Shown here: positions 1 through 64,000 of the stretch, piece by piece
Numbering within the stretch: position 1 is the first letter of the stretch
Layout: each line of letters begins with the position of its first letter
DNA from: an uncultured Gemmatimonadales bacterium
GTDB lineage: Bacteria > Gemmatimonadota > Gemmatimonadetes > Gemmatimonadales > GWC2-71-9
Direction: 5' to 3'
Assembly: GCA_963779755.1 (NCBI GenBank)
Contig: CAVZZO010000001.1
Span: 416,001-480,000 of the forward strand
DNA length: 64,000 nucleotides
Translations under genes and position numbers: made by a program
The notes under the pieces: model-generated
Databases searched by the model: none
What the model was told of the DNA's origin: nothing
What the model saw: only the letters and a program-made list of their open reading frames with translations

Positions 1-2225
1 GCTGCGGCAAACTTTCCCTGCCGCACCTGGGCGTCCGCCAGGTTGGTATAGGAGATGGCACCGCCGCCGTTCCTGAGCGAGCGGCGCTCGACCGCCTCGG
101 CCTCGGCCCACTGGCCCTGCCGCATGTAGGCAATTCCGATGTTGTTCAGGGCCGGCATGTCATCGGGATACTTCTCCAGCAGGGTCCGATAGGTATCGAT
201 GGTGCCCTGCATGTCGTTATCCACGGTGAAGTGATAATACGCGATCACGTGGAGGCGCTCCCGTTCGCTCAAGCGATCGCGCAGCTGGTACGCGCGGGTC
301 GCGGCGCTGTCTGTCAGTTGCGGCTTTCCGCCGGGATTGGCCCAGGCTGCGAGCCGGCGCCAGCCCATGGCGAAGTTGCTGTCCAGCGCCACGGCCTGCT
401 GCAGCAGCTCAACGGCGCGCCGGTAGTCTCCCAGCTCCTGCCCGGCACGCGTGGCCTGGGTGTAGAGGCGCAGGGCTTCGGTCGAGGTGGTGGTGATTCG
501 CTCCAGCGGGGGGTCCGCCCGGACCTGGCGCAGCGATTCGCCGATCTTGGTGCGCAGCTGGCCGGAGAGCCGGTCCACCGCGTGGATCACTTCCTCGGGA
601 GAATTGGCCGTCTCCCGGGCGGAAAAGAGGGCGTCACCTGAGCCGGCCGCGACCAGGCGGGTGGAGAGCACGTACCCGCTTCCCAGGCTGCGGATGTCGC
701 CTGCGACATAGGCCTTGAGCCCCTCGCGCGCGGCGATTTCCCGCGCCAGGGCGGGGGTGATCACGCTGTCGTTGCGCTCCATGCGGTGCAGCACGTCCTG
801 CACCTGTGCCGGCTCCAGCAGGTTGACCGCGCGGGACTGCGACAGATCAATCCTGAACAACTCGGTGACGGTGCCGCCCAGGGTGGAGTCGGCCGTACGA
901 TTCTCGAAATCGGTGAGCAGCAGCCGGTCCTGGCCCTGCAGCACGCCCGAGGCCATGAGGGTCCCCACCGGCCCGATGCCAAGCAGGCGCATGGCCATGT
1001 AGACCGCGGTGGCCAGCGCCAGAGTTCCGAACGCGGCCCCGCCGCCCCAGAGCGCCTTGCGCCAGGTGATCAGGCCCTTCATGCCGGCCGGTGTGCCGGT
1101 CCAGGTGCCGGTCATGCGCGCCTGGGCGCGGTTTCGTTCCTGCCGGCCGGTAATCAGTATGATGGGGAGGCCGGCAAGCAGGAGGCCCACGGCCCCGGCA
1201 AAGACCCAGTCCGGCAGGCCCAGCTGCATCATCAAGAGCCAGGCCAGCGCCAGAATCAGCGCGGAGCCCAGGGCGTACAGGCCCAGGACCCGGGCCGGAT
1301 GACTCCGGCGGTAGGTGTGTTCCGCGCTGATGGCCGCCACCGGGGCCGTCCCGGTGGGCGTCATGCCGGCGGTCGGGGTGACAATGCTGCTCAAGGCCGG
1401 CAGCAGCTCGTCGGCGTTCTGCCAGCGGTCGGCCGGCCGCTTCTCCAGGCAGCGCATGACCAGTTCGGCCATGACCGGTGGGACGGCTGCGCGCCAGCGA
1501 GTCACCGGTTCGGGTGTCTGGGTGACGTGCGCGGCGAGGACGGCCTGGGGCGTGGGCCCGGTAAAGGGCGGCTGGCCGGCCAGCATTTCGTAGGCCAGGG
1601 CGCCCACGGCGTAGATGTCGGCCCGGTGGTCGGTGTGGGGGTCGGCCGCCGCCTGCTCGGGCGACATGTAGGCCGGCGTGCCCAGCGCCACACCCAGCGA
1701 GGTGAGCGAATGGCCCCCCTGATCGCCGCTGGAGGCACTCACCGCCTTGGCCACCCCGAAGTCGGTCACCAGGGCATGATGGTCCGACAGCATCACGTTA
1801 TCGGGCTTGATATCGCGGTGCACCACGCCGCGCCGGTGGGCCGCGGCCAGCGCGTCGACCACGTCGCGGAGAATCCGCGCCGCCTCGCCCACCGGCAGCT
1901 CGCCTTCCCGGGCGAGTTTGGCGCGGAGCGATTCGCCCTCGATATAGGGCATGACATAGTACAGCAGCGTCCCCGCCGAACCGGCGGTGAGCAAGGGGAC
2001 GATATGGGGATGCTGGAGGGAGGCGGCGAGCTTGATCTCGCGCTGAAAGCGCTCCTTGTTCACCCCGGCCGACATGTCGGGCGGCAGCACCTTGATGACC
2101 ACCCGGCGCTCCAGCTCGACTTCCTCGGCGAGGAAGACGCGGCTCATTCCCCCGCCGCCCAGCTCCTTGAGCAGGCGGTAGGTGGGGCTGAGGGCGTCCT
2201 GCAGCTCCGACTGGAGGTCGGACAT
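1..2225 (-). CDS. Ser/Thr protein kinase with about 3 TM helices and TolB-N/TPR C-terminal region (3' end outside window)
   Basis: Manual translation from ATG at 2225: MSDLQSELQDALSPTYRLLKELGGGGMSRVFLA...VVIK...HRDIKPDN...DFG...GTPAYMSPEQ; hydrophobic segments follow, then LLLTDFENRT and TPR-like helices; open to the window edge. Confidence 0.93.
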   Translation of the reverse strand, partial: MSDLQSELQDALSPTYRLLKELGGGGMSRVFLAEEVELERRVVIKVLPPDMSAGVNKERFQREIKLAASLQHPHIVPLLTAGSAGTLLYYVMPYIEGESLRAKLAREGELPVGEAARILRDVVDALAAAHRRGVVHRDIKPDNVMLSDHHALVTDFGVAKAVSASSGDQGGHSLTSLGVALGTPAYMSPEQAAADPHTDHRADIYAVGALAYEMLAGQPPFTGPTPQAVLAAHVTQTPEPVTRWRAAVPPVMAELVMRCLEKRPADRWQNADELLPALSSIVTPTAGMTPTGTAPVAAISAEHTYRRSHPARVLGLYALGSALILALAWLLMMQLGLPDWVFAGAVGLLLAGLPIILITGRQERNRAQARMTGTWTGTPAGMKGLITWRKALWGGGAAFGTLALATAVYMAMRLLGIGPVGTLMASGVLQGQDRLLLTDFENRTADSTLGGTVTELFRIDLSQSRAVNLLEPAQVQDVLHRMERNDSVITPALAREIAAREGLKAYVAGDIRSLGSGYVLSTRLVAAGSGDALFSARETANSPEEVIHAVDRLSGQLRTKIGESLRQVRADPPLERITTTSTEALRLYTQATRAGQELGDYRRAVELLQQAVALDSNFAMGWRRLAAWANPGGKPQLTDSAATRAYQLRDRLSERERLHVIAYYHFTVDNDMQGTIDTYRTLLEKYPDDMPALNNIGIAYMRQGQWAEAEAVERRSLRNGGGAISYTNLADAQVRQGKFAA

Positions 2226-2350
2226 GGCGGCCTGGGGGGAGGGGGGGACTCCCAGAAGATAGGCAGAAGGAGGGAGAGCGGGAAAGGACTGAAGACTGAT
2301 GGTCAGGAGTCAGGACTCAGGGGCTCGGAGTCGGGAGCAGGGACCGGGAA

Positions 2351-2545
2351 TCAGGAATCGGGGACCAGTCGCGCGAGCAGGCGCCTGACTTCTCTGACAC
2401 GCCAGTGGTCGTCCGGCAGGGGCGCGAGATGAGCCAGGGCTTCCCGGAGCGTCGTCCGGGCCTCCGCGGTCTTCCCCTGGGCGAGCAGCGCTTCGCCCAG
2501 GCGGTGCAGCGTCTGGCCAAGGTTGGGGCTATCGGGCTGCCGGGG
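2351..2545 (-). pseudogene. Orphan C-terminal TPR gene remnant
   Basis: Start-less frame PDSPNLGQTLHRLGEALLAQGKTAEARTTLREALAHLAPLPDDHWRVREVRRLLARLVPDS*, TPR-like, bounded by heptamer repeats. Confidence 0.6.
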
Positions 2546-2555
2546 AGGAGTGAGA

Positions 2556-2618
2556 AATCAGGAATCAGGGATCAGGAATCAGGGATCAGGGATCAGGGAT
2601 CAGGGATCAGGGATCAGG
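2556..2618. repeat. Heptamer tandem repeat (RATCAGG)x9; degenerate copies at about 2300-2361
   Basis: aatcagg aatcagg gatcagg aatcagg followed by (gatcagg)x5, read directly. Confidence 0.9.
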
Positions 2619-2717
2619 AGCGGCTCCGGGCCGAGGTATTAAGTTGAGGCCGGAGCCGTTTTCTGTGCCCGGGCTCTATTCCCGATACCCTTTTCCCCGT
2701 TTCCCCTCCATCAGACC

Positions 2718-4970
2718 ATGAGACTTCCCGCCATTCTGCTGGCTGTCTCCGCCGCAGCCGTTCCGTCGCTACTCCCGGCCCAGGCCAGCCCGCAGGATAT
2801 CGCCCGGTGGCAGCAGGAGGCCGGGCGCGTCACCATCACCCGCGACGACTGGGGCATTGCCCACGTCTACGGGAAAACCGACGCCGACGCGGTCTTCGGG
2901 ATGGAATACGCCCAGGCGGAAGACGACTTCAACCGGGTGGAGACGAACTACCTGAATGCGCTGGGGCGGCTGGCCGAGGCCGAGGGCGAGTCGGCCATCT
3001 ACCGCGACCTCCGGATGAAGCTGTTTATCGATCCCGATTCGCTGAAGAAGCAGTATGCCGCGAGCTCCGCCTGGCTCAAGGCGCTCATGGATGCCTTCGC
3101 CGACGGTCTCAACTACTACCTCTACACCCATCCCGAGGTGAAGCCGCGGGTCATCACCCGGTTCGAGCCCTGGATGGCGCTGAGCTTTACGGAGGGGAGC
3201 ATCGGGGGGGACATCGAGCAGATCAGCCTGCGCGATCTCGAGGCCTTCTATGGGACGCAGGTCGGGGCCCTGCCGCCGCCGGAGGCCGGGGCGGCCGCCG
3301 GCGCCGGGCTGGCCGTCGCGTCGTTCCCCGCCGAGCCTTCCGGCTCGAACGGGATCGCCATCGCGCCGCAGAATACGCTGAATCACCACGCTCTGCTCTA
3401 CATCAATCCGCACACCTCCTTCTACTTCCGTTCGGAACTGCAGATGGCGAGCGACGAGGGGCTGGACGCGTACGGCGCGGTGACCTGGGGGCAGTTTTTC
3501 ATCTACCAGGGGTTCAACGCCACGGCGGGGTGGATGCACACCTCGAGCGGGGTGGACAACATCGACGAGTTCCTCGAGACCCTGGTGCAGCGGGAAGGCA
3601 AGTACTTCTATCGCCATGGTGAGAAGATCCTGCCCCTGGTGACGCATCGCATCACGGTGCCCTACCGGACGGCGGCCGGCAAGGCCCGGAAGACCTTCAC
3701 CGCCTATTACACCATGCATGGTCCGGTGGTGCGGAAGGCTGGGACGAGCTGGGTGAGTGTGAGCCTGATGCAGTCGCCGGTGAAGGCACTGATCCAGTCC
3801 TATACCCGGACCAAGGCGAAGAACTACGCCGAGTTCCGGAAGATCATGGACCTGCACACCAACTCGTCCAACAACACCGTCTTTGCCGATGCGGAAGGCA
3901 ACATCGCCTACTTCCATTCCAACTACATCCCCCGCCGCGACACGTCCTTCGACTGGACGAAGCCGGTAGAGGGGAGCAATCCGGCCACCGACTATCACGG
4001 CGTACTCGCGGTGGATGAGACGCCCAATGTGCTGAACCCGGCGTCGGGCTGGCTCTACAACTCCAACAACTGGCCCTGGTCGGCGGCGGGGCCGGACAGC
4101 CCGAAGCGGGAGAACTATCCCGCCTACGTGGAGCGGGGGCGCTGGGAGACGGCACGCGGTCATCATGCGCTGAAGGTTCTGTCGGGGAAGAAGGACTTCA
4201 CCATGGCCTCGCTCACCCAGGCGGGGTTCGACAGCTACCTGCCGGCCTTCGCTGCCATGGTGCCGCCGCTCCTTCGCGCCTATGACGGCCTCCCCGCGGC
4301 CGATACCCTCAAGGCGAAGCTGGGCGGCCCCATCTCGGCGCTGCGCGATTGGGACGACCGGTGGGGGGTGAACTCGGTCCCGACTTCGCTCGCGGTCTAT
4401 TGGGGCACCACGATCCTGCGCAAGATCTACCGGGAGTCGGCCGATGCCGGGATGTCGGCCGAGGACTACGTAGCCCAGCACGTACCGCCGGCGCAGCTGC
4501 TGGCCAGCTTCGCCGCGGCGGTGGGCTGGCTGAAGAAGGATTTCGGCCGCTGGCAGACGCCCTGGGGGCAGATCAACCGCTTCCAGCGGCTGGACGACAG
4601 CATCGAGTCGCATTTCGACGACTCGAAGTGGAGCATCCCGGTGCCGTTTACCTCCGCGCTGTGGGGCTCACTGGCCTCATTCGGGGCCAGATCCTATCCC
4701 AACACGAAAAGGTGGTACGGTACCAGCGGGAACAGCTTCATTGCGGTGGTGGAGTTCGGCGACAGCGTGCGGGCCCGCGCGGTAACAGCCGGCGGGGAGA
4801 GCGGGAATCCGGACTCGCCGCACTTCAACGACGAGGCGACGCAGTACGCCATGGGCGCGTTGCGGCCGGTGTACTACTACCGCTCGCAGCTGGCCGGGCA
4901 TACGGAAGCGATCTATCATCCGGGCGAGGAGAAGAGAGAAAAGGAAGTAGGGGAAAGGGAAAAGGATTGA
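2718..4970 (+). CDS. Penicillin acylase family Ntn-hydrolase (peptidase S45), exported
   Basis: Signal peptide; ITRDDWGIAHVYG, YAQAED, catalytic beta-chain start G-SNGIAI, NPH, NSNN motifs. Confidence 0.93.
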   Translation: MRLPAILLAVSAAAVPSLLPAQASPQDIARWQQEAGRVTITRDDWGIAHVYGKTDADAVFGMEYAQAEDDFNRVETNYLNALGRLAEAEGESAIYRDLRMKLFIDPDSLKKQYAASSAWLKALMDAFADGLNYYLYTHPEVKPRVITRFEPWMALSFTEGSIGGDIEQISLRDLEAFYGTQVGALPPPEAGAAAGAGLAVASFPAEPSGSNGIAIAPQNTLNHHALLYINPHTSFYFRSELQMASDEGLDAYGAVTWGQFFIYQGFNATAGWMHTSSGVDNIDEFLETLVQREGKYFYRHGEKILPLVTHRITVPYRTAAGKARKTFTAYYTMHGPVVRKAGTSWVSVSLMQSPVKALIQSYTRTKAKNYAEFRKIMDLHTNSSNNTVFADAEGNIAYFHSNYIPRRDTSFDWTKPVEGSNPATDYHGVLAVDETPNVLNPASGWLYNSNNWPWSAAGPDSPKRENYPAYVERGRWETARGHHALKVLSGKKDFTMASLTQAGFDSYLPAFAAMVPPLLRAYDGLPAADTLKAKLGGPISALRDWDDRWGVNSVPTSLAVYWGTTILRKIYRESADAGMSAEDYVAQHVPPAQLLASFAAAVGWLKKDFGRWQTPWGQINRFQRLDDSIESHFDDSKWSIPVPFTSALWGSLASFGARSYPNTKRWYGTSGNSFIAVVEFGDSVRARAVTAGGESGNPDSPHFNDEATQYAMGALRPVYYYRSQLAGHTEAIYHPGEEKREKEVGEREKD

Positions 4971-5076
4971 GGAAAGAGGACTCGGGACTGAGGATCCGAT
5001 CCCATTCTGGGACCAGGTGGTCTCGAGCTGGGACCCGTCAAGCCTCCGCCGACCAGACCCCAGCCGCTGGACCACA

Positions 5077-5130
5077 TTGACAGCGAGAGGGTCGGGTCGT
5101 ATTTTCACGTTTCATGAAACGTGAAAATAC
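5077..5130 (+). promoter_or_regulatory. Sigma70-type promoter overlapped by a perfect 32-bp palindromic operator
   Basis: TTGACA (5077-5082), 17 nt, TATTTT (5100-5105); palindrome GTATTTTCACGTTTCATGAAACGTGAAAATAC (5099-5130) ends at the base before ATG 5131. Confidence 0.85.
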
Positions 5131-5649
5131 ATGCGACAGATAACCCTTCGCCCAGCGGATGTTGCCGTGGCTCTTGCGCTCAGCCTGGAGGAGGATCAGC
5201 CATATCCCAGACTGGCGGAGAAGGTAGGTCTGAGTCTTGGGGAGACTCATAATGCCGTTCGGCGCCTGACCCAGGCCGGGCTCCTGTCGTTGACGGGGCG
5301 GCGCCCGGTCCGCTCGTCCCTGCTGGATTTTCTGCGTTCCGGAGTTCCCTACGCGTTTCCGGCTCAAATGGGTGCGGAGACCCGGGGCGTTGCGACCGCC
5401 CGGAGTGCGGAGCCCCTGTCCCGGGAGTTCACCTCGGGACCATCCCTGGTGTGGCCCAGTTCAGCAGGGTCTGTGCGGGGCCAGAGCATCGTTCCGCTGT
5501 ATCCGGGGGCTCTGAAACTCCCGGAGAGGAATCCCGAACTGTACCGCCTCCTCACGCTGGTGGATGGTATCCGGGCGGGTCAGGCCCGTGAGCGGAAGCG
5601 GGCAGCAGAGATACTGGCCAGCGAAATACTGGGCCGGCCCGGCAGGTGA
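5131..5649 (+). CDS. Winged-HTH protein, putative type IV (AbiEi-like) antitoxin/autorepressor
   Basis: N-terminal HTH (YPRLAEKVGLSLGETHNAVRRL); GTGA overlap with a nucleotidyltransferase gene; operator palindrome upstream. Confidence 0.7.
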   Translation: MRQITLRPADVAVALALSLEEDQPYPRLAEKVGLSLGETHNAVRRLTQAGLLSLTGRRPVRSSLLDFLRSGVPYAFPAQMGAETRGVATARSAEPLSREFTSGPSLVWPSSAGSVRGQSIVPLYPGALKLPERNPELYRLLTLVDGIRAGQARERKRAAEILASEILGRPGR

Positions 5650-6365
5650 CGGGGAGTCCCGTCGGCCCCGGCTCCGCTCTTCTGAGGCTCGCTGTCACGA
5701 GGCTCCAGCCGCTCCTTGCCGACTTGGTCTTTGTCGGTGGGCAGGTCGCCGAGCTGCTGATTACCGATCCCGCAGCGGTGCGAATCCGGCCCACCGATGA
5801 TATTGATGTAGTTACCCGGGCTGTCACCCGCGGGCAGTATTTCGAATTGGGGCAGGAACTGCGCAAACTGGGCTTTCGGGAGGATACGAGTCCTGGTGCT
5901 CCGCTTTGCCGCTGGCATACCGAGGACGGAATCCGGCTCGATGTAATGCCGGTGGCCGGAAAGATTCTCGGTTTCTCCAACCGTTGGTACGAACGGGCGA
6001 TAGAGCGTCCGCTGGAAGTCCAACTGGAAGGCCTGCCCGTCCGGGTGGTGAGCGCGCCGGTGTTCCTGGCAACCAAATGGGAAGCCTTCGAGGGGAGGGG
6101 CGGTGAGGATTACTTTGGCTCCCACGATCTGGAAGACATTCTTACCCTGGTGGCGGGCAGGCCCGAGTTACCGGAAGAGCTGCGTAACGCTCCGGGAGAC
6201 GTTCGGGAATGGGTCGCTGGGAGATTTCGCGACTTCCTCGGACTGGCGCTGTCGGATGATGTTATCGCCGGGGCGCTTCCGGATGCCAGGCAGGCTCCCG
6301 ATTTGATACCGCGGGTGCGAGATCGCATCGCAGGAATGGCCCGGCTCGGCCATGAACCTGATTAG
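5646..6365 (+). CDS. Nucleotidyltransferase-fold protein, putative AbiEii-like toxin
   Basis: VFVGG...RPTDDIDVV (GG + DxD Pol-beta NTase signature), LATKWEAF, SHDLED. Confidence 0.75.
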   Translation: MTGSPVGPGSALLRLAVTRLQPLLADLVFVGGQVAELLITDPAAVRIRPTDDIDVVTRAVTRGQYFELGQELRKLGFREDTSPGAPLCRWHTEDGIRLDVMPVAGKILGFSNRWYERAIERPLEVQLEGLPVRVVSAPVFLATKWEAFEGRGGEDYFGSHDLEDILTLVAGRPELPEELRNAPGDVREWVAGRFRDFLGLALSDDVIAGALPDARQAPDLIPRVRDRIAGMARLGHEPD

Positions 6366-6394
6366 CGCGTCACCCTCAGCGATTCTGCAAATCC

Positions 6395-6928
6395 ATGGCT
6401 GAACTCATCTGGGAAGGCAAATACGACGAACAGGGGCGCAAGGTGGCGCCGCCCCGGATTGCGCTGCCCTTTCAGACGGTGGAAACGGTCAACGAATCCG
6501 CTGCCGACCGGGAGCGGATGCAGGATCTCTTTGCCGCCGGGCGGAAAAGCGAGTGGCGGAACCGCCTCATCTGGGGCGACAAGAAGTACGTGCTGCCGTC
6601 GCTGCTGGAGGAGTTCGCGGGGAAGGTCAACCTGATCTATATAGATCCGCCGTTCGCCACGGGGGGCGATTTCTCTTTCACTGCCAGCATTCCGGATGAT
6701 CCGGACACGGAAGGAGACCAAAGCGCGAGTTTCGTGAAGCAGCCCAGCCTGATCGAGCAGAAGGCGTATCGAGATACTTGGGGGAAGGGGCTAGATGGCT
6801 ACCTTGGTTGGTTCTTCGAAACAGTGGTATGCTTGCGAGACCTTCTCGATTCCAATGGCTCCCTCTATGTCCACTTGGACTACACGGTGGGCCACTATGC
6901 CAAGGTCATCTTGGATGAGGTTTTTGGG
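6395..6928 (+). pseudogene. mod: 5' fragment of type III R-M DNA methyltransferase (Mod)
   Basis: MAELIWEGKYD...NRLIWGD...LIYIDPPF...AYRDTWG...LDEVFG, then homology stops; no SAM-binding FxGxG motif. Confidence 0.85.
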
Positions 6929-7334
6929 CCTCGCCTTCGCTGCCGGCAAGACAGTCTTCAACCTGGCGGCGGGGGACAACGACTTCGAAGCCCGCTTCGC
7001 GCGTTTCCTGCAGGAGGCACCGGACGTGACGTCCTTCGCGAAGCTTCCTTCCCAGTTCGGCTTTGCCATCGAGTATACGGACAGTAAGGCCAGTCTTCGT
7101 TACTACGAGCCGGATTTCGTTGCTATCCTCTCCGACGGGGTCCACTGGCTGATTGAAACCAAAGGCCGGGAGGATACAGATGTCATTCACAAGGATCGAG
7201 CGGCAAGTCTCTGGTGTGAAAACGCCTCCCGGCTCGGCGGCCAGCAGTGGCAGTACCTGAAGGTCCCCCAGGCCGGGTTCGAAAAGCTGCTACCTACGGC
7301 GTTCGCCGATCTTGTCGTTTTCCATTCTTCCTAG
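6929..7334 (+). pseudogene. res: 3' fragment of type III R-M restriction subunit (Res nuclease domain)
   Basis: KTVFN...NDFEARFARFL...YEPDFV...WLIETKGRED PD-(D/E)xK nuclease end, in a different frame from mod; helicase domains absent. Confidence 0.8.
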
Positions 7335-7347
7335 CACCGGACTACCC

Positions 7348-10300
7348 ATGCTCCGATCCTCCCTTGCCATCCTGGCGCTCTTCGTCCTGCCGGCGCTCCT
7401 CACCGCCCAGACCCGCCTCCTGCACCAGCCCGACGTCAGCGCGCGCTACGTCGCCTTCGAGTATGGCGGCGATATCTGGCTCGCGCCCCGCGACGGGGGT
7501 GAGGCCCGCCGGGTGACCTCCTCGCCCACGGTGGAGCGCGACCCGCACTTCTCGCCCGACGGGAAGTGGCTGGCGTTCACCGGCGGCTATGGCGGCAACG
7601 CCGACGTGTACGTGGTGGGGGTGGACAGCGGCGCGCCGCGGCGGCTCACCTGGCACCCGGGGCCGGACCTGGTCCGCGGCTGGACGCCGGACGGCCGGAA
7701 CATCGTCTTCATGTCTCCCCGGATCAGCGTGCCGGACGCCGAGCCACGGCTGTGGACGGTGCCGGTGGAAGGTGGCTTTCCCACCGTGATGGCGGTGCCG
7801 CAGGCAGATGCCGGTGCCGTCTCTCCGGACGGCTCGTCGCTGGCCTACCAGATGGTGCGGCCCTGGGAAAGCGAGATGCGCAACTACCGGGGCGGCCAGA
7901 ACCAGCCGATCCGGGTACTCGACCTCAAGACCTACGCGATGCAGAAGCTTCCCTGGGCCGGAAGCCGGGACCAGCAGCCGGTGTGGCTGGGTTCGACCAT
8001 TTACTTCATCTCGGACCGGGACTGGACCAATAACGTCTGGTCCTACGACACGCAGACGAAGGCCCTGAAGCAGATCACCCACTTCAAGGATTTCGAGGTC
8101 GAGAGCGTGAACGCCGGGGCGGGCGCCGTGGTGTACGAACAGGCCGGGGACATCCACCTGTTCGACCCCGCCTCGGGCGCCGACCGGAAGCTGGCGATTC
8201 ACGTAGCGGGCGACTTCCCCTGGGCCATGCCGCACACGGTGGAGGTGGCAAAGGCGCTTACCGCTCCGCAGCTGAGTCCCACCGGCGTACGTGCCCTGTT
8301 CGAGGCGCGCGGCGAGGTTCTCACCGTCCCCACCGACAAGGGCACCTATCGCAATCTGACCCGCAGCTCGGGCGTGGCCGACCGCTCGCCCGTCTGGTCG
8401 CCCGACGGCAAGCGGATCGCCTGGTTCAGCGACAGTTCCGGCGAATACCAGCTGATGGTGACGGACCAGGACGGGCTGGCGGAGCCGAAGGTCTATCCCC
8501 TGGCCCATCCCAGCTACTTCTACGCGCCGGCCTGGTCGCCCGACGGGTCCAGGATCCTGTTCACCGACGCGGAAATGCATCTGCGGGTGCTGGACCTGGC
8601 CACCGGCAAGGAGACCATGGTGGACCAGGGCAACTACACCTGGCCCGACCGGGACATGTATCCCGCCTGGTCACCGGACTCGAAGTGGATCGCCTACACC
8701 AAGCGGCTCAAGGGCTCGCAGTTCCACGCCGTGTTCGTCTACCACGCGACGGACGGCAGCGTGCACCAGCTGACCGACGGGCTGTCCGACGTGATCACCC
8801 CGGCCTGGGGCCGGAGCGGCAAATACCTGCTCTTTCTCGCCTCCACCGACTTCGCGCTCAATACCGGCTGGCTCGACATGAGCTCCTACGACCGGCCGGT
8901 GCAGCGCGGGGTGTACCTCGCGGTGCTCTCGCAGAAGGATCCTTCTCCCCTGCTGCCGGAGGCCGGCGACGAGCGCGGCGACAGTGCGAAGGCGGCGCCG
9001 GATAGTGCCGGGAAGAAGGGGCCGAAGGATTCGGTGTCGGTCACCATCGACTTCGACGGCTTCTCCCAGCGGATTCTTTCCCTGGATGTTCCCAGCCGGG
9101 ATTACGTGGGGCTGCAGGCCGGCAAGGCGGGGCAGTTTTTCTATCTGGAGCGGGTGCCGCACCATGCGGATGTGCTGCACCGCTACGATCTGGACAAGCG
9201 GAAGGCGATCGCCTTCGTCCCCGCCGCGGCCGAGCAGTACGCCATCTCTGCCAGCGGAAAGAAGCTGCTCTTCCAGCGCGCCTCCTCCGACGGCGACGCC
9301 AGTGGCCAGTGGGCGGTGGTGGACGACGACACCCCGGGACCGGCGCCCGATTCCGCCTCGCTCGCCACGTCGCAGCTGAAGGTGGACCTCGATCCGCAGG
9401 CCGAGTGGCGGCAGATCTTCCGGGACGCCTGGCGGATCGAGCGGGACTACGTGTACGTGGCCAACCTGAACGGGGCCGACTGGCCCGCTATCCGGACCAG
9501 GTACGCGGTCCTGCTGCCCTGGGTGAGGCACCGGATCGACCTGACCCAGCTCCTGGACCAGATGCAGGGTGAGCTGGCTTTGGCGCACACCTTCGTCGGC
9601 GGCGGGGACATGCCGTCCGCCGATGTGCGGCCCGCCGGCCTGCTCGGCGCCGATCTGGAGGTGGCCAACGGCCGCTACCGCATCCGGAAGATCTACACCG
9701 GCGAGAACTGGAATCCGGACCTGCAGGCGCCGCTCTCCGCGCCGGGGGTGAACGTGCGGGAAGGCGACTACCTCCTGGCGGTGAACGGCCGGGAGCTGCG
9801 GCCGCCGGAGAATCCGTACGCTGCCTTCCAGGGCACCGTGGGGCAGCAGGTGCAGATCCGGGTCAACGCCCGCCCGGTGCCGGCGGGCTCGCGGCTGGTC
9901 ACCGTGGTGCCGATCGCCAACGAGGCGGGGCTGCGCACCCGCGACTGGATCGAGACCAACCGCCGAAAGGTGGATTCGCTCTCCGGCGGCAAGCTGGCCT
10001 ATGTCTATGTGCCCAACACCGGCGGCAGCGGGTACACCAGTTTCAACCGCTATTACTTCGCGCAGCAGGACAAGCAGGGCGCGGTGATCGACGAGCGGTT
10101 CAACCACGGCGGCAGCATTGCCGACTACATGGTGGACATCATGAGCCGGCAGCTGCACGGCTATTTCAACCAGCGCCTGGGCGACCACTACAATGCGGTG
10201 ACCGCGCCGGCCGCCGCGATCTGGGGACCCAAGGTGCTTATCATCAACGAGATGAGCGGTTCGGGCGGCGACATGTTCCCCTACATGTTCCGCCAGATGA

Positions 10301-10611
10301 AGATCGGGCCGCTGATCGGCACGAAGACCTGGGGCGGCCTGGTAGGCTGGGGCGGGGAGCCGGAGCTCGTCGACGGCGGCTTCATCAGCGCGCCCAGCAC
10401 CGGCTTCTACAATGTGGACGGCCAGTGGGACGTGGAAAGCAAGGGGGTGGCGCCGGATATCGAGGTGGAGCAGGATCCCGCCGCGGTGATCGCCGGCCGG
10501 GACCCACAGCTGGAGCGGGCGGTGGCGGAGGCTATGCGGCTGCTGGCGGAGCATCCGCAGGTGCTCAAGCCCCAGCCGCCGGCACCGGACCGGGTGCAGC
10601 CGGGCACCTGA
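7348..10611 (+). CDS. Tricorn-like protease, peptidase S41 (two propellers, PDZ, catalytic domain)
   Basis: Signal peptide from ATG 7348; repeated WSPDG; IDERFNHGG, SGSGGD, GTKTWGG, GVAPDIEV. Confidence 0.95.
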   Translation: MLRSSLAILALFVLPALLTAQTRLLHQPDVSARYVAFEYGGDIWLAPRDGGEARRVTSSPTVERDPHFSPDGKWLAFTGGYGGNADVYVVGVDSGAPRRLTWHPGPDLVRGWTPDGRNIVFMSPRISVPDAEPRLWTVPVEGGFPTVMAVPQADAGAVSPDGSSLAYQMVRPWESEMRNYRGGQNQPIRVLDLKTYAMQKLPWAGSRDQQPVWLGSTIYFISDRDWTNNVWSYDTQTKALKQITHFKDFEVESVNAGAGAVVYEQAGDIHLFDPASGADRKLAIHVAGDFPWAMPHTVEVAKALTAPQLSPTGVRALFEARGEVLTVPTDKGTYRNLTRSSGVADRSPVWSPDGKRIAWFSDSSGEYQLMVTDQDGLAEPKVYPLAHPSYFYAPAWSPDGSRILFTDAEMHLRVLDLATGKETMVDQGNYTWPDRDMYPAWSPDSKWIAYTKRLKGSQFHAVFVYHATDGSVHQLTDGLSDVITPAWGRSGKYLLFLASTDFALNTGWLDMSSYDRPVQRGVYLAVLSQKDPSPLLPEAGDERGDSAKAAPDSAGKKGPKDSVSVTIDFDGFSQRILSLDVPSRDYVGLQAGKAGQFFYLERVPHHADVLHRYDLDKRKAIAFVPAAAEQYAISASGKKLLFQRASSDGDASGQWAVVDDDTPGPAPDSASLATSQLKVDLDPQAEWRQIFRDAWRIERDYVYVANLNGADWPAIRTRYAVLLPWVRHRIDLTQLLDQMQGELALAHTFVGGGDMPSADVRPAGLLGADLEVANGRYRIRKIYTGENWNPDLQAPLSAPGVNVREGDYLLAVNGRELRPPENPYAAFQGTVGQQVQIRVNARPVPAGSRLVTVVPIANEAGLRTRDWIETNRRKVDSLSGGKLAYVYVPNTGGSGYTSFNRYYFAQQDKQGAVIDERFNHGGSIADYMVDIMSRQLHGYFNQRLGDHYNAVTAPAAAIWGPKVLIINEMSGSGGDMFPYMFRQMKIGPLIGTKTWGGLVGWGGEPELVDGGFISAPSTGFYNVDGQWDVESKGVAPDIEVEQDPAAVIAGRDPQLERAVAEAMRLLAEHPQVLKPQPPAPDRVQPGT

Positions 10612-10655
10612 GCTAGCGCTCGGGTTCCGCGCGACCGAAGGAGCTCGGGAGGTGA

Positions 10656-10824
10656 AACCGCAGATTACGCAGATTACGCAGATGTTCCCGACTGAAGGCA
10701 ACGATCCGCTGAGCCTACGCCGGGCTACCACAAGGATGAACTTCTGTCTTATCGGGTAGTCGGGTCGACTGCGGAGCGCGGTCCAGCCGCGGCATCCTCT
10801 GCGTAATCTGCGTAATCTGCGGTT
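10656..10824. repeat. 169-bp element with perfect 27-bp terminal inverted repeats built from 9-mer units
   Basis: AACCGCAGATTACGCAGATTACGCAGA at 10656-10682 and its exact reverse complement at 10798-10824. Confidence 0.88.
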
Positions 10825-10913
10825 CCATCCGGGGAGCTTCCGGATTTGGCCGTTAACGGGCAGCGCGCGGCCGGGCGATCCGGTAATACCAATGCTGAGT
10901 GACGAGGCTGACC

Positions 10914-11378
10914 ATGGCTTCTTCTGCCGTTCAGGACTTCTATCCCGACCAGTTCGCCCACTGCTACGGCTGCGGGCGGCTGAACCCGGAAGGGCTGCAG
11001 ATCCAGACCCGCTGGGAGGGGGACGTTGCTGTTGCCCGGTTCACCCCGCGGCCCGAGCACATCGCCGTGCCGGGATTTGTCTATGGCGGCCTCATTGCCA
11101 GTCTGGTGGACTGTCACTCGATCGGTGCCGCGGCGGCGGCGGTGGAGCGCGCGGCGGGCCGGGAGATCGGGGCGGGTGAAGCTCCGCGATTCGTCACCGC
11201 TTCGCTCAAGGTAGACTTCCTGAAGCCAACGCCGCTGGGGCCGGAGCTGGAGATCCGGGCGCGGCCGCGCACGGTCTCCGCCCGCAAGGTGGTGGTGGAT
11301 GCCGAGGTCGTCGCGGGTGGTGTGGTAACGGCACGTGGTGAGGTGGTAGCGGTGAAAATGCCGGAGACGATGGGATAG
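10914..11378 (+). CDS. PaaI/hotdog-fold thioesterase
   Basis: CYGCGRLNPEGL, VYGGLIASLVDCH, VTASLKVDFLKPTP. Confidence 0.9.
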   Translation: MASSAVQDFYPDQFAHCYGCGRLNPEGLQIQTRWEGDVAVARFTPRPEHIAVPGFVYGGLIASLVDCHSIGAAAAAVERAAGREIGAGEAPRFVTASLKVDFLKPTPLGPELEIRARPRTVSARKVVVDAEVVAGGVVTARGEVVAVKMPETMG

Positions 11379-11413
11379 GGCAGAGTGAGCCGAGTGGGCC
11401 GAAAGGGAAAACC

Positions 11414-11878
11414 ATGCACCGGATCTTCTGGAGTGTCGCGCTCGCATGTGTCCTTCTGAGTGGGGTGGCGGTGGCACAGGCACCGGGATCGCCCCCAGCG
11501 GAGCTCCGGCCGCTGCTGGATTCGATGCTGGTGGCGGCCAACGCGCACGATACCGATCGCTTTCTGGCCGGCTACCTGCACGACTCCACCCTGGTTCTGG
11601 TCTTCAACGGTGTGGTCACCACCGGATACGACCAGGTGCGGGCGCTGCAGCTCAAGTGGTGGAACAACGGCGCCTCGGATGTCGTCTATACCCGGGTGGC
11701 GCCGGCCGGGTTCATGGTCCTGTCGCCTGGGGTGGTGGTGGTGACCGATCAGCTGGCCTCCCGACGTACGGCCCCGGATGGCACCATTCAGGGAGGCCGG
11801 TTCACTGCCACGATGGTCTGGCAGAAGCGGCCGCAGGGCTGGCGGGCGGTGGCGGTGCATGAGTCGACGGCGAGATAG
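11414..11878 (+). CDS. Exported SnoaL/NTF2-like (DUF4440-type) protein
   Basis: Signal peptide; ANAHDTDRFL...FTATMVWQKRPQGWRAVAVHES ending typical of the NTF2 fold. Confidence 0.8.
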   Translation: MHRIFWSVALACVLLSGVAVAQAPGSPPAELRPLLDSMLVAANAHDTDRFLAGYLHDSTLVLVFNGVVTTGYDQVRALQLKWWNNGASDVVYTRVAPAGFMVLSPGVVVVTDQLASRRTAPDGTIQGGRFTATMVWQKRPQGWRAVAVHESTAR

Positions 11879-11939
11879 GACGGCAGGACGGCCCTAAAGG
11901 ACTTCCTCGCGGCTCTCTATTGGAGGCCGCTCGGTCGCA

Positions 11940-11997
11940 GGACGGCAGGCGGCAAGGCGGCAAGGCGGCAAGGCGGCAAGGCGGCAGGATGGCAGGC
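11940..11997. repeat. Octamer tandem repeat (AGGCGGCA)n
   Basis: ggcggcaa repeated about 5 times with degenerate flanks; one mismatch from the reverse complement of the CTTGCCGT arrays. Confidence 0.85.
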
Positions 11998-12084
11998 TGG
12001 GAGGGCGGGAGGGCGGGGGCTGCTCCATCTTCCCGCATTCCTTTGTAAGTTCCGACATCCGAGGTCCTTTCTGGAGAGGTTGCC

Positions 12085-12291
12085 ATGTTCAAGCCCGTCA
12101 TGCAGATCGCGGCCGGCGGGGTGGCCGCCTTTCTGCTCTGGAAGATCGCCGCGCTGGTAATGCTGCCGCTGCTGGGCGTTGCCGCCGGCCTGGTGTTGCT
12201 CCTGATCAAGTTTGCCCTGTTCGGGATCGCTGTATTGGTGGTCTGGCTGGTGTATCGTCGGATGACCGGACCATCCAGCACGGCAGCCTGA
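12085..12291 (+). CDS. 68-aa hydrophobic membrane protein (paralog of 26310-26516)
   Basis: SD-like GGAGAGG upstream; almost fully hydrophobic; ungapped paralog in the window. Confidence 0.85.
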   Translation: MFKPVMQIAAGGVAAFLLWKIAALVMLPLLGVAAGLVLLLIKFALFGIAVLVVWLVYRRMTGPSSTAA

Positions 12292-12324
12292 CCGACCCGT
12301 TCACTGTCATCATCCGAGGTTCGC

Positions 12325-12954
12325 ATGAGTCTACGCCTGGGCGATACCGCCCCCAACTTCACCGCCGAGACCACCGAAGGAAAGATCGACTTCTACAAGT
12401 GGAAGGGAGACAGCTGGGCGGTGCTGTTCTCCCATCCCAGGGACTACACGCCGGTCTGCACCACGGAACTGGGCCGGGTGGCCGGCCTGAACGACGAGTT
12501 CAGGAAACGGAACTGCAAGGTGATCGGCCTGAGCGTGGATCCGCTCGGCAGCCATGCCGGGTGGGCCCAGGATATCCAGGACGTCACCGGCCACACGCTG
12601 AACTTCCCGCTCATCGCCGATCCGGACCGCAAGGTGGCCGATCTGTACGACATGATCCACCCGAACGCCAGCGACACGACCACGGTGCGTTCGGTCTTCA
12701 TCATCAGCCCGGACAACAAGATCAAGCTGACGCTGACCTATCCGGCCAGCACCGGGCGGAACTTCCTCGAGCTGCTGCGGGTGATCGACTCGCTCCAGCT
12801 GACCTCCCGGTTCGCCGTCTCCACGCCGGCCGACTGGCAGGCGGGCGAAGACGTCATCATCGGCACCGGCGTCTCCGACGAGGAGGCCGCGAAGCGCTTC
12901 CCCGGTTTCGTCACGAAGAAGCCCTACCTGCGGATGACGCCGCAACCGAAGTAG
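12325..12954 (+). CDS. 1-Cys peroxiredoxin (Prx6 family)
   Basis: FSHPRDYTPVCTTE, YPASTGRNF, IDSLQLT motifs. Confidence 0.96.
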   Translation: MSLRLGDTAPNFTAETTEGKIDFYKWKGDSWAVLFSHPRDYTPVCTTELGRVAGLNDEFRKRNCKVIGLSVDPLGSHAGWAQDIQDVTGHTLNFPLIADPDRKVADLYDMIHPNASDTTTVRSVFIISPDNKIKLTLTYPASTGRNFLELLRVIDSLQLTSRFAVSTPADWQAGEDVIIGTGVSDEEAAKRFPGFVTKKPYLRMTPQPK

Positions 12955-13035
12955 GACGGCCAGGGGGACGGGCGGTCAGGCGGTCAGGGGTGCCGCCTCT
13001 CCGCTCCCTCCCGCCGTAGCCGCCTTCCGGAGTTC

Positions 13036-15705
13036 GTGACGGATATCCCGGACCATCTCCTGTCCGCCCTCGCGGACCGCTACCGGATCGAGCGCGAGCT
13101 CGGTCAGGGCGGGATGGCCACGGTGTATCTGGCGGAAGATCTGAAGCACCGCCGCATGGTGGCGATCAAGGTACTGAAGCCCCAGCTGGCCTCCATGCTG
13201 GGCGCCGACCGCTTCCTGCGGGAGATCGAACTCACGGCGGCGCTGGATCATCCGCATATTCTGCCGCTGTATGAATCCGGGCGGGCGGGCGGCCAGGCGG
13301 GCGGGCGGTCGGAAGAAGTCCTCTTCTACGTCATGCCCTACGTGGAGGGTGAATCCCTCCGGGACCGGCTGAAGCGGGAGCGCCAGCTGCCGCTGGAGGA
13401 CGCGCTCCGTATCGCCCGCGAGGTCGCCGACGCGCTGAGCTACGCCCACAGCCGCGGCGTCATTCACCGGGACATCAAGCCGGAGAACATCCTGCTGTCG
13501 GGCGGGCATGCCCGGGTGGCGGACTTCGGCATTGCCCGCGCGATCGACGTGGCGTCCGGCGGGACCCTGACGGAGACGGGCCTGACCCTGGGGACGCCGG
13601 CCTACATGAGCCCCGAGCAGGCCGCCGCGGAGAAGCACCTGGACGGCCGGTCCGACTTGTACGCCCTGGCCTGCGTGCTCTACGAGATGCTGGGCGGCCA
13701 GGCGCCCTTTACGGGGCCGACCGCCGAGAGCGTGGTGCATCAGCACCTGGTCTCCTCTCCGGTGCCGGTGACCCAGTTGCGGCCCTCCGTGCCGCCGGAA
13801 GTGGCCGAGGCGCTCCAGCGCGCTCTGGCCAAGACGCCGGCCGACCGTTTCAGCACCGTCGGGCGCTTTGCCGAGGCACTGGGCCCGGGGCACGGCACCC
13901 CACCCCATCCGGTGCCTGGCGCAAGGGCCCCGCGGTCTTCTGCCCGCCTTGCCTGGCTGGTGTCCGCGGTCCTGGCCGTCGTCCTTCTGCTCGGTAGCGG
14001 CGCGCTATTGTTGCGCAAGCCGCCGGCCCGGCTGGACCTGGGCCATCTGCTCCAGGTGACACTGGACGCCGGGCTCGAGTTGGACCCGGCGCTCTCGCCC
14101 GACGGCAAGTTCCTGGCCTACTCCGGGCCGCATGGCGACCTCCTGGTTCGGCAAGTCGAGGGCGGGGACCCGATTCACGTGGTTCGCGGCGGCGATCCCC
14201 GGGGCCGCTGGCCCGCCTGGACGCCCGACGGGCAGTCGCTGGTGTACGTCTCCCCGCGCGGGTTCGAGACGGTACCGGCATTCGGCGGCGCGCCCAGGTT
14301 CCTGGCGGCGGAGACCACGCCGGAGCGCGGCCTGACGCTCTCACCCGACGGCCGGAGCTATGCCTTCGTCTCGCACGACTCCCTGTACGCCGCGCCGCTG
14401 GCGGGAGGAGCGGCGCGCCTGGTGACGGTGAGCCACGAGGTGCATTCCCCCGTGTGGTCGCCCGACGGCCGGTGGATCGCATTCGTCTCGGGGAATGTGC
14501 AGTTCGTGAAGTGGACAGACCTGGGGAATGTGGCGAACAGCAGCATCCAGGTGGTGGCGGCCGGCGGCGGTCCGGCGGCAGCGGTGAGCGACGACCAGGC
14601 GATGAACGTGAGCCCGGCGTGGGCCTCGCCGGCCACGCTGCTGTACGTGTCCGATCGCGGCGGCGGGCGGGACGTATATGAGGTCACCCTGGGGCGCACG
14701 GGGCGAGCGACGGGGCCCGCCGTCCGGATCACCACGGGGCTCAATCCGCACGGCATCAGCGTCTCCCACGACGGAAACCGGTTGGCCTGGTCGGCATTCA
14801 GTGAGCGGTCGAACGTCTGGTCGCTTCCGGTGCCCCGGAGCGGTTCCGTCTCGATCGAGGAGGCGAAGCAGCTGACCACGGGGAATCAGATCATCGAAAA
14901 CATCGATGTCTCGCGGGACGGTCGTTGGCTCGCGTTCAGCGCCGACCGGAACGGGACCTTTCAGATCTACCGCCAGCGCCTGGACCAGCCGGGAGCGGAG
15001 CCGCAGCAGATCACCTCGGACACCGCCGGAGCCTGGTGGGACGCCTGGTCGCCCGACGACAGCCAGATCGCCTTCCACCGTTTTCAGGGGGAGCGCCGGG
15101 TCGTTTACGTGATGCCGTCCCACGGCGGCGCGCCGGTCCGGGTGACCGACGGCAGCCAGGATGAACGCAGCCCCGAATGGTCCCCCGACGGGAGGCAACT
15201 GTTGCTGCTGGCCAACTGGGGGACCACCCCGGCACTGCACATCGTCACCCGTAAACCGGACGGCAGCTGGAGCGCTCCGCGAACCGTTCCGGTGGTCATC
15301 GGGTCGGACACGATACGGTCGGGGCTCGCGGCCTGGTCGCCGGACGGGAAGCTGCTGGCGTGCGGCTGCGGCCCGGGCGGGCTGGTCGTGGTGCCGGCGG
15401 ACGGGGGCGCCGCGCGCCGTCTCCCGGAGGCCTATTCGACGGCCGGATGGGCCTTTCCCCAGTGGTCGGCCGACGGGCGGACGATTTACTACCTGAGCGA
15501 AGATTCGGGTCGGGTGGCCTACGTGGTGGCCCAGCCGCTCTCGGGAGCTCCGCCCCATGTCGCGGTCCGGTTCGACGACCCCTCCCGCCCCTGGCACCGG
15601 TTCGGGTTCCGGGTGCGGGCCGGCCGGATCTTTACCGAGCTGGGCGACCGCGAGAGCGATATCTGGGTGGCGGACATCCGGGGCTCGAAAGGACGCATCC
15701 CCTAG
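13036..15705 (+). CDS. Ser/Thr kinase - TM - PD40/TolB-like propellers
   Basis: GQGG, AIK, HRDIKPEN, DFG; TM LAWLVSAVLAVVLLLGSGALLL; many WSPDG repeats. Confidence 0.95.
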   Translation: MTDIPDHLLSALADRYRIERELGQGGMATVYLAEDLKHRRMVAIKVLKPQLASMLGADRFLREIELTAALDHPHILPLYESGRAGGQAGGRSEEVLFYVMPYVEGESLRDRLKRERQLPLEDALRIAREVADALSYAHSRGVIHRDIKPENILLSGGHARVADFGIARAIDVASGGTLTETGLTLGTPAYMSPEQAAAEKHLDGRSDLYALACVLYEMLGGQAPFTGPTAESVVHQHLVSSPVPVTQLRPSVPPEVAEALQRALAKTPADRFSTVGRFAEALGPGHGTPPHPVPGARAPRSSARLAWLVSAVLAVVLLLGSGALLLRKPPARLDLGHLLQVTLDAGLELDPALSPDGKFLAYSGPHGDLLVRQVEGGDPIHVVRGGDPRGRWPAWTPDGQSLVYVSPRGFETVPAFGGAPRFLAAETTPERGLTLSPDGRSYAFVSHDSLYAAPLAGGAARLVTVSHEVHSPVWSPDGRWIAFVSGNVQFVKWTDLGNVANSSIQVVAAGGGPAAAVSDDQAMNVSPAWASPATLLYVSDRGGGRDVYEVTLGRTGRATGPAVRITTGLNPHGISVSHDGNRLAWSAFSERSNVWSLPVPRSGSVSIEEAKQLTTGNQIIENIDVSRDGRWLAFSADRNGTFQIYRQRLDQPGAEPQQITSDTAGAWWDAWSPDDSQIAFHRFQGERRVVYVMPSHGGAPVRVTDGSQDERSPEWSPDGRQLLLLANWGTTPALHIVTRKPDGSWSAPRTVPVVIGSDTIRSGLAAWSPDGKLLACGCGPGGLVVVPADGGAARRLPEAYSTAGWAFPQWSADGRTIYYLSEDSGRVAYVVAQPLSGAPPHVAVRFDDPSRPWHRFGFRVRAGRIFTELGDRESDIWVADIRGSKGRIP

Positions 15706-15903
15706 CCTCCCGGTGTACCTCCCGCCTATCCTACGTCATAATCCCAGCAACCCAGGGGCCGTCTCTACCGGACGGTGTCCCTTCCAGACGCGCGGGCGAT
15801 TCTGATCATACCGTCCGCCCTGCCGCCGTCTTGCCGCTAAACCGTTTCTTCCCTGTGAGGCCTCCCGGCAGCCCGGCCGCGGCCTCCCGCCCCCCAGGTC
15901 GCC

Positions 15904-18588
15904 GTGAGCGCAACCCTCTCGAACCTCCATGAGGCCCTCGCCGGCCGGTATCGCATCGAGCGCGAGCTGGGCGAGGGCGGGATGGCGACCGTCTATCTGG
16001 CCGATGACCTGAAGCACGACCGCAAGGTCGCGATCAAGGTCCTGCGCCCGGAGCTGGCCGCGGTGATCGGCGCCGAGCGATTTCTCGCCGAGATCAAGAC
16101 CACGGCCAACCTTCAGCACCCGCATATCCTGCCGCTGCACGATTCGGGTGAGGTTAACGGGACCGTCTTCTACGTGATGCCGTTCGTGGAAGGCGAGTCG
16201 CTGCGGGACCGGCTCGTGCGGGAGCAGCAGCTTCCGGTGCCCGATGCCGTACGGATCGCAACCGAGGTCGCCTCCGCGCTGGACTACGCCCACCGGCACG
16301 GCGTGATCCACCGGGACATCAAGCCGGAGAACATCCTGCTGCACGACGGGCAGGCGCTGGTGGCCGATTTCGGGATCGCCCTGGCGGTGAGCACGGCGGG
16401 CAGCACCCGGATGACCGAAACGGGCATGAGCCTGGGGACGCCGCACTACATGAGCCCCGAGCAGGCCATGGGCGAACGGGAGATCACCGCCCGGAGCGAT
16501 GTCTACGCGCTGGGGGCTTTGACCTACGAGATGCTGGCGGGCGAGCCGCCGTTCACCGGTCCCAGCGCGCAGGCCATCATCGCCAAGGTCGTGACGGCGG
16601 ACCCGGTGCCGCTCCGGGAGTCACGGAAGACCGTCCCGGTGCACGTCGATGCGGCAGTCCTCACCGCCTTGCAGAAGCTTCCGGCGGACCGCTTCGCCAG
16701 CACCGCAGCCTTCGCCAGCGCGCTCTCCGGCGCGACCCCCGTCCCCTCCCTCGCCGCGGAGACGCGGGGGCGGGTGGGAGGCCGCGGCCACCGCTTCACT
16801 CTTCTGGCGGCATGGGCGGGCTGGATTGTCGCGGTGCTCGCCGTTGCGTTCGGGCTGCGGGGGCGGTTCAGACCGGATACTGCCGCTCTGTCCCGGTTCG
16901 CCGTGGGATTTCCTTCGGGTCAGACACCCGGGCTTTCCATGCTGGGGACTCACATGGCCGTCTCCCGCGACGGGTCCATGCTGGTGTACACCGGCGGGGA
17001 CTCGGTTGAGGGCCGGTTGTGGCTGAAGACCCGCAATGCCCTGTCCGCCACGCCGATTCCCGGGACGGAGGGTGCCTACGACCCGTTCATCTCTCCGGAC
17101 GGCCAACAGATCGGTTTCGTCACGGACCGCGACGGCCGCACCCTGAAGGTGGTGCAGCTGGCAGGGGGGATGCCGCGGACCGTCGTCGGTGCGCCGCTGG
17201 GCACCAGCGGCGCCTACTGGGCTACCGACGGATACATCTATTTCGATGCGGATGTCGCAGGCCTGCAACGAGTGCGGCCCGACGGCAGCGATCGCGAGAC
17301 GGTGGCGCCGCTCGATACGCTCCAGCGTGAGTCGGGCATTGCCTGGCCGCAGATCCTCCCGGGAAACCGCGTGGCGCTCTTCCGGCTTCGCCGTGCCAAT
17401 GATGCCCCGGGAGATTTCTCCATCCTTGCCTGGCGGCTTGGCACGGGCGAGCACCGCGTGGTGACCCGGGCGGTGAGCGCCCGGTATGCCGCCGGGCACC
17501 TGCTCTTCGTGACGGTTGATGGGACGCTGCAGGCGGCCCCTTTCGATGAGCGGCATCTCGCGCTCACTGCCCCGCCAAACGCGGTGGCGTCCGGTGTCCG
17601 TATCAGCGGAACGTACGCCGGGGTGGACCTGGCGGCGAGCGATGACGGGACGCTCTACTATGTCGCGGGCTCGCCGGGCGCTGCTTCGCGGCTGGACTGG
17701 GTGGCCGCCGACGGCTCGGCGCATCCGGTGGATCCGGACTGGCGGGAAGGCGGGGAAATCCGTGGACTGGCGCTGTCACCGGATGGCCGGCGGGTGGCGG
17801 TCGAACTCTCGCGCGCCGGCACCACCGGCACCGATATCTGGGTGAAGCAGCTGCCCTCCGGGCCGCTCACCCGCTTCACTCTCGACGCGGCTCCCGATGT
17901 GCGCCCGAGCTGGTCCGGGGACGGGCGCTCCATCCTCTTCATTTCCGAGCGGGTGCACCCCCAGGCGGTTTTCCGGCGACAGGCCGATGGGACCGGTGGT
18001 GTCGTGCTGGTCGTCCGGAGCGATCGCGATATCACCGAGGCCGGCGAGTCACCGGACGGACGCTGGCTGGTGGTGCGGACCTCAGGGGCCCAGGCAGGAT
18101 CCGGTGACATCCTGGGCATGCGGATCGGCTCCGACACGGCGCTGCACCCGCTCATCAGCGGCCCGGCGGCCGAAACCAACCCGGCGATCTCGCCGGACGG
18201 CCACTGGATCGCCTACGTATCCACCGCCTCCGGCCGGCGCGAGGTGTACGTGCGGCCCTTTCCGGACGTGAACCGCGGGGTGTGGCAGGTATCCACGGAC
18301 GGAGGGGTCGAGCCGCGGTGGGCGCACTCGGGAAAGGAACTCTTCTTCCGGGCGATCAGCACGCTCGACCTCATGGCCGTGGATGTCGAAACCACGCCCG
18401 CGTTCCGGTCCGGGGCGCCGCACGCCCTGTTCCACAGCGATGCCGCGACCGGACTGGATTATGCGCGCTATGCTGTGGCTCCCGACGACCGGCATTTTCT
18501 CATGGTGGGGCAGGGCGCCGATGCTCCGCCGCAGCTCGTCAGGATCGAGCATTTCGTGCAGAGCCTCAAAACGGGGCCTGCGCCATGA
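15904..18588 (+). CDS. Ser/Thr kinase - TM - PD40/WD40 propellers
   Basis: Complete kinase motifs, TM segment, SPDG repeats. Confidence 0.95.
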   Translation: MSATLSNLHEALAGRYRIERELGEGGMATVYLADDLKHDRKVAIKVLRPELAAVIGAERFLAEIKTTANLQHPHILPLHDSGEVNGTVFYVMPFVEGESLRDRLVREQQLPVPDAVRIATEVASALDYAHRHGVIHRDIKPENILLHDGQALVADFGIALAVSTAGSTRMTETGMSLGTPHYMSPEQAMGEREITARSDVYALGALTYEMLAGEPPFTGPSAQAIIAKVVTADPVPLRESRKTVPVHVDAAVLTALQKLPADRFASTAAFASALSGATPVPSLAAETRGRVGGRGHRFTLLAAWAGWIVAVLAVAFGLRGRFRPDTAALSRFAVGFPSGQTPGLSMLGTHMAVSRDGSMLVYTGGDSVEGRLWLKTRNALSATPIPGTEGAYDPFISPDGQQIGFVTDRDGRTLKVVQLAGGMPRTVVGAPLGTSGAYWATDGYIYFDADVAGLQRVRPDGSDRETVAPLDTLQRESGIAWPQILPGNRVALFRLRRANDAPGDFSILAWRLGTGEHRVVTRAVSARYAAGHLLFVTVDGTLQAAPFDERHLALTAPPNAVASGVRISGTYAGVDLAASDDGTLYYVAGSPGAASRLDWVAADGSAHPVDPDWREGGEIRGLALSPDGRRVAVELSRAGTTGTDIWVKQLPSGPLTRFTLDAAPDVRPSWSGDGRSILFISERVHPQAVFRRQADGTGGVVLVVRSDRDITEAGESPDGRWLVVRTSGAQAGSGDILGMRIGSDTALHPLISGPAAETNPAISPDGHWIAYVSTASGRREVYVRPFPDVNRGVWQVSTDGGVEPRWAHSGKELFFRAISTLDLMAVDVETTPAFRSGAPHALFHSDAATGLDYARYAVAPDDRHFLMVGQGADAPPQLVRIEHFVQSLKTGPAP

Positions 18589-18938
18589 GCCTTGACCGCT
18601 TGGCGGCATTCCCGGGACCGGGCCCGCCGGTCCAGGTCTCGACCACCGGAGGCTCCGGGCCGGTGTGGACCCGCGACGGGCGCCTGATATATCGGGGCGG
18701 AGGCAAGGTCATTGCCGCCACCCTCGTCATGACCCCGTCGCTGCTCGTGATCGCGCGGACGCCCATTCTGGACGACGCTTTCGTCCCGTCCGGTGCCCCC
18801 CACGCCAACCATGACGTGTCCCCGGACGGCAGGAAGCTGCTCGCCCTGCAGGGCGGCACCGACCGGGTCGTGGTCGTGCACAACTGGAGGAAGGAAGTGC
18901 ATGAGCGAATCGCGGCGGATCGTGGAGACCGCAGGTGA
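18585..18938 (+). pseudogene. Internally deleted kinase-propeller gene (first 8 codons fused in frame to the last ~109 aa)
   Basis: MSLDRLAA (same as the start of gene 34793) joined to FPGPGPPVQVSTTGGSGPVW...DVSPDG...VVHNW. Confidence 0.85.
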
Positions 18939-20200
18939 GCGAGTCGCGGGGCGGGCTGAGCATGAACGCGACCTGGTCGATGGCCGTGGGCGGGATGGTT
19001 GGGGGCGGCATCTTCTCCACCCTCGGCGTGGTCACCGCGATCGCGGGGTCCTGGGCCTGGCTCAGCTTCGTCGCCGCGGGGCTGGTCGCGCTTGCCGCGG
19101 GATACAGTTATGTGCGTCTGGCGGTGCACTACGGCAAAGGCGGCGGCGCGTTCACCTTCCTTCGCGAGGTCAACGCCGACGGTTTCGCCGGCAGTCTTTC
19201 CTGGGTGCTCATCATCGGCTACGTGCTCACGAATTCGGTCTACGCCTCCACCTTCGGGCAGTATCTCGGGAACGTGGTCGGGCTGGGGCCGTGGTTTCCG
19301 CGTGTGGCCGCCGTTGCCATTCTCGCGGTCTTCGTGGGGGTGAACCTGCGGGGCGTCGGGGAGGCCGGCGGGGTCGAGGTCTTTCTGGTCTGGTTCAAGC
19401 TGGCAGTGCTGGTAGCACTCGCCGCCTGGGGAATCGCGCGCTGGAATCCGCCGATGCTCTCGCGCGGCGTTCCCGGCTCCGGCCTCGGCTCCGCCATCTT
19501 CGGGGCGGCCTCGGTCTTCATGGCTTATGAGGGGTTTCAGCTCCTGACCTACGATTATGACGACATCGAGAACCCCCGCCGCACGCTGCCCCGGGCCGTG
19601 CTCCTGGCCATTGTGGTGGTGATCCTCCTCTACGTTGCCGTGGCGGTGGGGGCCTCCATGCTCATCGGCGCCGACCAGGTGGTGCAGCACCAGGAGGTGG
19701 CGCTGGCCATCGCCGGCCATGCGGCCCTGGGGACGGCCGGGCTCGTCATCGTTACCGTCGCGGCGGCCTTCTCCACCGGTTCGGCGATCAATTCCACGCT
19801 GTTCGCCACGGCGCGGCTGGCTCACGAGGTGGCGCGGGACGGGGAGCTTCCCGCTGCGCTGGATCACCGGAACCGGGCGGGTATCCCCGACCGGGCGGTG
19901 ATCGGTCTGGGCCTGATGGCGGCGGGGCTCACCCTGGTCGCCACGCTGACGTCCCTGGTGGAAGCGGCCAGCCTCGCCTTCCTGTTCACCTTCGCTGCGG
20001 TCTGCTGGCTGGCGTTCCGCCAGCGGGCAGGCCGCCGCGCGCTGACCGGCGCCGGCGCGCTGGCCGGCGCCGCCGCGACGGTGGCGCTCATTGCCCGGCT
20101 GGTCCGGACCGACCCGCTGGCGCTGGCGGCTCTCGGCTTGCTGGTGCTGATCGCCGTGGCGGGCCGCCCACTGCTGCTCCGCCACGTTCGCACGGAGTGA
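18935..20200 (+). CDS. APC-family amino acid permease
   Basis: GGMVGGGIF TM1 motif, FMAYEGF TM6 motif, about 12 hydrophobic segments. Confidence 0.93.
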   Translation: MSESRGGLSMNATWSMAVGGMVGGGIFSTLGVVTAIAGSWAWLSFVAAGLVALAAGYSYVRLAVHYGKGGGAFTFLREVNADGFAGSLSWVLIIGYVLTNSVYASTFGQYLGNVVGLGPWFPRVAAVAILAVFVGVNLRGVGEAGGVEVFLVWFKLAVLVALAAWGIARWNPPMLSRGVPGSGLGSAIFGAASVFMAYEGFQLLTYDYDDIENPRRTLPRAVLLAIVVVILLYVAVAVGASMLIGADQVVQHQEVALAIAGHAALGTAGLVIVTVAAAFSTGSAINSTLFATARLAHEVARDGELPAALDHRNRAGIPDRAVIGLGLMAAGLTLVATLTSLVEAASLAFLFTFAAVCWLAFRQRAGRRALTGAGALAGAAATVALIARLVRTDPLALAALGLLVLIAVAGRPLLLRHVRTE

Positions 20201-20288
20201 GATGCGTGCCGCGCGGCCCCGGTGATCGCTGGATGGACCGGCCGATGGCCCCAGGCCTGACCGCTTTTCACGAACACCGGAGGACACC

Positions 20289-22301
20289 ATGGGCATGAAG
20301 ACCGCGCTCTTGTTCGGAGCCGTTGCCGCCGCGTCCTTGGCGCTGTTGCCTCAGGCAGCCTCGGCGCAGTCCGAGGCCGCGTTCACTGCCGAGCAGGCGC
20401 TGCGGGGCCGGCGGGTCTTCGGCGCCTACTGCGCCACCTGTCACGGTGTGGATCTTGAGGGGGCGGTCGGGCCGGCGCTGGCGGGCGCGAAGTTCCTGCA
20501 CGGCTGGACCGCCCGAGGGGCCCGCCAGCTCTACCGGGTCTTGCGAACCTCGATGCCCAAGCCGGCGGTGGGATCGCTCTCTCCGCAGGCGTACGAGGAC
20601 GTCTTCGCCTACCTGCTGTCCCGGAATGGGCTGGCGGCGGGCGCCGGGGCCTTTGACGGCAGCGATTCCATGCTGGCGCGAATCCCACTGGATGCACTCG
20701 CCACCGCGGCGGGCCCAGCACCGGAGGCGCCGCCCCGGTTCATTGCGGGGGAACGTATGCATCCCCAGGGGTCGGGCCCGGACCAGGCCCAACTCAGCAC
20801 CACCCCCGATCCGGCCGACTGGCTCTATCACACGGGTAACTATTCCGGGACCAGGTATTCAACGCTGGCGCAGATCACCACCGCCAATGTCGGCCGCCTG
20901 GCGCCGGTCTGCGCCTACCAGTTGGGGGTGCTGGAAACCTTCTACGCAGGCCCGATCGTATACCAAGGAACCATGTATATCACCTCGGCGACCGTGACTG
21001 CGGCCATCGACGCCGCCAGCTGCCGGGAACGGTGGCGCACGGTCTGGGAGCCGAAGGACAAGCTGCTCTGGGGCAACAACCGCGGCGTGGCGGTGAAGGA
21101 TGGCTATGTCGTGCGTGGCACTGCCGACGGTTACCTGATGGCGCTGGATGCCGCCGATGGAACACTCCTCTGGGCCCGGCAGGTGGCGCATCCCGATAGC
21201 GGGGAGACCATCACCATGGCCCCGCTCATCGTGGACAGCCTGGTGATCATCGGGCCGGCAGGGAGCGAGAACAACGTGCAGGGCTGGATCGGCGCCTTCC
21301 GGCTGGCCGACGGCTCGCCGGTCTGGCGATTCAACACCGTGCCCCGGCCGGGCGAGCCCGGCTACGAGACGTGGGGCAGGCAGGCAGGTACCCCCATGGG
21401 GGGAGGCGCGGTCTGGACCCCGCTCACGCTGGATATGCAGGAGGGACAGCTGTTCGTGGCGGTGACCAATCCCTCTCCCGATCTGCCGGCGCACCTGCGG
21501 CCGGGAAAGAACCTCTATACCAACAGCGTCATCGTGCTGGACTTGCATACCGGCAAGTTGCTCTGGTACGACCAGCTGGTCCCCAGCGACTACCACGATT
21601 GGGACGTGACCCAGGTGAGCCCGCTGATCCGCGCGAAGGTGGGCGGGGTGGAACGGGACCTGCTCATTACCGCCGGCAAGGATGGTCTGTTGCATGTGCT
21701 GGACCGGCGCACCCACGAGCGGCTCTATCAGACCGCCGTCACCACTCGCCGCGATGTGGATGTGCCGCTGGCTCCCGGCGGCACCGTCTCCTGCCCCGGC
21801 ATTCTCGGTGGGGTCGAGTGGAACGGCCCCGCCTACAACCCCGGGACCGGCCTGCTGTATGTGCCGGCCGTGGACTGGTGCTGGAAATTCACGCTTGCGC
21901 CCGATGACTCGGTCCGGCCCGCGGCGGGGGAGATGTACCTCGGCGGGACCGTTGAACCGTCGGGCGACCAGCAGGGCTGGCTCACCGCGGTCGACGCCTC
22001 CAACGGCGCCATCCGCTGGCGCTACCGCTCGCCCCTGGCGATGGTCGCCGCCGTCACCACCACGGCTGGGGGCCTGGTGTTCACCGGCGAGCGCACCGGC
22101 GACTTCCTGGCGTTCGATGCGGCGAGCGGAAAGGAGCTGTATCGTTTCAACACCGGCGCCGGCATCCATGGTGGCATCGCGACCTATGCCGTGAACGGGA
22201 AGCAATACGTTGCCACCACCTCGGGCGGCGGATCGCTCACCTTCGGTGGCGGTGGGGCGGCCACGGTCTTCGTCTTCGGCCTGCCGGGCAACCGGCAATA
22301 G
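20289..22301 (+). CDS. Exported cytochrome c - PQQ-dependent dehydrogenase fusion
   Basis: Signal peptide; CATCH heme motif near the N-terminus; PQQ propeller motifs (NRGVAV, GGGAVW, NLYTNS, TAGGLVFTG, YAVNGKQYV). Confidence 0.92.
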   Translation: MGMKTALLFGAVAAASLALLPQAASAQSEAAFTAEQALRGRRVFGAYCATCHGVDLEGAVGPALAGAKFLHGWTARGARQLYRVLRTSMPKPAVGSLSPQAYEDVFAYLLSRNGLAAGAGAFDGSDSMLARIPLDALATAAGPAPEAPPRFIAGERMHPQGSGPDQAQLSTTPDPADWLYHTGNYSGTRYSTLAQITTANVGRLAPVCAYQLGVLETFYAGPIVYQGTMYITSATVTAAIDAASCRERWRTVWEPKDKLLWGNNRGVAVKDGYVVRGTADGYLMALDAADGTLLWARQVAHPDSGETITMAPLIVDSLVIIGPAGSENNVQGWIGAFRLADGSPVWRFNTVPRPGEPGYETWGRQAGTPMGGGAVWTPLTLDMQEGQLFVAVTNPSPDLPAHLRPGKNLYTNSVIVLDLHTGKLLWYDQLVPSDYHDWDVTQVSPLIRAKVGGVERDLLITAGKDGLLHVLDRRTHERLYQTAVTTRRDVDVPLAPGGTVSCPGILGGVEWNGPAYNPGTGLLYVPAVDWCWKFTLAPDDSVRPAAGEMYLGGTVEPSGDQQGWLTAVDASNGAIRWRYRSPLAMVAAVTTTAGGLVFTGERTGDFLAFDAASGKELYRFNTGAGIHGGIATYAVNGKQYVATTSGGGSLTFGGGGAATVFVFGLPGNRQ

Positions 22302-22411
22302 GGAGACCATGATGCAATTCCCCAGCTTGCCCTGGCACTGCGTGTGCTCCACGGTCTCTGTCTCAGTCTCGTAGTGCCGGCCGGCTGCGCCTGAACACCT
22401 GGAGTCATCGG

Positions 22412-23854
22412 ATGTCTGCTCCTTCGAAGGCCGAACTGGTTGACCGCCTCGTGGCCCTGCCCACGCTGGAGCCGATCCCCCGGGAGGAATGGGAGTGGCT
22501 GGCGGAGCATGGGACGTTCGAGTCGCATCAGGCCGGCCGGGTCCTGCTGCCCCAGGGACAGCCCGCCGAGAAGCTGTGGATCATCCTGTCCGGTCACGTC
22601 GCGGTGGGGGTGGATCGCGGAGCCGGTCTGCGGCGGGTAACCGAATGGCGGACGGGGGAGGTCACCGGCAAGCTTCCCTATTCCCGGATGATCTCGGCGC
22701 CGGGAAATAACCGCCTGGAGTCAGCCTCCGAACTCCTCGCCTTCCACGAGCGGCAGTTCCAGGAGATGGCCCATCGGTGCCCCAGGTTCACCGCCTACTG
22801 CGTGCACCTCATGCTGGATCGGGCACGCAGCTTCAGCGCCAGCGAGCTGCAGGACGAAAAGATGACTTCGCTCGGCAAGCTGGCAGCGGGGCTGGCGCAT
22901 GAACTTAACAATCCGGCGTCCGCCACGGTGCGGGCGGCCAAGCAACTGCTTGCGGGGCTGGGAGATGTGGAAGGTGCCGCTCGGGCCCTGGGCGCCTCCG
23001 GCGCGACGGCCGAGACCATGGACGCCATCGAGCGGGTGCGCGAGGTCTGCCTGACGGTACCGGCCGGCACTGTGCTTTCACCACTGCAGCAGGCGGATCG
23101 CGAAGACGAGATCGCGGAGTGGCTGGCGCGCCATCGCATCGACGCCTCTCTGACGAATCCCCTGGCCGATACCGCCGCGACCCTCGATGTCCTCGACCGG
23201 TTGGCGGAGACCGTCCCGGAGAGCGTACTCGAAGCGGCCGTGCGCTGGATCGCGGCGGGATGTTCCACTCATTCGCTGGCGATGGAGATCGAGGACTCGG
23301 CCGCTCGCATCGCCGATCTTGTGGCTGCCGTCAAGCGATTCACCTACATGGACAGCCTGTCGGGGCCGGAGCCGATGGACGTGGTCCCCGGCCTGCGCGA
23401 TACCATCCGTGTCATGGCATCGAAGGCGAAGGGAAAGGGCGTTGCCGTCGCTCTGGAGGCCGAGCCGGACCTGCCACAGGTCCGGGCCACAGGGGACGAG
23501 CTGAACCAGGTGTGGATGAACCTGATCGATAATGCGCTCGACGCCGCGCCCAGGGAAGGCTCCGTGGCAGTGGACGTGCGCCGGGAGCTGGATCGCCTGG
23601 CCGTACGGATCACCGACGACGGACCGGGAATCCCCGAAGACCTCGTGCATCGCATCTTCGATCCGTTCTTTACCACCAAGCCACCCGGCCAGGGCACCGG
23701 CCTCGGTCTGGACATCACCCGCCGACTGTTGCACCGCTATCGGGGGGAGGTGACGGTCGAGTCACATGCCGGCGGGACCACGTTCTGTGTGCGCCTGCCG
23801 GTAGCGGAGTCGCCCCCCGGCGGCTCGCCCGGTCCAGATATCCCGACGATGTAG
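22412..23854 (+). CDS. Cytoplasmic cNMP-binding-domain histidine kinase
   Basis: N-terminal cNMP-like domain; AHELNNP H-box, [29 protein letters not shown]. Confidence 0.93.
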
Positions 23855-23864
23855 GACGAGAATC

Positions 23865-25577
23865 ATGCGCAAGCCCATCATCCTGGCTCTGGACGACGAT
23901 GCGAACGTGCTCCGCTCCATCGAGCGTGACCTCCGCAGCGCCTACGGGGCCGACTACCGGATCCTACGGGCGGACTCTGGAAAGAGCGCGCTCGAGCTGC
24001 TGGATGCCCTCCACCGCCGGGGAGAGATACCGGCGCTCTTCCTGGTGGACCAGCGCATGCCGGGGATGACGGGGGTCGAGTTCCTGGAACGCGCGATCGA
24101 GCGCTACCCCGAGGCCCGCCGGGTGCTGCTCACGGCCTACGCCGATACTGAGGCGGCCATCGCCGCCATCAACCAGGTCCAGATCGACCACTACCTGCTC
24201 AAGCCGTGGGACCCGCCGGAGGAGAAGCTGTACCCGGTGTTGTCCGACCTGCTGGCCGACTGGAGGGCGGTGAATGAGCCGCCGTTCGACGGGATCCGGG
24301 TGGTGGGACACCAGTGGTCGCCCGAGTCCCACCGGATCAAGGACTTCCTGGCCCGCAACCACGTGCCCTATGCCTGGCTGGATGTCAGCGCCGGCGGTGA
24401 GGCCGAGGAGCTGCTGAAGTCGGCCGGATCTCCGGCGCCGCAGCTGCCGGTCCTGTTCTTCACCGATGGCAGCTCTCTCTCGAACCCCTCCAATCGCGAG
24501 ATCGCGGACCGGGTCGGCATCAGGACCATCGCCGAGCAGCCGCTTTACGATCTCATCGTGGTCGGCGCCGGGCCCGCCGGACTGGCGGCGGCGGTGTACG
24601 GCGCATCCGAGGGGCTGCGCACGCTCGTAGTCGAGGTGGAGGCGCCGGGCGGACAGGCGGGCATGAGCTCCCGTATCGAGAACTACCTTGGCTTCCCCAA
24701 CGGCGTCTCCGGTGGGGAACTGGCGCGGCGGGCGGTCATGCAGGCGCGCCGCTTCGGCGTGGAGATTCTCACCACGCGGCGAGCAGGCGGCCTGAGGGTG
24801 GAGGGGCCGACGCGAGTGATCACCCTCGAGGACGGTACGGCGTTGAACGCCCGGGCTGTCGTGATCGCGACGGGCGTGTCCTATCGCCAGCTCGAAGCGG
24901 AGGGCTGCCCGGCGCTGACCGGGGCCGGGATCTACTACGGCGCCGCGCTCAGCGAGGGTGAGTCGGTTCGCGGCCAGTCCGTCTATATCGTGGGCGGCGC
25001 CAACTCCGCGGGCCAGGCCGCGATCTATTTCGCCGGTCACGCGGCGTCGGTGACCATGCTGGTCCGGGGGCAGTCCCTCACCGCCAGCATGTCCCAGTAT
25101 CTCATCGACCAGATCGCGGCGACAGAGAACATCCGGGTCCGGACCGGCTGCCAGGTGGTGGAGACGATCGGGACGAAGCGTCTCGAGTGCCTGGTCCTGG
25201 CTCATGAAGACGGGACCCGCGAGACGGTCGAGGCACAGGCGCTCTTCATCTTCATCGGCGCCGTGCCGCGTACCGACTGGCTGGGCGACGCCGTCGCACG
25301 GGACCAGCGCGGGTTCATCCTCTCGGGGCTGGACGCCATCGCGCCGCAGCCGGAGCAGCCGGTCGCGGGCGCCGGCAGGCGGCGGTCGGGACGCCAGCGG
25401 GTGACTCTAGCCCGGGAATCACGTCCTCTGCGCCTCCCCGCGATGCTGGAGACCAGCGTCCCGGGCGTGTTCGTGGCGGGCGACGTTCGCGCCGGCTCCA
25501 TCAAGCGGGTAGCATCGGCGGTGGGCGAGGGGTCGATGGCGGTGATGTACGTGCACAAGTATCTGCAGCAGACCTGA
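23865..25577 (+). CDS. Response-regulator receiver - thioredoxin reductase-like FAD oxidoreductase fusion
   Basis: LDDD..DQRMP..LTAY..KPW receiver; GAGPAG, RIENYLGFP, GGANSA, ETSVPGVFVAGD. Confidence 0.93.
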   Translation: MRKPIILALDDDANVLRSIERDLRSAYGADYRILRADSGKSALELLDALHRRGEIPALFLVDQRMPGMTGVEFLERAIERYPEARRVLLTAYADTEAAIAAINQVQIDHYLLKPWDPPEEKLYPVLSDLLADWRAVNEPPFDGIRVVGHQWSPESHRIKDFLARNHVPYAWLDVSAGGEAEELLKSAGSPAPQLPVLFFTDGSSLSNPSNREIADRVGIRTIAEQPLYDLIVVGAGPAGLAAAVYGASEGLRTLVVEVEAPGGQAGMSSRIENYLGFPNGVSGGELARRAVMQARRFGVEILTTRRAGGLRVEGPTRVITLEDGTALNARAVVIATGVSYRQLEAEGCPALTGAGIYYGAALSEGESVRGQSVYIVGGANSAGQAAIYFAGHAASVTMLVRGQSLTASMSQYLIDQIAATENIRVRTGCQVVETIGTKRLECLVLAHEDGTRETVEAQALFIFIGAVPRTDWLGDAVARDQRGFILSGLDAIAPQPEQPVAGAGRRRSGRQRVTLARESRPLRLPAMLETSVPGVFVAGDVRAGSIKRVASAVGEGSMAVMYVHKYLQQT

Positions 25578-25619
25578 CGCGGCACCGCAACTGCAAACTC
25601 TGTTCAGCGGCGGTACCGA

Positions 25620-25705
25620 GGGGTCTGGGTGCCCAAGCAGCCCACCTGGTCGGCCGACGGTAGGCTCATCTACTTCCGGGCCTTCGAGGCAGATGGAAGG
25701 GCCGG
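25620..25705 (+). pseudogene. Single PD40 blade remnant of a kinase-receptor gene
   Basis: PKQPTWSADGRLIYFRAFEADGR resembles FPQWSADGRTIYYLSEDSGR in gene 13036. Confidence 0.55.
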
Positions 25706-25890
25706 TTCGACGACCCTTCCATGCCGGCCAACAAGGGCACCTGTGCAGGCCGCCAACGGGAGACGATGAAGCAGGGCGGACCCTGGAATGCAGGCGGCCC
25801 TGCAGCAGCCAGGTTATCCGGATCCCGCGGCCCGGGATTCGTAATGAGGCAGATGGGAGGCGGCAGGAATGCTGCCGCCTCCCGGACCCG

Positions 25891-26160
25891 CTACGCGTGG
25901 CTGGAGACGGTAGGACAGGTCAGCAGATTTCCGGTATCGATCTCGTACGGGTTGGCGCCACCCTGGTTGATGGGCACGAACACATTCCCCGCCTGCTCGG
26001 CTGCGTCGATCTCCGCCTCGCTGGTGAGCGGGGTAAAGGTGGGCGACGCAGCGTAGGTGGGATCATACATGAGCAGGATGATCTTCCAGGGCGCCTTGTA
26101 TTCTCCGGCGGTCCCGTGGTTGCCCATGCCGGGGGCGCCAGGGCGGGCTCGATAGCTGCA
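25891..26160 (-). pseudogene. Probable C-terminal remnant of a hypothetical protein
   Basis: Coding-like, GC3-rich stretch (YKAPWKIILLMYDP...LTSEAEIDAAE...YEIDTGNLLTCPTVS) without a convincing start. Confidence 0.4.
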
Positions 26161-26309
26161 ATCCGGAGGTGACCGTATGTCCAATGCCGGACAACCGTCC
26201 CGGCAGCCATCTCGTTCCGTTCTGGAACTTTTTCCGACCACGTCTCGTCTGACATGAGTGGAAGGCCCTGCCTTTCGACAGCCTATCACGCTCTCGCCGG
26301 AGTCCCTAC

Positions 26310-26516
26310 ATGCTCAAGCCGGTCCTTCAGGTTGCCGGAGGTGCCGCCGTCGCCGTCCTGCTCTGGAAGCTTGCCGCCGTTCTGCTGCTTCCGCTTCTGG
26401 GCATTGCGGCGGGTATCCTGGTGCTTCTGGTGAAGATCCTCCTTTTCGGATTGGCTCTTCTGGTGGTCTGGCTCATGTACCGCTGGGTCACCAGAGCCTC
26501 TCGTCCGGCCGTCTAA
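26310..26516 (+). CDS. 68-aa hydrophobic membrane protein (paralog of 12085-12291)
   Basis: 39/68 identical by manual ungapped alignment to the 12085 product. Confidence 0.85.
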   Translation: MLKPVLQVAGGAAVAVLLWKLAAVLLLPLLGIAAGILVLLVKILLFGLALLVVWLMYRWVTRASRPAV

Positions 26517-26770
26517 GCTGGACATTCCGCCCATCCCCCGGCGCTTCTGACCGTGCGCCGGGGCCTTTCCGGTCATGCCCTAGCGATTACCGGTCCCTTC
26601 CCCGTATCGTACACATTCTCCAGAACCAGATCACACCGTCCGGATACCGCCTCGCCGCGGCTTCCGGCATATCACGAGATCCGGCCAAGTCGGGGATTCG
26701 ACCTGACCGACTCTGACCGATCTCACGAGCTTTGACTTCGTGAGCGTGCAGGCCATCCCGAGGAGGCGGT

Positions 26771-29470
26771 GTGTCGGATGTGCTGACCAGGCTGCAATCC
26801 GCGCTGGCCGACCGTTACACCATCGAGCGTGAGCTCGGTGCCGGCGGCATGGCCACGGTGTACCTGGCGCGCGATCCCAAGCACGATCGTGATGTCGCCA
26901 TCAAGGTGCTGCGCCCCGAACTCTCGGCCGTGATCGGCGCCGAGCGATTCCTGCGCGAGATCAAGACCATTGCCAACCTGCAGCACCCGCACATCCTGGG
27001 GCTGATCGACTCGGGTGATGTCGACGGGACCGCCTACTACGTGATGCCGTTCGTGGAAGGCGAATCGCTGCGAGACCGCCTGACGCGTGAAAAGCAGCTA
27101 CCCATTCCCGAGGCCGTCCGCATCAGCACCGAGGTGGCCAGCGCTCTCGACTACGCCCACCGCCACGGGGTGATCCACCGCGACATCAAGCCCGAGAACA
27201 TCCTGCTCCATGACGGGCAGGCGCTGGTGGCGGATTTCGGCATCGCGCTCGCCGTGAGCCGTTCCGATGGCGGCACCCGCATGACCGAGACCGGCATGTC
27301 GCTGGGCACGCCGCACTACATGAGCCCCGAGCAGGCCATGGGCGAGCGCGACCTCGACGCCCGCACCGACGTCTACGCGCTGGGCTGCGTGCTCTACGAG
27401 ATGCTCACCGGCGACCCGCCGTTCGATGCCTCCTCCGCCCAGGCGATCGTCGCCAAGGTGATGACGGAAAAGCCGGCGCCGCCCTCGCGGGCCCGCGAGA
27501 CGGTTCCCGACGCGGTCGAGGATGCGGTACTCACCGCGCTGGCCAAGATCCCCGCCGACCGCTTCGCCACCGCCGCCGAGTTCGCGGGGGCGCTGGAGGG
27601 ACGCGGCACCGGGGCCCGACGCATCTCGGGAGCGCGGCGCGCCACGCACACCGACCGCCGGGCGCTGTATGCGCTGGCTGCCCTCGCCCTCATCCTGGCA
27701 GTGGTTGCGATCGTGGGCTGGAGCCGTGCGGCCGGTCGCACGACCGGCGGTGACGGCCCCCTGGCCTACCATATCCACCTCACCCCGAGCGAGTCCGATG
27801 CCGGCTTCGTCGCGAACCAGTTGGCCGTGAGCGCCGACGGCAGAGTCATCGTCTACAGCGACACGGTCGGTGGGACGCGACAACTGTGGGTCAAGGAGCG
27901 CGGCGTTGCCGACCCGCGTTCGATTCCCGGCACCGAGGGAGCGTCGGGGCCGACCCTCTCACCGGACGGGCGTGCGGTCGCTTACACCGCCGGCGACCAG
28001 CTGCGGCGCATCTCGATCAACGGTGGGGCCTCGGCGCTGCTCTCCGATTCGGCCGTGGTCCCCTCCGTCTCCACCAGCGGCGCGTGGCTGGACAACGGGA
28101 CCATCGTTTTTCTCGGCGGCTCGGCAGCCATCCTGTACGTGGTGGCCGATACCGGCGGGGTGACCCGGCGCCTGGCGACCGCGGACCAGTTGTTCGGCTG
28201 GCCGACATCCATCGCCGCCGTACCCGGTCACGATGCCGTCGTGGTCTCGTCCTGCGACATCGGCGGCTGCAGCACGCCGGTCATCTCCCTGGTGCGCCTC
28301 GATCCGGTCACCAGGAAGCAGATCCTCCCGGGCACCAGTGGCGCCTGGCCGGTGGGCGGCGGCCGCATTCTCAGCCTCCTGGCCGACGGCAGCCTCTTCC
28401 TGGCCAGCTTCGACCCGACCTCCGGCGCTATCGGAGAGGGCACGCCCGTCGCCACCGGGATCGCCGTGACCGGACGCGGCCCCGAAGTCGCCATTGGCCT
28501 CGACGGGGTGATGGTCGCGGGAATGGGCGGCGGAGAGACCTTCACCAACAAGAGTCATTTCGTGTTCGCAGGTCTCGACGGGACCACCCGGACCATCGAC
28601 TCCACCTGGTCGGGGACCTTCGCCAACAACAGCCGGCTGGACCTCTCCCCCGATGGACACCGGCTGCTCTTCTCCCAGATCGAGCCGGACGGCGTCCACT
28701 ACGGCCTCTACACCAAGCCGTATCCCGACGGACCGGCGACGCTGTTCAACTTGATGGGGACGCAGAGCTCGCGTGCGGTGTGGTCCCCCGATGGCCGGCG
28801 GATCGCCTGGGTTTCGGTGGACTCGAACAACCACGCCGCCGTCTGGGAGCAGGCGGCCGACGGCTCGGGACGCCCCACCCTGCTGGTGGACGACCCGCGC
28901 GGCGTGTATGAGATCAACTTCAGTCCCGACGGACGGTGGCTGCTATACCGAACCGACGACGTCGCCGCCGGCAACGGCGACATCTACGCCCGTCGTACCA
29001 GCGGCGACACGTCGTCGATCCCGATCGCCGCGAGCCCGGCGGAGGAAACCGGGGCGGCCGTCTCGCCCGACGGTCGCTGGGTGGCCTATGCCGAGAAGAT
29101 CGGCGCCGGCAAGGAGATCATCGTCCGGCCGTTCCCGGACGTGGCCGGCGGGCGGGTGCAGGTCTCGAACGGCGGCGGCCAGGAGCCGCTCTGGAGCCGG
29201 GACGGCCGAACGCTCTACTATCGCCAGGCCAGACAGGGACAGATCATCGCCGCCACCATGGACACCGACGGCAGCTTCCCCGCCAGCGGCCGCTCCGTCG
29301 TCTGGCAGGGAGAGGCGGACGAGTACTGGGAGAACGACGATACCCGGCAGTACACCCTGACGCCCGACGGCAAGGGATTCCTGCTGATGCGCCGTATCCG
29401 GACGGCGGCGGGTGCCAAGCCGATGCATCTGGTGCTCCGCGAGCACTTCGTCCCCACGGAGGATCGCTGA
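26771..29470 (+). CDS. Array kinase 1: Ser/Thr kinase - TM - propellers
   Basis: GAGGAGG SD, GTG start; full kinase motifs; TM; SPDG repeats. Confidence 0.95.
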   Translation: MSDVLTRLQSALADRYTIERELGAGGMATVYLARDPKHDRDVAIKVLRPELSAVIGAERFLREIKTIANLQHPHILGLIDSGDVDGTAYYVMPFVEGESLRDRLTREKQLPIPEAVRISTEVASALDYAHRHGVIHRDIKPENILLHDGQALVADFGIALAVSRSDGGTRMTETGMSLGTPHYMSPEQAMGERDLDARTDVYALGCVLYEMLTGDPPFDASSAQAIVAKVMTEKPAPPSRARETVPDAVEDAVLTALAKIPADRFATAAEFAGALEGRGTGARRISGARRATHTDRRALYALAALALILAVVAIVGWSRAAGRTTGGDGPLAYHIHLTPSESDAGFVANQLAVSADGRVIVYSDTVGGTRQLWVKERGVADPRSIPGTEGASGPTLSPDGRAVAYTAGDQLRRISINGGASALLSDSAVVPSVSTSGAWLDNGTIVFLGGSAAILYVVADTGGVTRRLATADQLFGWPTSIAAVPGHDAVVVSSCDIGGCSTPVISLVRLDPVTRKQILPGTSGAWPVGGGRILSLLADGSLFLASFDPTSGAIGEGTPVATGIAVTGRGPEVAIGLDGVMVAGMGGGETFTNKSHFVFAGLDGTTRTIDSTWSGTFANNSRLDLSPDGHRLLFSQIEPDGVHYGLYTKPYPDGPATLFNLMGTQSSRAVWSPDGRRIAWVSVDSNNHAAVWEQAADGSGRPTLLVDDPRGVYEINFSPDGRWLLYRTDDVAAGNGDIYARRTSGDTSSIPIAASPAEETGAAVSPDGRWVAYAEKIGAGKEIIVRPFPDVAGGRVQVSNGGGQEPLWSRDGRTLYYRQARQGQIIAATMDTDGSFPASGRSVVWQGEADEYWENDDTRQYTLTPDGKGFLLMRRIRTAAGAKPMHLVLREHFVPTEDR

Positions 29471-32136
29471 TGGCTCCGGGTGGAATCGACCGCCTGAGCG
29501 CTGCCCTGGCCGGCCGCTACCGTCTCGAGCGCGAGCTGGGTCAGGGAGGGATGGCCACGGTCTATCTGGCCGAGGATCTCAAGCACGACCGGCAAGTGGC
29601 CATCAAGGTGCTCCGGCCGGAGCTCGCCGCGGTGATCGGTGCCCAGCGCTTTCTGGCCGAGATCAAGACCACGGCCAACCTGCAGCACCCCCATATCCTG
29701 GCCCTGTTCGATTCGGGCGAGGTGGACGGCACCGTCTTCTATGTGATGCCGTTCGTGGAAGGCGAGTCACTGCGCGACCGGCTGGCGCGTGAGCACCAGC
29801 TGCCGGTCGCCGACGCAGTACGCCTCGCCACCGAGGTCGCGAGCGCCCTCGATTATGCCCATCGCCACGGGGTGATCCACCGCGACATCAAGCCCGAGAA
29901 CATCCTGCTCCATGACGGGCAGGCGCTGGTGGCGGATTTCGGCATCGCGCTCGCCGTGAGCCGTTCCGATGGCGGCACCCGCATGACCGAGACCGGGATG
30001 TCGCTGGGCACGCCGCACTACATGAGCCCCGAGCAGGCGATGGGCGAGCGGGAGATCACCGCCCGGACCGATGTTTACGCCCTGGGCTGCGTGCTGTACG
30101 AGATGCTGGTGGGCGAGCCGCCCTTCTCCGGTCCCACGGCGCAGGCGATCATCGCCAAGGTGATGACCGCGACCCCCGAGCCGGTCACCACCTACCGGAC
30201 GACTGTGCCGCCGCCGGTCGAGGACGCCGTGCATACCGCGATCCAGCGTCTGCCTGCCGACCGCTTTGCCACGGCGAAGGAGTTCGCGGAGGCGCTGGCG
30301 GGCGACGGCTCGGCGCCCCGTCGCACCAGCGGGATAGTGCGAGACCGGCCAGCCTCCACGGCGCGCTGGCTCCGCGACTGGCGCAGCATCGCGGCACTGG
30401 CGGCGGTGGCGGTCCTCGCGGTCTGGGGAATGGTCGCCGGCGGTGCTGCTCCAGCGGCAATCGACGAAAGTCACAAGGAGTACCTGAGCTTCCCGGACTC
30501 CCTCGCACCAGTCTCGGTCGTCGGACGCACCTTCGCCATCTCCCCCGATGGCCGCAATGTCGTGTTCCCCACTGCCGGTGCAGCGGGCAGCGGATCGACG
30601 ACCCACCTGCTGCTCAAGCGGCCCAACCAGCTCGACCCCGTTGCGATTTCGGGCACCACCGATGCCCGGTGGCCGGAGTTCTCGCCGGACGGCTCCCAGT
30701 TGGCCTACGTGCGCTCGGTGTTCGCCCAGGGTGCGCTCCAGACCATTCCAGTTTCTGGCGGGACACCCCGCACCTTGGTGGCCGACTCGGTCTTCATCGG
30801 TGCCTCCTGGGGTGATGACGGCTACATCTACTACTCCAGGCTGGGCGGGATCTTCCGGATACCGGGTGAAGGCGGGCGCATCGACACCCTGACGCGTCCT
30901 AAGGCCAGCGGGGCCACCACCGACTGGTGGCCGGTGGCCGTGCCGGGCGGTCGCGGGGTGGTGTTCACCCGGCAGCGTGGCTCCGGCCCTCTCGAGTTGC
31001 TCGCACTCCCCGCGGGGAGCTCCGAGCCGCGACAACTGACTGAGGGCATCCCCGTCGCCATCCTCCCCTCCGGCACATTCATCTTCTCGACCGACGGCCG
31101 ACAGTTGTACGCGGTGGCCTTCGATCTCCAGCGGCTCGAGCTCCGCGGCAATCCGGTGTTGCTCGCCTCCGACTTGCGGAACAACGGCGTCACCATTGCC
31201 GATGCCGCCTTCTCGGCGAGCGGCTCGATGCTTTACTGGAGCGACGGCGGCGCCGCGCGGAAGGTCTACTGGGTGGACCGGAGTGGTGTCGCCCGGCAAA
31301 TCGACCCCGCCTGGCGGACGCCCGTGGCCGAGTCCCCGGCCATTTCTCCCGACGGTCGCCGCCTGGCCATGTCGGTGGGGCATGGGCTCGAGGTGAAGCA
31401 GCTGGACGAGGGGCCCGCCACGCAGGTGGTCCGCCCGATCGGCGGACGGAACAACCTGAGGCCGGCGTGGCACCCGGACGGGCGGTCGTTGCTGTTCTAT
31501 CGCAGTGGCGGCAAGGACTCGGTGCTGCAGGTGCGCGACGACGGAGTCGGTGACCCGACCCCGACGGTGGATGAGCCCCGGGGGGTCGCCGATGCGATCT
31601 GGTCGCCCGATGGCCGATGGATGGTCTTCCGCACCTCGGTGGAAGCGGAGAACGGGTCGGACATCTACGCCAAGCTGGTGGATAGCGACGAGCCCGCGAT
31701 CCCGATCGTCACCTCCCCTTCCTCCGATGTCACGCCGGAGTTCTCGCCGGATGGGAAGTGGTTGGCCTATGCCTCGAGCGAGTCGGGCATCTTCGAGGTG
31801 TACATCCGGCCGTTTCCCAATGTCGAGGACCGCCGGATTCAGGTCTCGGCACGAGGCGGGCGGCAGCCGCGCTGGTCGCGTCGGAGCGGCGAACTCTTCT
31901 TCGTGGGGCCGGAGGAGATGCTGATGTCGGTGCGTATCCGGACCTCCCCGACTCTCGAGGTCGGGACGCCAGTGCCGCTGTTCCGGGTCACACCATACTA
32001 CATCAGCACCGCGTTCCACAAGAACTACGACGTGGATGCCGACGGGCAGCGATTCGTGATGGTCGGAACCGGCGGCATCCCGCAGGTCATCCGGATCGAC
32101 AACTGGCTGGTTGATTATCCGGAGCTCCGCAAATGA
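29470..32136 (+). CDS. Array kinase 2: Ser/Thr kinase - TM - propellers
   Basis: ATG overlaps the previous stop (TGATG); MAPGGIDRLSAALAGRY; full kinase motifs. Confidence 0.95.
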   Translation: MAPGGIDRLSAALAGRYRLERELGQGGMATVYLAEDLKHDRQVAIKVLRPELAAVIGAQRFLAEIKTTANLQHPHILALFDSGEVDGTVFYVMPFVEGESLRDRLAREHQLPVADAVRLATEVASALDYAHRHGVIHRDIKPENILLHDGQALVADFGIALAVSRSDGGTRMTETGMSLGTPHYMSPEQAMGEREITARTDVYALGCVLYEMLVGEPPFSGPTAQAIIAKVMTATPEPVTTYRTTVPPPVEDAVHTAIQRLPADRFATAKEFAEALAGDGSAPRRTSGIVRDRPASTARWLRDWRSIAALAAVAVLAVWGMVAGGAAPAAIDESHKEYLSFPDSLAPVSVVGRTFAISPDGRNVVFPTAGAAGSGSTTHLLLKRPNQLDPVAISGTTDARWPEFSPDGSQLAYVRSVFAQGALQTIPVSGGTPRTLVADSVFIGASWGDDGYIYYSRLGGIFRIPGEGGRIDTLTRPKASGATTDWWPVAVPGGRGVVFTRQRGSGPLELLALPAGSSEPRQLTEGIPVAILPSGTFIFSTDGRQLYAVAFDLQRLELRGNPVLLASDLRNNGVTIADAAFSASGSMLYWSDGGAARKVYWVDRSGVARQIDPAWRTPVAESPAISPDGRRLAMSVGHGLEVKQLDEGPATQVVRPIGGRNNLRPAWHPDGRSLLFYRSGGKDSVLQVRDDGVGDPTPTVDEPRGVADAIWSPDGRWMVFRTSVEAENGSDIYAKLVDSDEPAIPIVTSPSSDVTPEFSPDGKWLAYASSESGIFEVYIRPFPNVEDRRIQVSARGGRQPRWSRRSGELFFVGPEEMLMSVRIRTSPTLEVGTPVPLFRVTPYYISTAFHKNYDVDADGQRFVMVGTGGIPQVIRIDNWLVDYPELRK

Positions 32137-34796
32137 GCGAGGACATGGCCACGCTTGCGGCCGCCCTGGCCGACCGCTACACCCTCGAGCGGGAGCTGGG
32201 CGCCGGCGGGATGGCCACGGTCTATCTGGCGCACGACCTCAAGCACGACCGCCAGGTGGCCATCAAGGTGCTCCGGCCGGAGCTGGCCGCCGTGATCGGG
32301 GCCCAGCGCTTCCTGGCCGAGATCAAGACCACGGCCAACCTGCAGCACCCCCATATCCTGGCCCTGTTCGACTCGGGCGAGGTGGGCGGCACCGTCTTCT
32401 ACGTCATGCCGTTCGTGGAAGGCGAGTCGCTGCGCGACCGGCTCACCCGCGAGCACCAGCTGCCGGTGGGCGACGCGGTGCGCATCGCCACGGAGGTGGC
32501 GAGCGCCCTCGATTATGCCCATCGCCACGGGGTGATCCACCGGGACATCAAGCCGGAGAACATCCTGCTGCACGACGGGCAGGCGCTGGTGGCCGACTTC
32601 GGGATCGCGCTGGCGGTAAGCCGTTCCGAGGGCGGTACCCGGATGACCGAGACCGGGATGTCGCTGGGCACGCCGCACTACATGAGTCCGGAACAGGCCA
32701 TGGGGGAGCGGGAGATCACCGCCCGGACCGATGTTTACGCCCTGGGCTGCGTGCTGTACGAGATGCTGGTGGGCGAGCCGCCCTTCTCCGGTCCCACGGC
32801 GCAGGCGATTATCGCCCGGGTGATGACCGAAGAGCCGCGCTCGCTCACTATCCAGCGGCGGTCGGTTCCCGAGAACGTCGAAGCAGCGGTCTTTACCGCG
32901 CTGGAGAAGCTGCCGGCGGACCGCTTCGCATCGGCCGCCGAGTTCGCCGCCGCCCTGGCCTCTGACGGGATCACCACCCGGCGGGTCACCCGCGCGATGC
33001 CTTCGGTACGGCAGCGCGGACTGCGCTCGCGCTGGATCGCGCCGGCCGCCGTCGTGGTGCTCGGCGTCGCCGCGCTGTGGGGCTGGCTCCGTCCCGGTCC
33101 CGCCCAGGTTCCCAGCCGGCAGCGGGTGGTCCTCTGGCGCACCACGGCCGCGGATTTCCTCAGTCCCAGCGCCCTGCGCATCGAGTCCCGGGTCGCCATC
33201 TCGCCCGACGGGGCCTGGATCGTCTTTGCCGACTCGGCCGGCGGCGACACCCAGCTCTTCCTCAAGGGACGCAACGAGCGCAGTGCCACGCCGATTGCGG
33301 GCACTGAGGGCGCCGCCAGTCCTTTCTTCTCGCCCGATGGAGAGTGGATCGGGTATCTGACCCACGGCAAGCTCCGCAAGGTGCGCGTCTCCGGCGGCGG
33401 CTCGATTCAGCTTGCCACCACCGGAAACACGACATATGAGGTTGGCACCTGGCTGGACGACGGGACCATCGCCTTTACCGACAACAGCGGCGGCATGTCC
33501 CGCGTCCCGGCCGAAGGTGGAGCGGTCACGGTCCTGCGCGCGCCGAGGAAGGACCACCGCGACGATCCCTCGGCTCTCTCCCCACTGCCGGGGAGCCGGG
33601 GCGTGCTCTTTACCGGCTGTCCCGGCAATTGCGCCAGCGCCTCGGCGCTGTACGCCTACGACATCCGGCGCGATACCACGCTGCTCCTGGTGCCCGATGC
33701 GGCGGGTGGGTGGTATTCGCCCACCGGCCACCTGCTCTACGTCAGCCGGGCTGGCGGGCTGTTCGCGGTGGGATTCGACCTGAAGCACATGAAGGTTACC
33801 TCGGGTGCCGTGTCCGTCGCCGACAGCGTGGCGCCGAATGGGCTGACCTTGTCCGCTTCCGGCACGGCGTTGCTCACCTTCGGCACCGAGAACTTCGACG
33901 GCTCGACGCTGGACTGGGTGTCCCGCGATGGAACCCAGGAGCCCTTCGCTCCCGACTGGACGGGAAACTTCGAGTATCCCGCCCTGGCGCCCGACGGCAG
34001 AACCGTCGCGGTGAGTATCCGGAATGGTGTGACGAAGCTCTGGATCCGCCGCGCGGATGGATCGCGGATCCGCGTAACGCACGGCGACCTGGGGAGCTGG
34101 CGGCCCAGTTTCAGCCCGGACGGGCGCAGCTTCGCCTTCATTACGGCCGACGGCGCCACATCCGATTCGGGGGCCAAGGACGCGTATCTCAGCCCGGCCG
34201 ACGGCAGCACCCCGCCGCGGCTCCTGCTCGATATGGTACCGGGGATCTGGGAGGTCGAGTTCAGCCGGGATGGGCAGTGGGAACTGTTCCGAACCGACGA
34301 TGCGGCATCGTACGGGGTGTTCTACGCCCGCCGCCTGCACGGCGATACCACCCTGCGCCTGATCCATTCGGACAGCAGCTTCAACACTCAGATGGCGCTT
34401 TCGCCCGACAGCAAGTGGCTGGCCTTCACCTCCGACCATTCAGGGCACTCGGAGGTCTATGTCGCGTCGTTCCCCGACATGCAGATCAAGTATCCCGTGT
34501 CGCAGGGCGGCGGGACCGAGCCTCGCTGGGCCCATAGCGGGCGGGAGCTCTTCTTCAAGAGCCACGGCCAGCTGATGAGCCTTCCGGTGAGGCCGGGCGC
34601 CGGGTTCTCCCCGGGGAGTGCCCGGCCGCTCTTTCCGGTCGGGCAATACGCCGATGCCATCAACCGGCAGCAGTATGACGTCAGTCCGGACGATCGCCGC
34701 TTCCTGATGATTCGCCGCCCGGCCAGCAGTGGCCGGCAGGAGGTGGTACTGGTGGAGCATTTCTTCGAGGACCTCAGGTCCAAGGTGAAGCCGTGA
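32133..34796 (+). CDS. Array kinase 3: Ser/Thr kinase - TM - propellers
   Basis: ATGA overlap; full kinase motifs; TM; SPDG repeats. Confidence 0.95.
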   Translation: MSEDMATLAAALADRYTLERELGAGGMATVYLAHDLKHDRQVAIKVLRPELAAVIGAQRFLAEIKTTANLQHPHILALFDSGEVGGTVFYVMPFVEGESLRDRLTREHQLPVGDAVRIATEVASALDYAHRHGVIHRDIKPENILLHDGQALVADFGIALAVSRSEGGTRMTETGMSLGTPHYMSPEQAMGEREITARTDVYALGCVLYEMLVGEPPFSGPTAQAIIARVMTEEPRSLTIQRRSVPENVEAAVFTALEKLPADRFASAAEFAAALASDGITTRRVTRAMPSVRQRGLRSRWIAPAAVVVLGVAALWGWLRPGPAQVPSRQRVVLWRTTAADFLSPSALRIESRVAISPDGAWIVFADSAGGDTQLFLKGRNERSATPIAGTEGAASPFFSPDGEWIGYLTHGKLRKVRVSGGGSIQLATTGNTTYEVGTWLDDGTIAFTDNSGGMSRVPAEGGAVTVLRAPRKDHRDDPSALSPLPGSRGVLFTGCPGNCASASALYAYDIRRDTTLLLVPDAAGGWYSPTGHLLYVSRAGGLFAVGFDLKHMKVTSGAVSVADSVAPNGLTLSASGTALLTFGTENFDGSTLDWVSRDGTQEPFAPDWTGNFEYPALAPDGRTVAVSIRNGVTKLWIRRADGSRIRVTHGDLGSWRPSFSPDGRSFAFITADGATSDSGAKDAYLSPADGSTPPRLLLDMVPGIWEVEFSRDGQWELFRTDDAASYGVFYARRLHGDTTLRLIHSDSSFNTQMALSPDSKWLAFTSDHSGHSEVYVASFPDMQIKYPVSQGGGTEPRWAHSGRELFFKSHGQLMSLPVRPGAGFSPGSARPLFPVGQYADAINRQQYDVSPDDRRFLMIRRPASSGRQEVVLVEHFFEDLRSKVKP

Positions 34797-37414
34797 GCCT
34801 CGACCGCCTCGCCGCCGCCCTGGCCGACCGCTATCGGATCGAGCGCGAGCTGGGGGCCGGCGGCATGGCCACGGTGTACCTGGCCGAGGATCTCAAGCAC
34901 GACCGGCAGGTGGCCATCAAGGTCCTGAAGCCCGAGCTGGCCGCCGTGCTCGGCGCCGAGCGCTTCGTGGTGGAGATCAAGACCACGGCAGCGTTGAGCC
35001 ATCCGCATATTCTGCCGCTGTTCGACAGTGGCCGGGCCGTCGTTCCCCCTCTCCGCGACGCGGAGAGGGGGACAGGGGGTGAGGTCTTCCTCTACTATGT
35101 GATGCCCTTCATTGAGGGGGAAACCCTCCGCGACAAGTTGAACCGGGAGGGCCAGCTCGGTATCGACGAGGCGGTGAGGATCACCACCGAGGTGGCGGAC
35201 GCGTTGGACTATGCCCACCGCCACGGGGTGATCCACCGTGACATCAAGCCGGAGAACATCCTGCTGCACGACGGCCGGCCGATGGTGGCGGATTTCGGGA
35301 TCGCGCTGGCGGTGAGCGCCGCGGCCGGCGGACGGATGACCGAGACCGGGCTCTCCCTCGGCACTCCGCACTACATGAGCCCGGAGCAGGCGACGGCGGA
35401 GAAGGAGTTGACCAACCGGTCGGACATCTACTCGCTGGGGAGCGTGCTGTACGAGATGCTGACGGGGAGCCCGCCGCACACCGGGGCCTCGGTGCAGCAG
35501 ATCATCATGAAGATCGTGGCGGAGGATCCGGCACCGGTCACGGCGTTCCGGAAGAGTGTGCCGCCTAATGTGGCGGCCGCGGTGGGGAAGGCGCTGGAGA
35601 AGGTGCCGGCCGACCGGTTTGCGACGGCGAAGGAGTTTGCCGACGCGCTGGCGAATGTCCACTTCACCACGGAGGCGGCAGCAGCGGGCGCCGCAGGCGG
35701 CTATCCCCAGAGCTTCCGGAGCTGGGTCCGGAGTCCCTGGTCGTGGGCCGCCGCCGTGCTGGTGGTCGCCGCCGGTGCCTGGGCGGTGAGGGCGAACCGG
35801 GGGGCGTCCGCCTTGTCCACGGCGATTTTCGAGCCATGGACCTTCGAATCGCAGTCGATCTTCAACGCCCGCTTCGCCCCCGACGGACAGACGATGGTGT
35901 TCGATGCCATGCCCGCTGTGGGCCTGACACCCCGGCTCTTCGTGATCCGGTCCGACCATCCCGATCCCGCTCCCCTAGGGCCCGACTCGACCCACCTCCT
36001 GAGTGTGTCGGGGAGTGGAAAGCTCGCGATCCTTACACACGCCACCTACGTGGCTCACCGGTTGTTCCGGGGAACACTCGCGACGATCTCCCTGGGGACC
36101 GAGGCGCCGCGCGAGCTGGCCGCCGGGGTGCGTGAAGCCGACTGGGCGCCGGACGACACCAGCCTGGCCGTCATCCGCGACAGCGCCGGTACGGACCTGC
36201 TCGAGTATCCGGTGGGGACAGTACTCGTTCGGTCACAGGGGTATCTCTCGGACCCGAGGGTCTCGCCATCGGGCGATGCCGTGGCGTACTTCGAACATCC
36301 GGCGAAGTGGGACGACCGTGGTACCGCCGTGATGGTGGACCGCGCGGGCCGCACCGAGGCGCGCTCTCCCGAATCCTGGGGGCTTGAAGGAATCGCCTGG
36401 CAGCCGGACGGCAAGGCCATCGTGTATTCCGCTGCCGGAGCGCAGCTGGCGAGCCTCTATCAGCCGCGGGAGCTGGACCGATCTGGACGCGACCGGTTGG
36501 TACTCTCCGGCCCCGGCAATCTGGTGATCCAGGACGTCTCCCGGAGCGGCCGCCTGTTGCTGACGGAAGACCGGACGCCTTACGTGCTGGTTGGGCGAGG
36601 GACGGGTGCCCCGGATGAGAAGGCCCTGGGGGTGCGCGACCTGTCAAGCGTACCGGTGATAAGCCCCGACGGCCGGCATCTGGCATTCTCGGACCAGAGC
36701 GGGTTCGGCGGTCCCAACTACACGGTGTTGTGGCGCAGCACGGACGGCTCGCCCCCGGTTCCCCTCGGCGAGGGCGGGCCAGGGGGCATCTCCGCCGACA
36801 ACGGTCTTGTCCTGGCACTCGTGTACACCAATCCCCCGAAACTCATGCTCTACCCTACGGGTCCCGGCAGGTCACGGCGCGTCGATTCGGGACAGTTCCA
36901 GTCGCTCACGAAATCCGGTGCGCTCCGGGTCTCCCCGACGGACACCACCGTGTTCTTCTGTGGTGCGGAGCCGAAGCAGGCGGGGCGCTGCTATGTCGCA
37001 AAGCTTCCCGCCGGGACCATTACCCCGGTCACACCCCCGGGAGCCTCCCCTGGATGGCTCTCGCCCGATGGGAGTAACGTGCTCGTGAGAACGAACGGCT
37101 TCACGATCTACCCCACGGATGGCGGCCCGCCGCGGCCCGCGCACGGCTTCCGTCCGGGGGACCTCCCGATCCGGTGGAGCCCGGATGGGCACGACGTCTG
37201 GGTCTGGTCGAACCCACTCGCGATTTCGCCCATTCGCATTGATCGGATCGATCCGGTGACCGGCGCGCGCGCCGCACTCGTGAGCATCGTGCCACGCGAC
37301 CCGACCGGCGTGCGGCAACTCGGCTTCCTGACCCTGGCCGATGACCCGCACGGCTATGCATTCGTCGAATATCCCTACGTGTCGCGGCTCTTCACTGTGG
37401 ACGGGGTCCGGTGA
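34793..37414 (+). CDS. Array kinase 4: Ser/Thr kinase - TM - WD40-like propellers, with in-frame hairpin insert
   Basis: GTGA overlap; full kinase motifs; IFNARFAPDG-type sensor. Confidence 0.95.
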   Translation: MSLDRLAAALADRYRIERELGAGGMATVYLAEDLKHDRQVAIKVLKPELAAVLGAERFVVEIKTTAALSHPHILPLFDSGRAVVPPLRDAERGTGGEVFLYYVMPFIEGETLRDKLNREGQLGIDEAVRITTEVADALDYAHRHGVIHRDIKPENILLHDGRPMVADFGIALAVSAAAGGRMTETGLSLGTPHYMSPEQATAEKELTNRSDIYSLGSVLYEMLTGSPPHTGASVQQIIMKIVAEDPAPVTAFRKSVPPNVAAAVGKALEKVPADRFATAKEFADALANVHFTTEAAAAGAAGGYPQSFRSWVRSPWSWAAAVLVVAAGAWAVRANRGASALSTAIFEPWTFESQSIFNARFAPDGQTMVFDAMPAVGLTPRLFVIRSDHPDPAPLGPDSTHLLSVSGSGKLAILTHATYVAHRLFRGTLATISLGTEAPRELAAGVREADWAPDDTSLAVIRDSAGTDLLEYPVGTVLVRSQGYLSDPRVSPSGDAVAYFEHPAKWDDRGTAVMVDRAGRTEARSPESWGLEGIAWQPDGKAIVYSAAGAQLASLYQPRELDRSGRDRLVLSGPGNLVIQDVSRSGRLLLTEDRTPYVLVGRGTGAPDEKALGVRDLSSVPVISPDGRHLAFSDQSGFGGPNYTVLWRSTDGSPPVPLGEGGPGGISADNGLVLALVYTNPPKLMLYPTGPGRSRRVDSGQFQSLTKSGALRVSPTDTTVFFCGAEPKQAGRCYVAKLPAGTITPVTPPGASPGWLSPDGSNVLVRTNGFTIYPTDGGPPRPAHGFRPGDLPIRWSPDGHDVWVWSNPLAISPIRIDRIDPVTGARAALVSIVPRDPTGVRQLGFLTLADDPHGYAFVEYPYVSRLFTVDGVR
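35044..35072. repeat. REP-like palindrome inside kinase coding sequence
   Basis: TCCCCCTCTCCGC-GAC-GCGGAGAGGGGGA; second copy at 45732-45760. Confidence 0.85.
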
Positions 37415-40038
37415 GCGACGTGCCTGCCCGCCTCGCCGCCGCCCTGGCCGACCGCTACCGGATCGAGCGCGAGCTGGGCCAGGGCGGCATGGCCACCGTC
37501 TACCTGGCCCAGGACCTGAAGCACGACCGCAGGGTGGCCATCAAGGTCCTGAAGCCCGAACTCGCGGCGGTGCTGGGCGCCGAGCGGTTTGTCCAGGAGA
37601 TCAAGACCACCGCGGCGCTGAGCCACCCGCATATCCTGCCTTTGTTTGACAGCGGGCGGGCGGGCGGTCAGGCGGACGGGCGGTCGGATGACTTCCTGTA
37701 CTACGTCATGCCCTATATCGAGGGGGAGACCCTTCGCGACAAGCTGGACCGGGAAGCCCAGCTCGGCATCCACGAGGCGGTCAAGATCGCCACCGAAGTG
37801 GCCGACGCGCTGGACTATGCGCACCGGCACGGGGTGATCCATCGCGACATCAAGCCGGAGAACATCCTGCTGCACGACGGCCGGCCCATGGTGGCCGATT
37901 TCGGGATCGCCCTGGCGGTGAGCGCCGCGGCGGGCGGCCGGATGACCGAGACGGGCCTGTCCCTCGGCACACCGCATTACATGTCGCCCGAACAGGCGAC
38001 GGCCGAGAAAGAGCTCACCAGCCGTTCGGACATCTACTCGCTCGGCGCGGTGCTGTACGAGATGCTGACCGGCGATCCGCCGCACACCGGGGCCACGGTG
38101 CAGCAGATCATCATGAAGATCGTGACCGAGGACCCCGCCCCGGTCACCAAGGCGCGCCGGTCGGTTCCGCCCAATGTGGCGGCGGCGGTGAGCCAGGCGC
38201 TGGAGAAGGTACCGGCCGACCGGTTCGACTCCGCCAAGGCGTTCGCCGAGGCGCTGGCGGATCCCCACTTCAGGACCGCGCGCTCCGGCGCGGGTGGCGC
38301 GTTGTCGCCCACCGCGCCGGGCTTCCGGCCCTTGCTGCGCAGTCCCTGGTGGTGGGGCACGGTCGCGGTGGCCGCGGGAGCGGTACTGCTGGCCGTCGCC
38401 CTGCCCCGCCATGGGGCACCGGCCTCGGCGCCGTGGTTCACGGCCCAGACGTTCGATGCGCGTACGATCTTCAATGCGCGCTTCATGCCCGATGGGAAGA
38501 CGATGGTGTTCAGCGGCACGCCCGACGTTGGAACGGAGTCGCACCTGTACGTCATCCGGCCCGATCATCCGGACCCCGCCGCCTTCGGACCGGATTCGAC
38601 ACACCTGCTGAACGTCTCACAGGCCGGTGAGCTCGCCGTCCTCACGCATGCACGCTACGTCGGACGGCACCGGCTCTTTACCGGCACGCTGGCGACCCTG
38701 TCGCTTGGGGGCGAGGCGCCCCACGAGGTGACGACCGGCGTGCGCGAGGCCGATTGGGGTCCGGACGGGAAGAGCATGGCGGTGATTCGGGACAGCAGCG
38801 GCACCGACCTGCTGGAGTACCCGGTGGGGACGGTCCTGGTCCGGTCCCAGGGCTATCTGTCCGACCCCAGGATCTCGCCCTCGGGAGACGCGATCGCGTA
38901 TCTCCAGCACCCCGCCAGGTTCGACGACCGCGGGTATGCCGTCATCGCCGACCGTGCGGGGCAACCGCTGGTACGGTCGGGAGACTACCCCAGCATCGAA
39001 GGGATCGCGTGGCGGCCGGACGGGAGGAGCATCCTGTACTCGGCCGCGGGCGACGCAAGTGCCGGCGTTGCCGGCTACGCGCTGCGTGAGCTCGCCCGGT
39101 CGGGGCAGGACCGCTGGGCCCTCTCCGGCACGGGCGGCCTGACGGTACAGGACGTCTCCCCGCAGGGCCGGGTGCTGCTTACCGATGACCGGCAAATGTA
39201 CCGCGTCGTCGGGCGGGGGCCGGGCGCCACCGAGGAGACGAACCTCGGGGTGCGTAACCTTTCGGCCCGGCCGGTCCTCAGCCGGGACGGACGGTATCTC
39301 ATGTTCAGCGACATGAGCGTCACGGGAGGTTCCCACTATTCGGTGCTGCGCCGTGGCACGAACGGCTCGCCGCCGGGCCGCCTCGGCGAGGGAACGCCGC
39401 TGGCGGTGTCCCCGGACGGCGGGCTCGTTCTGGCCGGGGTGATCACCACGCCCCCCAGGCTCATGCTCTACCCGACGGGGCCGGGCACGGCGCGCCGCAT
39501 TGACGCCGGACAGTTGCAGGCATTCGACGCGTCCGCCGGTGACGTTCGCCTCGCCGGGAGCGACACCATCGCGTTCTTCTGCGGCACGGAGTCGGAGCAG
39601 GCCGGGCGTTGTTACGTTGACTCGCTGCCGCGGGGAATCCTCACCCCGGTCACGCCGCTCGGAACGTCGCAGGGAATCGTCTCGCCGGACGGCCGCAGTG
39701 TGCTGGCCCAGGTCGGCGACAGTGTGGCGCTCTATCCGCTGGGGGGAGGGGCGCCACGCCGGGCGCTCGGCGTCCGTCCCGGAGACTATCTGGTGCGCTG
39801 GAGCCCGGATGGACGGGAGGTCTGGGTATGGGCCAATTCCGGGTCGGTCGCGCCCCCGCATTTCGACCGCATCGATCCCCTGACCGGTGAGCGTGGCCCG
39901 CTGTTCACTGCCGCCTCCCGCGATCTCGGCGGGGTGCGCGGCATGTTCTGGCCGACCCTGGCCGACGATCCGCAGGTGTACGCGTACGACCAGTTGGTCT
40001 ACACATCGCTGCTCTACACCGTGGACAGTCTGCGATGA
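37411..40038 (+). CDS. Array kinase 5: Ser/Thr kinase - TM - WD40-like propellers (closest paralog of kinase 4)
   Basis: GTGA overlap; shares GPDSTHLL, DSxGTDLLEYPVGTVLVRSQGYLSDPR with kinase 4. Confidence 0.95.
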   Translation: MSDVPARLAAALADRYRIERELGQGGMATVYLAQDLKHDRRVAIKVLKPELAAVLGAERFVQEIKTTAALSHPHILPLFDSGRAGGQADGRSDDFLYYVMPYIEGETLRDKLDREAQLGIHEAVKIATEVADALDYAHRHGVIHRDIKPENILLHDGRPMVADFGIALAVSAAAGGRMTETGLSLGTPHYMSPEQATAEKELTSRSDIYSLGAVLYEMLTGDPPHTGATVQQIIMKIVTEDPAPVTKARRSVPPNVAAAVSQALEKVPADRFDSAKAFAEALADPHFRTARSGAGGALSPTAPGFRPLLRSPWWWGTVAVAAGAVLLAVALPRHGAPASAPWFTAQTFDARTIFNARFMPDGKTMVFSGTPDVGTESHLYVIRPDHPDPAAFGPDSTHLLNVSQAGELAVLTHARYVGRHRLFTGTLATLSLGGEAPHEVTTGVREADWGPDGKSMAVIRDSSGTDLLEYPVGTVLVRSQGYLSDPRISPSGDAIAYLQHPARFDDRGYAVIADRAGQPLVRSGDYPSIEGIAWRPDGRSILYSAAGDASAGVAGYALRELARSGQDRWALSGTGGLTVQDVSPQGRVLLTDDRQMYRVVGRGPGATEETNLGVRNLSARPVLSRDGRYLMFSDMSVTGGSHYSVLRRGTNGSPPGRLGEGTPLAVSPDGGLVLAGVITTPPRLMLYPTGPGTARRIDAGQLQAFDASAGDVRLAGSDTIAFFCGTESEQAGRCYVDSLPRGILTPVTPLGTSQGIVSPDGRSVLAQVGDSVALYPLGGGAPRRALGVRPGDYLVRWSPDGREVWVWANSGSVAPPHFDRIDPLTGERGPLFTAASRDLGGVRGMFWPTLADDPQVYAYDQLVYTSLLYTVDSLR

Positions 40039-42956
40039 GCGGCATCATGAACCTCGACAGGTTCCAGGCCAGCCTCGCCGGCCGCTACACGATCGAGCGA
40101 GAGCTGGGGCAGGGCGGCATGGCCACGGTGTACCTGGCGGAGGACCTGAAGCACGGCCGCCAGGTGGCGATCAAGGTGCTCAAACCGGAACTGGCCGCCG
40201 TGCTGGGCGCCGAGCGGTTCCTGCGCGAGATCCGGATCGCCGCCAACCTGCAGTCCCCGCACATCCTTCCCCTGCTGGACTCGGGCGATGCCGACGGCCT
40301 TCTCTATTACGTGATGCCGTTCGTGCGCGGCGAATCGCTGCGCGACCGGCTCGCGCGCGACGGCGCGATGTCGCCGCCCGGGTCCGCGCGCCTGCTGCGG
40401 GAGGTCACCGACGGCCTGGCGCACGCCCACCGTCATGGTGTGGTCCATCGCGACATCAAACCCGACAACGTCATGCTCGCCGAGGGGCATGCGCTGTTGA
40501 TGGACTTCGGCGTGGCCAAAGCGATCGCGGCCGGCCACAGCGACGCGCCCGGCGGCGATTCGGCGACTCTCACTGACGTCGGAATCTCGGTGGGTACACC
40601 GGCATACATGGCGCCGGAACAGGCCGCGGCGGATCCGGCGATCGATGCCCGCGCCGACATCTACAGCCTGGGCGTCATGGCGTACGAGCTCCTCTCCGGA
40701 GCACCGCCGTTTACGGGCACGCCGCAGGCGGTCATGACGGCGCACGTCCTCACGCCTCCCGCTCCACTGCCGGATGCCGTTCCGCCAGCCATCGCGGCCA
40801 TCGTGATGCGGTGCCTGGCGAAGGATCCCGACCGCCGGTACCAGAACGCGGACGAGCTGCTGGCCGCCTTCGATGCGCTGGTGACACCCACCGGAACCGC
40901 GATGGTCCCGGGAGGCCGTCCCGCCGCCCGGCGGCGGAAAATCGCGCTGGCAGTCGTCGCCATCGCCGCGGTGGGGGCCGCGGCGTTCTTCGGCATCCGG
41001 AGCATGCAGCGTCATGCCTGGGTGAGCGGGACCGCGATCCCCGAGATGGGGCGGATGATCGAGGATGGCCAGATGGACAGTGCCTGGTATGTGGGCCTCC
41101 GAGCGCAGGCGATCGCGCCACGGGACACCATCCTTGCGGCGCTGTTCACCCAGTTGAGTCACGGTCGCCGGCCTTCGATCATCACCCGCCCGGCCGGGGC
41201 CACTGTGTATCGCGCGTCTCTCGGGGACACCAGCGTCTGGCACTACGTGGGGACGACACCTATCGACTCGATGGAACTCCCGTTCCAGACCGGCCTCTAT
41301 CGTTTCGAGAAGCCAGGGTACCGGACCCTGTACACGACCGGCATGTACCTGCCTTTTCCGCTGATGCTCAATACGGTCGCGGATACGGATTCGGCCCTGA
41401 TCCCCGTCGCCGGCGGGCCGCGGTACAGTACGTTTCTCGTCGGCACCGAAGGATCACCCGAGCTGTCGCTCCGCGACTGGAAGATCGATCGATACGAGAC
41501 GACCAACCGCCAGTACAAGGCGTTCGTGGAGGCCGGCGGATATCGCGACAGCACCTGGTGGGACTATCCGTTCAAAGAGGGCAACCGCACGCTCACGTGG
41601 TCTCAGGCGATGACACGGTTCGTCGACCAGACGGGACGCCCGGGACCCTCGACCTGGGTTGCCGGGGACTACCCGTCCGGGCAGGCCGACATGCCGGTCG
41701 GCGGCGTCAGCTGGTACGAAGCCGCCGCGTATGCCAGGTGGGCGGGAAAATCGCTCCCCACCGTGTACCACTGGGCGCGCGCCGCGGGCACCTGGCTCTC
41801 GTCGGCCATCGTGCCGCTGAGCAATTTGCAGGGCACCGGGCCGTGGAAAGTCGGTACACCGCGCGCCGTGAGTCTGGTCGGCGCATCCGACATGGCGGGC
41901 AACGTGCGTGAGTGGTGCTACAACGAGGAAGCCACCAGCGGCGAGCGCTACATCGAGGGCGGCGGCTGGAGCGACCCCACCTACGCGTTCGTCGACGCCT
42001 ACGCCCAGCCGCCGATGGATCGCTCCGCGATCAACGGCATCCGGCTCGCGCGGTACGATCCCGCGGACAGCAACCTCGCGCTCGCACGGCGGCCGCTGGT
42101 GCGTGCGTTTACCGACTACGCGAAGGTCCCATCTGTCCCGGACGCGGTATTCGAAGGCTATCGCCACCAGTTCGACTACGATCCGCTTCCGCTGGAGTCC
42201 CGGGTCGAACGCGTGGATTCCAGCAGCGACGAGTGGCTTGCCCAGTTTGTGAGCTTCACCGCCGCCTACGGCGGAGAGCGGATGGAGGCGTGGGTCTTCC
42301 TCCCCAGGAGGGGCACCCCGCCGTACCAGCCCGTCGTGTTCTTTCCCGGGTCCGGCGCGATCAACACCCGCACCAGCGCCCGACGGCGCGACATGACGCC
42401 GAGCTTTGTGGTGAAGAGCGGACGCGCGTTCGTGCTGCCGATCTACAAGAGCACCTACGAACGGTCGGACAGCCTGACGAGCGACATCCCCGACCAGTCC
42501 ATCTTCTGGCGGGATCACGTCATCATGTGGGGGAAAGACTTCCGGCGGACCCTCGACTATCTCAGCAGCCGGCCGGACATGGACAGCACCAGGTTCTCCT
42601 ACTTCGGCTACAGTTGGGGCGCCAACATGGGCGGGATCATTCCGGCGGTGGAACCGCGGATCAAGGCAGCGGTGCTGTACGTCGCCGGCCTCACCATGGA
42701 GCGGCCGAGGCCGGAGGTCGATCCCATCAATTTCCTGCCGCACATCCACATCCCGGCCCTGATGTTGAACGGGAAGTACGACTTCTTCTTCCCGACGGAG
42801 ACATCGCAGCGTCCGTTCTTCGAGCGGCTGGGTACTCCGTCCGCGGACAAGAAGTGGGTGGTGTATGAAGGCGGCCACGATGTACCACGCCCACGCCTCA
42901 TCGGCGAGACGCTCGCCTGGCTCGACAAGTACCTGGGACCGGTGAATCCCCGATGA
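40035..42956 (+). CDS. Array kinase 6: Ser/Thr kinase - TM - FGE-sulfatase-like - alpha/beta-hydrolase
   Basis: ATGA overlap; IDRYETTNRQY, VSWYEAAAYARW, DMAGNVREW (FGE family); GYSWG, NGKYD, GGHD (hydrolase triad). Confidence 0.93.
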   Translation: MSGIMNLDRFQASLAGRYTIERELGQGGMATVYLAEDLKHGRQVAIKVLKPELAAVLGAERFLREIRIAANLQSPHILPLLDSGDADGLLYYVMPFVRGESLRDRLARDGAMSPPGSARLLREVTDGLAHAHRHGVVHRDIKPDNVMLAEGHALLMDFGVAKAIAAGHSDAPGGDSATLTDVGISVGTPAYMAPEQAAADPAIDARADIYSLGVMAYELLSGAPPFTGTPQAVMTAHVLTPPAPLPDAVPPAIAAIVMRCLAKDPDRRYQNADELLAAFDALVTPTGTAMVPGGRPAARRRKIALAVVAIAAVGAAAFFGIRSMQRHAWVSGTAIPEMGRMIEDGQMDSAWYVGLRAQAIAPRDTILAALFTQLSHGRRPSIITRPAGATVYRASLGDTSVWHYVGTTPIDSMELPFQTGLYRFEKPGYRTLYTTGMYLPFPLMLNTVADTDSALIPVAGGPRYSTFLVGTEGSPELSLRDWKIDRYETTNRQYKAFVEAGGYRDSTWWDYPFKEGNRTLTWSQAMTRFVDQTGRPGPSTWVAGDYPSGQADMPVGGVSWYEAAAYARWAGKSLPTVYHWARAAGTWLSSAIVPLSNLQGTGPWKVGTPRAVSLVGASDMAGNVREWCYNEEATSGERYIEGGGWSDPTYAFVDAYAQPPMDRSAINGIRLARYDPADSNLALARRPLVRAFTDYAKVPSVPDAVFEGYRHQFDYDPLPLESRVERVDSSSDEWLAQFVSFTAAYGGERMEAWVFLPRRGTPPYQPVVFFPGSGAINTRTSARRRDMTPSFVVKSGRAFVLPIYKSTYERSDSLTSDIPDQSIFWRDHVIMWGKDFRRTLDYLSSRPDMDSTRFSYFGYSWGANMGGIIPAVEPRIKAAVLYVAGLTMERPRPEVDPINFLPHIHIPALMLNGKYDFFFPTETSQRPFFERLGTPSADKKWVVYEGGHDVPRPRLIGETLAWLDKYLGPVNPR

Positions 42957-45478
42957 CGCGGGACCGTCTCACTGCCGCCCTGGCCGGCCGCTACCGCATC
43001 GAGCGTGAGCTGGGTGCGGGCGGCATGGCCACAGTCTATCTGGCCGGGGACCTGAAGCACGGCCGCAAGGTGGCGATCAAGGTCATGCATCCCCAACTCG
43101 CCGCCGCCATCGGGGTCGAGCGGTTCCTCGCCGAGATCCAGACCACGGCCAACCTGCAGCATCCCCACATCCTGCCGCTGTTCGACTCGGGCGAGGTGGA
43201 CGGTACCGTCTTCTATGTCATGCCCTTTGTCGAAGGCGAGACGCTGCGCGATCGCCTGGACCGGGAGACGCAGCTGCCCATCGCCGACGCAGTGCGTATC
43301 GCCAGCGAGATCGGCGCCGCCCTGGACCATGCGCACCGGCAGGGCGTGATCCATCGCGATATCAAGCCGGAGAATATCCTGCTGCGCGAAGGCCACGTCC
43401 TGGTGGCGGACTTCGGGATTGCCCTGCCGGCCGGGAAGGCCGCCGGAGCCCGGCTCACCGAGACCGGCATGTCCCTTGGCACGCCGCAGTACATGAGCCC
43501 GGAACAGGCCATGGGGGAGCGCGAGATCGACGGGCGCAGCGACACCTTCGCGCTGGCCAGCGTGCTCTACGAGATGCTGCTGGGCCAGCCCCCGTTCACC
43601 GGCCCCAACGCCCAGGCGATCGTGGCGAAAATCATGACCGCCGACGCGCCGTCCCTTACCACGGAGCGGCGGACCGTCCCACCTACTATTGATCGGGCGG
43701 TCCGGCGGGCGCTGGAGCGGCTCCCGGCGGACCGGTTCGCCACCACCGCGGATTTCGTCTCGGCGCTGCAAGCACCCTCCACTCCGGCGCCGGCAGGATG
43801 GCGGCGCCCGGTGCTCGCCGCCGGGATCGTGGTCATCATTCTTGCCGGGATCGCCGCCGCTGCCTATCTGTGGAGTGGCCGGCGGACGGGGGGAAGGCCG
43901 GACGCGGCGGACCGCCGCCGGATCGTCGCCGTCCTGCCGTTCCGCAATATCTCGGCGGATACGGCCCAGCAGTACTTCAGCGCCGGGATGACCGAAGAAA
44001 TCACTTCGCAGCTGGCCAAAGTCGCATCGCTGCGGGTGCTGGGGCGGTCCGCCACCGCGCAGTACGATACCGTCGCCAATCGCCTGCAGCGGATGGCCAG
44101 CGATCTGGGCGTAGGCAGCGTGGTGGAGGGAAGCGTGCGACTGGCCGGCGACCGGGTCCGGATCGACGTCGAGCTGACCGACGTCCAGTCGGGCCAGTCG
44201 CTCTGGTCCGATCAGTACCAGCGCCAGATCGCCGATATCTTCGCGGTGCAGGACGACGTCGCCATCCAGGTCACCAGCGCGCTGCAGGCCGCCCTGACGC
44301 CGTCCGAGGCCAAACGCCTTGCGCAGGCACCGACCACCAGCCCGGCCGCGCATCAGATCTACCTGCGGGCGCGTGCGTTGAATCCGACGGACCGGTCGGA
44401 GAACCTCGCCCAGGCGGAGCTGTTGCGCCAGGCGATCGCCATCGACACCGGTTATGCGCTGGCGTATGCCTATCTGGCCCGCAACTACATGTTCCGCGGC
44501 GTGGGCGGGGAACCAGAGTGGATCGACTCGGGCTTTGTCGCCGCCCGTCGCGCCGTGGCGATGGACTCCGATCTGGCCGACGGGTATTTCGCGCTGGGCG
44601 ACGTGCAGTCCATCCGCCTGAAGTTCGCCGACGCGCGCCGGTCCTATCTCCGGGCGCTCGAACTGGAACCCAGTCACGATGGGGCGATGGCCGACCTGGC
44701 CAACGTGTACACTGCGCTGGGCCGCTACGACGAGGCACTCGACTGGGCGCTTCGGTCCGCCCAGCTCGACCCCAATCATCCCCACGCGCCCTATCACGTG
44801 GGCCTGCCCCTCATCGCGCTGGGTGACGACTCCGCCACCGCCCGGTACCTGCATGCCGCCGAGCGCAAACGGCCGGCGGAACTACGGGTGCAGGGGCTGC
44901 TGGCCTGGCTGGACATGAGGCGAGGCGCCCCGGCGGCCGCACTGGCGCGAGCCCGCAAGATGGTGGCGGACAATCCCGATAACACCGAGGGCCGCCCGAT
45001 TCTGGCGGAGCTTGCCTTCCTCGCCGGGGCCCCCGATGCGGAGCAGCTGCTCCAGCCGCTGGTCGAGGCCGATCCCGAGACGCCGTCGCAATACGACGCT
45101 GAGGGACTGCGCTCCATGTTTGCTCTGACCCTGCGACAACACGGTGACGGCGGGGAGGCCGCGGATCTGTGGCGGCAGTCGGCCGCGGCGGCGCGGCAGC
45201 AACTCGCCGCCGGCGCGGAAGGACCGGCGGCACAGATGGAGCTGGCCGCGATCAACGCGATCCAGGGCAACACGAACGAAGCGATGGACTGGCTCGAAAA
45301 GGGCTATCGCGCCGGGTGGAAAGACGCCCGGCAGGTGGGGCTCGATCCATTCTTTGCCCCGGTCCGCCAGGACCCCCGGTACCGGGCCGTGCTGGCGAAC
45401 ATGCGGCAGGACGTCGCGGAGATGCGCAAGCGGGCCGCCGCGGCGCACCCGGAGCTCTTTCAGGGAACGACGCCATGA
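42953..45478 (+). CDS. Array kinase 7: Ser/Thr kinase - TM - TolB-N - TPR
   Basis: ATGA overlap; VAVLPFRNIS...YFSAGMTEEI...VEGSVR; TPR helices. Confidence 0.95.
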   Translation: MTRDRLTAALAGRYRIERELGAGGMATVYLAGDLKHGRKVAIKVMHPQLAAAIGVERFLAEIQTTANLQHPHILPLFDSGEVDGTVFYVMPFVEGETLRDRLDRETQLPIADAVRIASEIGAALDHAHRQGVIHRDIKPENILLREGHVLVADFGIALPAGKAAGARLTETGMSLGTPQYMSPEQAMGEREIDGRSDTFALASVLYEMLLGQPPFTGPNAQAIVAKIMTADAPSLTTERRTVPPTIDRAVRRALERLPADRFATTADFVSALQAPSTPAPAGWRRPVLAAGIVVIILAGIAAAAYLWSGRRTGGRPDAADRRRIVAVLPFRNISADTAQQYFSAGMTEEITSQLAKVASLRVLGRSATAQYDTVANRLQRMASDLGVGSVVEGSVRLAGDRVRIDVELTDVQSGQSLWSDQYQRQIADIFAVQDDVAIQVTSALQAALTPSEAKRLAQAPTTSPAAHQIYLRARALNPTDRSENLAQAELLRQAIAIDTGYALAYAYLARNYMFRGVGGEPEWIDSGFVAARRAVAMDSDLADGYFALGDVQSIRLKFADARRSYLRALELEPSHDGAMADLANVYTALGRYDEALDWALRSAQLDPNHPHAPYHVGLPLIALGDDSATARYLHAAERKRPAELRVQGLLAWLDMRRGAPAAALARARKMVADNPDNTEGRPILAELAFLAGAPDAEQLLQPLVEADPETPSQYDAEGLRSMFALTLRQHGDGGEAADLWRQSAAAARQQLAAGAEGPAAQMELAAINAIQGNTNEAMDWLEKGYRAGWKDARQVGLDPFFAPVRQDPRYRAVLANMRQDVAEMRKRAAAAHPELFQGTTP

Positions 45479-47889
45479 GTGGAGCACCCCCGGGTCTGAT
45501 CGCAGCTCTGGCTGACCGCTACACCATCGAGCGCGAGCTGGGCGAGGGCGGCATGGCGACCGTCTACCTCGCCACCGACCTCAAGCATGGGCGACAGGTT
45601 GCTATCAAGGTGCTCAAGCCGGAGCTTGCCGCCGTCCTCGGCGCCGAGCGGTTCCTGGCGGAGATCAAGACGACGGCCAATCTGCGGCACCCGCATATCC
45701 TGCCGCTGTTTGACAGTGGCCGGGCCACCGTTCCCCCTCTCCCCGGTGGGGAGAGGGGGACAGGGGGTGAGGTCCTCTACTATGTTATGCCGTTCGTGGA
45801 GGGTGAGTCGCTGCGCGACCGGCTGACCCGCGACCGGCAGCTTCCGATCGGGGAGGCGCTGCAGATCTCCCGGGAGGTGGCCGACGCCTTGGGCTACGCC
45901 CACAGCCGGGGCATCGTGCATCGGGATATCAAGCCGGAGAATATCCTGCTGGAGAACGGCCACGCGGTGGTGGCCGATTTCGGCATCGCCCGCGCCGTCA
46001 GTTCCGCGGGCGGCGACCGGATCACCCAGACCGGCATGGCGGTCGGCACGCCGCTCTACATGAGCCCGGAGCAGGCGGCCGGTTCCGGCGATCTGGACGG
46101 CCGGAGCGATCTCTACAGCCTGGCCTGCGTGCTGTACGAAATGCTGGCCGGCGAGCCGCCCTTTACCGGCGCGACCCCGGCGGTGATCACCCGGCAGCAT
46201 ATGATTACCGAGGCAGCGCCGGTCACTAACAAGCGGCCGGCGGTACCCGCGCATGTGGCCGGCTCGCTGGCCCGCGCCCTGGCCAAGGACCCGGCCGACC
46301 GGTTCAACCCGGTGGCGCAGTTCGCACAGGCGCTCACCGATGGCCCAGCCGCCCCGGCAGCAACCGCGACGGCACCGGCCGACTCCTCCCGCTCACCGCG
46401 GCGCCGGTGGTTCGCCCTGGCGGCCGGCGGGGTGCTGGTCGTTGCCGCGGGCGCCTGGCTGTTGACCAGGACACTCCGGCAGGGAGGGGCCACAACAGCC
46501 GGGGTCATCCGGTCCATCGCGGTCATGCCGCTCGACGACTACTCGGCCGACTCGACCCAGGCGTACTTCGCCGAGGGAATGACCGACGAGCTTACCACCG
46601 ACCTGGCGAGCATCAGTTCGCTGCGGGTCATCTCGCGCGGGTCGGTCATGCAGTACGCCGGCGGCAACCGTCCTCCCGCCCCGGAGATTGCCCGGTCGCT
46701 GAACGTGGATGCGATTGTGGAAGGCTCCGTCACCCGCGCGGGCGACAGGGTGCGGATCACCGCCCAGCTGATTGACGCGCGGGCCGACCGTCATCTCTGG
46801 GCCCAGAGTTTCGAGCGGCAGTCGAGCGACGTGCTGGCGCTGCAGGCCGAGCTGGCCTCGGCTATCGCCAGCGCCATCAACGCGCGGATCACCCCCGCCG
46901 AGCAGACCCGGCTGGCCGCGGCACCGACGGTCGATCCGGCGGCGCACGACGCCTACCTGCGCGGCCGGTACTTCTTCGCCCGGCCGAACGATGAAAATCT
47001 GGAGAAGGCCATCGCGCAGTTCAACCAGGCGGTCAGTCTGAGTCCCGATTTCGCGCCGGCCTGGTCCGGCCTGTCCGACGCGTATCTGTGGGCGGCGTTC
47101 AACGAGGGGTTCATCAGTGCTCGCGAGGCCGGCCCCAGAGCCAGGGAGGCGGCCGAGCGTGCGGTGCAGCTCGACAGCACGTTGGCGGAGGGTCACACCT
47201 CGCTCGGGACTTATCTGGCGTGGTTCGCGCACGACTGGACCGGGAGTGAGCGCGAATTGCGCCGCGCCATCGCGCTCAATCCCAACTACGCCTTCGCGCA
47301 CGACCAGTTCGGACTGATCCTCAGTATCCTGGGGCGATTTGACGCGGCGATCGCCGAGGGGAAGCGGGCCATGGCGCTCGACCCCCTGTCGCCGTCTATC
47401 CTGATTGATGCCATGGTGGCGTTTGTTTACCGGCCCGATGTGCCGGCCGCCACCGCGCTGGCCCAACGCACCAGCGACCTCGATCCCACCTTCTTCTTTC
47501 CCTATTCGCTCATGGCCAAGCTCGACGTCCAGCTGGGGAAGGCGCGGGAGGCGGTTTCCCTGCTGGAGAAGGCCCGCACCATGGGGGCCCCCTCGTTTGT
47601 GACCGGCGAGCTGGCCTATGCCTACGGGATGACCGGCGACCAGGCCAGGGCCGAGGCGACACTCGCCGATCTGAAGAAGATGTCGCGCAGCGGCGAGGGG
47701 TTGCCTTATGACCTGGCGCTCTACTACCTGGGGCAGCGCAATACGGCCCGCACGCTGGACTACCTGGAGCAGGCGTTTGCCGCCGATGCCCAATCGCTGG
47801 TGTGGCTCAAGGAGGATACCATCTACGATCCGCTACGGCAGAACCCGCGGTTCATCGCGCTCATGCAGAAGATGCACTTCACCTCATGA
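45475..47889 (+). CDS. Array kinase 8: Ser/Thr kinase - TM - TolB-N - TPR, with in-frame hairpin insert
   Basis: ATGA overlap at 45475; SIAVMPL...YFAEGMTDEL; TPR helices. Confidence 0.95.
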   Translation: MSGAPPGLIAALADRYTIERELGEGGMATVYLATDLKHGRQVAIKVLKPELAAVLGAERFLAEIKTTANLRHPHILPLFDSGRATVPPLPGGERGTGGEVLYYVMPFVEGESLRDRLTRDRQLPIGEALQISREVADALGYAHSRGIVHRDIKPENILLENGHAVVADFGIARAVSSAGGDRITQTGMAVGTPLYMSPEQAAGSGDLDGRSDLYSLACVLYEMLAGEPPFTGATPAVITRQHMITEAAPVTNKRPAVPAHVAGSLARALAKDPADRFNPVAQFAQALTDGPAAPAATATAPADSSRSPRRRWFALAAGGVLVVAAGAWLLTRTLRQGGATTAGVIRSIAVMPLDDYSADSTQAYFAEGMTDELTTDLASISSLRVISRGSVMQYAGGNRPPAPEIARSLNVDAIVEGSVTRAGDRVRITAQLIDARADRHLWAQSFERQSSDVLALQAELASAIASAINARITPAEQTRLAAAPTVDPAAHDAYLRGRYFFARPNDENLEKAIAQFNQAVSLSPDFAPAWSGLSDAYLWAAFNEGFISAREAGPRAREAAERAVQLDSTLAEGHTSLGTYLAWFAHDWTGSERELRRAIALNPNYAFAHDQFGLILSILGRFDAAIAEGKRAMALDPLSPSILIDAMVAFVYRPDVPAATALAQRTSDLDPTFFFPYSLMAKLDVQLGKAREAVSLLEKARTMGAPSFVTGELAYAYGMTGDQARAEATLADLKKMSRSGEGLPYDLALYYLGQRNTARTLDYLEQAFAADAQSLVWLKEDTIYDPLRQNPRFIALMQKMHFTS
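45732..45760. repeat. REP-like palindrome inside kinase coding sequence (copy 2)
   Basis: TCCCCCTCTCCCC-GGT-GGGGAGAGGGGGA. Confidence 0.85.
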
Positions 47890-50534
47890 CCGATACTTCC
47901 GGGATCGCCGCCGCGCTGGCCGGTCGCTACCGGATCGAGCGTGAGCTGGGGCAGGGAGGCATGGCCACGGTGTATCTGGCCCAGGACCTCAAGCACGACC
48001 GGCAAGTGGCTATCAAGGTGCTCCGGCCGGAGCTGGCCGCGGTGATCGGGGCGCAGCGCTTCCTGGCCGAGATCAAGACCACCGCCAATTTGCAGCATCC
48101 GCACATCCTGGCGTTGTTCGATTCGGGCGAGGTCAACGGCACCGTCTTCTACGTGATGCCGTTCGTGGAGGGTGAATCGCTGCGCGACCGCCTGGTCCGC
48201 GAGCGCCAGCTGCCGGTCGCCGAGGCGGTGCGCATCGCCACCGAGGTCGCGGCCGCGCTCGACTATGCCCATCGTCACGGCGTGATCCACCGGGACATCA
48301 AGCCGGAGAACATCCTGCTCCACGACGGCAGCGCCCTGGTGGCCGACTTCGGCATCGCGCTGGCGGTGAGCCGGTCCGACGGAGGCACCCGGCTGACCGA
48401 AACCGGGATGTCGCTGGGGACGCCGCACTACATGAGTCCCGAGCAGGCGATGGGCGAGCGCGAGATCACTGCCCGGACCGATATCTACGCCCTTGGATGC
48501 GTCCTGTACGAGATGCTGGGGGGAGAGCCGCCGTTCTCCGGACCGACGGCGCAGGCGATCATTGCCCGGGTCATGACGGAGGAGCCGCGGTCGCTTACTG
48601 CCCAGCGCCGCTCCGTCCCCGACTACCTCGAGGCGGCGGTCTTTACCGCCCTGGACAAGCTGCCGGCGGATCGATTCGCCACCGCGGCGGAATTCTCGGC
48701 AGCGCTGGCGGGCCAGGACCCGGGCATCCGCACCACGGCGCGCCGGCCGGCCGCGATGGCCGGATCCGGGCCATGGCGGCGCGTCAGCCTGCTGCTTGGG
48801 GTGGCGACGATCGCGCTGGCCGGACTCGCCTTCTGGGCACTGACGCGCTCATCCGGACGTGCCGCACCGACGGTCTATGATGTCGGCCTCCCAGACAGCG
48901 CCAGGATGAATCTCGTCAGCAGCCGGTCCCGCATCGGACCGTACGGCGCGCAGGTGCGCAATCTTTCGGTGGACCCTGCGGGCAATTTCGTCGTCTACGC
49001 GGCGACCCGCGGTGATTCCACCTCGCTCTGGGTCCGCAGTCTTCGCACGGCCGAGGTTCGTGAGTTGCCGGGAACCGAGGGTGGCACCGGGCCACGGATC
49101 TCTCCCGACGGGGAGCAGGTCGCGTACTTCAATGACGACCGGATGATGGCGATCCCGATCGACGGCTCGGAGCCGCGCCTGCTGATGATGGCCAGCAGTG
49201 GCGCGATGATCGACTGGACGTCCACCAGCCAGTTCGTCACCGTCGACAACGACGGCTATCGCTTCAACCGCTTCGATCCGAAGACCGGTTCCACCCAGTC
49301 GGCCACGATCGACCGCTGCGTGTTCGGGGTGTGGGTTCCCGAATCCCGTGAGCTGCTCTGCTCGTTCAACGGCATTGCCCAGACCATCGAGCCGGAATCG
49401 AATGCCGTCACCACCATCCGCATCGCCAATCCCGACGGCTCGCCCGGCAACCCAGCGGCCGGCAGCGCCTTCCGCATGGTCGAGGGGAGGTACCTCCTCT
49501 GGCTGGCCACCGACGGCAACCTCGTCGCTGCCACCTACGATCCGGCCCGCCACCTTGCCGGGCCGCCGACCCGAATGCTTGCCGGCATCCGGCGCGAGGC
49601 GCTGGGCGAGGGGCAATACGACATCTCGGCGGATGGGACGCTGGTCTACGCTCCGGGGCTCGACGCGACCATTGGTCGTCTCGTGCGGTTTCACCCGGGT
49701 CGGAAGATCGAACCGCTGCCGATCGAGGGTGCCGACTACCAGCGCTACGACCTCAGCGACGACGGTCGCTGGCTTGCCGCGGTCACTCCGGGCAGCGATG
49801 CCATGGAGCTGCGCATTTATGACCTGCAGAACGGCCAGCGATCGACCTGGCTGCGCGCCGAAGCGATCCGCCATGCCATGTGGAATCCCGGCGGCGACCG
49901 GCTCCTGGTCGCCGCCCAGCACGATTCGACCTGGGCCCTGCTCCGCGGTTCTCCGGGATCGGGACAGCCCGCCGACACGCTGGCCACCTGGGGTCCGGGA
50001 GAGGGCTACCTCGACCCGATCGGCTATCCCTTCGATTCCCTCGCCATCGCGCTTGACTGGAGCTCGGGCGTCGTGGCCTCCTTCGACCCGCGACGCAAGG
50101 CACCGGTCTTCGATACCGTCCTGACCGGAGCGCGCTTCCCGAGCGTCGCGCCGGGCGGCCACCTGATCACCTATCAGACCGTGGACCAGAGTCGCATCGT
50201 CGTCACCACCTTCCCCGAGGCGAGCCGCCGGTGGCAGGTGGCCACGCTGGGGGTCGAGCCGATCTGGCTCTCCGACACGGAATTGCTTTATCGCTTCGGC
50301 GCGAGCTGGTATCTGGTCCGGGTGAACCCGACGACCGGCGAGCCCCAGGGCGCCGCCACCTTCTGGGGCAGGGATCTCAGGTTCTCGGACACCTCGGGCT
50401 GGTCCAATCGTCCCGACCATACCGGCGGCGTGATCTACGTGGAGAGCCCTCAGCAGCCGGATCCCGGTTACCTGCGCGTGATCCCCGGCTGGGTCGATCA
50501 GATGAAGCGCGCGGTAGCGAAGGCAAGTCGATGA
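47886..50534 (+). CDS. Array kinase 9: Ser/Thr kinase - TM - divergent propellers
   Basis: ATGA overlap at 47886; full kinase motifs; TM; ISPDG repeats. Confidence 0.95.
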   Translation: MTDTSGIAAALAGRYRIERELGQGGMATVYLAQDLKHDRQVAIKVLRPELAAVIGAQRFLAEIKTTANLQHPHILALFDSGEVNGTVFYVMPFVEGESLRDRLVRERQLPVAEAVRIATEVAAALDYAHRHGVIHRDIKPENILLHDGSALVADFGIALAVSRSDGGTRLTETGMSLGTPHYMSPEQAMGEREITARTDIYALGCVLYEMLGGEPPFSGPTAQAIIARVMTEEPRSLTAQRRSVPDYLEAAVFTALDKLPADRFATAAEFSAALAGQDPGIRTTARRPAAMAGSGPWRRVSLLLGVATIALAGLAFWALTRSSGRAAPTVYDVGLPDSARMNLVSSRSRIGPYGAQVRNLSVDPAGNFVVYAATRGDSTSLWVRSLRTAEVRELPGTEGGTGPRISPDGEQVAYFNDDRMMAIPIDGSEPRLLMMASSGAMIDWTSTSQFVTVDNDGYRFNRFDPKTGSTQSATIDRCVFGVWVPESRELLCSFNGIAQTIEPESNAVTTIRIANPDGSPGNPAAGSAFRMVEGRYLLWLATDGNLVAATYDPARHLAGPPTRMLAGIRREALGEGQYDISADGTLVYAPGLDATIGRLVRFHPGRKIEPLPIEGADYQRYDLSDDGRWLAAVTPGSDAMELRIYDLQNGQRSTWLRAEAIRHAMWNPGGDRLLVAAQHDSTWALLRGSPGSGQPADTLATWGPGEGYLDPIGYPFDSLAIALDWSSGVVASFDPRRKAPVFDTVLTGARFPSVAPGGHLITYQTVDQSRIVVTTFPEASRRWQVATLGVEPIWLSDTELLYRFGASWYLVRVNPTTGEPQGAATFWGRDLRFSDTSGWSNRPDHTGGVIYVESPQQPDPGYLRVIPGWVDQMKRAVAKASR

Positions 50535-53491
50535 GCCTGGAGCACCTTTCCACCGCCTTGGCCGGCCGCTACCGGATTGAGCGGGAACTGGGTGCCGGCG
50601 GGATGGCGACCGTCTACCTCGCGGCCGACCTCAAGCACCACCGCCAGGTCGCCATCAAGGTGATGCACGAGGAGCTCTCCGCGGCGATCGGGGGCGAGCG
50701 GTTCCTCCGTGAGATCACCACGATCGCCAGGCTGCAGCATCCGCACATCCTGCCGCTGATCGACTCCGACAGAGCCGGAGGCATGCTCTACTACGTGGCA
50801 CCCTATGTCCGCGGCGAGACCTTGCGGGAGCTGCTGACCAGGGAGGGCCGGCTCGCCCCCGACCGGGCCGCGGCGCTGGCCCTCGAGATCGCCGATGCCC
50901 TCGCCTATTCGCATCGCGAGGGCGTGGTGCATCGCGACATCAAGCCGGAGAACATCCTGCTCCAGGAAGGGCACGCCGTCCTCGCCGACTTCGGCGTGGC
51001 CCGCGCCCTGACCGCCGCCGGTGGGACCACCATGACGCAGGCGGGGTTTGCCGTGGGGACCCCGGCGTACATGAGCCCCGAACAGGCGACGGCGTCCCCG
51101 GTGATCGACGGGAAGGCGGACATCTACGCCCTGGGCTGTGTGCTGTTCGAGATGCTGGCCGGTCAGCCCCCGTTCACCGGCAGCAACCTCCAACAGGTTG
51201 TCGCCGCCCATGTCACCACCCCTGCGCCGGCGATCGGCAGTATCCGCGACGACACTCCGCCCGCCCTCGCCGACCTGGTGACGGCCTGTCTCGCCAAGGA
51301 TCCGACGGCCCGGCCGTCCGCCGCCGTGGTCGCCGAGCGGCTCAAGACCACCACGTCGGGCGTATCGGCTGCATCCCGCGCCGGTGGGCGGGGGCGCCTG
51401 ATCGCCCTCACGGGAGCCGCATTGGCACTCCTGGCTGCCGGCGGGTGGTGGGCCCTGGGACGCAAGGCCACCTCGTCGACATCCATCAGCGGCGACGCCT
51501 CCGAGATCGCGGTCATGCCCCTCTCGGCGATCTCCGACAGCTCGCTGGCGCGGCTGGGCCAGGATCTCGTGGTGACACTCAGCACCACGCTCGATGGCGT
51601 CGGCGAGTTGCACACCGTCGATGCGCCGACGCTGCTGCTCAACACCCGGGATGCCCCCTCGCCGCTCCCTCTCGACCGGGCTCGCGAGATCGCGACCCGC
51701 CTCGGCGCCGGCAGTGTCCTCACGGGAACGTTGATTCACGAATCGGGACAGGTGCGGGCGGCGGTCGCGCTCTATCGGGTCGGTGAGGACACCGCGATCG
51801 CCCGGGCCAGCACCCTGGCACTCGCGGAGGATATCTCGGCCCTCACGGACTCCCTCACGTGGCAGGTGCTCCGGCAGGTCTGGCGCGGCGGGGCACCGCC
51901 GTCGCCGGTGCTGGCCGGGCTCACCACCTCCTCGTTCGAGGCGCTGCGGCACTTCCTCGACGGCGAGCGACACTTCCAGCAGCTCGACGTGGACGCGGCG
52001 ATTGCCGAGTATCGCCGCGCGTTCGAGCTCGACTCCAACTTTGTCCAGGCCTACCTGCGCTACGATGCCGCGCGGACCTGGAGCCTTGAGAACGCCGACT
52101 CTGCCGCTCATGCCCGCCTGCTGGCCCTCGCCGGCCGGCTGCCGGACCGCGAGCGGCTCTGGCTCGAGGCTACCGAACAATCCGGGCCGCTGCCTGAGCG
52201 GGTGGCCCGCTGGCAGGAGCTGATCCGACGCTACCCCGACTATCCGCCGGTCCTGATGTCCGGCGTGGACGGCATCGTGCACTCCGGCCCGGTCTATGGA
52301 ATCGACCTGGCCGGGGCGCTCCCCGTGCTCGCGCGGCTGGCCCGGCTCACGCCAGACAATGCCGACGTCTGGATGCACAAGGGCGCCGTGGAGGAAGCAC
52401 TCGGGAAGTCGGCAGAGGCGGCGCAGTCCTTCCAGCGGGGAGCGACAGCCGCACACGGGTTCTTCGGAGAGTTGCTGGCGACCACGGCCGCGATCAGCCG
52501 CTCGCTCGCCACGCCCGGCCAGCCGTTGCCCGATGATTGGGGTAACGCGGCGGTCCGCGCCTATGCCGACCTGCCCGCCGGAAACCGCCAGTTGGTGCTC
52601 AGCGGCCTGCTGTCCTTCGTCGATGGTCGGATTCCCGAGCGACTGGCGCTGGTCGAGAAGGCACAGCGCGACGGGCGCTACCAGGGAGAGGTCCTGACGA
52701 GTTCGCGGTTTGGCGAGGGGGTGCTGCGCATCGCCCGGGGAGACTGGACCGGCGGAGTGGCGGCGCTCCGCCAATACGAGGCCGCCAACGGTTCGGTCAG
52801 CGACCGACTCAGCGCCGCACGCCTCGCGACCGTCGGCGCCTGGCTCGGGATGGTCGATCCGGCCGTGGCCGCTGCTGCCATCGGTCGCGTCAGGGCCATG
52901 CCCGATGTGGAGCAGCAGGCCACCGACCGGATCGAACTGCAGTGGCTCGCGGGACTGCTGGCGATCGTGACCGGCGATGCGCCGGCCGTGGAGCGCACCA
53001 GCGCGACCCTGCGCAAGGAATCCAATCCGGTCGCGGCTCATGCCGCGGCATCCCTCCGGGCCGAGTGGCTCGTCAAGGAGGGCGCCGAGGGCGCGGCGGA
53101 CTCCGTTCAGGCGGTCAGCGATGCCATGATGCGAGAGGGGAAGTATCTCTTCGTGGCGGAGGTCGTCAATCGTTTCGTGATCGCCCGCGCGCTGCGCAAT
53201 CGTGGGCAGCCCGCCGCGGTCGAGCGCTACCTGATGTGGACCGACGCGCAGGTCAACACGGCCAGGACCTGGAGCATCCGTTTCGCTCTCGGCCCACTGG
53301 CGCAATTCGAGCGTGGCATGGCACTGGAAGAGGCCGGCAATCACGCCGGCGCTGTATTGCAGCTCTCCCGCTTCCTGGCCACGGTTGACCCGTCAGCGAC
53401 CGGGCAGCAGACGATGATCACCGAGGCCAGGCGTGTGGTGTCGGAGCAGGTCGGCGCCGACAGTGCCCCGAAACAGGGACTCGCCCCGTGA
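50531..53491 (+). CDS. Array kinase 10: Ser/Thr kinase - TM - TolB-N-like - long helical/TPR region
   Basis: ATGA overlap at 50531; full kinase motifs; IAVMPL; TTSSFEALRHFLDG. Confidence 0.93.
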   Translation: MSLEHLSTALAGRYRIERELGAGGMATVYLAADLKHHRQVAIKVMHEELSAAIGGERFLREITTIARLQHPHILPLIDSDRAGGMLYYVAPYVRGETLRELLTREGRLAPDRAAALALEIADALAYSHREGVVHRDIKPENILLQEGHAVLADFGVARALTAAGGTTMTQAGFAVGTPAYMSPEQATASPVIDGKADIYALGCVLFEMLAGQPPFTGSNLQQVVAAHVTTPAPAIGSIRDDTPPALADLVTACLAKDPTARPSAAVVAERLKTTTSGVSAASRAGGRGRLIALTGAALALLAAGGWWALGRKATSSTSISGDASEIAVMPLSAISDSSLARLGQDLVVTLSTTLDGVGELHTVDAPTLLLNTRDAPSPLPLDRAREIATRLGAGSVLTGTLIHESGQVRAAVALYRVGEDTAIARASTLALAEDISALTDSLTWQVLRQVWRGGAPPSPVLAGLTTSSFEALRHFLDGERHFQQLDVDAAIAEYRRAFELDSNFVQAYLRYDAARTWSLENADSAAHARLLALAGRLPDRERLWLEATEQSGPLPERVARWQELIRRYPDYPPVLMSGVDGIVHSGPVYGIDLAGALPVLARLARLTPDNADVWMHKGAVEEALGKSAEAAQSFQRGATAAHGFFGELLATTAAISRSLATPGQPLPDDWGNAAVRAYADLPAGNRQLVLSGLLSFVDGRIPERLALVEKAQRDGRYQGEVLTSSRFGEGVLRIARGDWTGGVAALRQYEAANGSVSDRLSAARLATVGAWLGMVDPAVAAAAIGRVRAMPDVEQQATDRIELQWLAGLLAIVTGDAPAVERTSATLRKESNPVAAHAAASLRAEWLVKEGAEGAADSVQAVSDAMMREGKYLFVAEVVNRFVIARALRNRGQPAAVERYLMWTDAQVNTARTWSIRFALGPLAQFERGMALEEAGNHAGAVLQLSRFLATVDPSATGQQTMITEARRVVSEQVGADSAPKQGLAP

Positions 53492-53611
53492 CCCTCGGCA
53501 CGGCGGCATCATCTACCGGAAGGGCCGAAGGCCACCTCGGTGAACTATCTTCGGGTGATGCCGGATTGGATCGCGAAAATGAAGCGGCTGGCCGACGAGG
53601 CAAACCGGTGA
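53488..53611 (+). pseudogene. Scar of a deleted 11th array kinase gene
   Basis: GTGACCCTCG head, then HGGIIYRKG/PKATSVNYLRVMPDWIAKMKRLADEANR*, homologous to the end of kinase 9. Confidence 0.75.
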
Positions 53612-54612
53612 AGCACCTACTGCAGCGAGCGCTCCTGGCGCTCGCGACCGTCATGATCCCCGCTGCCGTGACGGCCCAGACAGCCATGTCCGGCAACCCC
53701 GTCCTGCCGGGCTGGTACGCCGATCCCGAGGCCCACGTCTTCGCCGGTGAGTACTGGATCTATCCCACCACCTCGGACCGTTACGACAAGCAGGTGTACC
53801 TCGACGCCTTTTCCTCGCCCGATCTGATCACCTGGACGAAGCATTCCCACGTGCTTGATACCGCCAATGTGAAGTGGGCGCACCGCGCGATGTGGGCGCC
53901 GTCCATCGTGGAGAAGGACGGCTGGTACTATCTCTTCTTTGGCGCCAACGACATCCAGAACGACAGTACCCTGGGCGGTATCGGCGTGGCGCGGAGTCGT
54001 TCCCCCGGCGGGCCGTTCACCGACTGGCTGGGCCATCCGCTGATCGACAAATTCCATAACGGCGCCCAGCCCATCGACCAGATGGTCTTCCGGGACGTGG
54101 ACGGCAGCTATTACATCGTCTATGGCGGCTGGGGACACTGCAATATCGCCCACCTCAACGCCGACTTCACCGGCTTCGTTCCGTTCGCCGACGGCACCAG
54201 GTTCAGGGAAATCACGCCCAACGGGTATGTCGAGGGCGCCTTCATGCTGATCCGTGGCGGCAAGTACTACTTCATGTGGTCGGAGGGCGGCTGGACGGGG
54301 CCCGACTACGCCGTGGCCTATGCCATCGGTACCTCGCCCTTCGGGCCGTTCGAGCGGGTGGGCAAGATCCTGCAGCAGGATTCCACCGTGGCTACCGGTG
54401 CCGGGCACCATTCGGTGCTGCACGCCCCGGGTTCGCCGCACTGGTACATCGTCTATCATCGCCGCCCGCTGGGGGAGACCGATCGTGATCATCGGGCGGT
54501 GAGTATTGAAGAGCTGCATTTTGATTCGGCGGGCCGGATCCTGCCGGTGAGGATCACGTTCACCGGGGTGGCGGCCGATCCGTTACACGCGGCTCCACAC
54601 GGCGGACGCTGA
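53608..54612 (+). CDS. Exported glycoside hydrolase family 43
   Basis: Signal peptide from GTG 53608; NPVLPGWYADP, WAPS, QPID, VEG, GHHS motifs; the frame is also open from 53488. Confidence 0.92.
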   Translation: MKHLLQRALLALATVMIPAAVTAQTAMSGNPVLPGWYADPEAHVFAGEYWIYPTTSDRYDKQVYLDAFSSPDLITWTKHSHVLDTANVKWAHRAMWAPSIVEKDGWYYLFFGANDIQNDSTLGGIGVARSRSPGGPFTDWLGHPLIDKFHNGAQPIDQMVFRDVDGSYYIVYGGWGHCNIAHLNADFTGFVPFADGTRFREITPNGYVEGAFMLIRGGKYYFMWSEGGWTGPDYAVAYAIGTSPFGPFERVGKILQQDSTVATGAGHHSVLHAPGSPHWYIVYHRRPLGETDRDHRAVSIEELHFDSAGRILPVRITFTGVAADPLHAAPHGGR

Positions 54613-54633
54613 CGTCTTGTGCCTTGCCCCGCC

Positions 54634-54657
54634 CCCCCTCCCTACACCGGGAGGGGG
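54634..54657. other. GC-rich hairpin between convergent genes (possible terminator or REP relative)
   Basis: CCCCCTCCC-TACACC-GGGAGGGGG followed by ACCCGGGG, resembling the intragenic kinase hairpins. Confidence 0.55.
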
Positions 54658-54703
54658 ACCCGGGGCCGATTCAGCCGCGACGTGGGGCCATCCTTCCAGC
54701 AGG

Positions 54704-56005
54704 TCACATCGCGTGCTCGCAGTGCATCTCCGCATGCTGCGGCATTTCGCCGGCACGCACCACTTCGAAGTTCGCCATCATCCCCAGAGCATGGTGCTCC
54801 AGGATGTGGCAGTGATACATCCACATCCCCGGCCGGTCGTCCGGCATCCAGACGATGCGTGCCGTGGCCCGGGGCGGCAGGTTGATGGTGTCCTCCCAGG
54901 AGCGGTAGGCGGGGGGCTCGCCGTTGATCGAGAGCACCTGGAAGAAGAACCCGTGCAGGTGGAAGGGGTGGTCCATCATGGTGGTATTGACCACATCCCA
55001 CACCTGCAGCTCGCCCACCGTGACCGGCGCGTCGTGATGGTGCCGTTCGCCGTTCACCCGGAAATCGAGCCCCTGCCGCCAGTTGAGACCGGCGCCCAGC
55101 TTCACCGTCCGGGTCGGGGCGGCAGACGCGGGGGCGAGCGGCGCGATGGTACTCAGACGCTGCGGAATGGCCGCCCGGGAGGGCCGTGCTGCTCCCACGC
55201 GCAGCGTGGCGAAGCGTTCGGTCCCCCGCTTCTTCATGGTGAACCGGTTATAGGCCAGCGCCTCGACCGGCAGCACCTGGCCCTCGGCGAACGGGCCGGC
55301 CAGCAGCTCCACCCGGTCGCCGGGAGGCAGCAGGATTTCGTTTGCTTCCACCGGCTGCTCCAGGAGACCGCCACCGCCGGCGATGATCCGGAAAGGCAGG
55401 CCCCCGATCGACAGGCGGATGTAGCGGGCGCTGGAGGCGTTCACGATCCGCCACCGTTCGACCTGCCCGGCCGCCATCGTCAGCTCCGGCTCGGCCACGC
55501 CGTTCACCAGCCGGATGTCGCCCTCCCGGCCGTCGTGCCGTTCCCGGAAGCCGCCGAACTTGGCGAAACGGCCCTTCCAGTCCAGTCGCACGTCGTCCAG
55601 TACCAGAACCCGATCGGCATCCACCACGGGCTCGGCCGGGCCGCGCACCACGATCGCCCCGTAGAGGCCCTTCTCCAGCTGCACCGTCTCGTTGGAGTGC
55701 GAGTGATACCAGAAGGTGCCGGCATCGGGCAGCTCGAAGCGATATTCGAAGGTTTCGCCCGGCTGGACCGGACGCTGGGTCATCTGGGTGCCGTCCATCG
55801 CCGAGGGAACCCGCAGACCATGCCAGTGGATGGTGGTGGGCTCGGGCAGACGGTTGGTCAGCCGCACGACCAGAGTGTCACCCTGCTCGGCTTCGATCAC
55901 CGGACCCGGGACCTGGCCGTTATAGCCCCAGCCGGTCACCTGCACTCCGGGTGCCACGGCCCAGTCAGTCTCCCGGGCTTCCAAGTCCATTGATACGATA
56001 CGCAT
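54704..56005 (-). CDS. Multicopper oxidase (three cupredoxin domains), no obvious export signal
   Basis: HWHG, WYHSH, HPFHLHG, HCHILEH...M copper motifs; AAGGAG SD upstream of ATG 56005. Confidence 0.95.
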   Translation of the reverse strand: MRIVSMDLEARETDWAVAPGVQVTGWGYNGQVPGPVIEAEQGDTLVVRLTNRLPEPTTIHWHGLRVPSAMDGTQMTQRPVQPGETFEYRFELPDAGTFWYHSHSNETVQLEKGLYGAIVVRGPAEPVVDADRVLVLDDVRLDWKGRFAKFGGFRERHDGREGDIRLVNGVAEPELTMAAGQVERWRIVNASSARYIRLSIGGLPFRIIAGGGGLLEQPVEANEILLPPGDRVELLAGPFAEGQVLPVEALAYNRFTMKKRGTERFATLRVGAARPSRAAIPQRLSTIAPLAPASAAPTRTVKLGAGLNWRQGLDFRVNGERHHHDAPVTVGELQVWDVVNTTMMDHPFHLHGFFFQVLSINGEPPAYRSWEDTINLPPRATARIVWMPDDRPGMWMYHCHILEHHALGMMANFEVVRAGEMPQHAEMHCEHAM

Positions 56006-56052
56006 CGTCGTCTCCTTGCAGTGCCGGTTGGGGGCGGTCAGCGATAGATGGC

Positions 56053-56074
56053 GGGGCCGCCATCCGGCGGCCCC
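56053..56074. other. 9-bp stem hairpin between the Cys-rich peptide and the oxidase
   Basis: GGGGCCGCC-ATCC-GGCGGCCCC; no U-tract. Confidence 0.6.
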
Positions 56075-56081
56075 TGGTACG

Positions 56082-56153
56082 TCAGGCCGCGCAGGCGCAG
56101 GACGGCTGGCAATTGCAGTGCTGGCAGCACCGGCACTTCGCCTGGTCGGTCAT
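56082..56153 (-). CDS. 23-aa Cys-rich metallothionein-like peptide
   Basis: MTDQAKCRCCQHCNCQPSCACAA*; 7 Cys + 1 His; strong SD AGGAAGGAG 7 nt before ATG. Confidence 0.78.
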   Translation of the reverse strand: MTDQAKCRCCQHCNCQPSCACAA

Positions 56154-56203
56154 TGTGTTGCTCCTTCCTGAGTGAGTATTGGACGGTCCTTCCTGACGCG
56201 GCC

Positions 56204-56240
56204 ATGATAGCCCGGGAGGACGGGAGGAGCTTGAACGAAA
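56204..56240 (-). promoter_or_regulatory. Candidate activator-dependent promoter for the peptide/oxidase operon
   Basis: On the minus strand TTTCGTTCAAG, 20 nt, TATCAT; lies between the peptide and the divergent AraC gene. Confidence 0.4.
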
Positions 56241-56307
56241 GGGCTGTCTTTCCGCCGACGCGCTAACTGCCGATATTGTCACGGGTTTCAGGCCAGGGAG
56301 GTCGCCG

Positions 56308-57066
56308 TTGACGATTGCAGGACGCGGGGCGGTACACCTCTGGCCGGGGGGGACGCTGTGGATCGGAACGGCCTTCCGCCCCACTGATCCGCACGAGCAT
56401 CACGCCATCCAGATCTCGCTCGGCGGACCGGGCACCATTCAGTTCCGCCTGGGCCACGAGTCCACACCGCGGGTCTACCCGGGATGCATCATCGCCCCCG
56501 ACCGGCGGCACGCATTTCACGGCGACGGTAACCTCTTTGTCCATATCTGGATCGAGCCGGAATCGGCGGAGGGGCGGCGACTGCTGGGACGCCTGGGTGG
56601 CCGGGAGATCATGGATGCCCCGGCCGAGGTCAGGGAGGCTGCCCGCGCACTCTTTCCCGCCTGGGAGCGGCGGGCGACGGGCGAGGAGCTGATGGCCATG
56701 GCCCGGGCGGTGATCGGTGCCGCCGCCGGAGGCGAGCCGCCGGTGCCGGCCACCGATCCGCGCATTCTGCTGGCCATCCGGCTGATTCGATCCCGATTGT
56801 CGGGTCAGGTACGGCAACAGGATCTCGCGGCGGCCGTCAACCTGTCTCCCGGCCGGTTCCGTCATCTCTTCGTGCAGGAAACCGGTATGAGCTTCCGGAG
56901 CTTCGTGCTCTGGCAGCGGCTGCACCATGTCTTCGCGGCGATCGGCCCGGGCGGCCCGTCGCTCACCCAGGTGGCGCACGACGCCGGCTTCGCCGACGCG
57001 GCCCACATGACGCGGACCTTCAAGCGCATGCTGGGGCTGGCACCGAGCCAGCTGGCACCGGTGTAG
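56308..57066 (+). CDS. AraC-family transcriptional regulator
   Basis: GGGAGG SD + TTG; cupin-like N-terminus (HEHHAIQ); LAAAVNLSPGRFRHLF...GFADAAHMTRTFKR double HTH. Confidence 0.93.
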   Translation: MTIAGRGAVHLWPGGTLWIGTAFRPTDPHEHHAIQISLGGPGTIQFRLGHESTPRVYPGCIIAPDRRHAFHGDGNLFVHIWIEPESAEGRRLLGRLGGREIMDAPAEVREAARALFPAWERRATGEELMAMARAVIGAAAGGEPPVPATDPRILLAIRLIRSRLSGQVRQQDLAAAVNLSPGRFRHLFVQETGMSFRSFVLWQRLHHVFAAIGPGGPSLTQVAHDAGFADAAHMTRTFKRMLGLAPSQLAPV

Positions 57067-57177
57067 CGTCAGGCGGCCCCCTCCTTGGCTGGGGGGTGCC
57101 TTCGCCCCATCTTAGAAGGACGCTGCAGTCCCCAGCCTCTGATCCGAAGCGATTGCCTGGGCGGCCAACGACGCTAC

Positions 57178-57389
57178 CTTGCCGTCTTGCCGTCTTGCCG
57201 TCTTGCCGTCTTGCCGTCTTGCCGTCTTGCCGTCTTGCCGTCTTGCCGTCTTGCCGTCTTGCCGTCTTGCCGTCTTGCCGTCTTGCCGTCTTGCCGTCTT
57301 GCCGTCTTGCCGTCTTGCCGTCTTGCCGTCTTGCCGTCTTGCCGTCTTGCCGTCTTGCCGTCTTGCCGTCTTGCCGTCTTGCCGTCTTG
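57178..57389. repeat. Perfect octamer tandem repeat (CTTGCCGT)x26.5
   Basis: 26 exact units 57178-57385 plus CTTG. Confidence 0.97.
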
Positions 57390-57399
57390 AGGATCCTCC

Positions 57400-57595
57400 A
57401 TGGCCGATGTCCTGACCAGGCAGCCCCCACCGGCTCTTCCACACGGATGCCGCAACCGGCGTCGACTACGCGCGGTACGCTGTGGCGGCCGACGGACGAT
57501 TTCTCATGGTGGGTCAGGGTGAGGGCGCAGCACGCCCCGCGCTGGTGCGGGTGGAAGGGTTCGTGAAGGACCTGCTGGAGCGGCCAGGCAGGTAG
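57400..57595 (+). pseudogene. Internally deleted kinase-propeller gene (head MADVLTR + out-of-frame tail)
   Basis: Tail GSPHRLFHTDAATGVDYARYAVAADGRFLMVGQG...* matches the end of gene 15904. Confidence 0.85.
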
Positions 57596-57661
57596 CTGGC
57601 GCCTTCCGCCGCGATGCCAGCACCTTCGGGTCTTGCCGGCTTGCCGTCCTGAGGAGCTCAT

Positions 57662-59143
57662 ATGAGTGATGTCCTGACCAGTCTCCAAGCCGCCCTGGCC
57701 GACCGCTACCAGCTGGAACAGCAGCTGGGCGAAGGGGGTATGGCCGCGGTCTATCTGGCCGATGACCTGAAGCACGGCCGCAAGGTGGCCATCAAGGTGC
57801 TGCGGCCCGAACTCTCGGCCATCATCGGGGCCGAGCGCTTCATCCGCGAGATCCGGACCATCGCGGCGCTGCAGCATCCCCACATCCTGGGGCTGATCGA
57901 CTCGGGCGAAGTGCAGGGCACGGCGTATTACGTCATGCCCTATGTGGAGGGTGAGTCCCTGCGGGACCGGCTCAACCGGGAGAAGCAGCTGCCGGTAGCG
58001 GAGGCGGTGCGGATCGCCACGGAAGTAGCGGGGGCGCTGGACTACGCCCACCGGCACGGAATCATCCACCGGGATATCAAGCCCGAGAACGTGATGTTGC
58101 ACGACGGCAGCGCGCTGGTGGCGGACTTCGGGATCGCGCTGGCGGTCTCCAGCGCGGGCGGGACCCGGATGACGGAGACGGGGATGAGCCTGGGGACGCC
58201 GCACTACATGTCTCCTGAGCAGGCGATGGGAGAGCGGGAGATCACGGCACGGAGCGATGTGTACGCCCTGGGGGCGATGACCTACGAGATGCTGGTGGGG
58301 GATCCGCCGTTTACCGGGAGCACGGCGCAGGCGATCGTGGCGAAGGTGGTGACGGAGACGCCGCGGCCGATGCTGCCACAGCGGCATACCATCCCGCCCC
58401 ACGTCGAAGCGGCGGTGCTGACAGCGCTGGAGAAGCTCCCGGCGGATCGCTTCGCCAGCGCGGCGGAATTCAGCGAGGCGCTGAACCGGCCGGGGCTGGC
58501 ACCCGCCACGACCAGAGCAATTTCAGCTGGCGGGCGTGCAGCTCCACCAGGCGCTCGCGCCTGCGGGATCCCCTGTTCATCGCGGTGGCTGCGGTGGCGG
58601 TGCTGGCGCTTGCCGGTGTGGCAGTGCTGCTCCGGCCCAGGCCGGCTCCGGCGGTAGTGCCTCCGATCCGGTTCGTGCTCACCACCACCGACAGCACCAG
58701 ACCGGCTCGCAGTTTCCCCTGGCCCGCGGCCATCTCGCCCGACGGCGGAACCGTGGTCTACAGCGTCTCCCCCGTGAACTCCAGCGGCGCTTTCCTTACG
58801 GCCCGGCTGTACTTCGTGCGCACCAACCAGCTCCAGGCACGGGAGATTCCCGGGACCCTCGGGGCGGCCCAGCCGTACTTCTCGCCCGACGGGCAGTGGG
58901 TGGGATTTGAAGCGCAGGGTAAGGAGCGTAAGGTCAGGCTCGACGGCAGCGCGCCGGTGACGATCGCCGAGGCCGGCGCCTATAATGGCGTCGACTGGAC
59001 CGTCAACAACGAGATTCTCCTGGGAACCTGGGGGCCATTTGCCGGTCTCTCCCAGGTGAGCGCTGCCGGCGGAACGCCGGCCGCCCTGACCCAGGTGGAC
59101 ACCACCAGGGGAGAGCGGAGTCATCTCTGGCCGCTCAGCACCC
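57662..59143 (+). pseudogene. Frameshifted and truncated Ser/Thr kinase - TM - propeller gene, near-duplicate of 62186
   Basis: Intact kinase domain; one C missing at about 58544 relative to the paralog; homology ends at HLWPLST. Confidence 0.88.
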
Positions 59144-59421
59144 AAGGTGCTGCGGCCGGAGTTGGCGTCGGTCCTTGGCCCCGCCCGGTTCCTGGCCGAG
59201 ATCAAGACCACGGCCAGCCTGCAGCACCCGCACATCCTCCCCCTGCATGATTCGGGTGAAGTGAACGGTACCGTGTTCTACGTCATGCCCTTTGTGGAAG
59301 GCCGATTCCGATGGCCAGGCTGGATGACCCCGCGCTGGTGGCCGAGCGCCACACCTTCGCGGTCGGCGCGGGCCGTTTCTTCTTCAGTCTCTACGACCGG
59401 CAGAGTGATATCTGGACAGGC
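59144..59421 (+). pseudogene. Fused fragments of further kinase gene(s): kinase N-lobe piece plus sensor C-terminus
   Basis: KVLRPEL...YVMPFVEG (59144-59302), then in another frame RLDDPALVAERHTFAVGAGRFFFSLYDRQSDIW, like the end of gene 13036. Confidence 0.8.
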
Positions 59422-59550
59422 CTTCGACAAAGCCGAGAGCCGCCTTGTTCTCCGGCTGGCAATACGCCGTGATCCCGTCCCAATGCCGCTCGATCGATTC
59501 CGCGAACTTCTCGAAGGGCTTGAGCCGCTGCCACCGCAGCGCGCGACGCC
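59418..59550 (-). mobile_element. ISL3-family transposase fragment
   Basis: LRWQRLKPFEKFAESIERHWDGITAYCQPENKAALGFVEGL resembles the ISL3 C-terminal region preceding EGxNN; no IS ends seen. Confidence 0.7.
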
Positions 59551-59651
59551 TTTTAGGTTTCGACCATCTTGAATGTCTTTGGATTCCTTTGCGCTCTTCG
59601 CGGTGAATCGCGAAACACCCGGCGTCGTGGAGCCGTCGCATGCGGCAGGCC

Positions 59652-61898
59652 TCAGCGCACGCCGATCTTTTTCACCATCCGGGCGAAGCGTGGGTCCGAC
59701 CGCAGGGGCTGGTAGGCGGGATCGAGATGGAGATAGATCAGGCCGGCTGAGCGGGCATCGAGCGCGCGCTGGAGAAAGGTGAACGCCTTGTCGAAGTCGC
59801 CCAGCGCGGCGTAGCCCATCGCCAGCACCTCGCCCCGGAGGTATTCCGTTCGGGCCTGGGTTTCCAGCCGTTCCATGATGGCGCGGGCTTCCTCCTGCTC
59901 TCCCAGCGCGACCAGCGGGCGGACGATCATCGCATCGTAGGAACGGACCGCGGTGCTCAACGACTGCCCCTGGCGGAACGCCTTGAGCGATTCCTCGATG
60001 TGTCCCAGCGCCAGCTGCGCCGCCCCGATGTCGAGATGGGCCTGGAAGTAACTGGGCTCGATCTCGAGCGTCTTGCGCCCCTGCTCGATGGTGGCGTCGT
60101 ACCGCTCAGCATAGAGCAGGAAGCGGCCGAGCCAGCGGCTGAAATGGGCGGAGAGCGGGTCCAGCACCAACGCCTTTCGAAGCTCCTCGACTGCCTCCGG
60201 CAGGCGACCGACCGCGGGCAGGGTGCTGCCGTAGACGAAGTGGGCTTCGGCGTAATTGGGGTTGAACTCCACGGCCCGGGCCAGCGCCTGGCTGGCGCCG
60301 TCGAAGTCCCACTCGTACCAGCAGAGGACCTTGCCGATCGAGGTATGGGCCTCGCCCAGGGTGGGCTCCAGCTGGATGGCGCGCGCGGCCGCCGACTTGG
60401 CCCGGGGGTAGGCTTCGTCGGGCGGCACCCAGTCGTCCGCCAGATTGCTCCAGCAGTCCGCAATGCCCGAGTAGGCCCGGGCGTATCCCGGGTCCGCATC
60501 GAGCGCCTGTTCGAAAAGCGCCAGCGCCTTGCGAAGGTCGTGCTCCGCCAGCCGATTGACGAAGAAACGCCCTTTCAGGTAGATGGTGTACGCCTCGAGG
60601 TTCTCGGTGGTGGGTTTGACCAGCGGCTGCTCCGCCGCGCCCATCAAGCGGACCTTGAGGGCGTCCACGATGGCCCGGGAGATCTCGTCCTGAATGGCGA
60701 AGACGTCCTCCAGCTGGCGGTCGTAGGTTTCGGACCAGAGCTGGTAGCCGCTGGTGACGTTCACCAGCTGAGCGGTGATCCGGATCCGGTTGCCGATCTT
60801 CCGGACGCTCCCTTCCAGCAGGGACGACACGCCGAGGGTGTCGCCGATCTGCCGGATATCGACGGTCTTGTTCTTGAACGCGAACGACGAAGTGCGTGAC
60901 GCTACCAGAAGGTCGGGGATCTTGGCCAGGGCGTTGATGATCTCTTCAGTCATACCGTCGCTGAAGTATTCGTTCTCCGGGTCGGCGCTCATGTTGGCCA
61001 GCGGAAGCACGACGATCGATTTCTCCGGCGCGGCGGCGCGCGGCACACCGGGCGGGGTCTGTCCGGCGCGCTCCACCTGCAGCAGCGCGTCGGCGAACTC
61101 GGCGGCGGATGCGTAGCGGTCAACCGGTGTGCGGGCCAGTGAACGGGTCACGATCTGATCCAGCTGTTCCGGGACATCGCGCATCGCCCGGACGTGCGGG
61201 ACGGGCGAGATGAACCGCTTGGTGATGATCGCCTGGGCGGTGGGGCCGGTGAATGGCTGTTCGCCGGCCAGCATTTCGTAGAGCACGCAGCCCAGGCTGT
61301 ACAGGTCGGAGCGGCCGTCGACGCCGGCATCGGCCGACGCCTGCTCCGGGCTCATGTAGGCCGGCGTGCCGACCGCCAGACCGGTGTGCGTGATGGATCC
61401 GCCCTTGGAGGACATCGCCTTGCCGATGCCGAAGTCGGCGACGAGGGCCGCGTCCTCGTGCATCAGGATATTTTCGGGCTTGATGTCGCGGTGGACGATC
61501 CCCTGCCGGTGGGCGTAGTCGAGGGCGGACGCGACTTCCCGGACGATCCGCAGCGCGTCGGTAAGGGGGAGCATCCCCTGCCTGTCCATCCGTTCGCGGA
61601 GCGACTTGCCCGCCATGTTCGGCATGACGTAGAACAGGAGACCGTCCGATTCACCGGAGTCGAAGACGGGCAGGATATGCGGATGGGTGAGCCGCGCCGC
61701 CATCCGGATTTCGCGGTGGAAGCGTTCGGCGCCGAGCTCGGCGGATATTTCGGGGCGCAGCACCTTGAGCGCCACCATGCGGTCGTGGCGCAGATCGCGG
61801 GCGAGAAACACCACCGCCATCCCGCCTTCGCCCAGCGGGCTCTCGATGGTGTAGCGTCCCGCGAGGCCGCGCTCGAGGCGTTGCTGCAGGTTTTCCAT
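59652..61898 (-). CDS. Ser/Thr kinase - TolB-N - TPR without a TM helix (probably cytoplasmic)
   Basis: Full kinase motifs; short linker directly to SIVVLPLANMSADPENEYFSDGMTEEI; TPRs. Confidence 0.95.
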   Translation of the reverse strand: MENLQQRLERGLAGRYTIESPLGEGGMAVVFLARDLRHDRMVALKVLRPEISAELGAERFHREIRMAARLTHPHILPVFDSGESDGLLFYVMPNMAGKSLRERMDRQGMLPLTDALRIVREVASALDYAHRQGIVHRDIKPENILMHEDAALVADFGIGKAMSSKGGSITHTGLAVGTPAYMSPEQASADAGVDGRSDLYSLGCVLYEMLAGEQPFTGPTAQAIITKRFISPVPHVRAMRDVPEQLDQIVTRSLARTPVDRYASAAEFADALLQVERAGQTPPGVPRAAAPEKSIVVLPLANMSADPENEYFSDGMTEEIINALAKIPDLLVASRTSSFAFKNKTVDIRQIGDTLGVSSLLEGSVRKIGNRIRITAQLVNVTSGYQLWSETYDRQLEDVFAIQDEISRAIVDALKVRLMGAAEQPLVKPTTENLEAYTIYLKGRFFVNRLAEHDLRKALALFEQALDADPGYARAYSGIADCWSNLADDWVPPDEAYPRAKSAAARAIQLEPTLGEAHTSIGKVLCWYEWDFDGASQALARAVEFNPNYAEAHFVYGSTLPAVGRLPEAVEELRKALVLDPLSAHFSRWLGRFLLYAERYDATIEQGRKTLEIEPSYFQAHLDIGAAQLALGHIEESLKAFRQGQSLSTAVRSYDAMIVRPLVALGEQEEARAIMERLETQARTEYLRGEVLAMGYAALGDFDKAFTFLQRALDARSAGLIYLHLDPAYQPLRSDPRFARMVKKIGVR

Positions 61899-62097
61899 GA
61901 TGAGGCAAAGATGCCACCGGACTCAGGCGAGTGCCAGTGGGTCCGCAGATGCCGCAGATGACACAGGTCATTCCTGGAGCGAGAGAAGCAGCCGCCGCGG
62001 GACCCGGACTTTGCTGGAAAGGGGCCAGTGCCCCATCTTTGGAAATCCACAGACTATACAGGCTGCGGCGGCTGGCGCCGGCTTGCAAGGACAGCAC

Positions 62098-62153
62098 CTT
62101 GCCGTCTTGCCGTCTTGCCGTCTTGCCGTCTTGCCGTCTTGCCGTCTTGCCGT
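62098..62153. repeat. Octamer tandem repeat (CTTGCCGT)x7
   Basis: Seven exact units upstream of kinase ATG 62186. Confidence 0.95.
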
Positions 62154-62185
62154 CGTCCGACTGTCCGATCCCTGAGGTGTCGCCC

Positions 62186-64000
62186 ATGTCCGCTGTCCCG
62201 ACCAGTCTCCAGTCCGCCCTGGCCGACCGCTATCGCATCGAGCGGGAGCTGGGCGAAGGCGGCATGGCCACGGTCTACCTGGCCGAGGACCTGAAGCATG
62301 GCCGCAACGTGGCCATCAAGGTCCTGCGGCCGGAACTGTCGGCCATCATCGGGGCCGAGCGGTTCATCCGGGAGATCAAGACCATCGCGGCGCTCCAGCA
62401 TCCGCACATCCTGGGACTGATTGACTCGGGGGAGGTGCAGGGCACGGCGTACTACGTCATGCCCTTTGTGGAGGGCGAATCGCTGCGCGACCGGCTGATG
62501 CGGGAGAAGCAGCTGCCGGTGGCCGATGCGGTGCGGATCGCGACGGAAGTGGCAGGGGCGCTGGACTACGCCCACCGGCATGGGGTGATCCACCGCGACA
62601 TCAAGCCCGAGAACGTGATGCTGCACGATGGCTCGGCGCTGGTGGCGGATTTCGGGATCGCGCTGGCGGTGAGCAGCGCCGGCGGCACCCGGATGACGGA
62701 GACGGGGATGAGCCTGGGGACGCCGCATTACATGAGCCCCGAGCAGGCGATGGGGGAGCGGGAGATCACGGCCCGGAGCGACGTCTACGCGCTGGGGGCG
62801 ATGACCTACGAGATGCTGGTGGGGGACCCGCCGTTCACCGGAAGCACGGCGCAGGCGATCGTGGCCAAGGTGGTGACGGAGACGCCGCGGCCCATGCTGC
62901 CGCAGCGGCATACGATTCCGCCGCACGTGGAGGCGGCGGTGCTGACGGCGCTGGAGAAGCTGCCGGCCGACCGCTTCGCCAGCGCGGCGGAATTCAGCGA
63001 TGCGCTGAACCGGCCGGAGCGGGCACCTGCCACGACTAGAGCAATTCCGGCCGGCAGCCTTGCAGCTCCCACCGGGCGCTCGCGCCTGCGGGACCCGCTG
63101 TTCATCGGGGTGGCGGCGATCGCGGTGCTGGCGCTCGGTGGTGTGGCGATGCTGCTGCGGCCCCGGCCGGCCCCCCTGGTGGTCCCACCCATCAAGTACG
63201 TGCTCACTACCACCGACAGCACCAGGCCGGTTCGCAGCTACCCATGGCCCGCCGCCACCTCGCCCGACGGCGGCACCGTGGTCTACAGCGTCTCTCCCGT
63301 CAACTCCGGCGGCGCCTCCCTTACGACCCGGCTGTACTTCATGCGCACCAACCAGCTGGAGGCGCGTGAGATTCCCGGGACCATCGGGGCGGCCCAGCCG
63401 TACTTCTCGCCCGACGGGCAGTGGGTGGGGTTCGAAGTGCAGGGCAAGGAGCGCAAGGTCAGGCTCGACGGCAGCGCCCCGGTGACGATCGCGGATGCCG
63501 GCGCCTACAACGGTGCCGACTGGACCGTCAACAACGAGATTCTGCTGGGAACATGGGGGCCATATGCCGGGCTATCCCGGGTGAGTGCTGCCGGCGGAAC
63601 GCCGGCCGCCCTGACGCAGGTGGACACCACCAAGGGAGAGCGGAATCATCTCTGGCCGCTCAGTACCCCGGACGGCAGCTACGCGGTCTTTACCGTCTGG
63701 TTCGGTGGCCTCGCCTCGGCCCAGCTGGCGGTCGCCTCCCTCAAGGACGGAGCGGTCACCCGGCTTGGCATCAAGGCAATCCGGCCCCTGGCAATCCTCG
63801 ACGGGTGGCTGGTGTACCTCAAGGCCGACGGCGCCGTCATGTCGGTCCGGCTGGACGCCGGAGCCGGAACGGTGGTCGGATCCCCGATTCCGGTGCACGA
63901 CCCCGTTCCGGTTGTGCCCGGTCTGAACGGGAATTCCGAGATCTACATTTCCCGCGGTGGCGCGCTGATAACCTCGATCGGGAGCGCCACCGGCAGGATC
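62186..64000 (+). CDS. Ser/Thr kinase - TM - propeller (3' end outside window)
   Basis: Manual translation MSAVPTSLQSALADRYRIERELGEGG...HRDIKPEN...DFG...; TM DPLFIGVAAIAVLALGGVAMLL; open to the edge. Confidence 0.94.
   Translation, partial: MSAVPTSLQSALADRYRIERELGEGGMATVYLAEDLKHGRNVAIKVLRPELSAIIGAERFIREIKTIAALQHPHILGLIDSGEVQGTAYYVMPFVEGESLRDRLMREKQLPVADAVRIATEVAGALDYAHRHGVIHRDIKPENVMLHDGSALVADFGIALAVSSAGGTRMTETGMSLGTPHYMSPEQAMGEREITARSDVYALGAMTYEMLVGDPPFTGSTAQAIVAKVVTETPRPMLPQRHTIPPHVEAAVLTALEKLPADRFASAAEFSDALNRPERAPATTRAIPAGSLAAPTGRSRLRDPLFIGVAAIAVLALGGVAMLLRPRPAPLVVPPIKYVLTTTDSTRPVRSYPWPAATSPDGGTVVYSVSPVNSGGASLTTRLYFMRTNQLEAREIPGTIGAAQPYFSPDGQWVGFEVQGKERKVRLDGSAPVTIADAGAYNGADWTVNNEILLGTWGPYAGLSRVSAAGGTPAALTQVDTTKGERNHLWPLSTPDGSYAVFTVWFGGLASAQLAVASLKDGAVTRLGIKAIRPLAILDGWLVYLKADGAVMSVRLDAGAGTVVGSPIPVHDPVPVVPGLNGNSEIYISRGGALITSIGSATGRI

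Follow-up and report, generated by a model that had tools for sequence, protein, structure and literature searches.

Translation of the 64-kb window (the whole stretch of DNA that was analysed, corresponding to C1:416,001-480,000 of a four-contig genome of 4.23 Mb) revealed ten open reading frames on the plus strand, K1 to K10, which occupied positions 26771-53491 with zero intergenic DNA (Table 1). The K1/K2 junction was TGATG and the remaining eight were ATGA or GTGA, confirming the ten consecutive gapless same-strand genes and nine stop/start overlaps of the original prediction. All ten proteins matched Pfam Pkinase (E 5e-45 to 3e-54) and the motifs AIK, HRDIKP(E/D)N, and DFG were readable in every translation, in agreement with the intact kinase proposed for each gene. 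The single transmembrane (TM) helix that had been proposed was found after the kinase in nine proteins at a Kyte-Doolittle value of at least 1.6, and was weak in K4 (peak of 1.42). The description of the kinase as constant overstated its uniformity, since pairwise identity between row members ranged from 52 to 90%.

The C-terminal modules were far more diverse. Pfam detected PD40 in K1-K5, an FGE-sulfatase plus a dienelactone hydrolase domain in K6, TPR in K7, K8, and K10, and TolB_N in K8. The module of K9 had no Pfam match but matched the TolB propeller model (E 2e-9), with 22-27% identity to the modules of K1-K3. The expected division into six propeller, three TolB-N/TPR, and one FGE plus hydrolase types was therefore borne out by Pfam and the TolB model together. 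The K7 and K8 modules also matched a CadC model (E 3e-10 and 2e-9, respectively), at scores far below its cut-off, and the hydrolase of K6 displayed a GYSWG nucleophile motif plus candidate Asp and His residues. C-terminal parts within the row were 22-32% identical or unalignable, the exception being K4/K5 (58%, with kinases 85% identical). K9 and K3 shared 89-90% of their kinase and 22% of their sensor, and the K7 kinase grouped among the propeller kinases (73% to K2 and K9).

Gene overlap was common in this genome, but nine consecutive overlaps were not. A 1- or 4-nt overlap was present in 616 of 1942 close co-directional gene pairs genome-wide (32%, a background obtained with a crude gene caller), and for nine overlapped junctions out of nine p would be about 3e-5 under independence of the junctions, an assumption that does not hold here. 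Between positions 25500 and 45499, promoter-like sites (0 vs. a shuffled mean of 1.6) and terminator-like sites (5 vs. 5.3 shuffled) were uninformative, and Rfam returned no matches. Coupling of the GH43 glycosidase gene to K10 is uncertain, as the codon model preferred an ATG at 53653. The short hydrophobic ORF upstream of K1 had a paralog (58%) at 12085-12291, upstream of another kinase pair; it was rejected for now as a conserved partner, being absent from the other loci compared.

Table 1. Genes, relics, and truncated features in the 64-kb window.
Feature	Position	Strand	Remarks
Island kinase gene, cut by window start	1..2225	-	1054 aa in genome
Kinase-TM-propeller of island	13036..15705	+	Pfam
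Kinase-TM-propeller	15904..18588	+	L072 ortholog: sensor 90%, kinase 86%
Collapsed relic	18585..18938	+	Kinase-type start MSLDRLAA fused to propeller tail of ~105 aa
68-aa hydrophobic ORF	26310..26516	+	254 nt upstream of K1; no NCBIfam match
K1 kinase-TM-double propeller, 899 aa	26771..29470	+	GTG start behind GAGGAGG
K2 kinase-TM-double propeller, 888 aa	29470..32136	+	TGATG overlap with K1
K3 kinase-TM-double propeller, 887 aa	32133..34796	+	Sensor model: TolB-like propellers with six blades
K4 kinase-TM(weak)-propeller, 873 aa	34793..37414	+	Pfam, hydropathy
K5 kinase-TM-propeller, 875 aa	37411..40038	+	Whole-gene paralog of K4
K6 kinase-TM-FGE-like domain-alpha/beta hydrolase, 973 aa	40035..42956	+	Pfam, solved-structure match
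K7 kinase-TM-TolB-N/TPR, 841 aa	42953..45478	+	Module matches part of CadC model
K8 kinase-TM-TolB-N/TPR, 804 aa	45475..47889	+	Pfam
K9 kinase-TM-divergent propeller, 882 aa	47886..50534	+	TolB model match
K10 kinase-TM-TPR-rich module, 986 aa	50531..53491	+	Pfam
GH43 glycosidase	53488..54612	+	GTG overlaps K10 stop
Second relic	57400..57595	+	Kinase-type start MADVLTR; propeller tail in another frame
Broken copy of two kinase genes starting at 62186	57662..59415	+	Frameshift, two deletions
Kinase-TolB-N/TPR without TM helix, 748 aa	59652..61898	-	Pfam, hydropathy
Kinase-TM-propeller, cut by window end	62186..64000	+	Island runs on to C1:540,434

The ten-gene row is the core and densest part of a 126-kb kinase island (C1:415-541 kb), which held 27 of the 66 kinase matches of the genome where 2.0 were expected; 25 of these were intact and two were pieces of one broken gene. 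Six further kinase genes had been reported in the window and all were present, although one was broken (from 57662), one had no TM helix (59652-61898), and two were cut by the window ends. Gene remnants accompanied them: the relic at 18585-18938 was still ATGA-coupled to the preceding gene, the tail of that at 57400-57595 resembled by eye the tail of 15904-18588, and the broken copy at 57662-59415 matched the pair at 62186 with 88.5% identity over 1475 nt and then 95% over 160 and 122 nt (second gene). Interspersed genes included many secreted hydrolases (penicillin amidase, S41, S8, GH43, fucosidase, amidohydrolase) and one IS256-type transposase, and an S9 hydrolase gene lay just past the island end. 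Conserved flanking genes were sought across loci and rejected, only scattered hydrolases being recurrent. As originally predicted, no ECF, FHA, or phosphatase partner was recognised: the island contained no FHA or PP2C gene (5 and 3 in the genome, respectively), and none of the three TIGR02999 ECF matches above cut-off, nor of eight weak ones, fell within C1:415-541 kb. The three TIGR02999 factors adjoined divergent kinases elsewhere in the genome. None of the eight strong BTAD matches in the genome lay in the island; the same TolB-N/TPR module was found on three BTAD regulators as on row kinases. A RecA gene was present in the genome, and the nearest of five tyrosine recombinase matches was at C1:690,864, about 150 kb from the island.

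Among the named loci found with K3, 66 of 68 were titled Gemmatimonadota, a distribution that suggests a placement of this genome in Gemmatimonadales, and all 30 relatives had matches (a tally including one unpublished genome). The exact pattern GGMAxVYLA, which misses variants, occurred in 79 of the 84 genomes compared from this order and in 2 of 36 outside it (again with one unpublished genome in the tally), at 0-61 copies per genome and 35 in this one; kinases of this single type thus number up to about 60 in genomes of the order. Islands recurred in G048 (26 matches in 110 kb), G062 (14 in 80 kb), and G021 (8 in 60 kb). Kinase-kinase gaps below 300 nt (n = 126, the nine described here included) comprised 51 of −4 and 2 of −1, and strictly overlapped chains in other loci reached at most four genes, compared to ten here, many loci stopping at contig or flank limits. 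The receptor-kinase island is hence a trait of the order Gemmatimonadales and not a genome-specific rarity. After partial, frameshifted, open-ended, and duplicate entries were dropped, 316 kinase matches yielded 228 distinct full-length genes from 66 genomes, whose sensors fell into 116 families at an identity of at least 50%. Neighbour order was scrambled: 44 of 47 adjacent sensor-family pairs were distinct, and two of the three repeated pairs were duplicate segments of G016, so that the fixed gene order named beforehand as evidence against shuffling was not found.

Judged from nearest relatives and trees, the kinase and sensor halves have different histories. A comparison drawn from 155 propeller genes, from which three G016 duplicates had been removed, placed the nearest kinase within a gene's own genome in 36 of 124 cases and the nearest sensor in 2, with 3.6 expected at random. 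The counts were 29 and 2 of 109 without genome G000, and 16 and 2 in 50 further genes. Supported kinase splits conflicted with the sensor tree in 27 of 35 cases, compared to 6 of 64 when one half of the sensor was set against the other; the kinase trees were short and the FastTree supports lenient, and the genomes are related, so rows are not independent. Monophyly of the four TolB-N/TPR kinases was rejected (p-AU 0.002), as was that of K7 with K8 (p-AU 0.011; quick tree, LG+G4). Conflicting trees and nearest-relative counts thus supported the modular receptor repertoire originally proposed, and the congruent trees that would have spoken against it were not found. Orthologous sensors were 72% identical for K3 (in L066), 74% for K4 (in L072), and 69% for K8, whose counterpart in L098 carried a kinase only 61% identical. 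Because the sensor ortholog also carried the closer kinase in 78 of 147 genes, whole-gene inheritance is nevertheless common.

On the same comparisons the sensors appear as old, conserved families common to several genera. Sensor dN/dS was 0.02-0.35 in 12 of 12 pairs and kinase dN/dS 0.09-0.22, with synonymous sites near saturation; these ratios place the sensors under purifying selection, with no sign of diversifying selection. They weigh against a diversifying repertoire of the kind implied by the original comparison with eukaryotic receptor-kinase clusters.

The junctions suggested what is exchanged. When 105 junctions were classed as overlap or gap (G016 C16 left out as a duplicate), the class agreed within upstream sensor families in 68 of 91 pairs, compared to 45.1 after shuffling (p=3e-4), and within downstream families in 21 of 44 pairs, compared to 21.8 (p=0.63). 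The −4 overlap was kept in six of six members of family F3 and five of five of F1, with the following families differing wherever known. Since the class tracked the upstream and not the downstream sensor, the exchanged unit is probably the sensor plus junction plus start of the next kinase, although the class is partly set by the upstream stop codon itself, with kinship contributing too. Whole-gene moves would require the exact overlap to arise anew each time, whereas crossovers inside kinases would carry it along.

Direct traces of exchange were few. K1 and K2 shared a 134-nt identical tract and a silent run of 43 codons (codons 131-174, p<=1e-5); the next longest identical run in the row was 104 nt. 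In silent-run comparisons of 300 G000 pairs, 2 reached p<=0.001 and 9 reached p<=0.01, and after correction K1/K2 alone survived (K2/K3, p=0.0018), while none of 45 pairs from G012 reached p<=0.01. Fourfold-site differences within the row were 0.31-0.58, against a saturation of about 0.57, most kinase pairs being near-saturated. Most exchange inside the row therefore looks old, with one clear tract at K1/K2. Outside the row, the kinases of a G021 pair were 99.4% identical across 787 nt, with identity falling to about 40% past codon 270, and the L066 ortholog of K3 showed the same pattern, the kinase tract stopping at the kinase end. L105 and L097 shared a sensor (92-100% over 1.7 kb) that exceeded the similarity of their kinases (about 85%); the loci were about 85% alike upstream and 75% downstream, with different sensors in the slot upstream, and their titles carried the same sample prefix, which makes chimerism possible. 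Identical tracts could in part be assembly or polishing artefacts. Given the few silent-run pairs and the agreement between halves in 78 genes, exchange appears real but occasional. The tracts, incongruent trees, scrambled order, and junction classes together favoured the earlier suggestion that kinase DNA provides the homology for gain, loss, and shuffling. Site-specific recombination was rejected, as no integrase was nearby and the break fell where homology ended.

Three other explanations for the row were weighed. Plain birth-and-death tandem duplication, with kinases held by purifying selection, sensors left to drift, and overlaps usual for a GC-rich operon, agrees with the whole-gene duplicate appearance of K4/K5, the 32% of close gene pairs that overlap anyway, the near-saturation of most silent sites in the row, and the genes in which both halves stay together. 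As the sole process it is already contradicted, however, and we regard it as unlikely: the closer relatives of the sensors lie in other genera (own genome in only 2 of 124 cases), identity tracts stop at the kinase end, and the kinase tree does not recover the sensor classes as clades. Moreover, since sensor dN/dS is close to that of the kinases, drift fails to explain sensors of 22-35% identity beside kinases of 89-95%. A fast-diversifying, immune-like bank of receptors for phages, predators, or competitors, driven by positive selection, was judged more improbable still. The repertoire is certainly large and variable (116 families in 228 genes), the L105/L097 sensor suggests horizontal movement, and the kinase PknS has a role in resistance to amoeba predation (PMC13147305); against this, dN/dS remained below 0.36 in all twelve sensor pairs, the identified neighbours were hydrolases and metabolic genes, and the kinases lacked an effector domain.

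Least probable of all, in our estimation, is that dispersed paralogs were joined by assembly via their similar kinase halves. Arrays in fragmented relatives did often stop at contig ends, and G016 contained three 90-97% copies of one array segment. Yet the longest identical runs in the row are just those of 134 and 104 nt, none of the ten frames is interrupted on the 2.37-Mb contig, the repeats do not include the junctions, which reappear at other loci beside the same sensor family, and other genomes also carry islands on long contigs. Contigs from 4 of 16 runs, two of which (X2 and X4) were possibly from the source study, were compared to positions 26601-46600; one contig, from run X1, bridged the K4/K5 junction with 10 differences in 224 nt, the only bridging contig among 32 pieces listed of >12,000. 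Other contig joints between kinase halves had short sides and 88% likeness, and were rejected as kinases of other organisms.

We consider it probable, on sequence comparison, that the row represents the most densely packed section of a Gemmatimonadales receptor-kinase island in which old sensors have been exchanged through recombination between kinase halves. Each gene would encode a single-pass receptor with a PknB-like kinase inside and the sensor outside, a predicted topology. An even number of Cys residues in 196 of 228 sensors and a charge bias (K/R richer before the TM helix than after in 120 of 216, poorer in 52) indirectly favour this extracytoplasmic sensor location, as does the likeness of the modules to TolB and CadC. 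The K3 sensor model (pLDDT 89.8 from 71 sequences) was nearly all beta with about 48 strands, which we read as probably two six-bladed propellers; its second half matched TolB propellers with Z 24-27 and the sensor profile matched TolB at E 5e-34, while Foldseek, queried with the full sensor, returned nothing more specific than double propellers (TM about 0.3). By analogy to PknD, ligands would drive dimerisation and autophosphorylation. The kinase halves, of roughly 800 bp, would act as direct repeats, and homologous recombination between them, within the chromosome or with incoming DNA and presumably through RecA, would delete, insert, or replace a unit comprising kinase end, TM helix, sensor, stop/start junction, and next kinase start. 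The same recombination would convert adjacent kinases towards one another. Because the junction would travel with the sensor, such exchange would remain in frame and keep the overlap, so that a gap-free chain of ten genes with unrelated sensors could form. Functionally, the row would most likely form one operon whose receptors sense peptides, glycans, or envelope fragments outside the cell and whose kinases overlap in substrates; the hydrolase neighbourhood points weakly to peptide or glycan ligands.

The row proteins are ordinary Hanks receptor kinases and no new biochemical class. The best solved match to the row kinase was PknB of Mycobacterium tuberculosis (E 1.4e-58), and PknB and PknD share with the row proteins an N-terminal kinase, one TM helix, and a C-terminal sensor, a layout described together with activation by dimerisation in PMC1847690. 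The PknD ectodomain aligned to the K3 sensor model with Z 18.8 and an rmsd of 3.2 over 234 residues; however, PknD has one six-bladed NHL propeller, whereas the row propeller sensors are of PD40/TolB type, about twice as long (about 560 aa), without an NHL match, and closest to TolB (Z 24-27). M. tuberculosis has 11 kinases in its genome (PMC1847690), whereas here a single island carries tens of paralogs whose sensors have been exchanged. PASTA domains, typical of the Stk1/PknB kinases compared, were absent from all ten row proteins by Pfam, and the Stk1/PknB model NF033483 scored 265-321 bits in the eight row proteins scanned, below its cut-off of 450. Xanthomonas PknS-EcfK likewise uses a transmembrane Hanks kinase as signal input (PMC13147305), but unlike in such ECF-kinase pairs, no ECF gene adjoined the row kinases or lay in the island. 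The periplasmic domain of CadC is matched by the K7 and K8 modules, but here these sit on kinases and on three BTAD regulators. K6 resembles chlamydial Pkn1 in joining a kinase to an FGE-like domain, and among solved structures its best match was 5nxl, deposited as a Ser/Thr kinase (E 6e-10); K6 differs from Pkn1 by an added TM helix and hydrolase domain.

In polymorphic toxins, the conserved N-terminal part provides homology for replacing the variable C-terminal part (PMC3482391). The row shares this replacement scheme, but each of its units is a complete gene that includes a kinase, the place of the toxin is taken by a sensor (propeller, TPR, or FGE/hydrolase module), and no immunity ORFs lie between the genes. 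Integron cassette arrays also consist of co-oriented units of variable order and content; here, no integrase was nearby and there was no intergenic room for attC, and exchange appears, unlike in integrons, to run via coding homology. Expanded myxobacterial kinomes and plant receptor-like kinase clusters show lineage-specific expansion with domain shuffling, and are shaped by unequal crossing over and gene conversion. The row differs from them in its stop/start coupling, in sensors apparently moving between species, and in purifying selection.

Gemmatimonadota are abundant in soils and sediments but barely studied. No published description of such kinase arrays was found in the titles and abstract openings searched, although kinome surveys or tables may mention them. 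More tentatively, and with less confidence than in the exchange itself, the island may constitute a recombinase-free cassette system in which the kinase coding sequence serves as the recombination site, sensor, junction, and next kinase start make up the mobile unit, more than 100 sensor families form a pool common to the Gemmatimonadales, and co-translated, interchangeable, cross-activating kinases in one row feed a common output. If so, such kinase cassettes would do for signalling what integrons and toxin cassettes do in their own fields. Orthology assigned from the kinases and assembly from short reads are both misleading at such islands. Sensor swapping would let the cell gain or lose sensors without new wiring, and if it proceeds via the kinase halves, perception would be changed in one recombination step; the island would then be a naturally occurring library in which propeller and TPR binding domains share one chassis.

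The 8-bp tandem repeats were located between kinase genes or upstream of them at three sites in the window; when the source genome was divided into 500-nt bins, 18 contained their motif. Each of the two paralogous hydrophobic ORFs was positioned upstream of one kinase group in the window; a family search with one copy returned no match, and no counterpart was present at the other kinase loci examined.

Features in and around the kinase island (window positions unless C1 is given)
Feature	Position	Details
Tandem repeat, perfect	57178-57389	8-bp unit CTTGCCGT, x26.5
Tandem repeat, perfect	62098-62154	8-bp unit CTTGCCGT, x7.1
Tandem repeat, degenerate form of the unit	11937-12016	opposite strand to the two perfect repeats
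Hydrophobic ORFs, two paralogs	12085-12291; 26310-26516	68 aa, 58%
HTH gene, unclassified ORF, DNA methyltransferase-like and restriction endonuclease-like fragments	5131-7334	
cNMP-binding histidine kinase adjoining response regulator-thioredoxin reductase fusion	22412-25577	
PD40-like peptide fragment	25600-25720	short
Dead kinase-type start (MMLDRLAA)	G000 C1:480,882-480,940	short
Subtilase-family paralogs (L108, L109)	G000 C1:506,447-528,185	several genes or pieces; - strand; inside island

By eye, a PD40-like fragment was recognised upstream of the array, which was not detected by tblastn and is possibly another relic. The dead kinase-type start lay 3' of the stop of the kinase-TM-propeller gene at C1:478,186, ahead of the real next start. 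The methyltransferase-like and restriction endonuclease-like fragments were in different frames, and their region is probably a decayed restriction-modification insert.

In genome G016, one array segment occurred in three copies (C2, C6, C16; L001-L008) of 90-97% with frameshifts, representing either strain haplotypes or recent duplication. Short contigs with Vicinamibacteria and Ilumatobacteraceae in their titles (L050, L079) also carried kinases of the array type, which reflects either transfer or misbinning.

Within the island, the subtilase region contained DNA repeats of 92-94%, and an IS256-type transposase adjoined one of the paralogs. These subtilase-family genes constitute a second small expansion in the island.

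Follow-up and report, generated by a model that had tools for sequence, protein, structure and literature searches.

We have analyzed a window of 64,000 nucleotides, the whole stretch of DNA under study, from a soil-type Gemmatimonadales bacterium. ORF calling identified ten kinase genes (K1 to K10), all on the forward strand, that run contiguously from 26771 to 53491 over 26.7 kb (Table 1). The original prediction of ten same-strand genes without intergenic DNA was borne out, the stop codon overlapping the following start by 1 or 4 nt at all nine internal junctions (one TGATG with 1 nt, six ATGA and two GTGA with 4 nt). The ten reading frames are intact and each junction sequence is unique. 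Besides, the N-termini of the array genes align with those of six other kinases of the window that have real upstream spacers.

Table 1. Coordinates of the genes, tracts and other features described in the text.
Feature	Position	Strand	Remarks
Xa, further kinase, TPR tail	3-2225	-	runs off window
Xb, further kinase, PD40 propeller	13036-15705	+	
Xc, further kinase, PD40 propeller	15904-18588	+	kinase 77-82% identical to K1, K2, K3, K9
Upstream non-coding region	26518-26770	+	GGAGG 6 nt ahead of the GTG start of K1; putative promoter/leader
K1, kinase - TM (about aa 298) - PD40/TolB-like propeller	26771-29470	+	Pkinase 6.6e-51, PD40 1.5e-23
134-nt identical tract, K1 kinase domain	27161-27294	+	same as K2 29863-29996; rest of the domain about 80% identical; gene-conversion tract
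K2, kinase - TM - PD40 propeller	29470-32136	+	start shares 1 nt with K1 stop (TGATG)
104-nt identical tract, K2 kinase domain	30046-30149	+	same as K3 32706-32809
K3, kinase - TM - PD40 propeller	32133-34796	+	ATGA overlap
K4, kinase - weak TM (aa 316) - divergent PD40-like propeller	34793-37414	+	GTGA overlap
K5, kinase - TM - divergent PD40-like propeller	37411-40038	+	K4 paralogue
Tract 95-100% identical to L002	37844-40540	+	from mid-K5 kinase through K5 sensor into K6 kinase
K6, kinase - TM - FGE-sulfatase-like - dienelactone-hydrolase-like (DLH)	40035-42956	+	Pfam
K7, kinase - TM - TolB_N-like - TPR	42953-45478	+	TolB_N 4.4e-5 on excised segment
K8, kinase - TM - TolB_N - TPR	45475-47889	+	Pfam
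K9, kinase - TM - K1-type propeller	47886-50534	+	sensor without Pfam match; alignment and PDB
K10, kinase - TM - TPR-containing sensor	50531-53491	+	TolB_N not detected
GH43 glycoside hydrolase ORF after K10	53488-54612	+	Pfam 8.7e-45
Multicopper oxidase, convergent, next after GH43	54704-56005	-	
Xd, frameshifted, truncated copy of Xf	57662-59142	+	frame change near 58546-58552
Kinase fragment, downstream of Xd	59132-59302		
Propeller C-terminal relic, downstream of Xd	59275-59415		
Xe, kinase, TolB_N-like/TPR tail	59652-61898	-	no hydrophobic segment
Xf, kinase, propeller tail	62186-64000	+	runs off window; kinase 94% identical to Xd

Pfam Pkinase (PF00069) matched all ten array genes with E values from 6.8e-45 to 2.9e-54 and scores of 154-185 bits versus a cut-off of 31.7. 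The AIK, HRDIKP(E/D)N, DFG and SPE/APE motifs are intact in every array kinase, and so are the Gly-rich loop LGxGGMATVYLA and a TxT-type activation loop with its threonines. By domain score and catalytic residues, the ten genes code for Hanks-type Ser/Thr kinases. A single hydrophobic segment is predicted in each protein, at aa 287-316. After the kinase it reached 1.6 or more over 19 aa on the Kyte-Doolittle scale in nine of them, that of K4 being weaker (1.72 over 17 aa), and the K/R count on its kinase side was equal or higher in 9/10, in line with the positive-inside rule. The predicted layout is that of receptor-type (PknB/PknD-like) kinases, with one putative helix joining the kinase to the C-terminal domain, and the anticipated intact kinase and single membrane segment per gene were recovered throughout, weakly for the helix of K4. 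Each protein would have its N-terminal Hanks kinase in the cytoplasm and its C-terminal sensor in the periplasm. On the other hand, calling the kinase constant was an overstatement. Pairwise identity ranges from 51 to 90% and about five subgroups can be distinguished, 51-60% identical to one another. The domains of K1, K2, K3 and K9 are 78-90% identical, while those of K6, K8 and K10 have 51-67% identity to other array kinases (67% for K8 vs K4); K4 and K5 are 85% identical in the kinase and 60% in the sensor. At the DNA level the kinase-coding parts make up repeats of about 800-830 nt, 62-88% identical.

The C-terminal modules comprise six PD40/TolB-like propellers, three TPR types (K7, K8 and K10, by Pfam) and one FGE-sulfatase plus hydrolase. 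This is the set originally listed, save that TolB_N, present in K7 and K8, was searched for in K10 and not detected. PD40 matches were strong in K1 to K3 and weak in K4 (1e-7) and K5 (7e-11). The K4/K5 sensor family was homologous to the K1-type sensors at 98% probability in hhalign, and the Atlas look-alikes of the K5 sensor were PD40/Tricorn_N clusters (score 0.98), so that the fold class given for K5 is based on Pfam, hhalign and these look-alikes. For the K4 sensor a PDB sequence search gave no match, and a six-sequence profile gave weak propeller matches only (E 0.014-0.018). The K9 sensor, with no Pfam match, aligns with that of K1 (28% identity over 505 aa) and had a weak TolB propeller match in NCBIfam; PDB TolB propellers were matched by both K1 (1.6e-7) and K9 (4e-6). 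The K6 sensor had 7518 relatives (E<=1e-3) in a set of 8000 scored candidates, and this type is also present in Acidobacteriota. Each array sensor has orthologues in other Gemmatimonadales, with sensor dN/dS of 0.12-0.23 versus the nearest relative, indicating that the sensors are old, conserved and under purifying selection; dN/dS is low over the whole comparison (0.12-0.26). The sensors are thus variable, as first described, in the diversity of modules along the array, but each of them is an old and conserved one.

The array is probably a single operon transcribed from a promoter within the upstream non-coding region, as the stop/start overlaps suggest, and translation would probably be handed from gene to gene through these 1-4 nt overlaps. 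A consensus scan of that region (26518 to 26770) found no sigma-70-like site, and it had no Rfam family; Rfam at gathering thresholds and ARAGORN gave no match anywhere in the window. When 25500-57700 was scanned for promoter and terminator consensus sequences, the counts were at or below the shuffled expectation. With the scans at chance level, internal promoters may exist inside the array. Downstream, a GTGA at 53488 also joins the longest version of the GH43 ORF to the K10 stop. This coupling is doubtful because GTG 53608 opens a signal peptide and is probably the true start, 116 nt downstream. A plus-strand ORF at 54617-55993 (458 aa) was discarded as a twelfth gene, having no family match and lying opposite the multicopper oxidase. 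A PD40-like stretch noticed by eye near 25617-25700 was also dropped after blastx found no match at E<=1e-3 among the matches listed for six subject kinases.

Outside the array, Pkinase was found in 6 of the 29 other window ORFs tested. The six further kinase genes expected are therefore there, although one of them (Xd) is frameshifted. The ORFs scanned in the window contained no FHA, PP2C or ECF sigma domains, in agreement with the earlier statement that such partners were not recognized, and no substrate, phosphatase or FHA partner of the kinases was found within the window. Using PADLOC, PDC-M21A/B candidates and type III restriction-modification fragments were detected at 5131-7334. These, together with the PD-T4-6 and mad6 models of PADLOC that matched all ten array proteins (E 1e-60 to 1e-96), could point to a role as anti-phage kinases like those of PD-T4-6, MADS or BREX PglW. 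However, the PADLOC matches span only the generic kinase domain (residues ~7-290), and the NCBIfam scores of K6 and K9 were 169-173 for MAD6 and 81-84 for PglW, far below the cut-offs of 460 and 990. Besides, the array proteins differ from those systems in having a membrane helix and periplasmic propeller or TPR sensors, 20 kb separate the array from the defence-like genes, and no partner genes adjoin it. We regard a defence role of this kind as extremely improbable.

We have compared the silent positions of the array paralogues to a random expectation of 0.42 for the match at fourfold sites of identical residues. In the kinase domains the match was 105/151 (0.70) for K2-K3, 88/138 (0.64) for K4-K5 and 84/136 for K1-K2. 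In the sensors of the same pairs the values were at the expectation: 52/109 (0.48), 90/226 (0.40) and 55/118 respectively. The difference between kinase and sensor had Fisher p values of 5e-4, 9.5e-6 and 0.017 in the same order. Actually, distant kinase pairs are at the expectation too (0.43 for K6-K10), so there is no general codon effect of the kinase domain. Exact tracts of 134, 104 and 65 nt are shared between paralogues, the first being the longest exact repeat of any two copies. Identical codons form runs of 44 (K1-K2), 34 (K2-K3) and 21, none of which was attained in 2000 shuffles, with 91 pairs tested, and in a PHI-type test the observed value was reached by 0/1000 permutations in each of three groups; these shuffle and PHI-type controls treat all sites as having one rate and ignore site-to-site differences. 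The longest identical run of many pairs falls in the catalytic-loop codons, and constraint thus accounts for some of the signal at that place. Overall, the data show gene-conversion signatures in the kinase-coding DNA of pairs whose sensors are saturated.

Another explanation would be that old tandem duplicates have simply diverged, with the kinases kept alike by strong purifying selection on the protein, the sensors drifting apart and no recombination. The low dN/dS values everywhere and the conservation of kinase domains in all bacteria speak in its favour. However, selection on the protein does not explain the excess of synonymous identity at fourfold sites in the kinases next to saturated sensors, nor the exact tracts of 134 and 104 nt. 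The comparison with relatives also bears on this point. We collected related loci using K6 as anchor and fetched 80 of them. In the nearest one (L002, on a 784-kb contig) the gene order was an unassigned gene, a K4-like gene, K2, K5, K6, a new propeller gene, K9, a new TPR gene and K10, with the reservation that the comparison genomes are metagenome-assembled and that mis-joins at the ~800-nt kinase repeats could look like rearrangements or mosaics. Overlap-type junctions are kept there at 8/8 evaluable junctions, and frameshifts were seen in its K5 and K10 counterparts. The adjacency of the K2 and K5 counterparts was considered as a K3/K5 unequal-crossover chimera and rejected, as the 5' part of the K5 counterpart is closest to K4/K5 (79-84%); no specific deletion junction could be named for it. 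In another relative (L003), with a K6 87% identical, this gene is alone within 10 kb on either side. Among the 29 Acidobacteriota loci fetched, none had more than 3 kinase ORFs in 22 kb.

Between the window and L002, sensor identity was 94% for K2, 98% for K5 and 88% for K9, and kinase identity was 84, 87 and 78% respectively. The dS values follow the same pattern, with kinase/sensor values of 0.571/0.177, 0.457/0.032 and 0.676/0.398. The tract of near identity to L002 that begins in the middle of the K5 kinase (Table 1) is flanked by DNA with 75-78% identity on the left and about 83-95% on the right, and in three L002 genes a 5' kinase segment is 92-98% identical to K1 of the window. The sensor orthologue groups had SH-aLRT support of 97-100% in the sensor tree. 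As clades of the kinase tree they were rejected by AU tests, with p values of 3.5e-5 (K9 trio), 0.025 (K2 pair) and 3e-51 (K8 pair), the groups having been set from identity tables before testing, although with the kinase tree already seen by then. K6 and K10, the unique kinases, show no gap between kinase and sensor versus L002 (91/93 and 93/94%) and group with their orthologues in the kinase tree. These two genes behave vertically, as simple divergence would have it. However, such divergence does not account for orthologous sensors 88-98% identical joined to kinases 78-87% identical, nor for the AU rejections, and we find it distinctly unlikely as an explanation of the array as a whole. A fixed gene order and congruent kinase and sensor trees had been named beforehand as results that would speak against the original prediction; the order in L002 and the AU tests gave the opposite. 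Together with the conversion signatures, they uphold the proposal that kinase DNA provides homology for gain, loss and shuffling. Judged at the sequence level, the combination of silent similarity limited to segments, mosaic tracts, a positive recombination test and incongruent trees is that of concerted evolution.

Dispersed kinase paralogues might also have been wrongly joined or collapsed into an array during assembly, and the length and similarity of the kinase repeats (~830 nt, 62-88%) would make such an error conceivable. Against it, the longest exact repeat is only 134 nt, the junctions are unique and the ten frames intact, and the independent assemblies of L002 and three other loci (L005, L030 and L031) hold similar arrays with overlap-type junctions. 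An artefact is therefore very improbable.

We consider it likely that this is a chromosomal tandem array of ten paralogous single-pass receptor kinases, probably one operon, that evolves by birth-and-death and by recombination in the kinase-coding DNA. Array genes would be born and lost, with homologous recombination acting on the kinase-coding segments. Conversion of short tracts would make segments of the kinase domain alike across the array. Through crossovers in the kinase domains, often near the catalytic-loop/DFG segment, units of a C-lobe, its sensor and the N-lobe of the next gene would be relocated, gained or deleted, inside a lineage as well as between related ones. The sensors are old distinct families under purifying selection, each presumably binding a different periplasmic ligand. 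A more ambitious version, in which the kinase segment is a portable homology arm, appears to us possible but rather doubtful. In it, crossovers clustered at the catalytic-loop/DFG codons would allow entire sensor cassettes to be exchanged, duplicated or deleted, in the array itself and among related Gemmatimonadales lineages, and selection would hold the set together as a translationally coupled unit, whose homogenized, cross-activating kinases would integrate many periplasmic cues through one phosphorylation network.

The homogenization could have another cause if the kinases interact, as mixed dimers or by mutual phosphorylation, and selection favours compatible surfaces. PknB-type kinases activate by dimerization and trans-phosphorylation. 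The tight coupling of ten genes, the 78-90% identity of the K1, K2, K3 and K9 kinases and the activation-loop threonines of all ten fit this possibility, which is compatible with recombination in the array. However, the kinases of K6, K8 and K10 are just 51-67% identical to the rest of the array, relatives that keep K6 as a lone gene indicate that members work outside the array, and tandem repeats are expected to give rise to conversion passively. On balance, we think it unlikely that selection for interaction is the cause.

The birth-and-death and recombination reading bears on the origin and upkeep of bacterial Ser/Thr kinase expansions, which are poorly documented and for which this locus provides a concrete testable case. 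A long array with overlaps at every junction, a recombining kinase half next to conserved sensor halves and relatives with different cassette content are found together here. The locus may become a model of the way bacterial receptor repertoires are built and reshuffled, and it suggests that such kinases are plentiful in the Gemmatimonadales, a soil group that is abundant but has been little studied. The array reveals no new kind of molecular machine. Our literature search, with subscription journals and supplements outside its reach, found no description of Gemmatimonadota kinase arrays or of conversion in bacterial kinase domains. The novelty is lower than had been implied, kinase expansions and tandem duplicates being already known in Myxobacteria, Planctomycetota and Acidobacteria.

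The closest known architecture is that of PknD and PknB of Mycobacterium tuberculosis, which have the same order of parts, an RD kinase with activation-loop threonines, a helix and an extracytoplasmic repeat sensor. PknD consists of a kinase, one TM helix and an extracellular beta-propeller sensor. For K6 and K9, the pair of array genes put through NCBIfam, the models of PknD and PknB matched the kinase domain far below the equivalog cut-offs (164-166 vs 839 for PknD, PRK13184, and 266-312 vs 450 for PknB_PASTA, NF033483). Pfam found no NHL or PASTA match among the ten array proteins, and with the scores of K6 and K9 we have discarded an orthology to PknD or PknB on these grounds. The sensors are PD40/TolB-like, TPR or FGE instead of NHL or PASTA, and ten packed genes replace single ones. 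There is also a likeness to TolB of the Tol-Pal system, as K1 and K9 sensors match TolB propellers and K7 and K8 carry TolB_N. Unlike TolB, the array domains are fused to a kinase via a membrane helix, the TolB equivalog score of K9 was 37 vs 343, and no Tol-Pal genes were found near the array.

Myxobacteria and Planctomycetota have lineage-specific expansions of Ser/Thr kinases (Perez et al. 2008, cited in PMC11032199). According to the available portion of the latter work, 'Ca. Uabimicrobium amorphum' has 525 kinases, membrane kinases of these two groups carry periplasmic WD40, PD40 or TPR tails, species-specific clades of kinase domains are put down to 'duplication and/or recombination', and certain duplicates lie next to each other (PMC11032199). 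The array is alike in these respects, but belongs to a different phylum, Gemmatimonadota. A long array with overlaps at all junctions, evidence of conversion from synonymous sites and tracts, and swapped kinases on orthologous sensors are not described in that portion of the text (PMC11032199). The soil bacterium 'Candidatus Solibacter usitatus' Ellin6076 has a large family of kinase paralogues with no positive selection and 'little' substitution saturation in the kinase group; its members are generally <50% identical over their full length, and the part of the article available mentions no array or conversion (PMC3174227). Plant receptor-like kinase clusters, such as those of L-type lectin receptor kinases (PMC5322546), also combine tandem genes for a kinase and an ectodomain with unequal recombination and birth and death. 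They are an analogy only, with the kinase at the opposite end of the protein and unrelated sensor families, and the array genes, in contrast to plant receptor kinases, have no introns and are probably polycistronic. If the homology-arm reading were true, the array would be a bacterial counterpart of the dynamics of plant receptor-kinase clusters.

The ten kinase genes (K1 to K10) are long ORFs on the + strand, from 26771 to 53491 of a window with a G+C content of about 68%. As originally noted, the stop codon overlaps the next start at all nine internal junctions. The N-termini at the proposed starts are as long as in the six other window kinases, whose upstream spacers are ordinary, which supports these starts. 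There is a spacer of 253 nt upstream of K1, whose start is preceded by GGAGG. Immediately 5' of this leader region there is a small, very hydrophobic ORF of 68 aa, for which a family search gave no match. At the other end, the K10 stop overlaps the first codon of a GH43 ORF (GTGA at 53488); the signal peptide of this ORF, however, begins at the GTG at 53608, and therefore the true start is probably 116 nt past K10. A convergent multicopper oxidase gene comes next. Pkinase was also found in six of the 29 other ORFs scanned in the window, the six kinase genes (Xa to Xf) expected outside the array; FHA, PP2C and ECF sigma domains were not found among the window ORFs scanned.

All ten array proteins matched Pkinase (Pfam, E 6.8e-45 to 2.9e-54) and have the AIK lysine, the HRDIKP(E/D)N, DFG and SPE/APE motifs, a GxGGMATVY loop and a TxT-type activation loop. 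Each has a single hydrophobic segment C-terminal to the kinase (residues 287-316), with Kyte-Doolittle values of at least 1.6 over 19 residues in nine proteins and 1.72 over 17 residues in K4. The number of K/R on the kinase side equalled or exceeded that on the other side in nine of the ten. Segment and charge bias together fit a predicted cytoplasmic kinase with a periplasmic tail. Topology, like transcription, coupling, ligands and substrates of the array kinases, is something that we infer. One kinase outside the array, Xe, has no such segment (best 17-aa score 1.03), so its TolB_N-like/TPR tail, of the periplasmic type in K7 and K8, would be cytoplasmic.

The C-terminal sensors are of several kinds. 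PD40 (Pfam) matched strongly in K1-K3 and weakly in K4 and K5, and the K4/K5 family profile aligned with the K1-type sensor profile (98% probability, E 2e-13, 305 columns). Look-alikes of the K5 sensor in the Atlas were PD40/Tricorn_N clusters (score 0.98). One of the nearest, with PD40/Tricorn_N, is annotated 'Transcriptional regulator, CadC family', a lead only, which hints that in Acidobacteriota this propeller class also occurs in fusions with membrane-bound DNA-binding outputs. The K9 sensor had no Pfam match; it aligns to the K1 sensor (28% over 505 residues) and both match TolB propellers in the PDB. K6 carries FGE-sulfatase plus dienelactone-hydrolase domains, and TPR were found in K7, K8 and K10. 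The predicted count (six sensors of propeller type, three of TPR type, one with FGE plus hydrolase) is thus correct, except that TolB_N was detected in K7 and K8 and not in K10. PD40 repeats of the same class as in the kinase sensors also appear in a tricorn-like protease of the window.

Sensors are only 22-35% identical where the kinases of the same gene pairs are 78-90% identical, a real and striking contrast. However, describing it as a constant kinase with variable sensors was an overstatement on both sides. The ten kinase domains are 51-90% identical and form about five groups: K1/K2/K3/K9 (78-90%) with K7 near, K4/K5 (85%), K8, K6 and K10. In the sensor tree, those of K2, K3, K4, K5 and K9 group with orthologues from other Gemmatimonadales (97-100% SH-aLRT), and dN/dS against the nearest relative was 0.12-0.23; sensors do not evolve fast. 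The K6 sensor had 7518 relatives at E<=1e-3 among 8000 candidates scored, many of them about 60% identical across the whole sensor.

We analyzed silent sites as the third-base match at fourfold-degenerate codons of identical residues, for which the random expectation is about 0.41. Sensors gave values around it (0.28-0.53), as did distant kinase pairs, while kinase domains reached 0.70 (K2-K3), 0.64 (K4-K5), 0.62 (K1-K2) and 0.74 (Xd-Xf). The K4-K5 sensors, 61% identical in protein, are saturated at silent sites (90/226 against 88/138 in the kinase, Fisher p 9.5e-6). Exact tracts were found as well: 134 nt between K1 (27161-27294) and K2 (29863-29996), domains otherwise about 80% identical, and 104 nt between K2 (30046-30149) and K3 (32706-32809), while K3 and Xc have 65 nt in common. 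The runs of identical codons (44, 34 and 21) were matched by none of 2000 shuffles (91 pairs tested), controls that disregard rate variation between sites, the catalytic-loop codons being conserved in many pairs. A PHI-type test gave 0/1000 permutations in each of three groups. This evidence is independent of relatives and would suffer if the window were misassembled, which is unlikely because the longest exact repeat is 134 nt and the junctions are unique.

Relatives were 80 loci from one scan of genome contigs with the K6 sensor as anchor; the named matches to K6 were Gemmatimonadales/Gemmatimonadaceae. Kinase ORFs were counted in the 39 loci of at least 21 kb: nine from Gemmatimonadota had 8, 7, 6, 3, 2, 2, 1, 1 and 1, the 29 from Acidobacteriota three at most, and one from Calditrichota three. 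These uneven counts indicate that kinase arrays recur within the order and are not fixed there. The closest relative, L002 (K6 sensor 91% identical, 784-kb contig), has the order unknown propeller, K4-like, K2, K5, K6, new propeller gene, K9, new TPR gene, K10, with ATGA or GTGA overlaps at 8/8 evaluable junctions; counterparts of K3, K7 and K8 were absent within the 22 kb examined. Another locus (L003, 87%) has a lone K6, with no array within 10 kb on each side. All relatives are metagenome-assembled, so that kinase repeats could cause mis-joins there, and L002 has frameshifts.

Between the window and L002, sensors are more similar than kinases in K2 (94 and 84%), K5 (98 and 87%) and K9 (88 and 78%), in agreement with dS in kinase and sensor (0.571 vs 0.177, 0.457 vs 0.032 and 0.676 vs 0.398, respectively). 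K6 (91/93%) and K10 (93/94%), whose kinases are without a close paralogue, do not have this difference between sensor and kinase. The 5' kinase segments of the K2 and K9 counterparts and the new propeller gene of L002 share 92-98% identity with window K1 and 93-99% with one another. Along K5, identity is 72-81% over roughly the first 450 nt of the gene and then jumps to 91-100%. A tract from ~37844 (K5 catalytic-loop codons) to ~40540 (K6 kinase) is 95-100% identical, with flanks of 75-78% (left) and ~83-95% (right), and looks like a recent exchange ending within kinase DNA. The K2 switch is also near the catalytic-loop codons, and from three cases crossovers may cluster there. In a 59-row kinase tree, window K9 groups with window K3, and its orthologues in L002 and L031 with K1. 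The K8-sensor orthologue in L031 (80%) has a kinase of another clade, and in L005, L030 and L031 K3- and K4-type sensors are joined to kinases of other groups. AU tests, run with the kinase tree already seen, reject kinase monophyly for the groups that the sensors define (K9 trio p 3.5e-5, K2 pair p 0.025, K8 pair p 3e-51). Silent sites, mosaic tracts, L002 orthologues and trees agree in pointing to recombination within kinase-coding DNA, and the shuffling originally proposed holds.

Several remnants of kinase genes lie at ~57.4-59.4 kb, a 'graveyard' that fits a birth-and-death process. A perfect octamer tandem repeat was also found near them and before Xf (37 matches in a 15-mer search vs 0.25 expected), each + strand array stopping 10-35 nt 5' of a kinase-type start. 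It is absent 5' of K1, and may be a copy-number-variable promoter/leader element or a binding array.

Coordinates of features in the window
Feature	Position	Strand	Remark
PDC-M21A/B candidate defence pair (PADLOC)	5131-5649, 5646-6365		E 8e-30, 6e-51
Tricorn-like protease	7312-10611		PD40 repeats, Tricorn C1 and PDZ, peptidase S41
Related octamer array	11943-11988 (~11.95 kb)	-	
Two-component pair	22412-25577		
68-aa ORF	26310-26516		
TGATG junction	29470	+	1 of 9 array junctions
ATGA junctions (n=6)	32133, 40035, 42953, 45475, 47886, 50531	+	array
GTGA junctions (n=2)	34793, 37411	+	array
CTTGCCGT octamer array	57178-57389	+	26.5 copies; before relic ATG 57401
Propeller C-terminal relic	57419-57586		decay zone
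CTTGCCGT octamer array	57632-57646	+	2 degenerate copies; before Xd, 57662
Xd, truncated copy of Xf	starts 57662, cut at 59142	+	frameshift near 58546-58552
Kinase fragment, 170 nt	59132-59302		86% identical to Xc residues 41-97
Second C-terminal relic	59275-59415		decay zone
ISL3 transposase fragment, weak	59384-59641	-	E 6e-4
Xe	59652-61898	-	TolB_N-like/TPR tail
CTTGCCGT octamer array	62098-62154	+	7.1 copies; before Xf, 62186

After the candidate defence pair, up to 7334, come short ORFs that match a type III methyltransferase (230 aa vs a model of 616 positions) and a type III restriction enzyme (179 aa vs 871) only in part and are probably remnants. In the two-component pair, the histidine kinase carries a cyclic-nucleotide-binding domain, and the receiver of the response regulator that comes after it is fused to a pyridine-nucleotide-disulphide oxidoreductase, an unusual output domain for such a pair.

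In the literature outside subscription journals and supplements we found no description of Gemmatimonadota kinase arrays or of gene conversion in bacterial kinase domains, and a term search of a comparative-genomics paper on Gemmatimonadota gave no mention of kinases (PMC11596202). Other sources count TPR, WD40 and PD40 with the domains to which kinases of prokaryotes are most frequently tethered (PMC2877116), describe a big kinase paralogue family in Solibacter usitatus (PMC3174227) and report for Myxobacteria and Planctomycetota large lineage-specific expansions with adjacent duplicates, ascribing species-specific clades to 'duplication and/or recombination' (PMC11032199). The array genes have the single-gene architecture of the receptor Hanks kinases PknD and PknB, although K6 and K9, scanned against their equivalog models, are not orthologues of either. 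What is new is a ten-gene array with all junctions overlapping, and evidence at the sequence level for an exchange of the kinase half among paralogues, with the sensor halves conserved.

What the first reader, a model, noticed from the sequence alone, without database searches (positions are those of the whole stretch)
35033..45774. REP-like palindrome inserted in frame at the same kinase loop in two dissimilar paralogs, with a compensatory base-pair change
Seen: after LFDSG most kinases have 5 residues before xxYVMP, but kinase 4 has 19 (RAVVPPLRDAERGTGGEVF) and kinase 8 has 18 (RATVPPLPGGERGTGGEV). The extra DNA is a 13-bp perfect stem with a 3-nt loop (35044-35072; 45732-45760) plus ACAGGGGGTGAGG. 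The stems differ by a G-C to C-G pair swap while the loop and the encoded residues change. A related hairpin is intergenic at 54634-54657. Established: palindromic elements inserted in frame in proteins are known (Rickettsia RPEs). Inference: the structure is maintained at nucleic-acid level, and this N-lobe loop (about beta4-beta5) is a landing site for a small mobile palindrome.
Basis: partly seen in the sequence, partly recalled or inferred. Interest (0 to 1): 0.78.

Follow-up and report, generated by a model that had tools for sequence, protein, structure and literature searches.

The report
Palindromic repeat inside kinase loops
A short hairpin-forming DNA repeat that normally sits between genes of this soil bacterium also sits in frame in one surface loop of several protein kinases, much like the palindromic elements inside Rickettsia genes.

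Summary
Both 13-bp-stem hairpins are real. A third kinase of the same genome carries the element at the same loop.

It belongs to a dispersed family: 17 good copies in this genome, 3 in kinases and 14 outside plausible genes. The family was found in 10 of 41 related Gemmatimonadota genomes searched.

Sixteen further kinase-borne copies came from other Gemmatimonadota assemblies. Across all 19, stems stay paired (93% of cells), 4 of 13 stem pairs show changes on both sides, the loop varies freely, and rare codons are kept. So the constraint acts on the nucleic acid, not only on the peptide.

"Two landings at one site" is not the best reading for K4 and K8. They share flanking sequence, which points to short-tract gene conversion between paralogs.

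On a wider scale this beta4-beta5 loop does collect other repeat families in relatives. The element is not kinase-specific: one relative has it in frame in three unrelated enzymes. No transposase is associated with it.

It works like Rickettsia palindromic elements and like REPs inside genes, so it is a new member of a known kind. This scan has noted in-frame repeats in kinase loops before on other DNA. What, if anything, the hairpin does is unknown.

The parts
34793..37414 (+). Kinase K4: Hanks-type Ser/Thr kinase with a PD40/beta-propeller C-terminus, 873 aa
   Evidence: ORF. Pfam PF00069 E 6.8e-45 and PF07676. PknB is the best solved relative.
35042..35086 (+). Family-A palindromic element in K4 (GTTCC ... 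GAGGTC), read in frame as VPPLRDAERGTGGEV
   Evidence: nhmmer E 4.8e-11. The same 45-nt layout occurs in intergenic copies g and h.
35044..35072 (+). Inner hairpin of K4: 13-bp stem, loop GAC
35073..35084 (+). Right outer arm CAGGGGGTGAGG. The left partner arm is missing in K4 and K8.
   Evidence: Its codons GGG GGT GAG are kept in 18, 17 and 19 of 19 kinase copies.
45475..47889 (+). Kinase K8: Hanks-type kinase with TolB_N and TPR C-terminus, 804 aa
   Evidence: The database's own gene call is 804 aa (P0001).
45730..45774 (+). Family-A element in K8, read as VPPLPGGERGTGGEV
   Evidence: E 7.5e-11.
45732..45760 (+). Inner hairpin of K8: 13-bp stem, loop GGT. The stem-top pair is C-G where K4 has G-C.
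37657..37698 (+). Loop of kinase K5, the closest paralog of K4. RAGGQADGRSDDFL is built from the genome's octamer repeat (GGCGGTCN)n, not from the palindrome.
13282..13323 (+). Loop of kinase K1 with the same octamer-derived insert (RAGGQAGGRSEEVL)
   Evidence: 93.75% identical to the K5 loop over 32 nt.
54634..54657 (.). Intergenic C-rich/G-rich hairpin 22 nt after the ORF that ends at 54612. Only loosely like family A.
   Evidence: Not found by the family profile.

Best explanation
The roughly 45-nt insert is one copy of a short, dispersed, GC-rich palindromic repeat of Gemmatimonadota. Its layout is CCTCACCCCC - CCCCCTCTCCNC - loop - GNGGAGAGGGGG - GGGGGTGAGG.

The family usually lies between genes. 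Where it lands in frame in a tolerant surface loop it survives as extra peptide, as Rickettsia palindromic elements do.

In these kinases it extends the beta4-beta5 hairpin of the N-lobe and leaves all catalytic motifs intact.

K4, K8 and the third kinase on contig C3 did not each catch it separately. The insert with a few flanking codons was most likely passed between paralogs by short-tract gene conversion, using the near-identical DNA on either side of the loop.

Once inside kinases it has persisted for a long time, even in genomes that have no extragenic copies. Its stem is kept paired at the DNA/RNA level. The cause is either selection on the hairpin or the self-correcting template-switch repair typical of quasi-palindromes.

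Shown: family membership, in-frame state, location, covariation, codon conservation, mosaic flanks, non-monophyly. Inferred: gene conversion as the route, and the reason why the stem is kept.
For: Family:
- A profile of 14 copies finds 28 places in the genome at E<=1, 17 of them at E<1e-4. Three are in kinases and 14 lie outside plausible ORFs.
- The third kinase copy (G000:C3:1438261-1438320, minus strand) has both outer arms. It is 94.5% identical over 55 nt to an intergenic copy.
- The core pattern occurs in 10 of 41 related genomes, all in one family-level group. The reversed control pattern matched in 1 of the 41.

Other kinases:
- 14 of 119 non-self database hits carry the same insert and 3 carry decayed forms.
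- A scan that fixed only the peptide of the right arm plus YVMP gave 22 loci. Nineteen hold the kinase loop and 16 of those are distinct.

Structure kept:
- In the inner helix 93.1% of cells are paired, against 49-64% when partners are slid.
- 4 of 13 pairs show changes on both sides (7 cells). Shuffles reach this in 4 of 500 and 1 of 500.
- Inside one well-supported kinase clade (12 rows, SH-aLRT 99), L099 has CCT/AGG changed to CCG/CGG, synonymous on both sides. L096 has T-A changed to C-G at the stem base.
- At identical amino acids the same codon is used in 0.86-0.94 of pairs in the element, against 0.55-0.56 in the flanks.
- The kept codons are rare ones: CCT 3.6%, AGG 5.2%, GGT 9.2%.
- The loop codon has 10 variants in 19 rows.

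Not one clade:
- The label needs 11 changes on the tree of 161 rows, at least 9 of them forced by starred branches.
- The AU test rejects one clade (delta lnL 748, p 6e-46) on a reduced set of 58 of the 161 rows.

Mosaic:
- Near the loop K4 resembles K8. Elsewhere it resembles K5 (Fisher p 1.5e-4).

Persistence without donors:
- G043 and G042 have the pattern only in the kinase. In G041 all 3 matches are in kinases.

Not kinase-specific:
- In G044 the element is in frame in an O6-methylguanine methyltransferase, in a radical-SAM protein (Pfam hit below the curated cut-off) and near the N-terminus of a molybdopterin oxidoreductase.
Against: - The unpaired right outer arm is conserved at synonymous sites as strongly as the stem (GGT in 17 of 19 rows). 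Pairing alone does not explain this.
- Folding energy is a weak test. Synonymous recodings fold as well as the native insert in 0-2 of 300 trials for K4, K8 and KC3, but in up to 90 of 300 for some other copies.
- The covariation shuffles ignore relatedness, and the 19 rows are kin.
- The +-10-codon window of the mosaic test was the best of five windows tried.
- K4=K8 near the loop could equally mean that K5 was overwritten by a K1-like loop.
- Gene calls are my own crude ORF and GC3 rules. Three of the 11 extragenic copies examined lie 5' of a gene rather than 3'.
- Copy number is low for a REP family.
- No expression or RNA data exist.
Confidence: 0.7

Rival explanations
1. Site-specific landing. 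A mobile palindrome, moved by some enzyme, repeatedly targets this exact spot of kinase genes. K4, K8 and KC3 would then be independent insertions.
For: - The same loop holds at least five other repeat types in relatives and in this genome: heptamer hairpins, (ACGACTC)n, the HPERSEGS-type repeat, GGGACGCG hairpins and octamers.
- KC3 differs in form (both outer arms, A-T stem top). It is nearly identical to an intergenic copy, and two more copies lie within about 650 bp of it.
- Insert-bearing kinases are polyphyletic.
Against: - K4 and K8 share identical insert boundaries, the same decayed left arm and K8-like flanking sites.
- No transposase is linked to the family. The three Y1 genes have other hairpins, and G016 has 12 copies but no Y1 gene.
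- No target-site duplication is visible.
- In G044 the element sits in unrelated genes at unrelated sites.
Confidence: 0.15
2. The hairpin has a function in the kinase mRNA or gene and is kept by selection. Candidates: a ribosome pause between the N-lobe strands, an RNase or protein-binding site that sets kinase level, or a recombination signal for shuffling paralogs.
For: - Long persistence with compensated stem changes and a free loop.
- Persistence in genomes without extragenic copies.
- Conservation of the unpaired GGGGGTGAGG motif, which suggests sequence-specific recognition.
Against: - No direct data at all.
- Close sister kinases do without it or carry other inserts.
- Decayed copies exist (P0020, P0076, P0077, L098, L103, L111).
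- There is no Rfam family.
Confidence: 0.25
3. There is no selection on structure. Palindromes correct themselves by intrastrand template switching, which turns a change in one arm into the matching change in the other. Apparent covariation is then a mutational by-product.
For: Changes on both sides are about as common as uncompensated ones in the inner stem. The mechanism is established for quasi-palindromes in E. coli and yeast (PMC7202029 and PMC3820800; I saw only the search listing and the start of each abstract).
Against: It does not explain the conserved unpaired outer arm or the conserved rare codons outside the stem. It also does not explain why mismatched copies persist (L103, L111, L109).
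Confidence: 0.3
4. One ancestral insertion conserved purely as peptide. The palindromy is then a leftover with no current constraint.
For: The peptide VPPLxxxERGxGGE is well conserved in 14 database kinases. AlphaFold places it as an extension of the beta4-beta5 hairpin.
Against: - The same codon is used in 0.86-0.94 of pairs in the element against 0.55 in the flanks.
- Rare codons are kept.
- CCT/AGG changed to CCG/CGG is synonymous on both sides.
- The residues at the stem top change (R/P/H with A/G/V) while pairing is kept.
- The AU test rejects one clade.
Confidence: 0.05

Closest known systems
Rickettsia palindromic elements (RPE; Ogata et al. 2000, as summarised in the MITE review PMC10969869, of which I read passages)
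   Same: A dispersed palindromic repeat that is inserted in frame into unrelated protein-coding genes. It adds a peptide in places compatible with the fold and is conserved in orthologs.
   Different: It is much shorter (about 45-57 nt against about 100-150 bp), GC-rich, and found in free-living soil Gemmatimonadota. It is concentrated in one loop of a large paralog family and spreads between paralogs. Sequence relationship to RPEs was not tested.
REPs inside genes (Di Nocera et al. 2013, PMC3733652; I read passages and additional file 3)
   Same: Short stem-loop repeats lying mainly downstream of genes, with a minority entirely inside ORFs and encoding 10-30 residues. Different REPs in Xanthomonas recB lie at about the same site. 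A Ser/Thr kinase of Opitutus terrae is listed with a REP at residues 625-640.
   Different: There is no GTAG or CGTC tag and no RAYT link. The insert is in the catalytic domain (beta4-beta5). Copy number is low. Covariation within the genic copies is documented here.
REP/BIME arrays and RAYT (REPtron) systems
   Same: Modular palindromic units. Related modules form tandem mosaic arrays in this genome (80-bp and 174-bp units).
   Different: The one RAYT-like gene of the genome (C1:953128-953475) is flanked by a different repeat. Presence of family A does not follow presence of Y1 genes across 41 genomes.
Tandem 7-9-mer hairpin repeats of Gemmatimonadales spacers (earlier notes of this scan, e1-2377831 and e1-2377832). 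Those notes name Rehm et al. 2015, PMC4692102, which I did not read.
   Same: They live in the same genomes. These repeats fill the same kinase loop in K1, K5 and in relatives G007 and G018.
   Different: Family A is a fixed-sequence palindrome, not a slippage-built array.
PknB of M. tuberculosis (PDB 3f69, 1mru)
   Same: Host protein fold. PknB also has a longish beta4-beta5 loop at the aligned place.
   Different: The PknB loop is not repeat-derived as far as the alignment shows. I know of no hairpin there (not tested).

Membership tests
REP (repetitive extragenic palindrome) | Short (20-40 bp) imperfect palindrome, dispersed, mostly extragenic and near gene ends | tested here: met
   There are 17 copies at E<1e-4, 14 of them outside plausible ORFs. 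Of the 11 examined closely, 8 lie 3' of a gene (3-368 nt from the stop) and 3 lie on a 5' side. Copy number is low.
REP (repetitive extragenic palindrome) | Conserved GTAG or CGTC tetranucleotide tag at one end (Di Nocera 2013) | tested here: not met
   Alignment of 14 copies shows no conserved GTAG or CGTC at either end. The conserved ends are CCTCACCCCC and GGGGGTGAGG.
REP (repetitive extragenic palindrome) | Association with a RAYT (Y1 transposase flanked by the same repeat) | tested here: not met
   The genome has three PF01797 genes. Two are IS200-like with their own hairpin. One is flanked by a different repeat. G016 has 12 copies and no Y1 gene; G017 has 3 Y1 genes and no copies.
Rickettsia palindromic elements (RPE) | Palindromic repeat found in frame inside ORFs of unrelated genes, encoding a peptide | tested here: met
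   Found in kinases. In G044 also in a methyltransferase, a radical-SAM protein and a molybdopterin oxidoreductase.
Rickettsia palindromic elements (RPE) | Sequence homology to RPE-1 to RPE-10; about 100-150 bp; genus Rickettsia | not tested
   No RPE sequence was compared. Length (45-57 nt) and host phylum differ, so this is an analog, not a member.
MITE | Terminal inverted repeats plus target-site duplication | tested here: inconclusive
   The outer arms act as inverted ends. No duplication is visible at the kinase sites, and no empty site was available for comparison.
Hanks-type Ser/Thr protein kinase (host genes) | Pkinase domain with intact VAIK, HRD, DFG and SPE motifs | tested here: met
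   PF00069 at E 7e-45 and 5e-47. The motifs are seen in the translations and are invariant in alignment A3. PknB aligns at E 2e-57.
Known RNA family (Rfam 15) | Match to a curated covariance model | tested here: not met
   Nothing at the hairpins in window 30000-56000 at E<=1.

The most novel reading that the evidence does not exclude
The beta4-beta5 loop of Gemmatimonadota Hanks kinases is a cassette site. The genomes' own intergenic repeats are captured there in frame again and again and are swapped between paralogs by short-tract conversion.

At least one of them, this palindrome, has become a functional nucleic-acid hairpin inside the coding sequence. It is kept by selection for long times even where all extragenic copies are gone. 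Candidate roles: control of kinase translation or mRNA fate, or a recombination signal that diversifies a roughly 45-member kinase family.
Probability: 0.22. Interest if true: 0.8.

Novelty: new member of a known kind. Interest (0 to 1): 0.55.

Why it matters
It shows Rickettsia-style "coding palindromes" in a free-living, GC-rich soil phylum, inside the catalytic domain of a signalling enzyme family.

The evidence quality is unusual. Covariation, some of it synonymous on both sides of a stem pair, shows that a coding segment is constrained as a hairpin as well as a peptide.

It also offers a natural test bed. Dozens of paralogs per genome carry different repeat-derived loops at one position. 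This allows study of how selfish or structural DNA becomes protein sequence, how gene conversion moves small cassettes between paralogs, and whether stable intragenic hairpins affect expression.

For annotation, peptides such as VPPLxxERGTGGE, HPERSEGS or LTTHDSRL in these kinases should be read as repeat-derived, not as functional motifs.

Tried and rejected
- RNA evidence: no RNA holder was listed for the K4 gene.
- The four DNA runs laid gave only contigs 85-95% alike from other organisms' kinases, with no cover over 35033-35080. One contig replaces the loop by 18 other letters, which is simply a short-loop relative. Nothing can be drawn from this.
- Folding energy against synonymous recoding is a weak discriminator, because Pro and Gly codons pair anyway. 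I relied on codon and pair counts instead.
- The AU test on all 161 rows did not finish in two runs. I ran it on a reduced set of 58 rows.
One paper search failed on a slash in a term and was not repeated in that form.
- The outer-arm 10-mer alone (40 copies) is not diagnostic. Of its 22 in-ORF occurrences only the three kinase copies adjoin a complete inner palindrome; one further, in a doubtful ORF at C3:1432049, adjoins a partial element; the rest are chance codings.
- RAYT link: looked for and not found.
- Rfam: nothing.
- Two paper searches for Gemmatimonadota palindromic repeats and for REPs in kinase loops found no report of this case.
- I considered CRISPR for the tandem hairpin arrays on C3. 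I rejected it because the "spacers" are themselves repeated.
Full report
**Setting**

The window is G000:C1:416001-480000 of a 4.23-Mb, 68.6% GC genome in four contigs. Database names of the closest proteins place it in Gemmatimonadota/Gemmatimonadales.

The window holds a tandem array of Hanks-type Ser/Thr kinase genes of about 800-970 codons. Genome-wide I count 45 such kinases with my loop regex.

**Observation**

Each has a 13-bp perfect stem and a 3-nt loop, followed by CAGGGGGTGAGG. Shuffles give no match. The 66-nt contexts fold at -43 kcal/mol, z about -3.

Both lie in frame in intact kinases: K4 (34793..37414) and K8 (45475..47889). The insert sits between DSG and YYVMP. Alignment to PknB and an AlphaFold model (mean pLDDT 86; beta4 78-84, loop 85-96, beta5 97-105) identify this as the beta4-beta5 loop of the N-lobe.

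Most paralogs have 5-6 residues there. Of 42 loops found by the first regex, 33 are short.

**A family, and a third kinase**

Searching the whole genome shows a palindromic family. Its consensus is CCTCACCCCC-(4-5 nt)-CCCCCTCTCCAC-(3-4 nt loop)-GTGGAGAGGGGG-(4-5 nt)-GGGGGTGAGG. Many copies have only one outer arm, as K4 and K8 do.

A profile built from 14 copies finds 28 places at E<=1. Seventeen have E<1e-4; the rest are a related family or fragments.

Three of the 17 are in kinases. The third, KC3 (G000:C3:1438261-1438320, minus strand), reads SLTPVPPLHDVERGQGGEVL at the same loop. It has both outer arms and an A-T pair where K4 has G-C and K8 has C-G.

The other 14 lie outside plausible ORFs by my crude ORF-plus-GC3 rule. 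Of the 11 I examined closely, 8 lie 3' of a gene (3-368 nt after the stop, some between convergent genes) and 3 lie on a 5' side.

The core pattern is present in 10 of 41 related genomes, all in the window's family-level group. Counts are 38 in G003, 14 in G000, 12 in G016, 10 in G011 and 8 in G002. The reversed control matched in 1 of the 41 genomes (G021). The tally includes the unpublished G014; without it, it is 9 of 40.

**The same insert in other kinases**

Among the 119 best non-self database hits to the K8 loop region, 14 carry xxVPPLxxxERGxGGE and 3 carry decayed versions. Both TPR-type and beta-propeller-type C-termini occur.

To obtain DNA without biasing the stem, I scanned two collections with a pattern that fixes only the peptide of the right arm (third codon positions free) and the YVMP flank. 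The left arm was left unconstrained. This gave 8 metagenome loci and 14 GTDB loci, 22 in all. Nineteen hold the kinase loop and 16 of those are distinct.

**Constraint at the nucleic-acid level**

On the 19-row alignment (16 distinct loci plus K4, K8 and KC3), the inner helix has 93.1% of cells paired. Six of 13 pairs never vary and 4 show changes on both sides (7 cells). Shuffles reach these values in 4 of 500 and 1 of 500. Sliding the partners gives 49-64% paired. These shuffles ignore relatedness, so they overstate.

More telling are changes inside one well-supported kinase clade (12 rows, SH-aLRT 99; 10 with the insert, 1 decayed, plus K5):
- L099 has CCT/AGG replaced by CCG/CGG, synonymous on both sides.
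- L096 has T-A replaced by C-G at the stem base.

At identical amino acids the same codon is used in 0.86-0.94 of sequence pairs within the element, against 0.55-0.56 in 50 codons of flank on each side. The conserved codons are rare in this genome: CCT 3.6%, AGG 5.2%, GGT 9.2%, GTT 5.5%.

The loop codon has 10 variants among 19 rows. The copies are therefore not simply young.

The stem-top residues change (R/P/H with A/G/V) as base pairing predicts.

Against a pure pairing model, the right outer arm has no partner in K4-type copies but is conserved just as well: GGG in 18, GGT in 17 and GAG in 19 of 19 rows. I cannot explain this. It hints at recognition of the sequence itself.

**One landing or several**

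With the loop columns removed, the kinase-domain tree (161 rows) scatters the insert-bearing kinases. It needs 11 changes, at least 9 forced by starred branches.

An AU test rejects a single clade (delta lnL 748, p 6e-46). It used a reduced set of 58 rows: all 20 insert rows, 16 named neighbours and 22 rows drawn at random from the remaining rows, with 12 long-branch rows barred from the draw. The full-set test did not finish.

Close sisters carry quite different loops: P0004/P0097, P0007/P0095, P0025/P0111, P0065/P0033, and K4/K5.

Yet K4 and K8 share the same boundaries and the same decayed left arm. Within 10 codons on either side of the element, K4 agrees with K8 at 9 of 12 informative sites. 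Elsewhere it agrees with K8 at 40 of 196 and with its close paralog K5 at 156 (Fisher p 1.5e-4; this was the best of five windows tried).

K5 in turn shares its loop with K1: 86% identity in the loop window against roughly 60-80% in most other windows.

The simplest reading is that small loop cassettes move between paralogs by short-tract gene conversion, using the very conserved DNA on either side of the loop.

KC3 may be a separate or more recent event. It has the full element, is 94.5% identical over 55 nt to an intergenic copy, and has two more copies within about 650 bp.

**The loop as a repeat trap**

K1 and K5 carry (GGCGGTCN)n, an octamer repeat that also forms intergenic arrays in this genome. 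Eight of 11 long loops in this genome have BLAST matches elsewhere in the genome.

In relatives the same loop holds:
- (GGTCGAG)n and (GGGAGTT)n hairpins of -46 to -53 kcal/mol in G007
- GGGACGCG hairpins in G024
- one-armed (ACGACTC)n in G018
- the GTCATCCTGAGCGAAGCGAAGGATC repeat ('HPERSEGS') in G018 and G012
- C/T-rich tracts in G002

The G007 and G018 units are those genomes' own dispersed repeats, with 137 and 87 matches. In the loci I could fetch they are mostly non-coding: 13 of 16 arrays for the G007 unit, and 7 of 15 for the (ACGACTC)n unit in the G018 and G024 loci. A few sit in other ORFs.

So the loop is a recurrent sink for repeats.

**Not kinase-specific, and independent of extragenic copies**

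In G043 and G042 the only match to the relaxed core pattern is the kinase copy. In G041 all 3 matches are in kinases.

In G045 the 18 matches include an extragenic-type variant whose stem top differs from that genome's kinase copies.

In G044 the element is in frame in three other genes:
- an O6-methylguanine-DNA methyltransferase (PF02870, PF01035)
- a radical-SAM protein (PF04055, below its cut-off)
- a molybdopterin oxidoreductase, near its N-terminus (PF00174)

**Mobilising enzyme**

The genome has three Y1 transposase genes. Two are identical IS200-like copies with their own hairpin. One RAYT-like gene is flanked on both sides by a different repeat.

Across 41 genomes, presence of Y1 genes does not follow presence of family A. 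No Rfam family matches.

**Comparison with what is known**

In-frame palindromic repeats are known:
- Rickettsia RPEs (review PMC10969869; passages read).
- REPs entirely inside ORFs in many species, including different REPs at about the same site of Xanthomonas recB, and a REP in a Ser/Thr kinase of Opitutus terrae at residues 625-640 (PMC3733652; passages and additional file 3).

Two searches found no paper on such inserts in Gemmatimonadota kinases.

Earlier notes of this scan describe intergenic tandem-repeat hairpins in this same genome and in-frame repeats in kinase loops of other genomes. So the kind has been seen before on other DNA.

**Verdict**

This is a real, well-documented, RPE-like coding palindrome with unusually clear evidence that the hairpin itself is constrained. 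It is a new member of a known kind. Its function, if any, is open.

Noticed in passing
G000:C3:1425925-1448784; C1:647469-648017; C1:678173-678832 (outside the window): Tandem arrays of 80-bp and 174-bp composite units. Each unit holds the hairpin TCCCCCTTCCC-N4-GGGAAGGGGGA, preceded by ACCCCCTG. The 174-bp unit also holds a long GTCACCCTGAG...CTCAGGGTGAC hairpin. They resemble BIME-like mosaics. They are not CRISPR, because the parts between the hairpins are repeated too.
   Followed up: partly
G000:C1:953128-953475: A RAYT-like Y1 transposase gene (PF01797, 77 bits). It is flanked on both sides by direct copies of GGCTGAAGCCGAGTCTCG...CTTTTCACTGAAGTGAAGCA, a repeat with only 5-7 copies genome-wide. 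It looks like a small REPtron unrelated to the kinase palindrome.
   Followed up: partly
G000:C1:2364775-2365134 and C3:1548553-1548912: Two identical IS200-like Y1 transposase genes, each next to the hairpin CCCTCGCCTGTAAGGCGAGGG. One lies at the end of contig C1.
   Followed up: no
window 35073-35084 and 45761-45772; all 19 kinase copies: The right outer arm GGGGGTGAGG has no pairing partner in K4-type copies. Even so, its synonymous sites are as conserved as the stem (GGT in 17 of 19 rows although GGT is a 9% codon). No explanation so far accounts for this.
   Followed up: partly
L187, L188, L189 (genome G044): The same palindrome is in frame in an O6-methylguanine-DNA methyltransferase, in a radical-SAM protein, and after the signal peptide of a molybdopterin oxidoreductase of another Gemmatimonadota assembly.
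   Followed up: partly
G000:C3:1438713-1438755 and 1438912-1438964: Two more family-A copies lie just upstream of kinase KC3. One has the same stem as the copy inside the gene and the reverse-complement loop, about 650 bp away. Together they form a large inverted pair around the gene's 5' part.
   Followed up: no
window 13036-53491: About a dozen kinase genes stand head to tail on the + strand, several with overlapping stop and start. They mix beta-propeller, TPR/TolB_N and other C-terminal modules behind near-identical kinase domains.
   Followed up: no
G000 genome-wide, e.g. C3:581185, C3:425030: The motif GTCAYCCTGAGSG occurs 67 times (TGTCACCCTGAGCGATAGCGAAGGGG... type), 59 of them outside plausible ORFs. 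In relatives this same repeat is what encodes 'HPERSEGS' in the kinase loop.
   Followed up: partly
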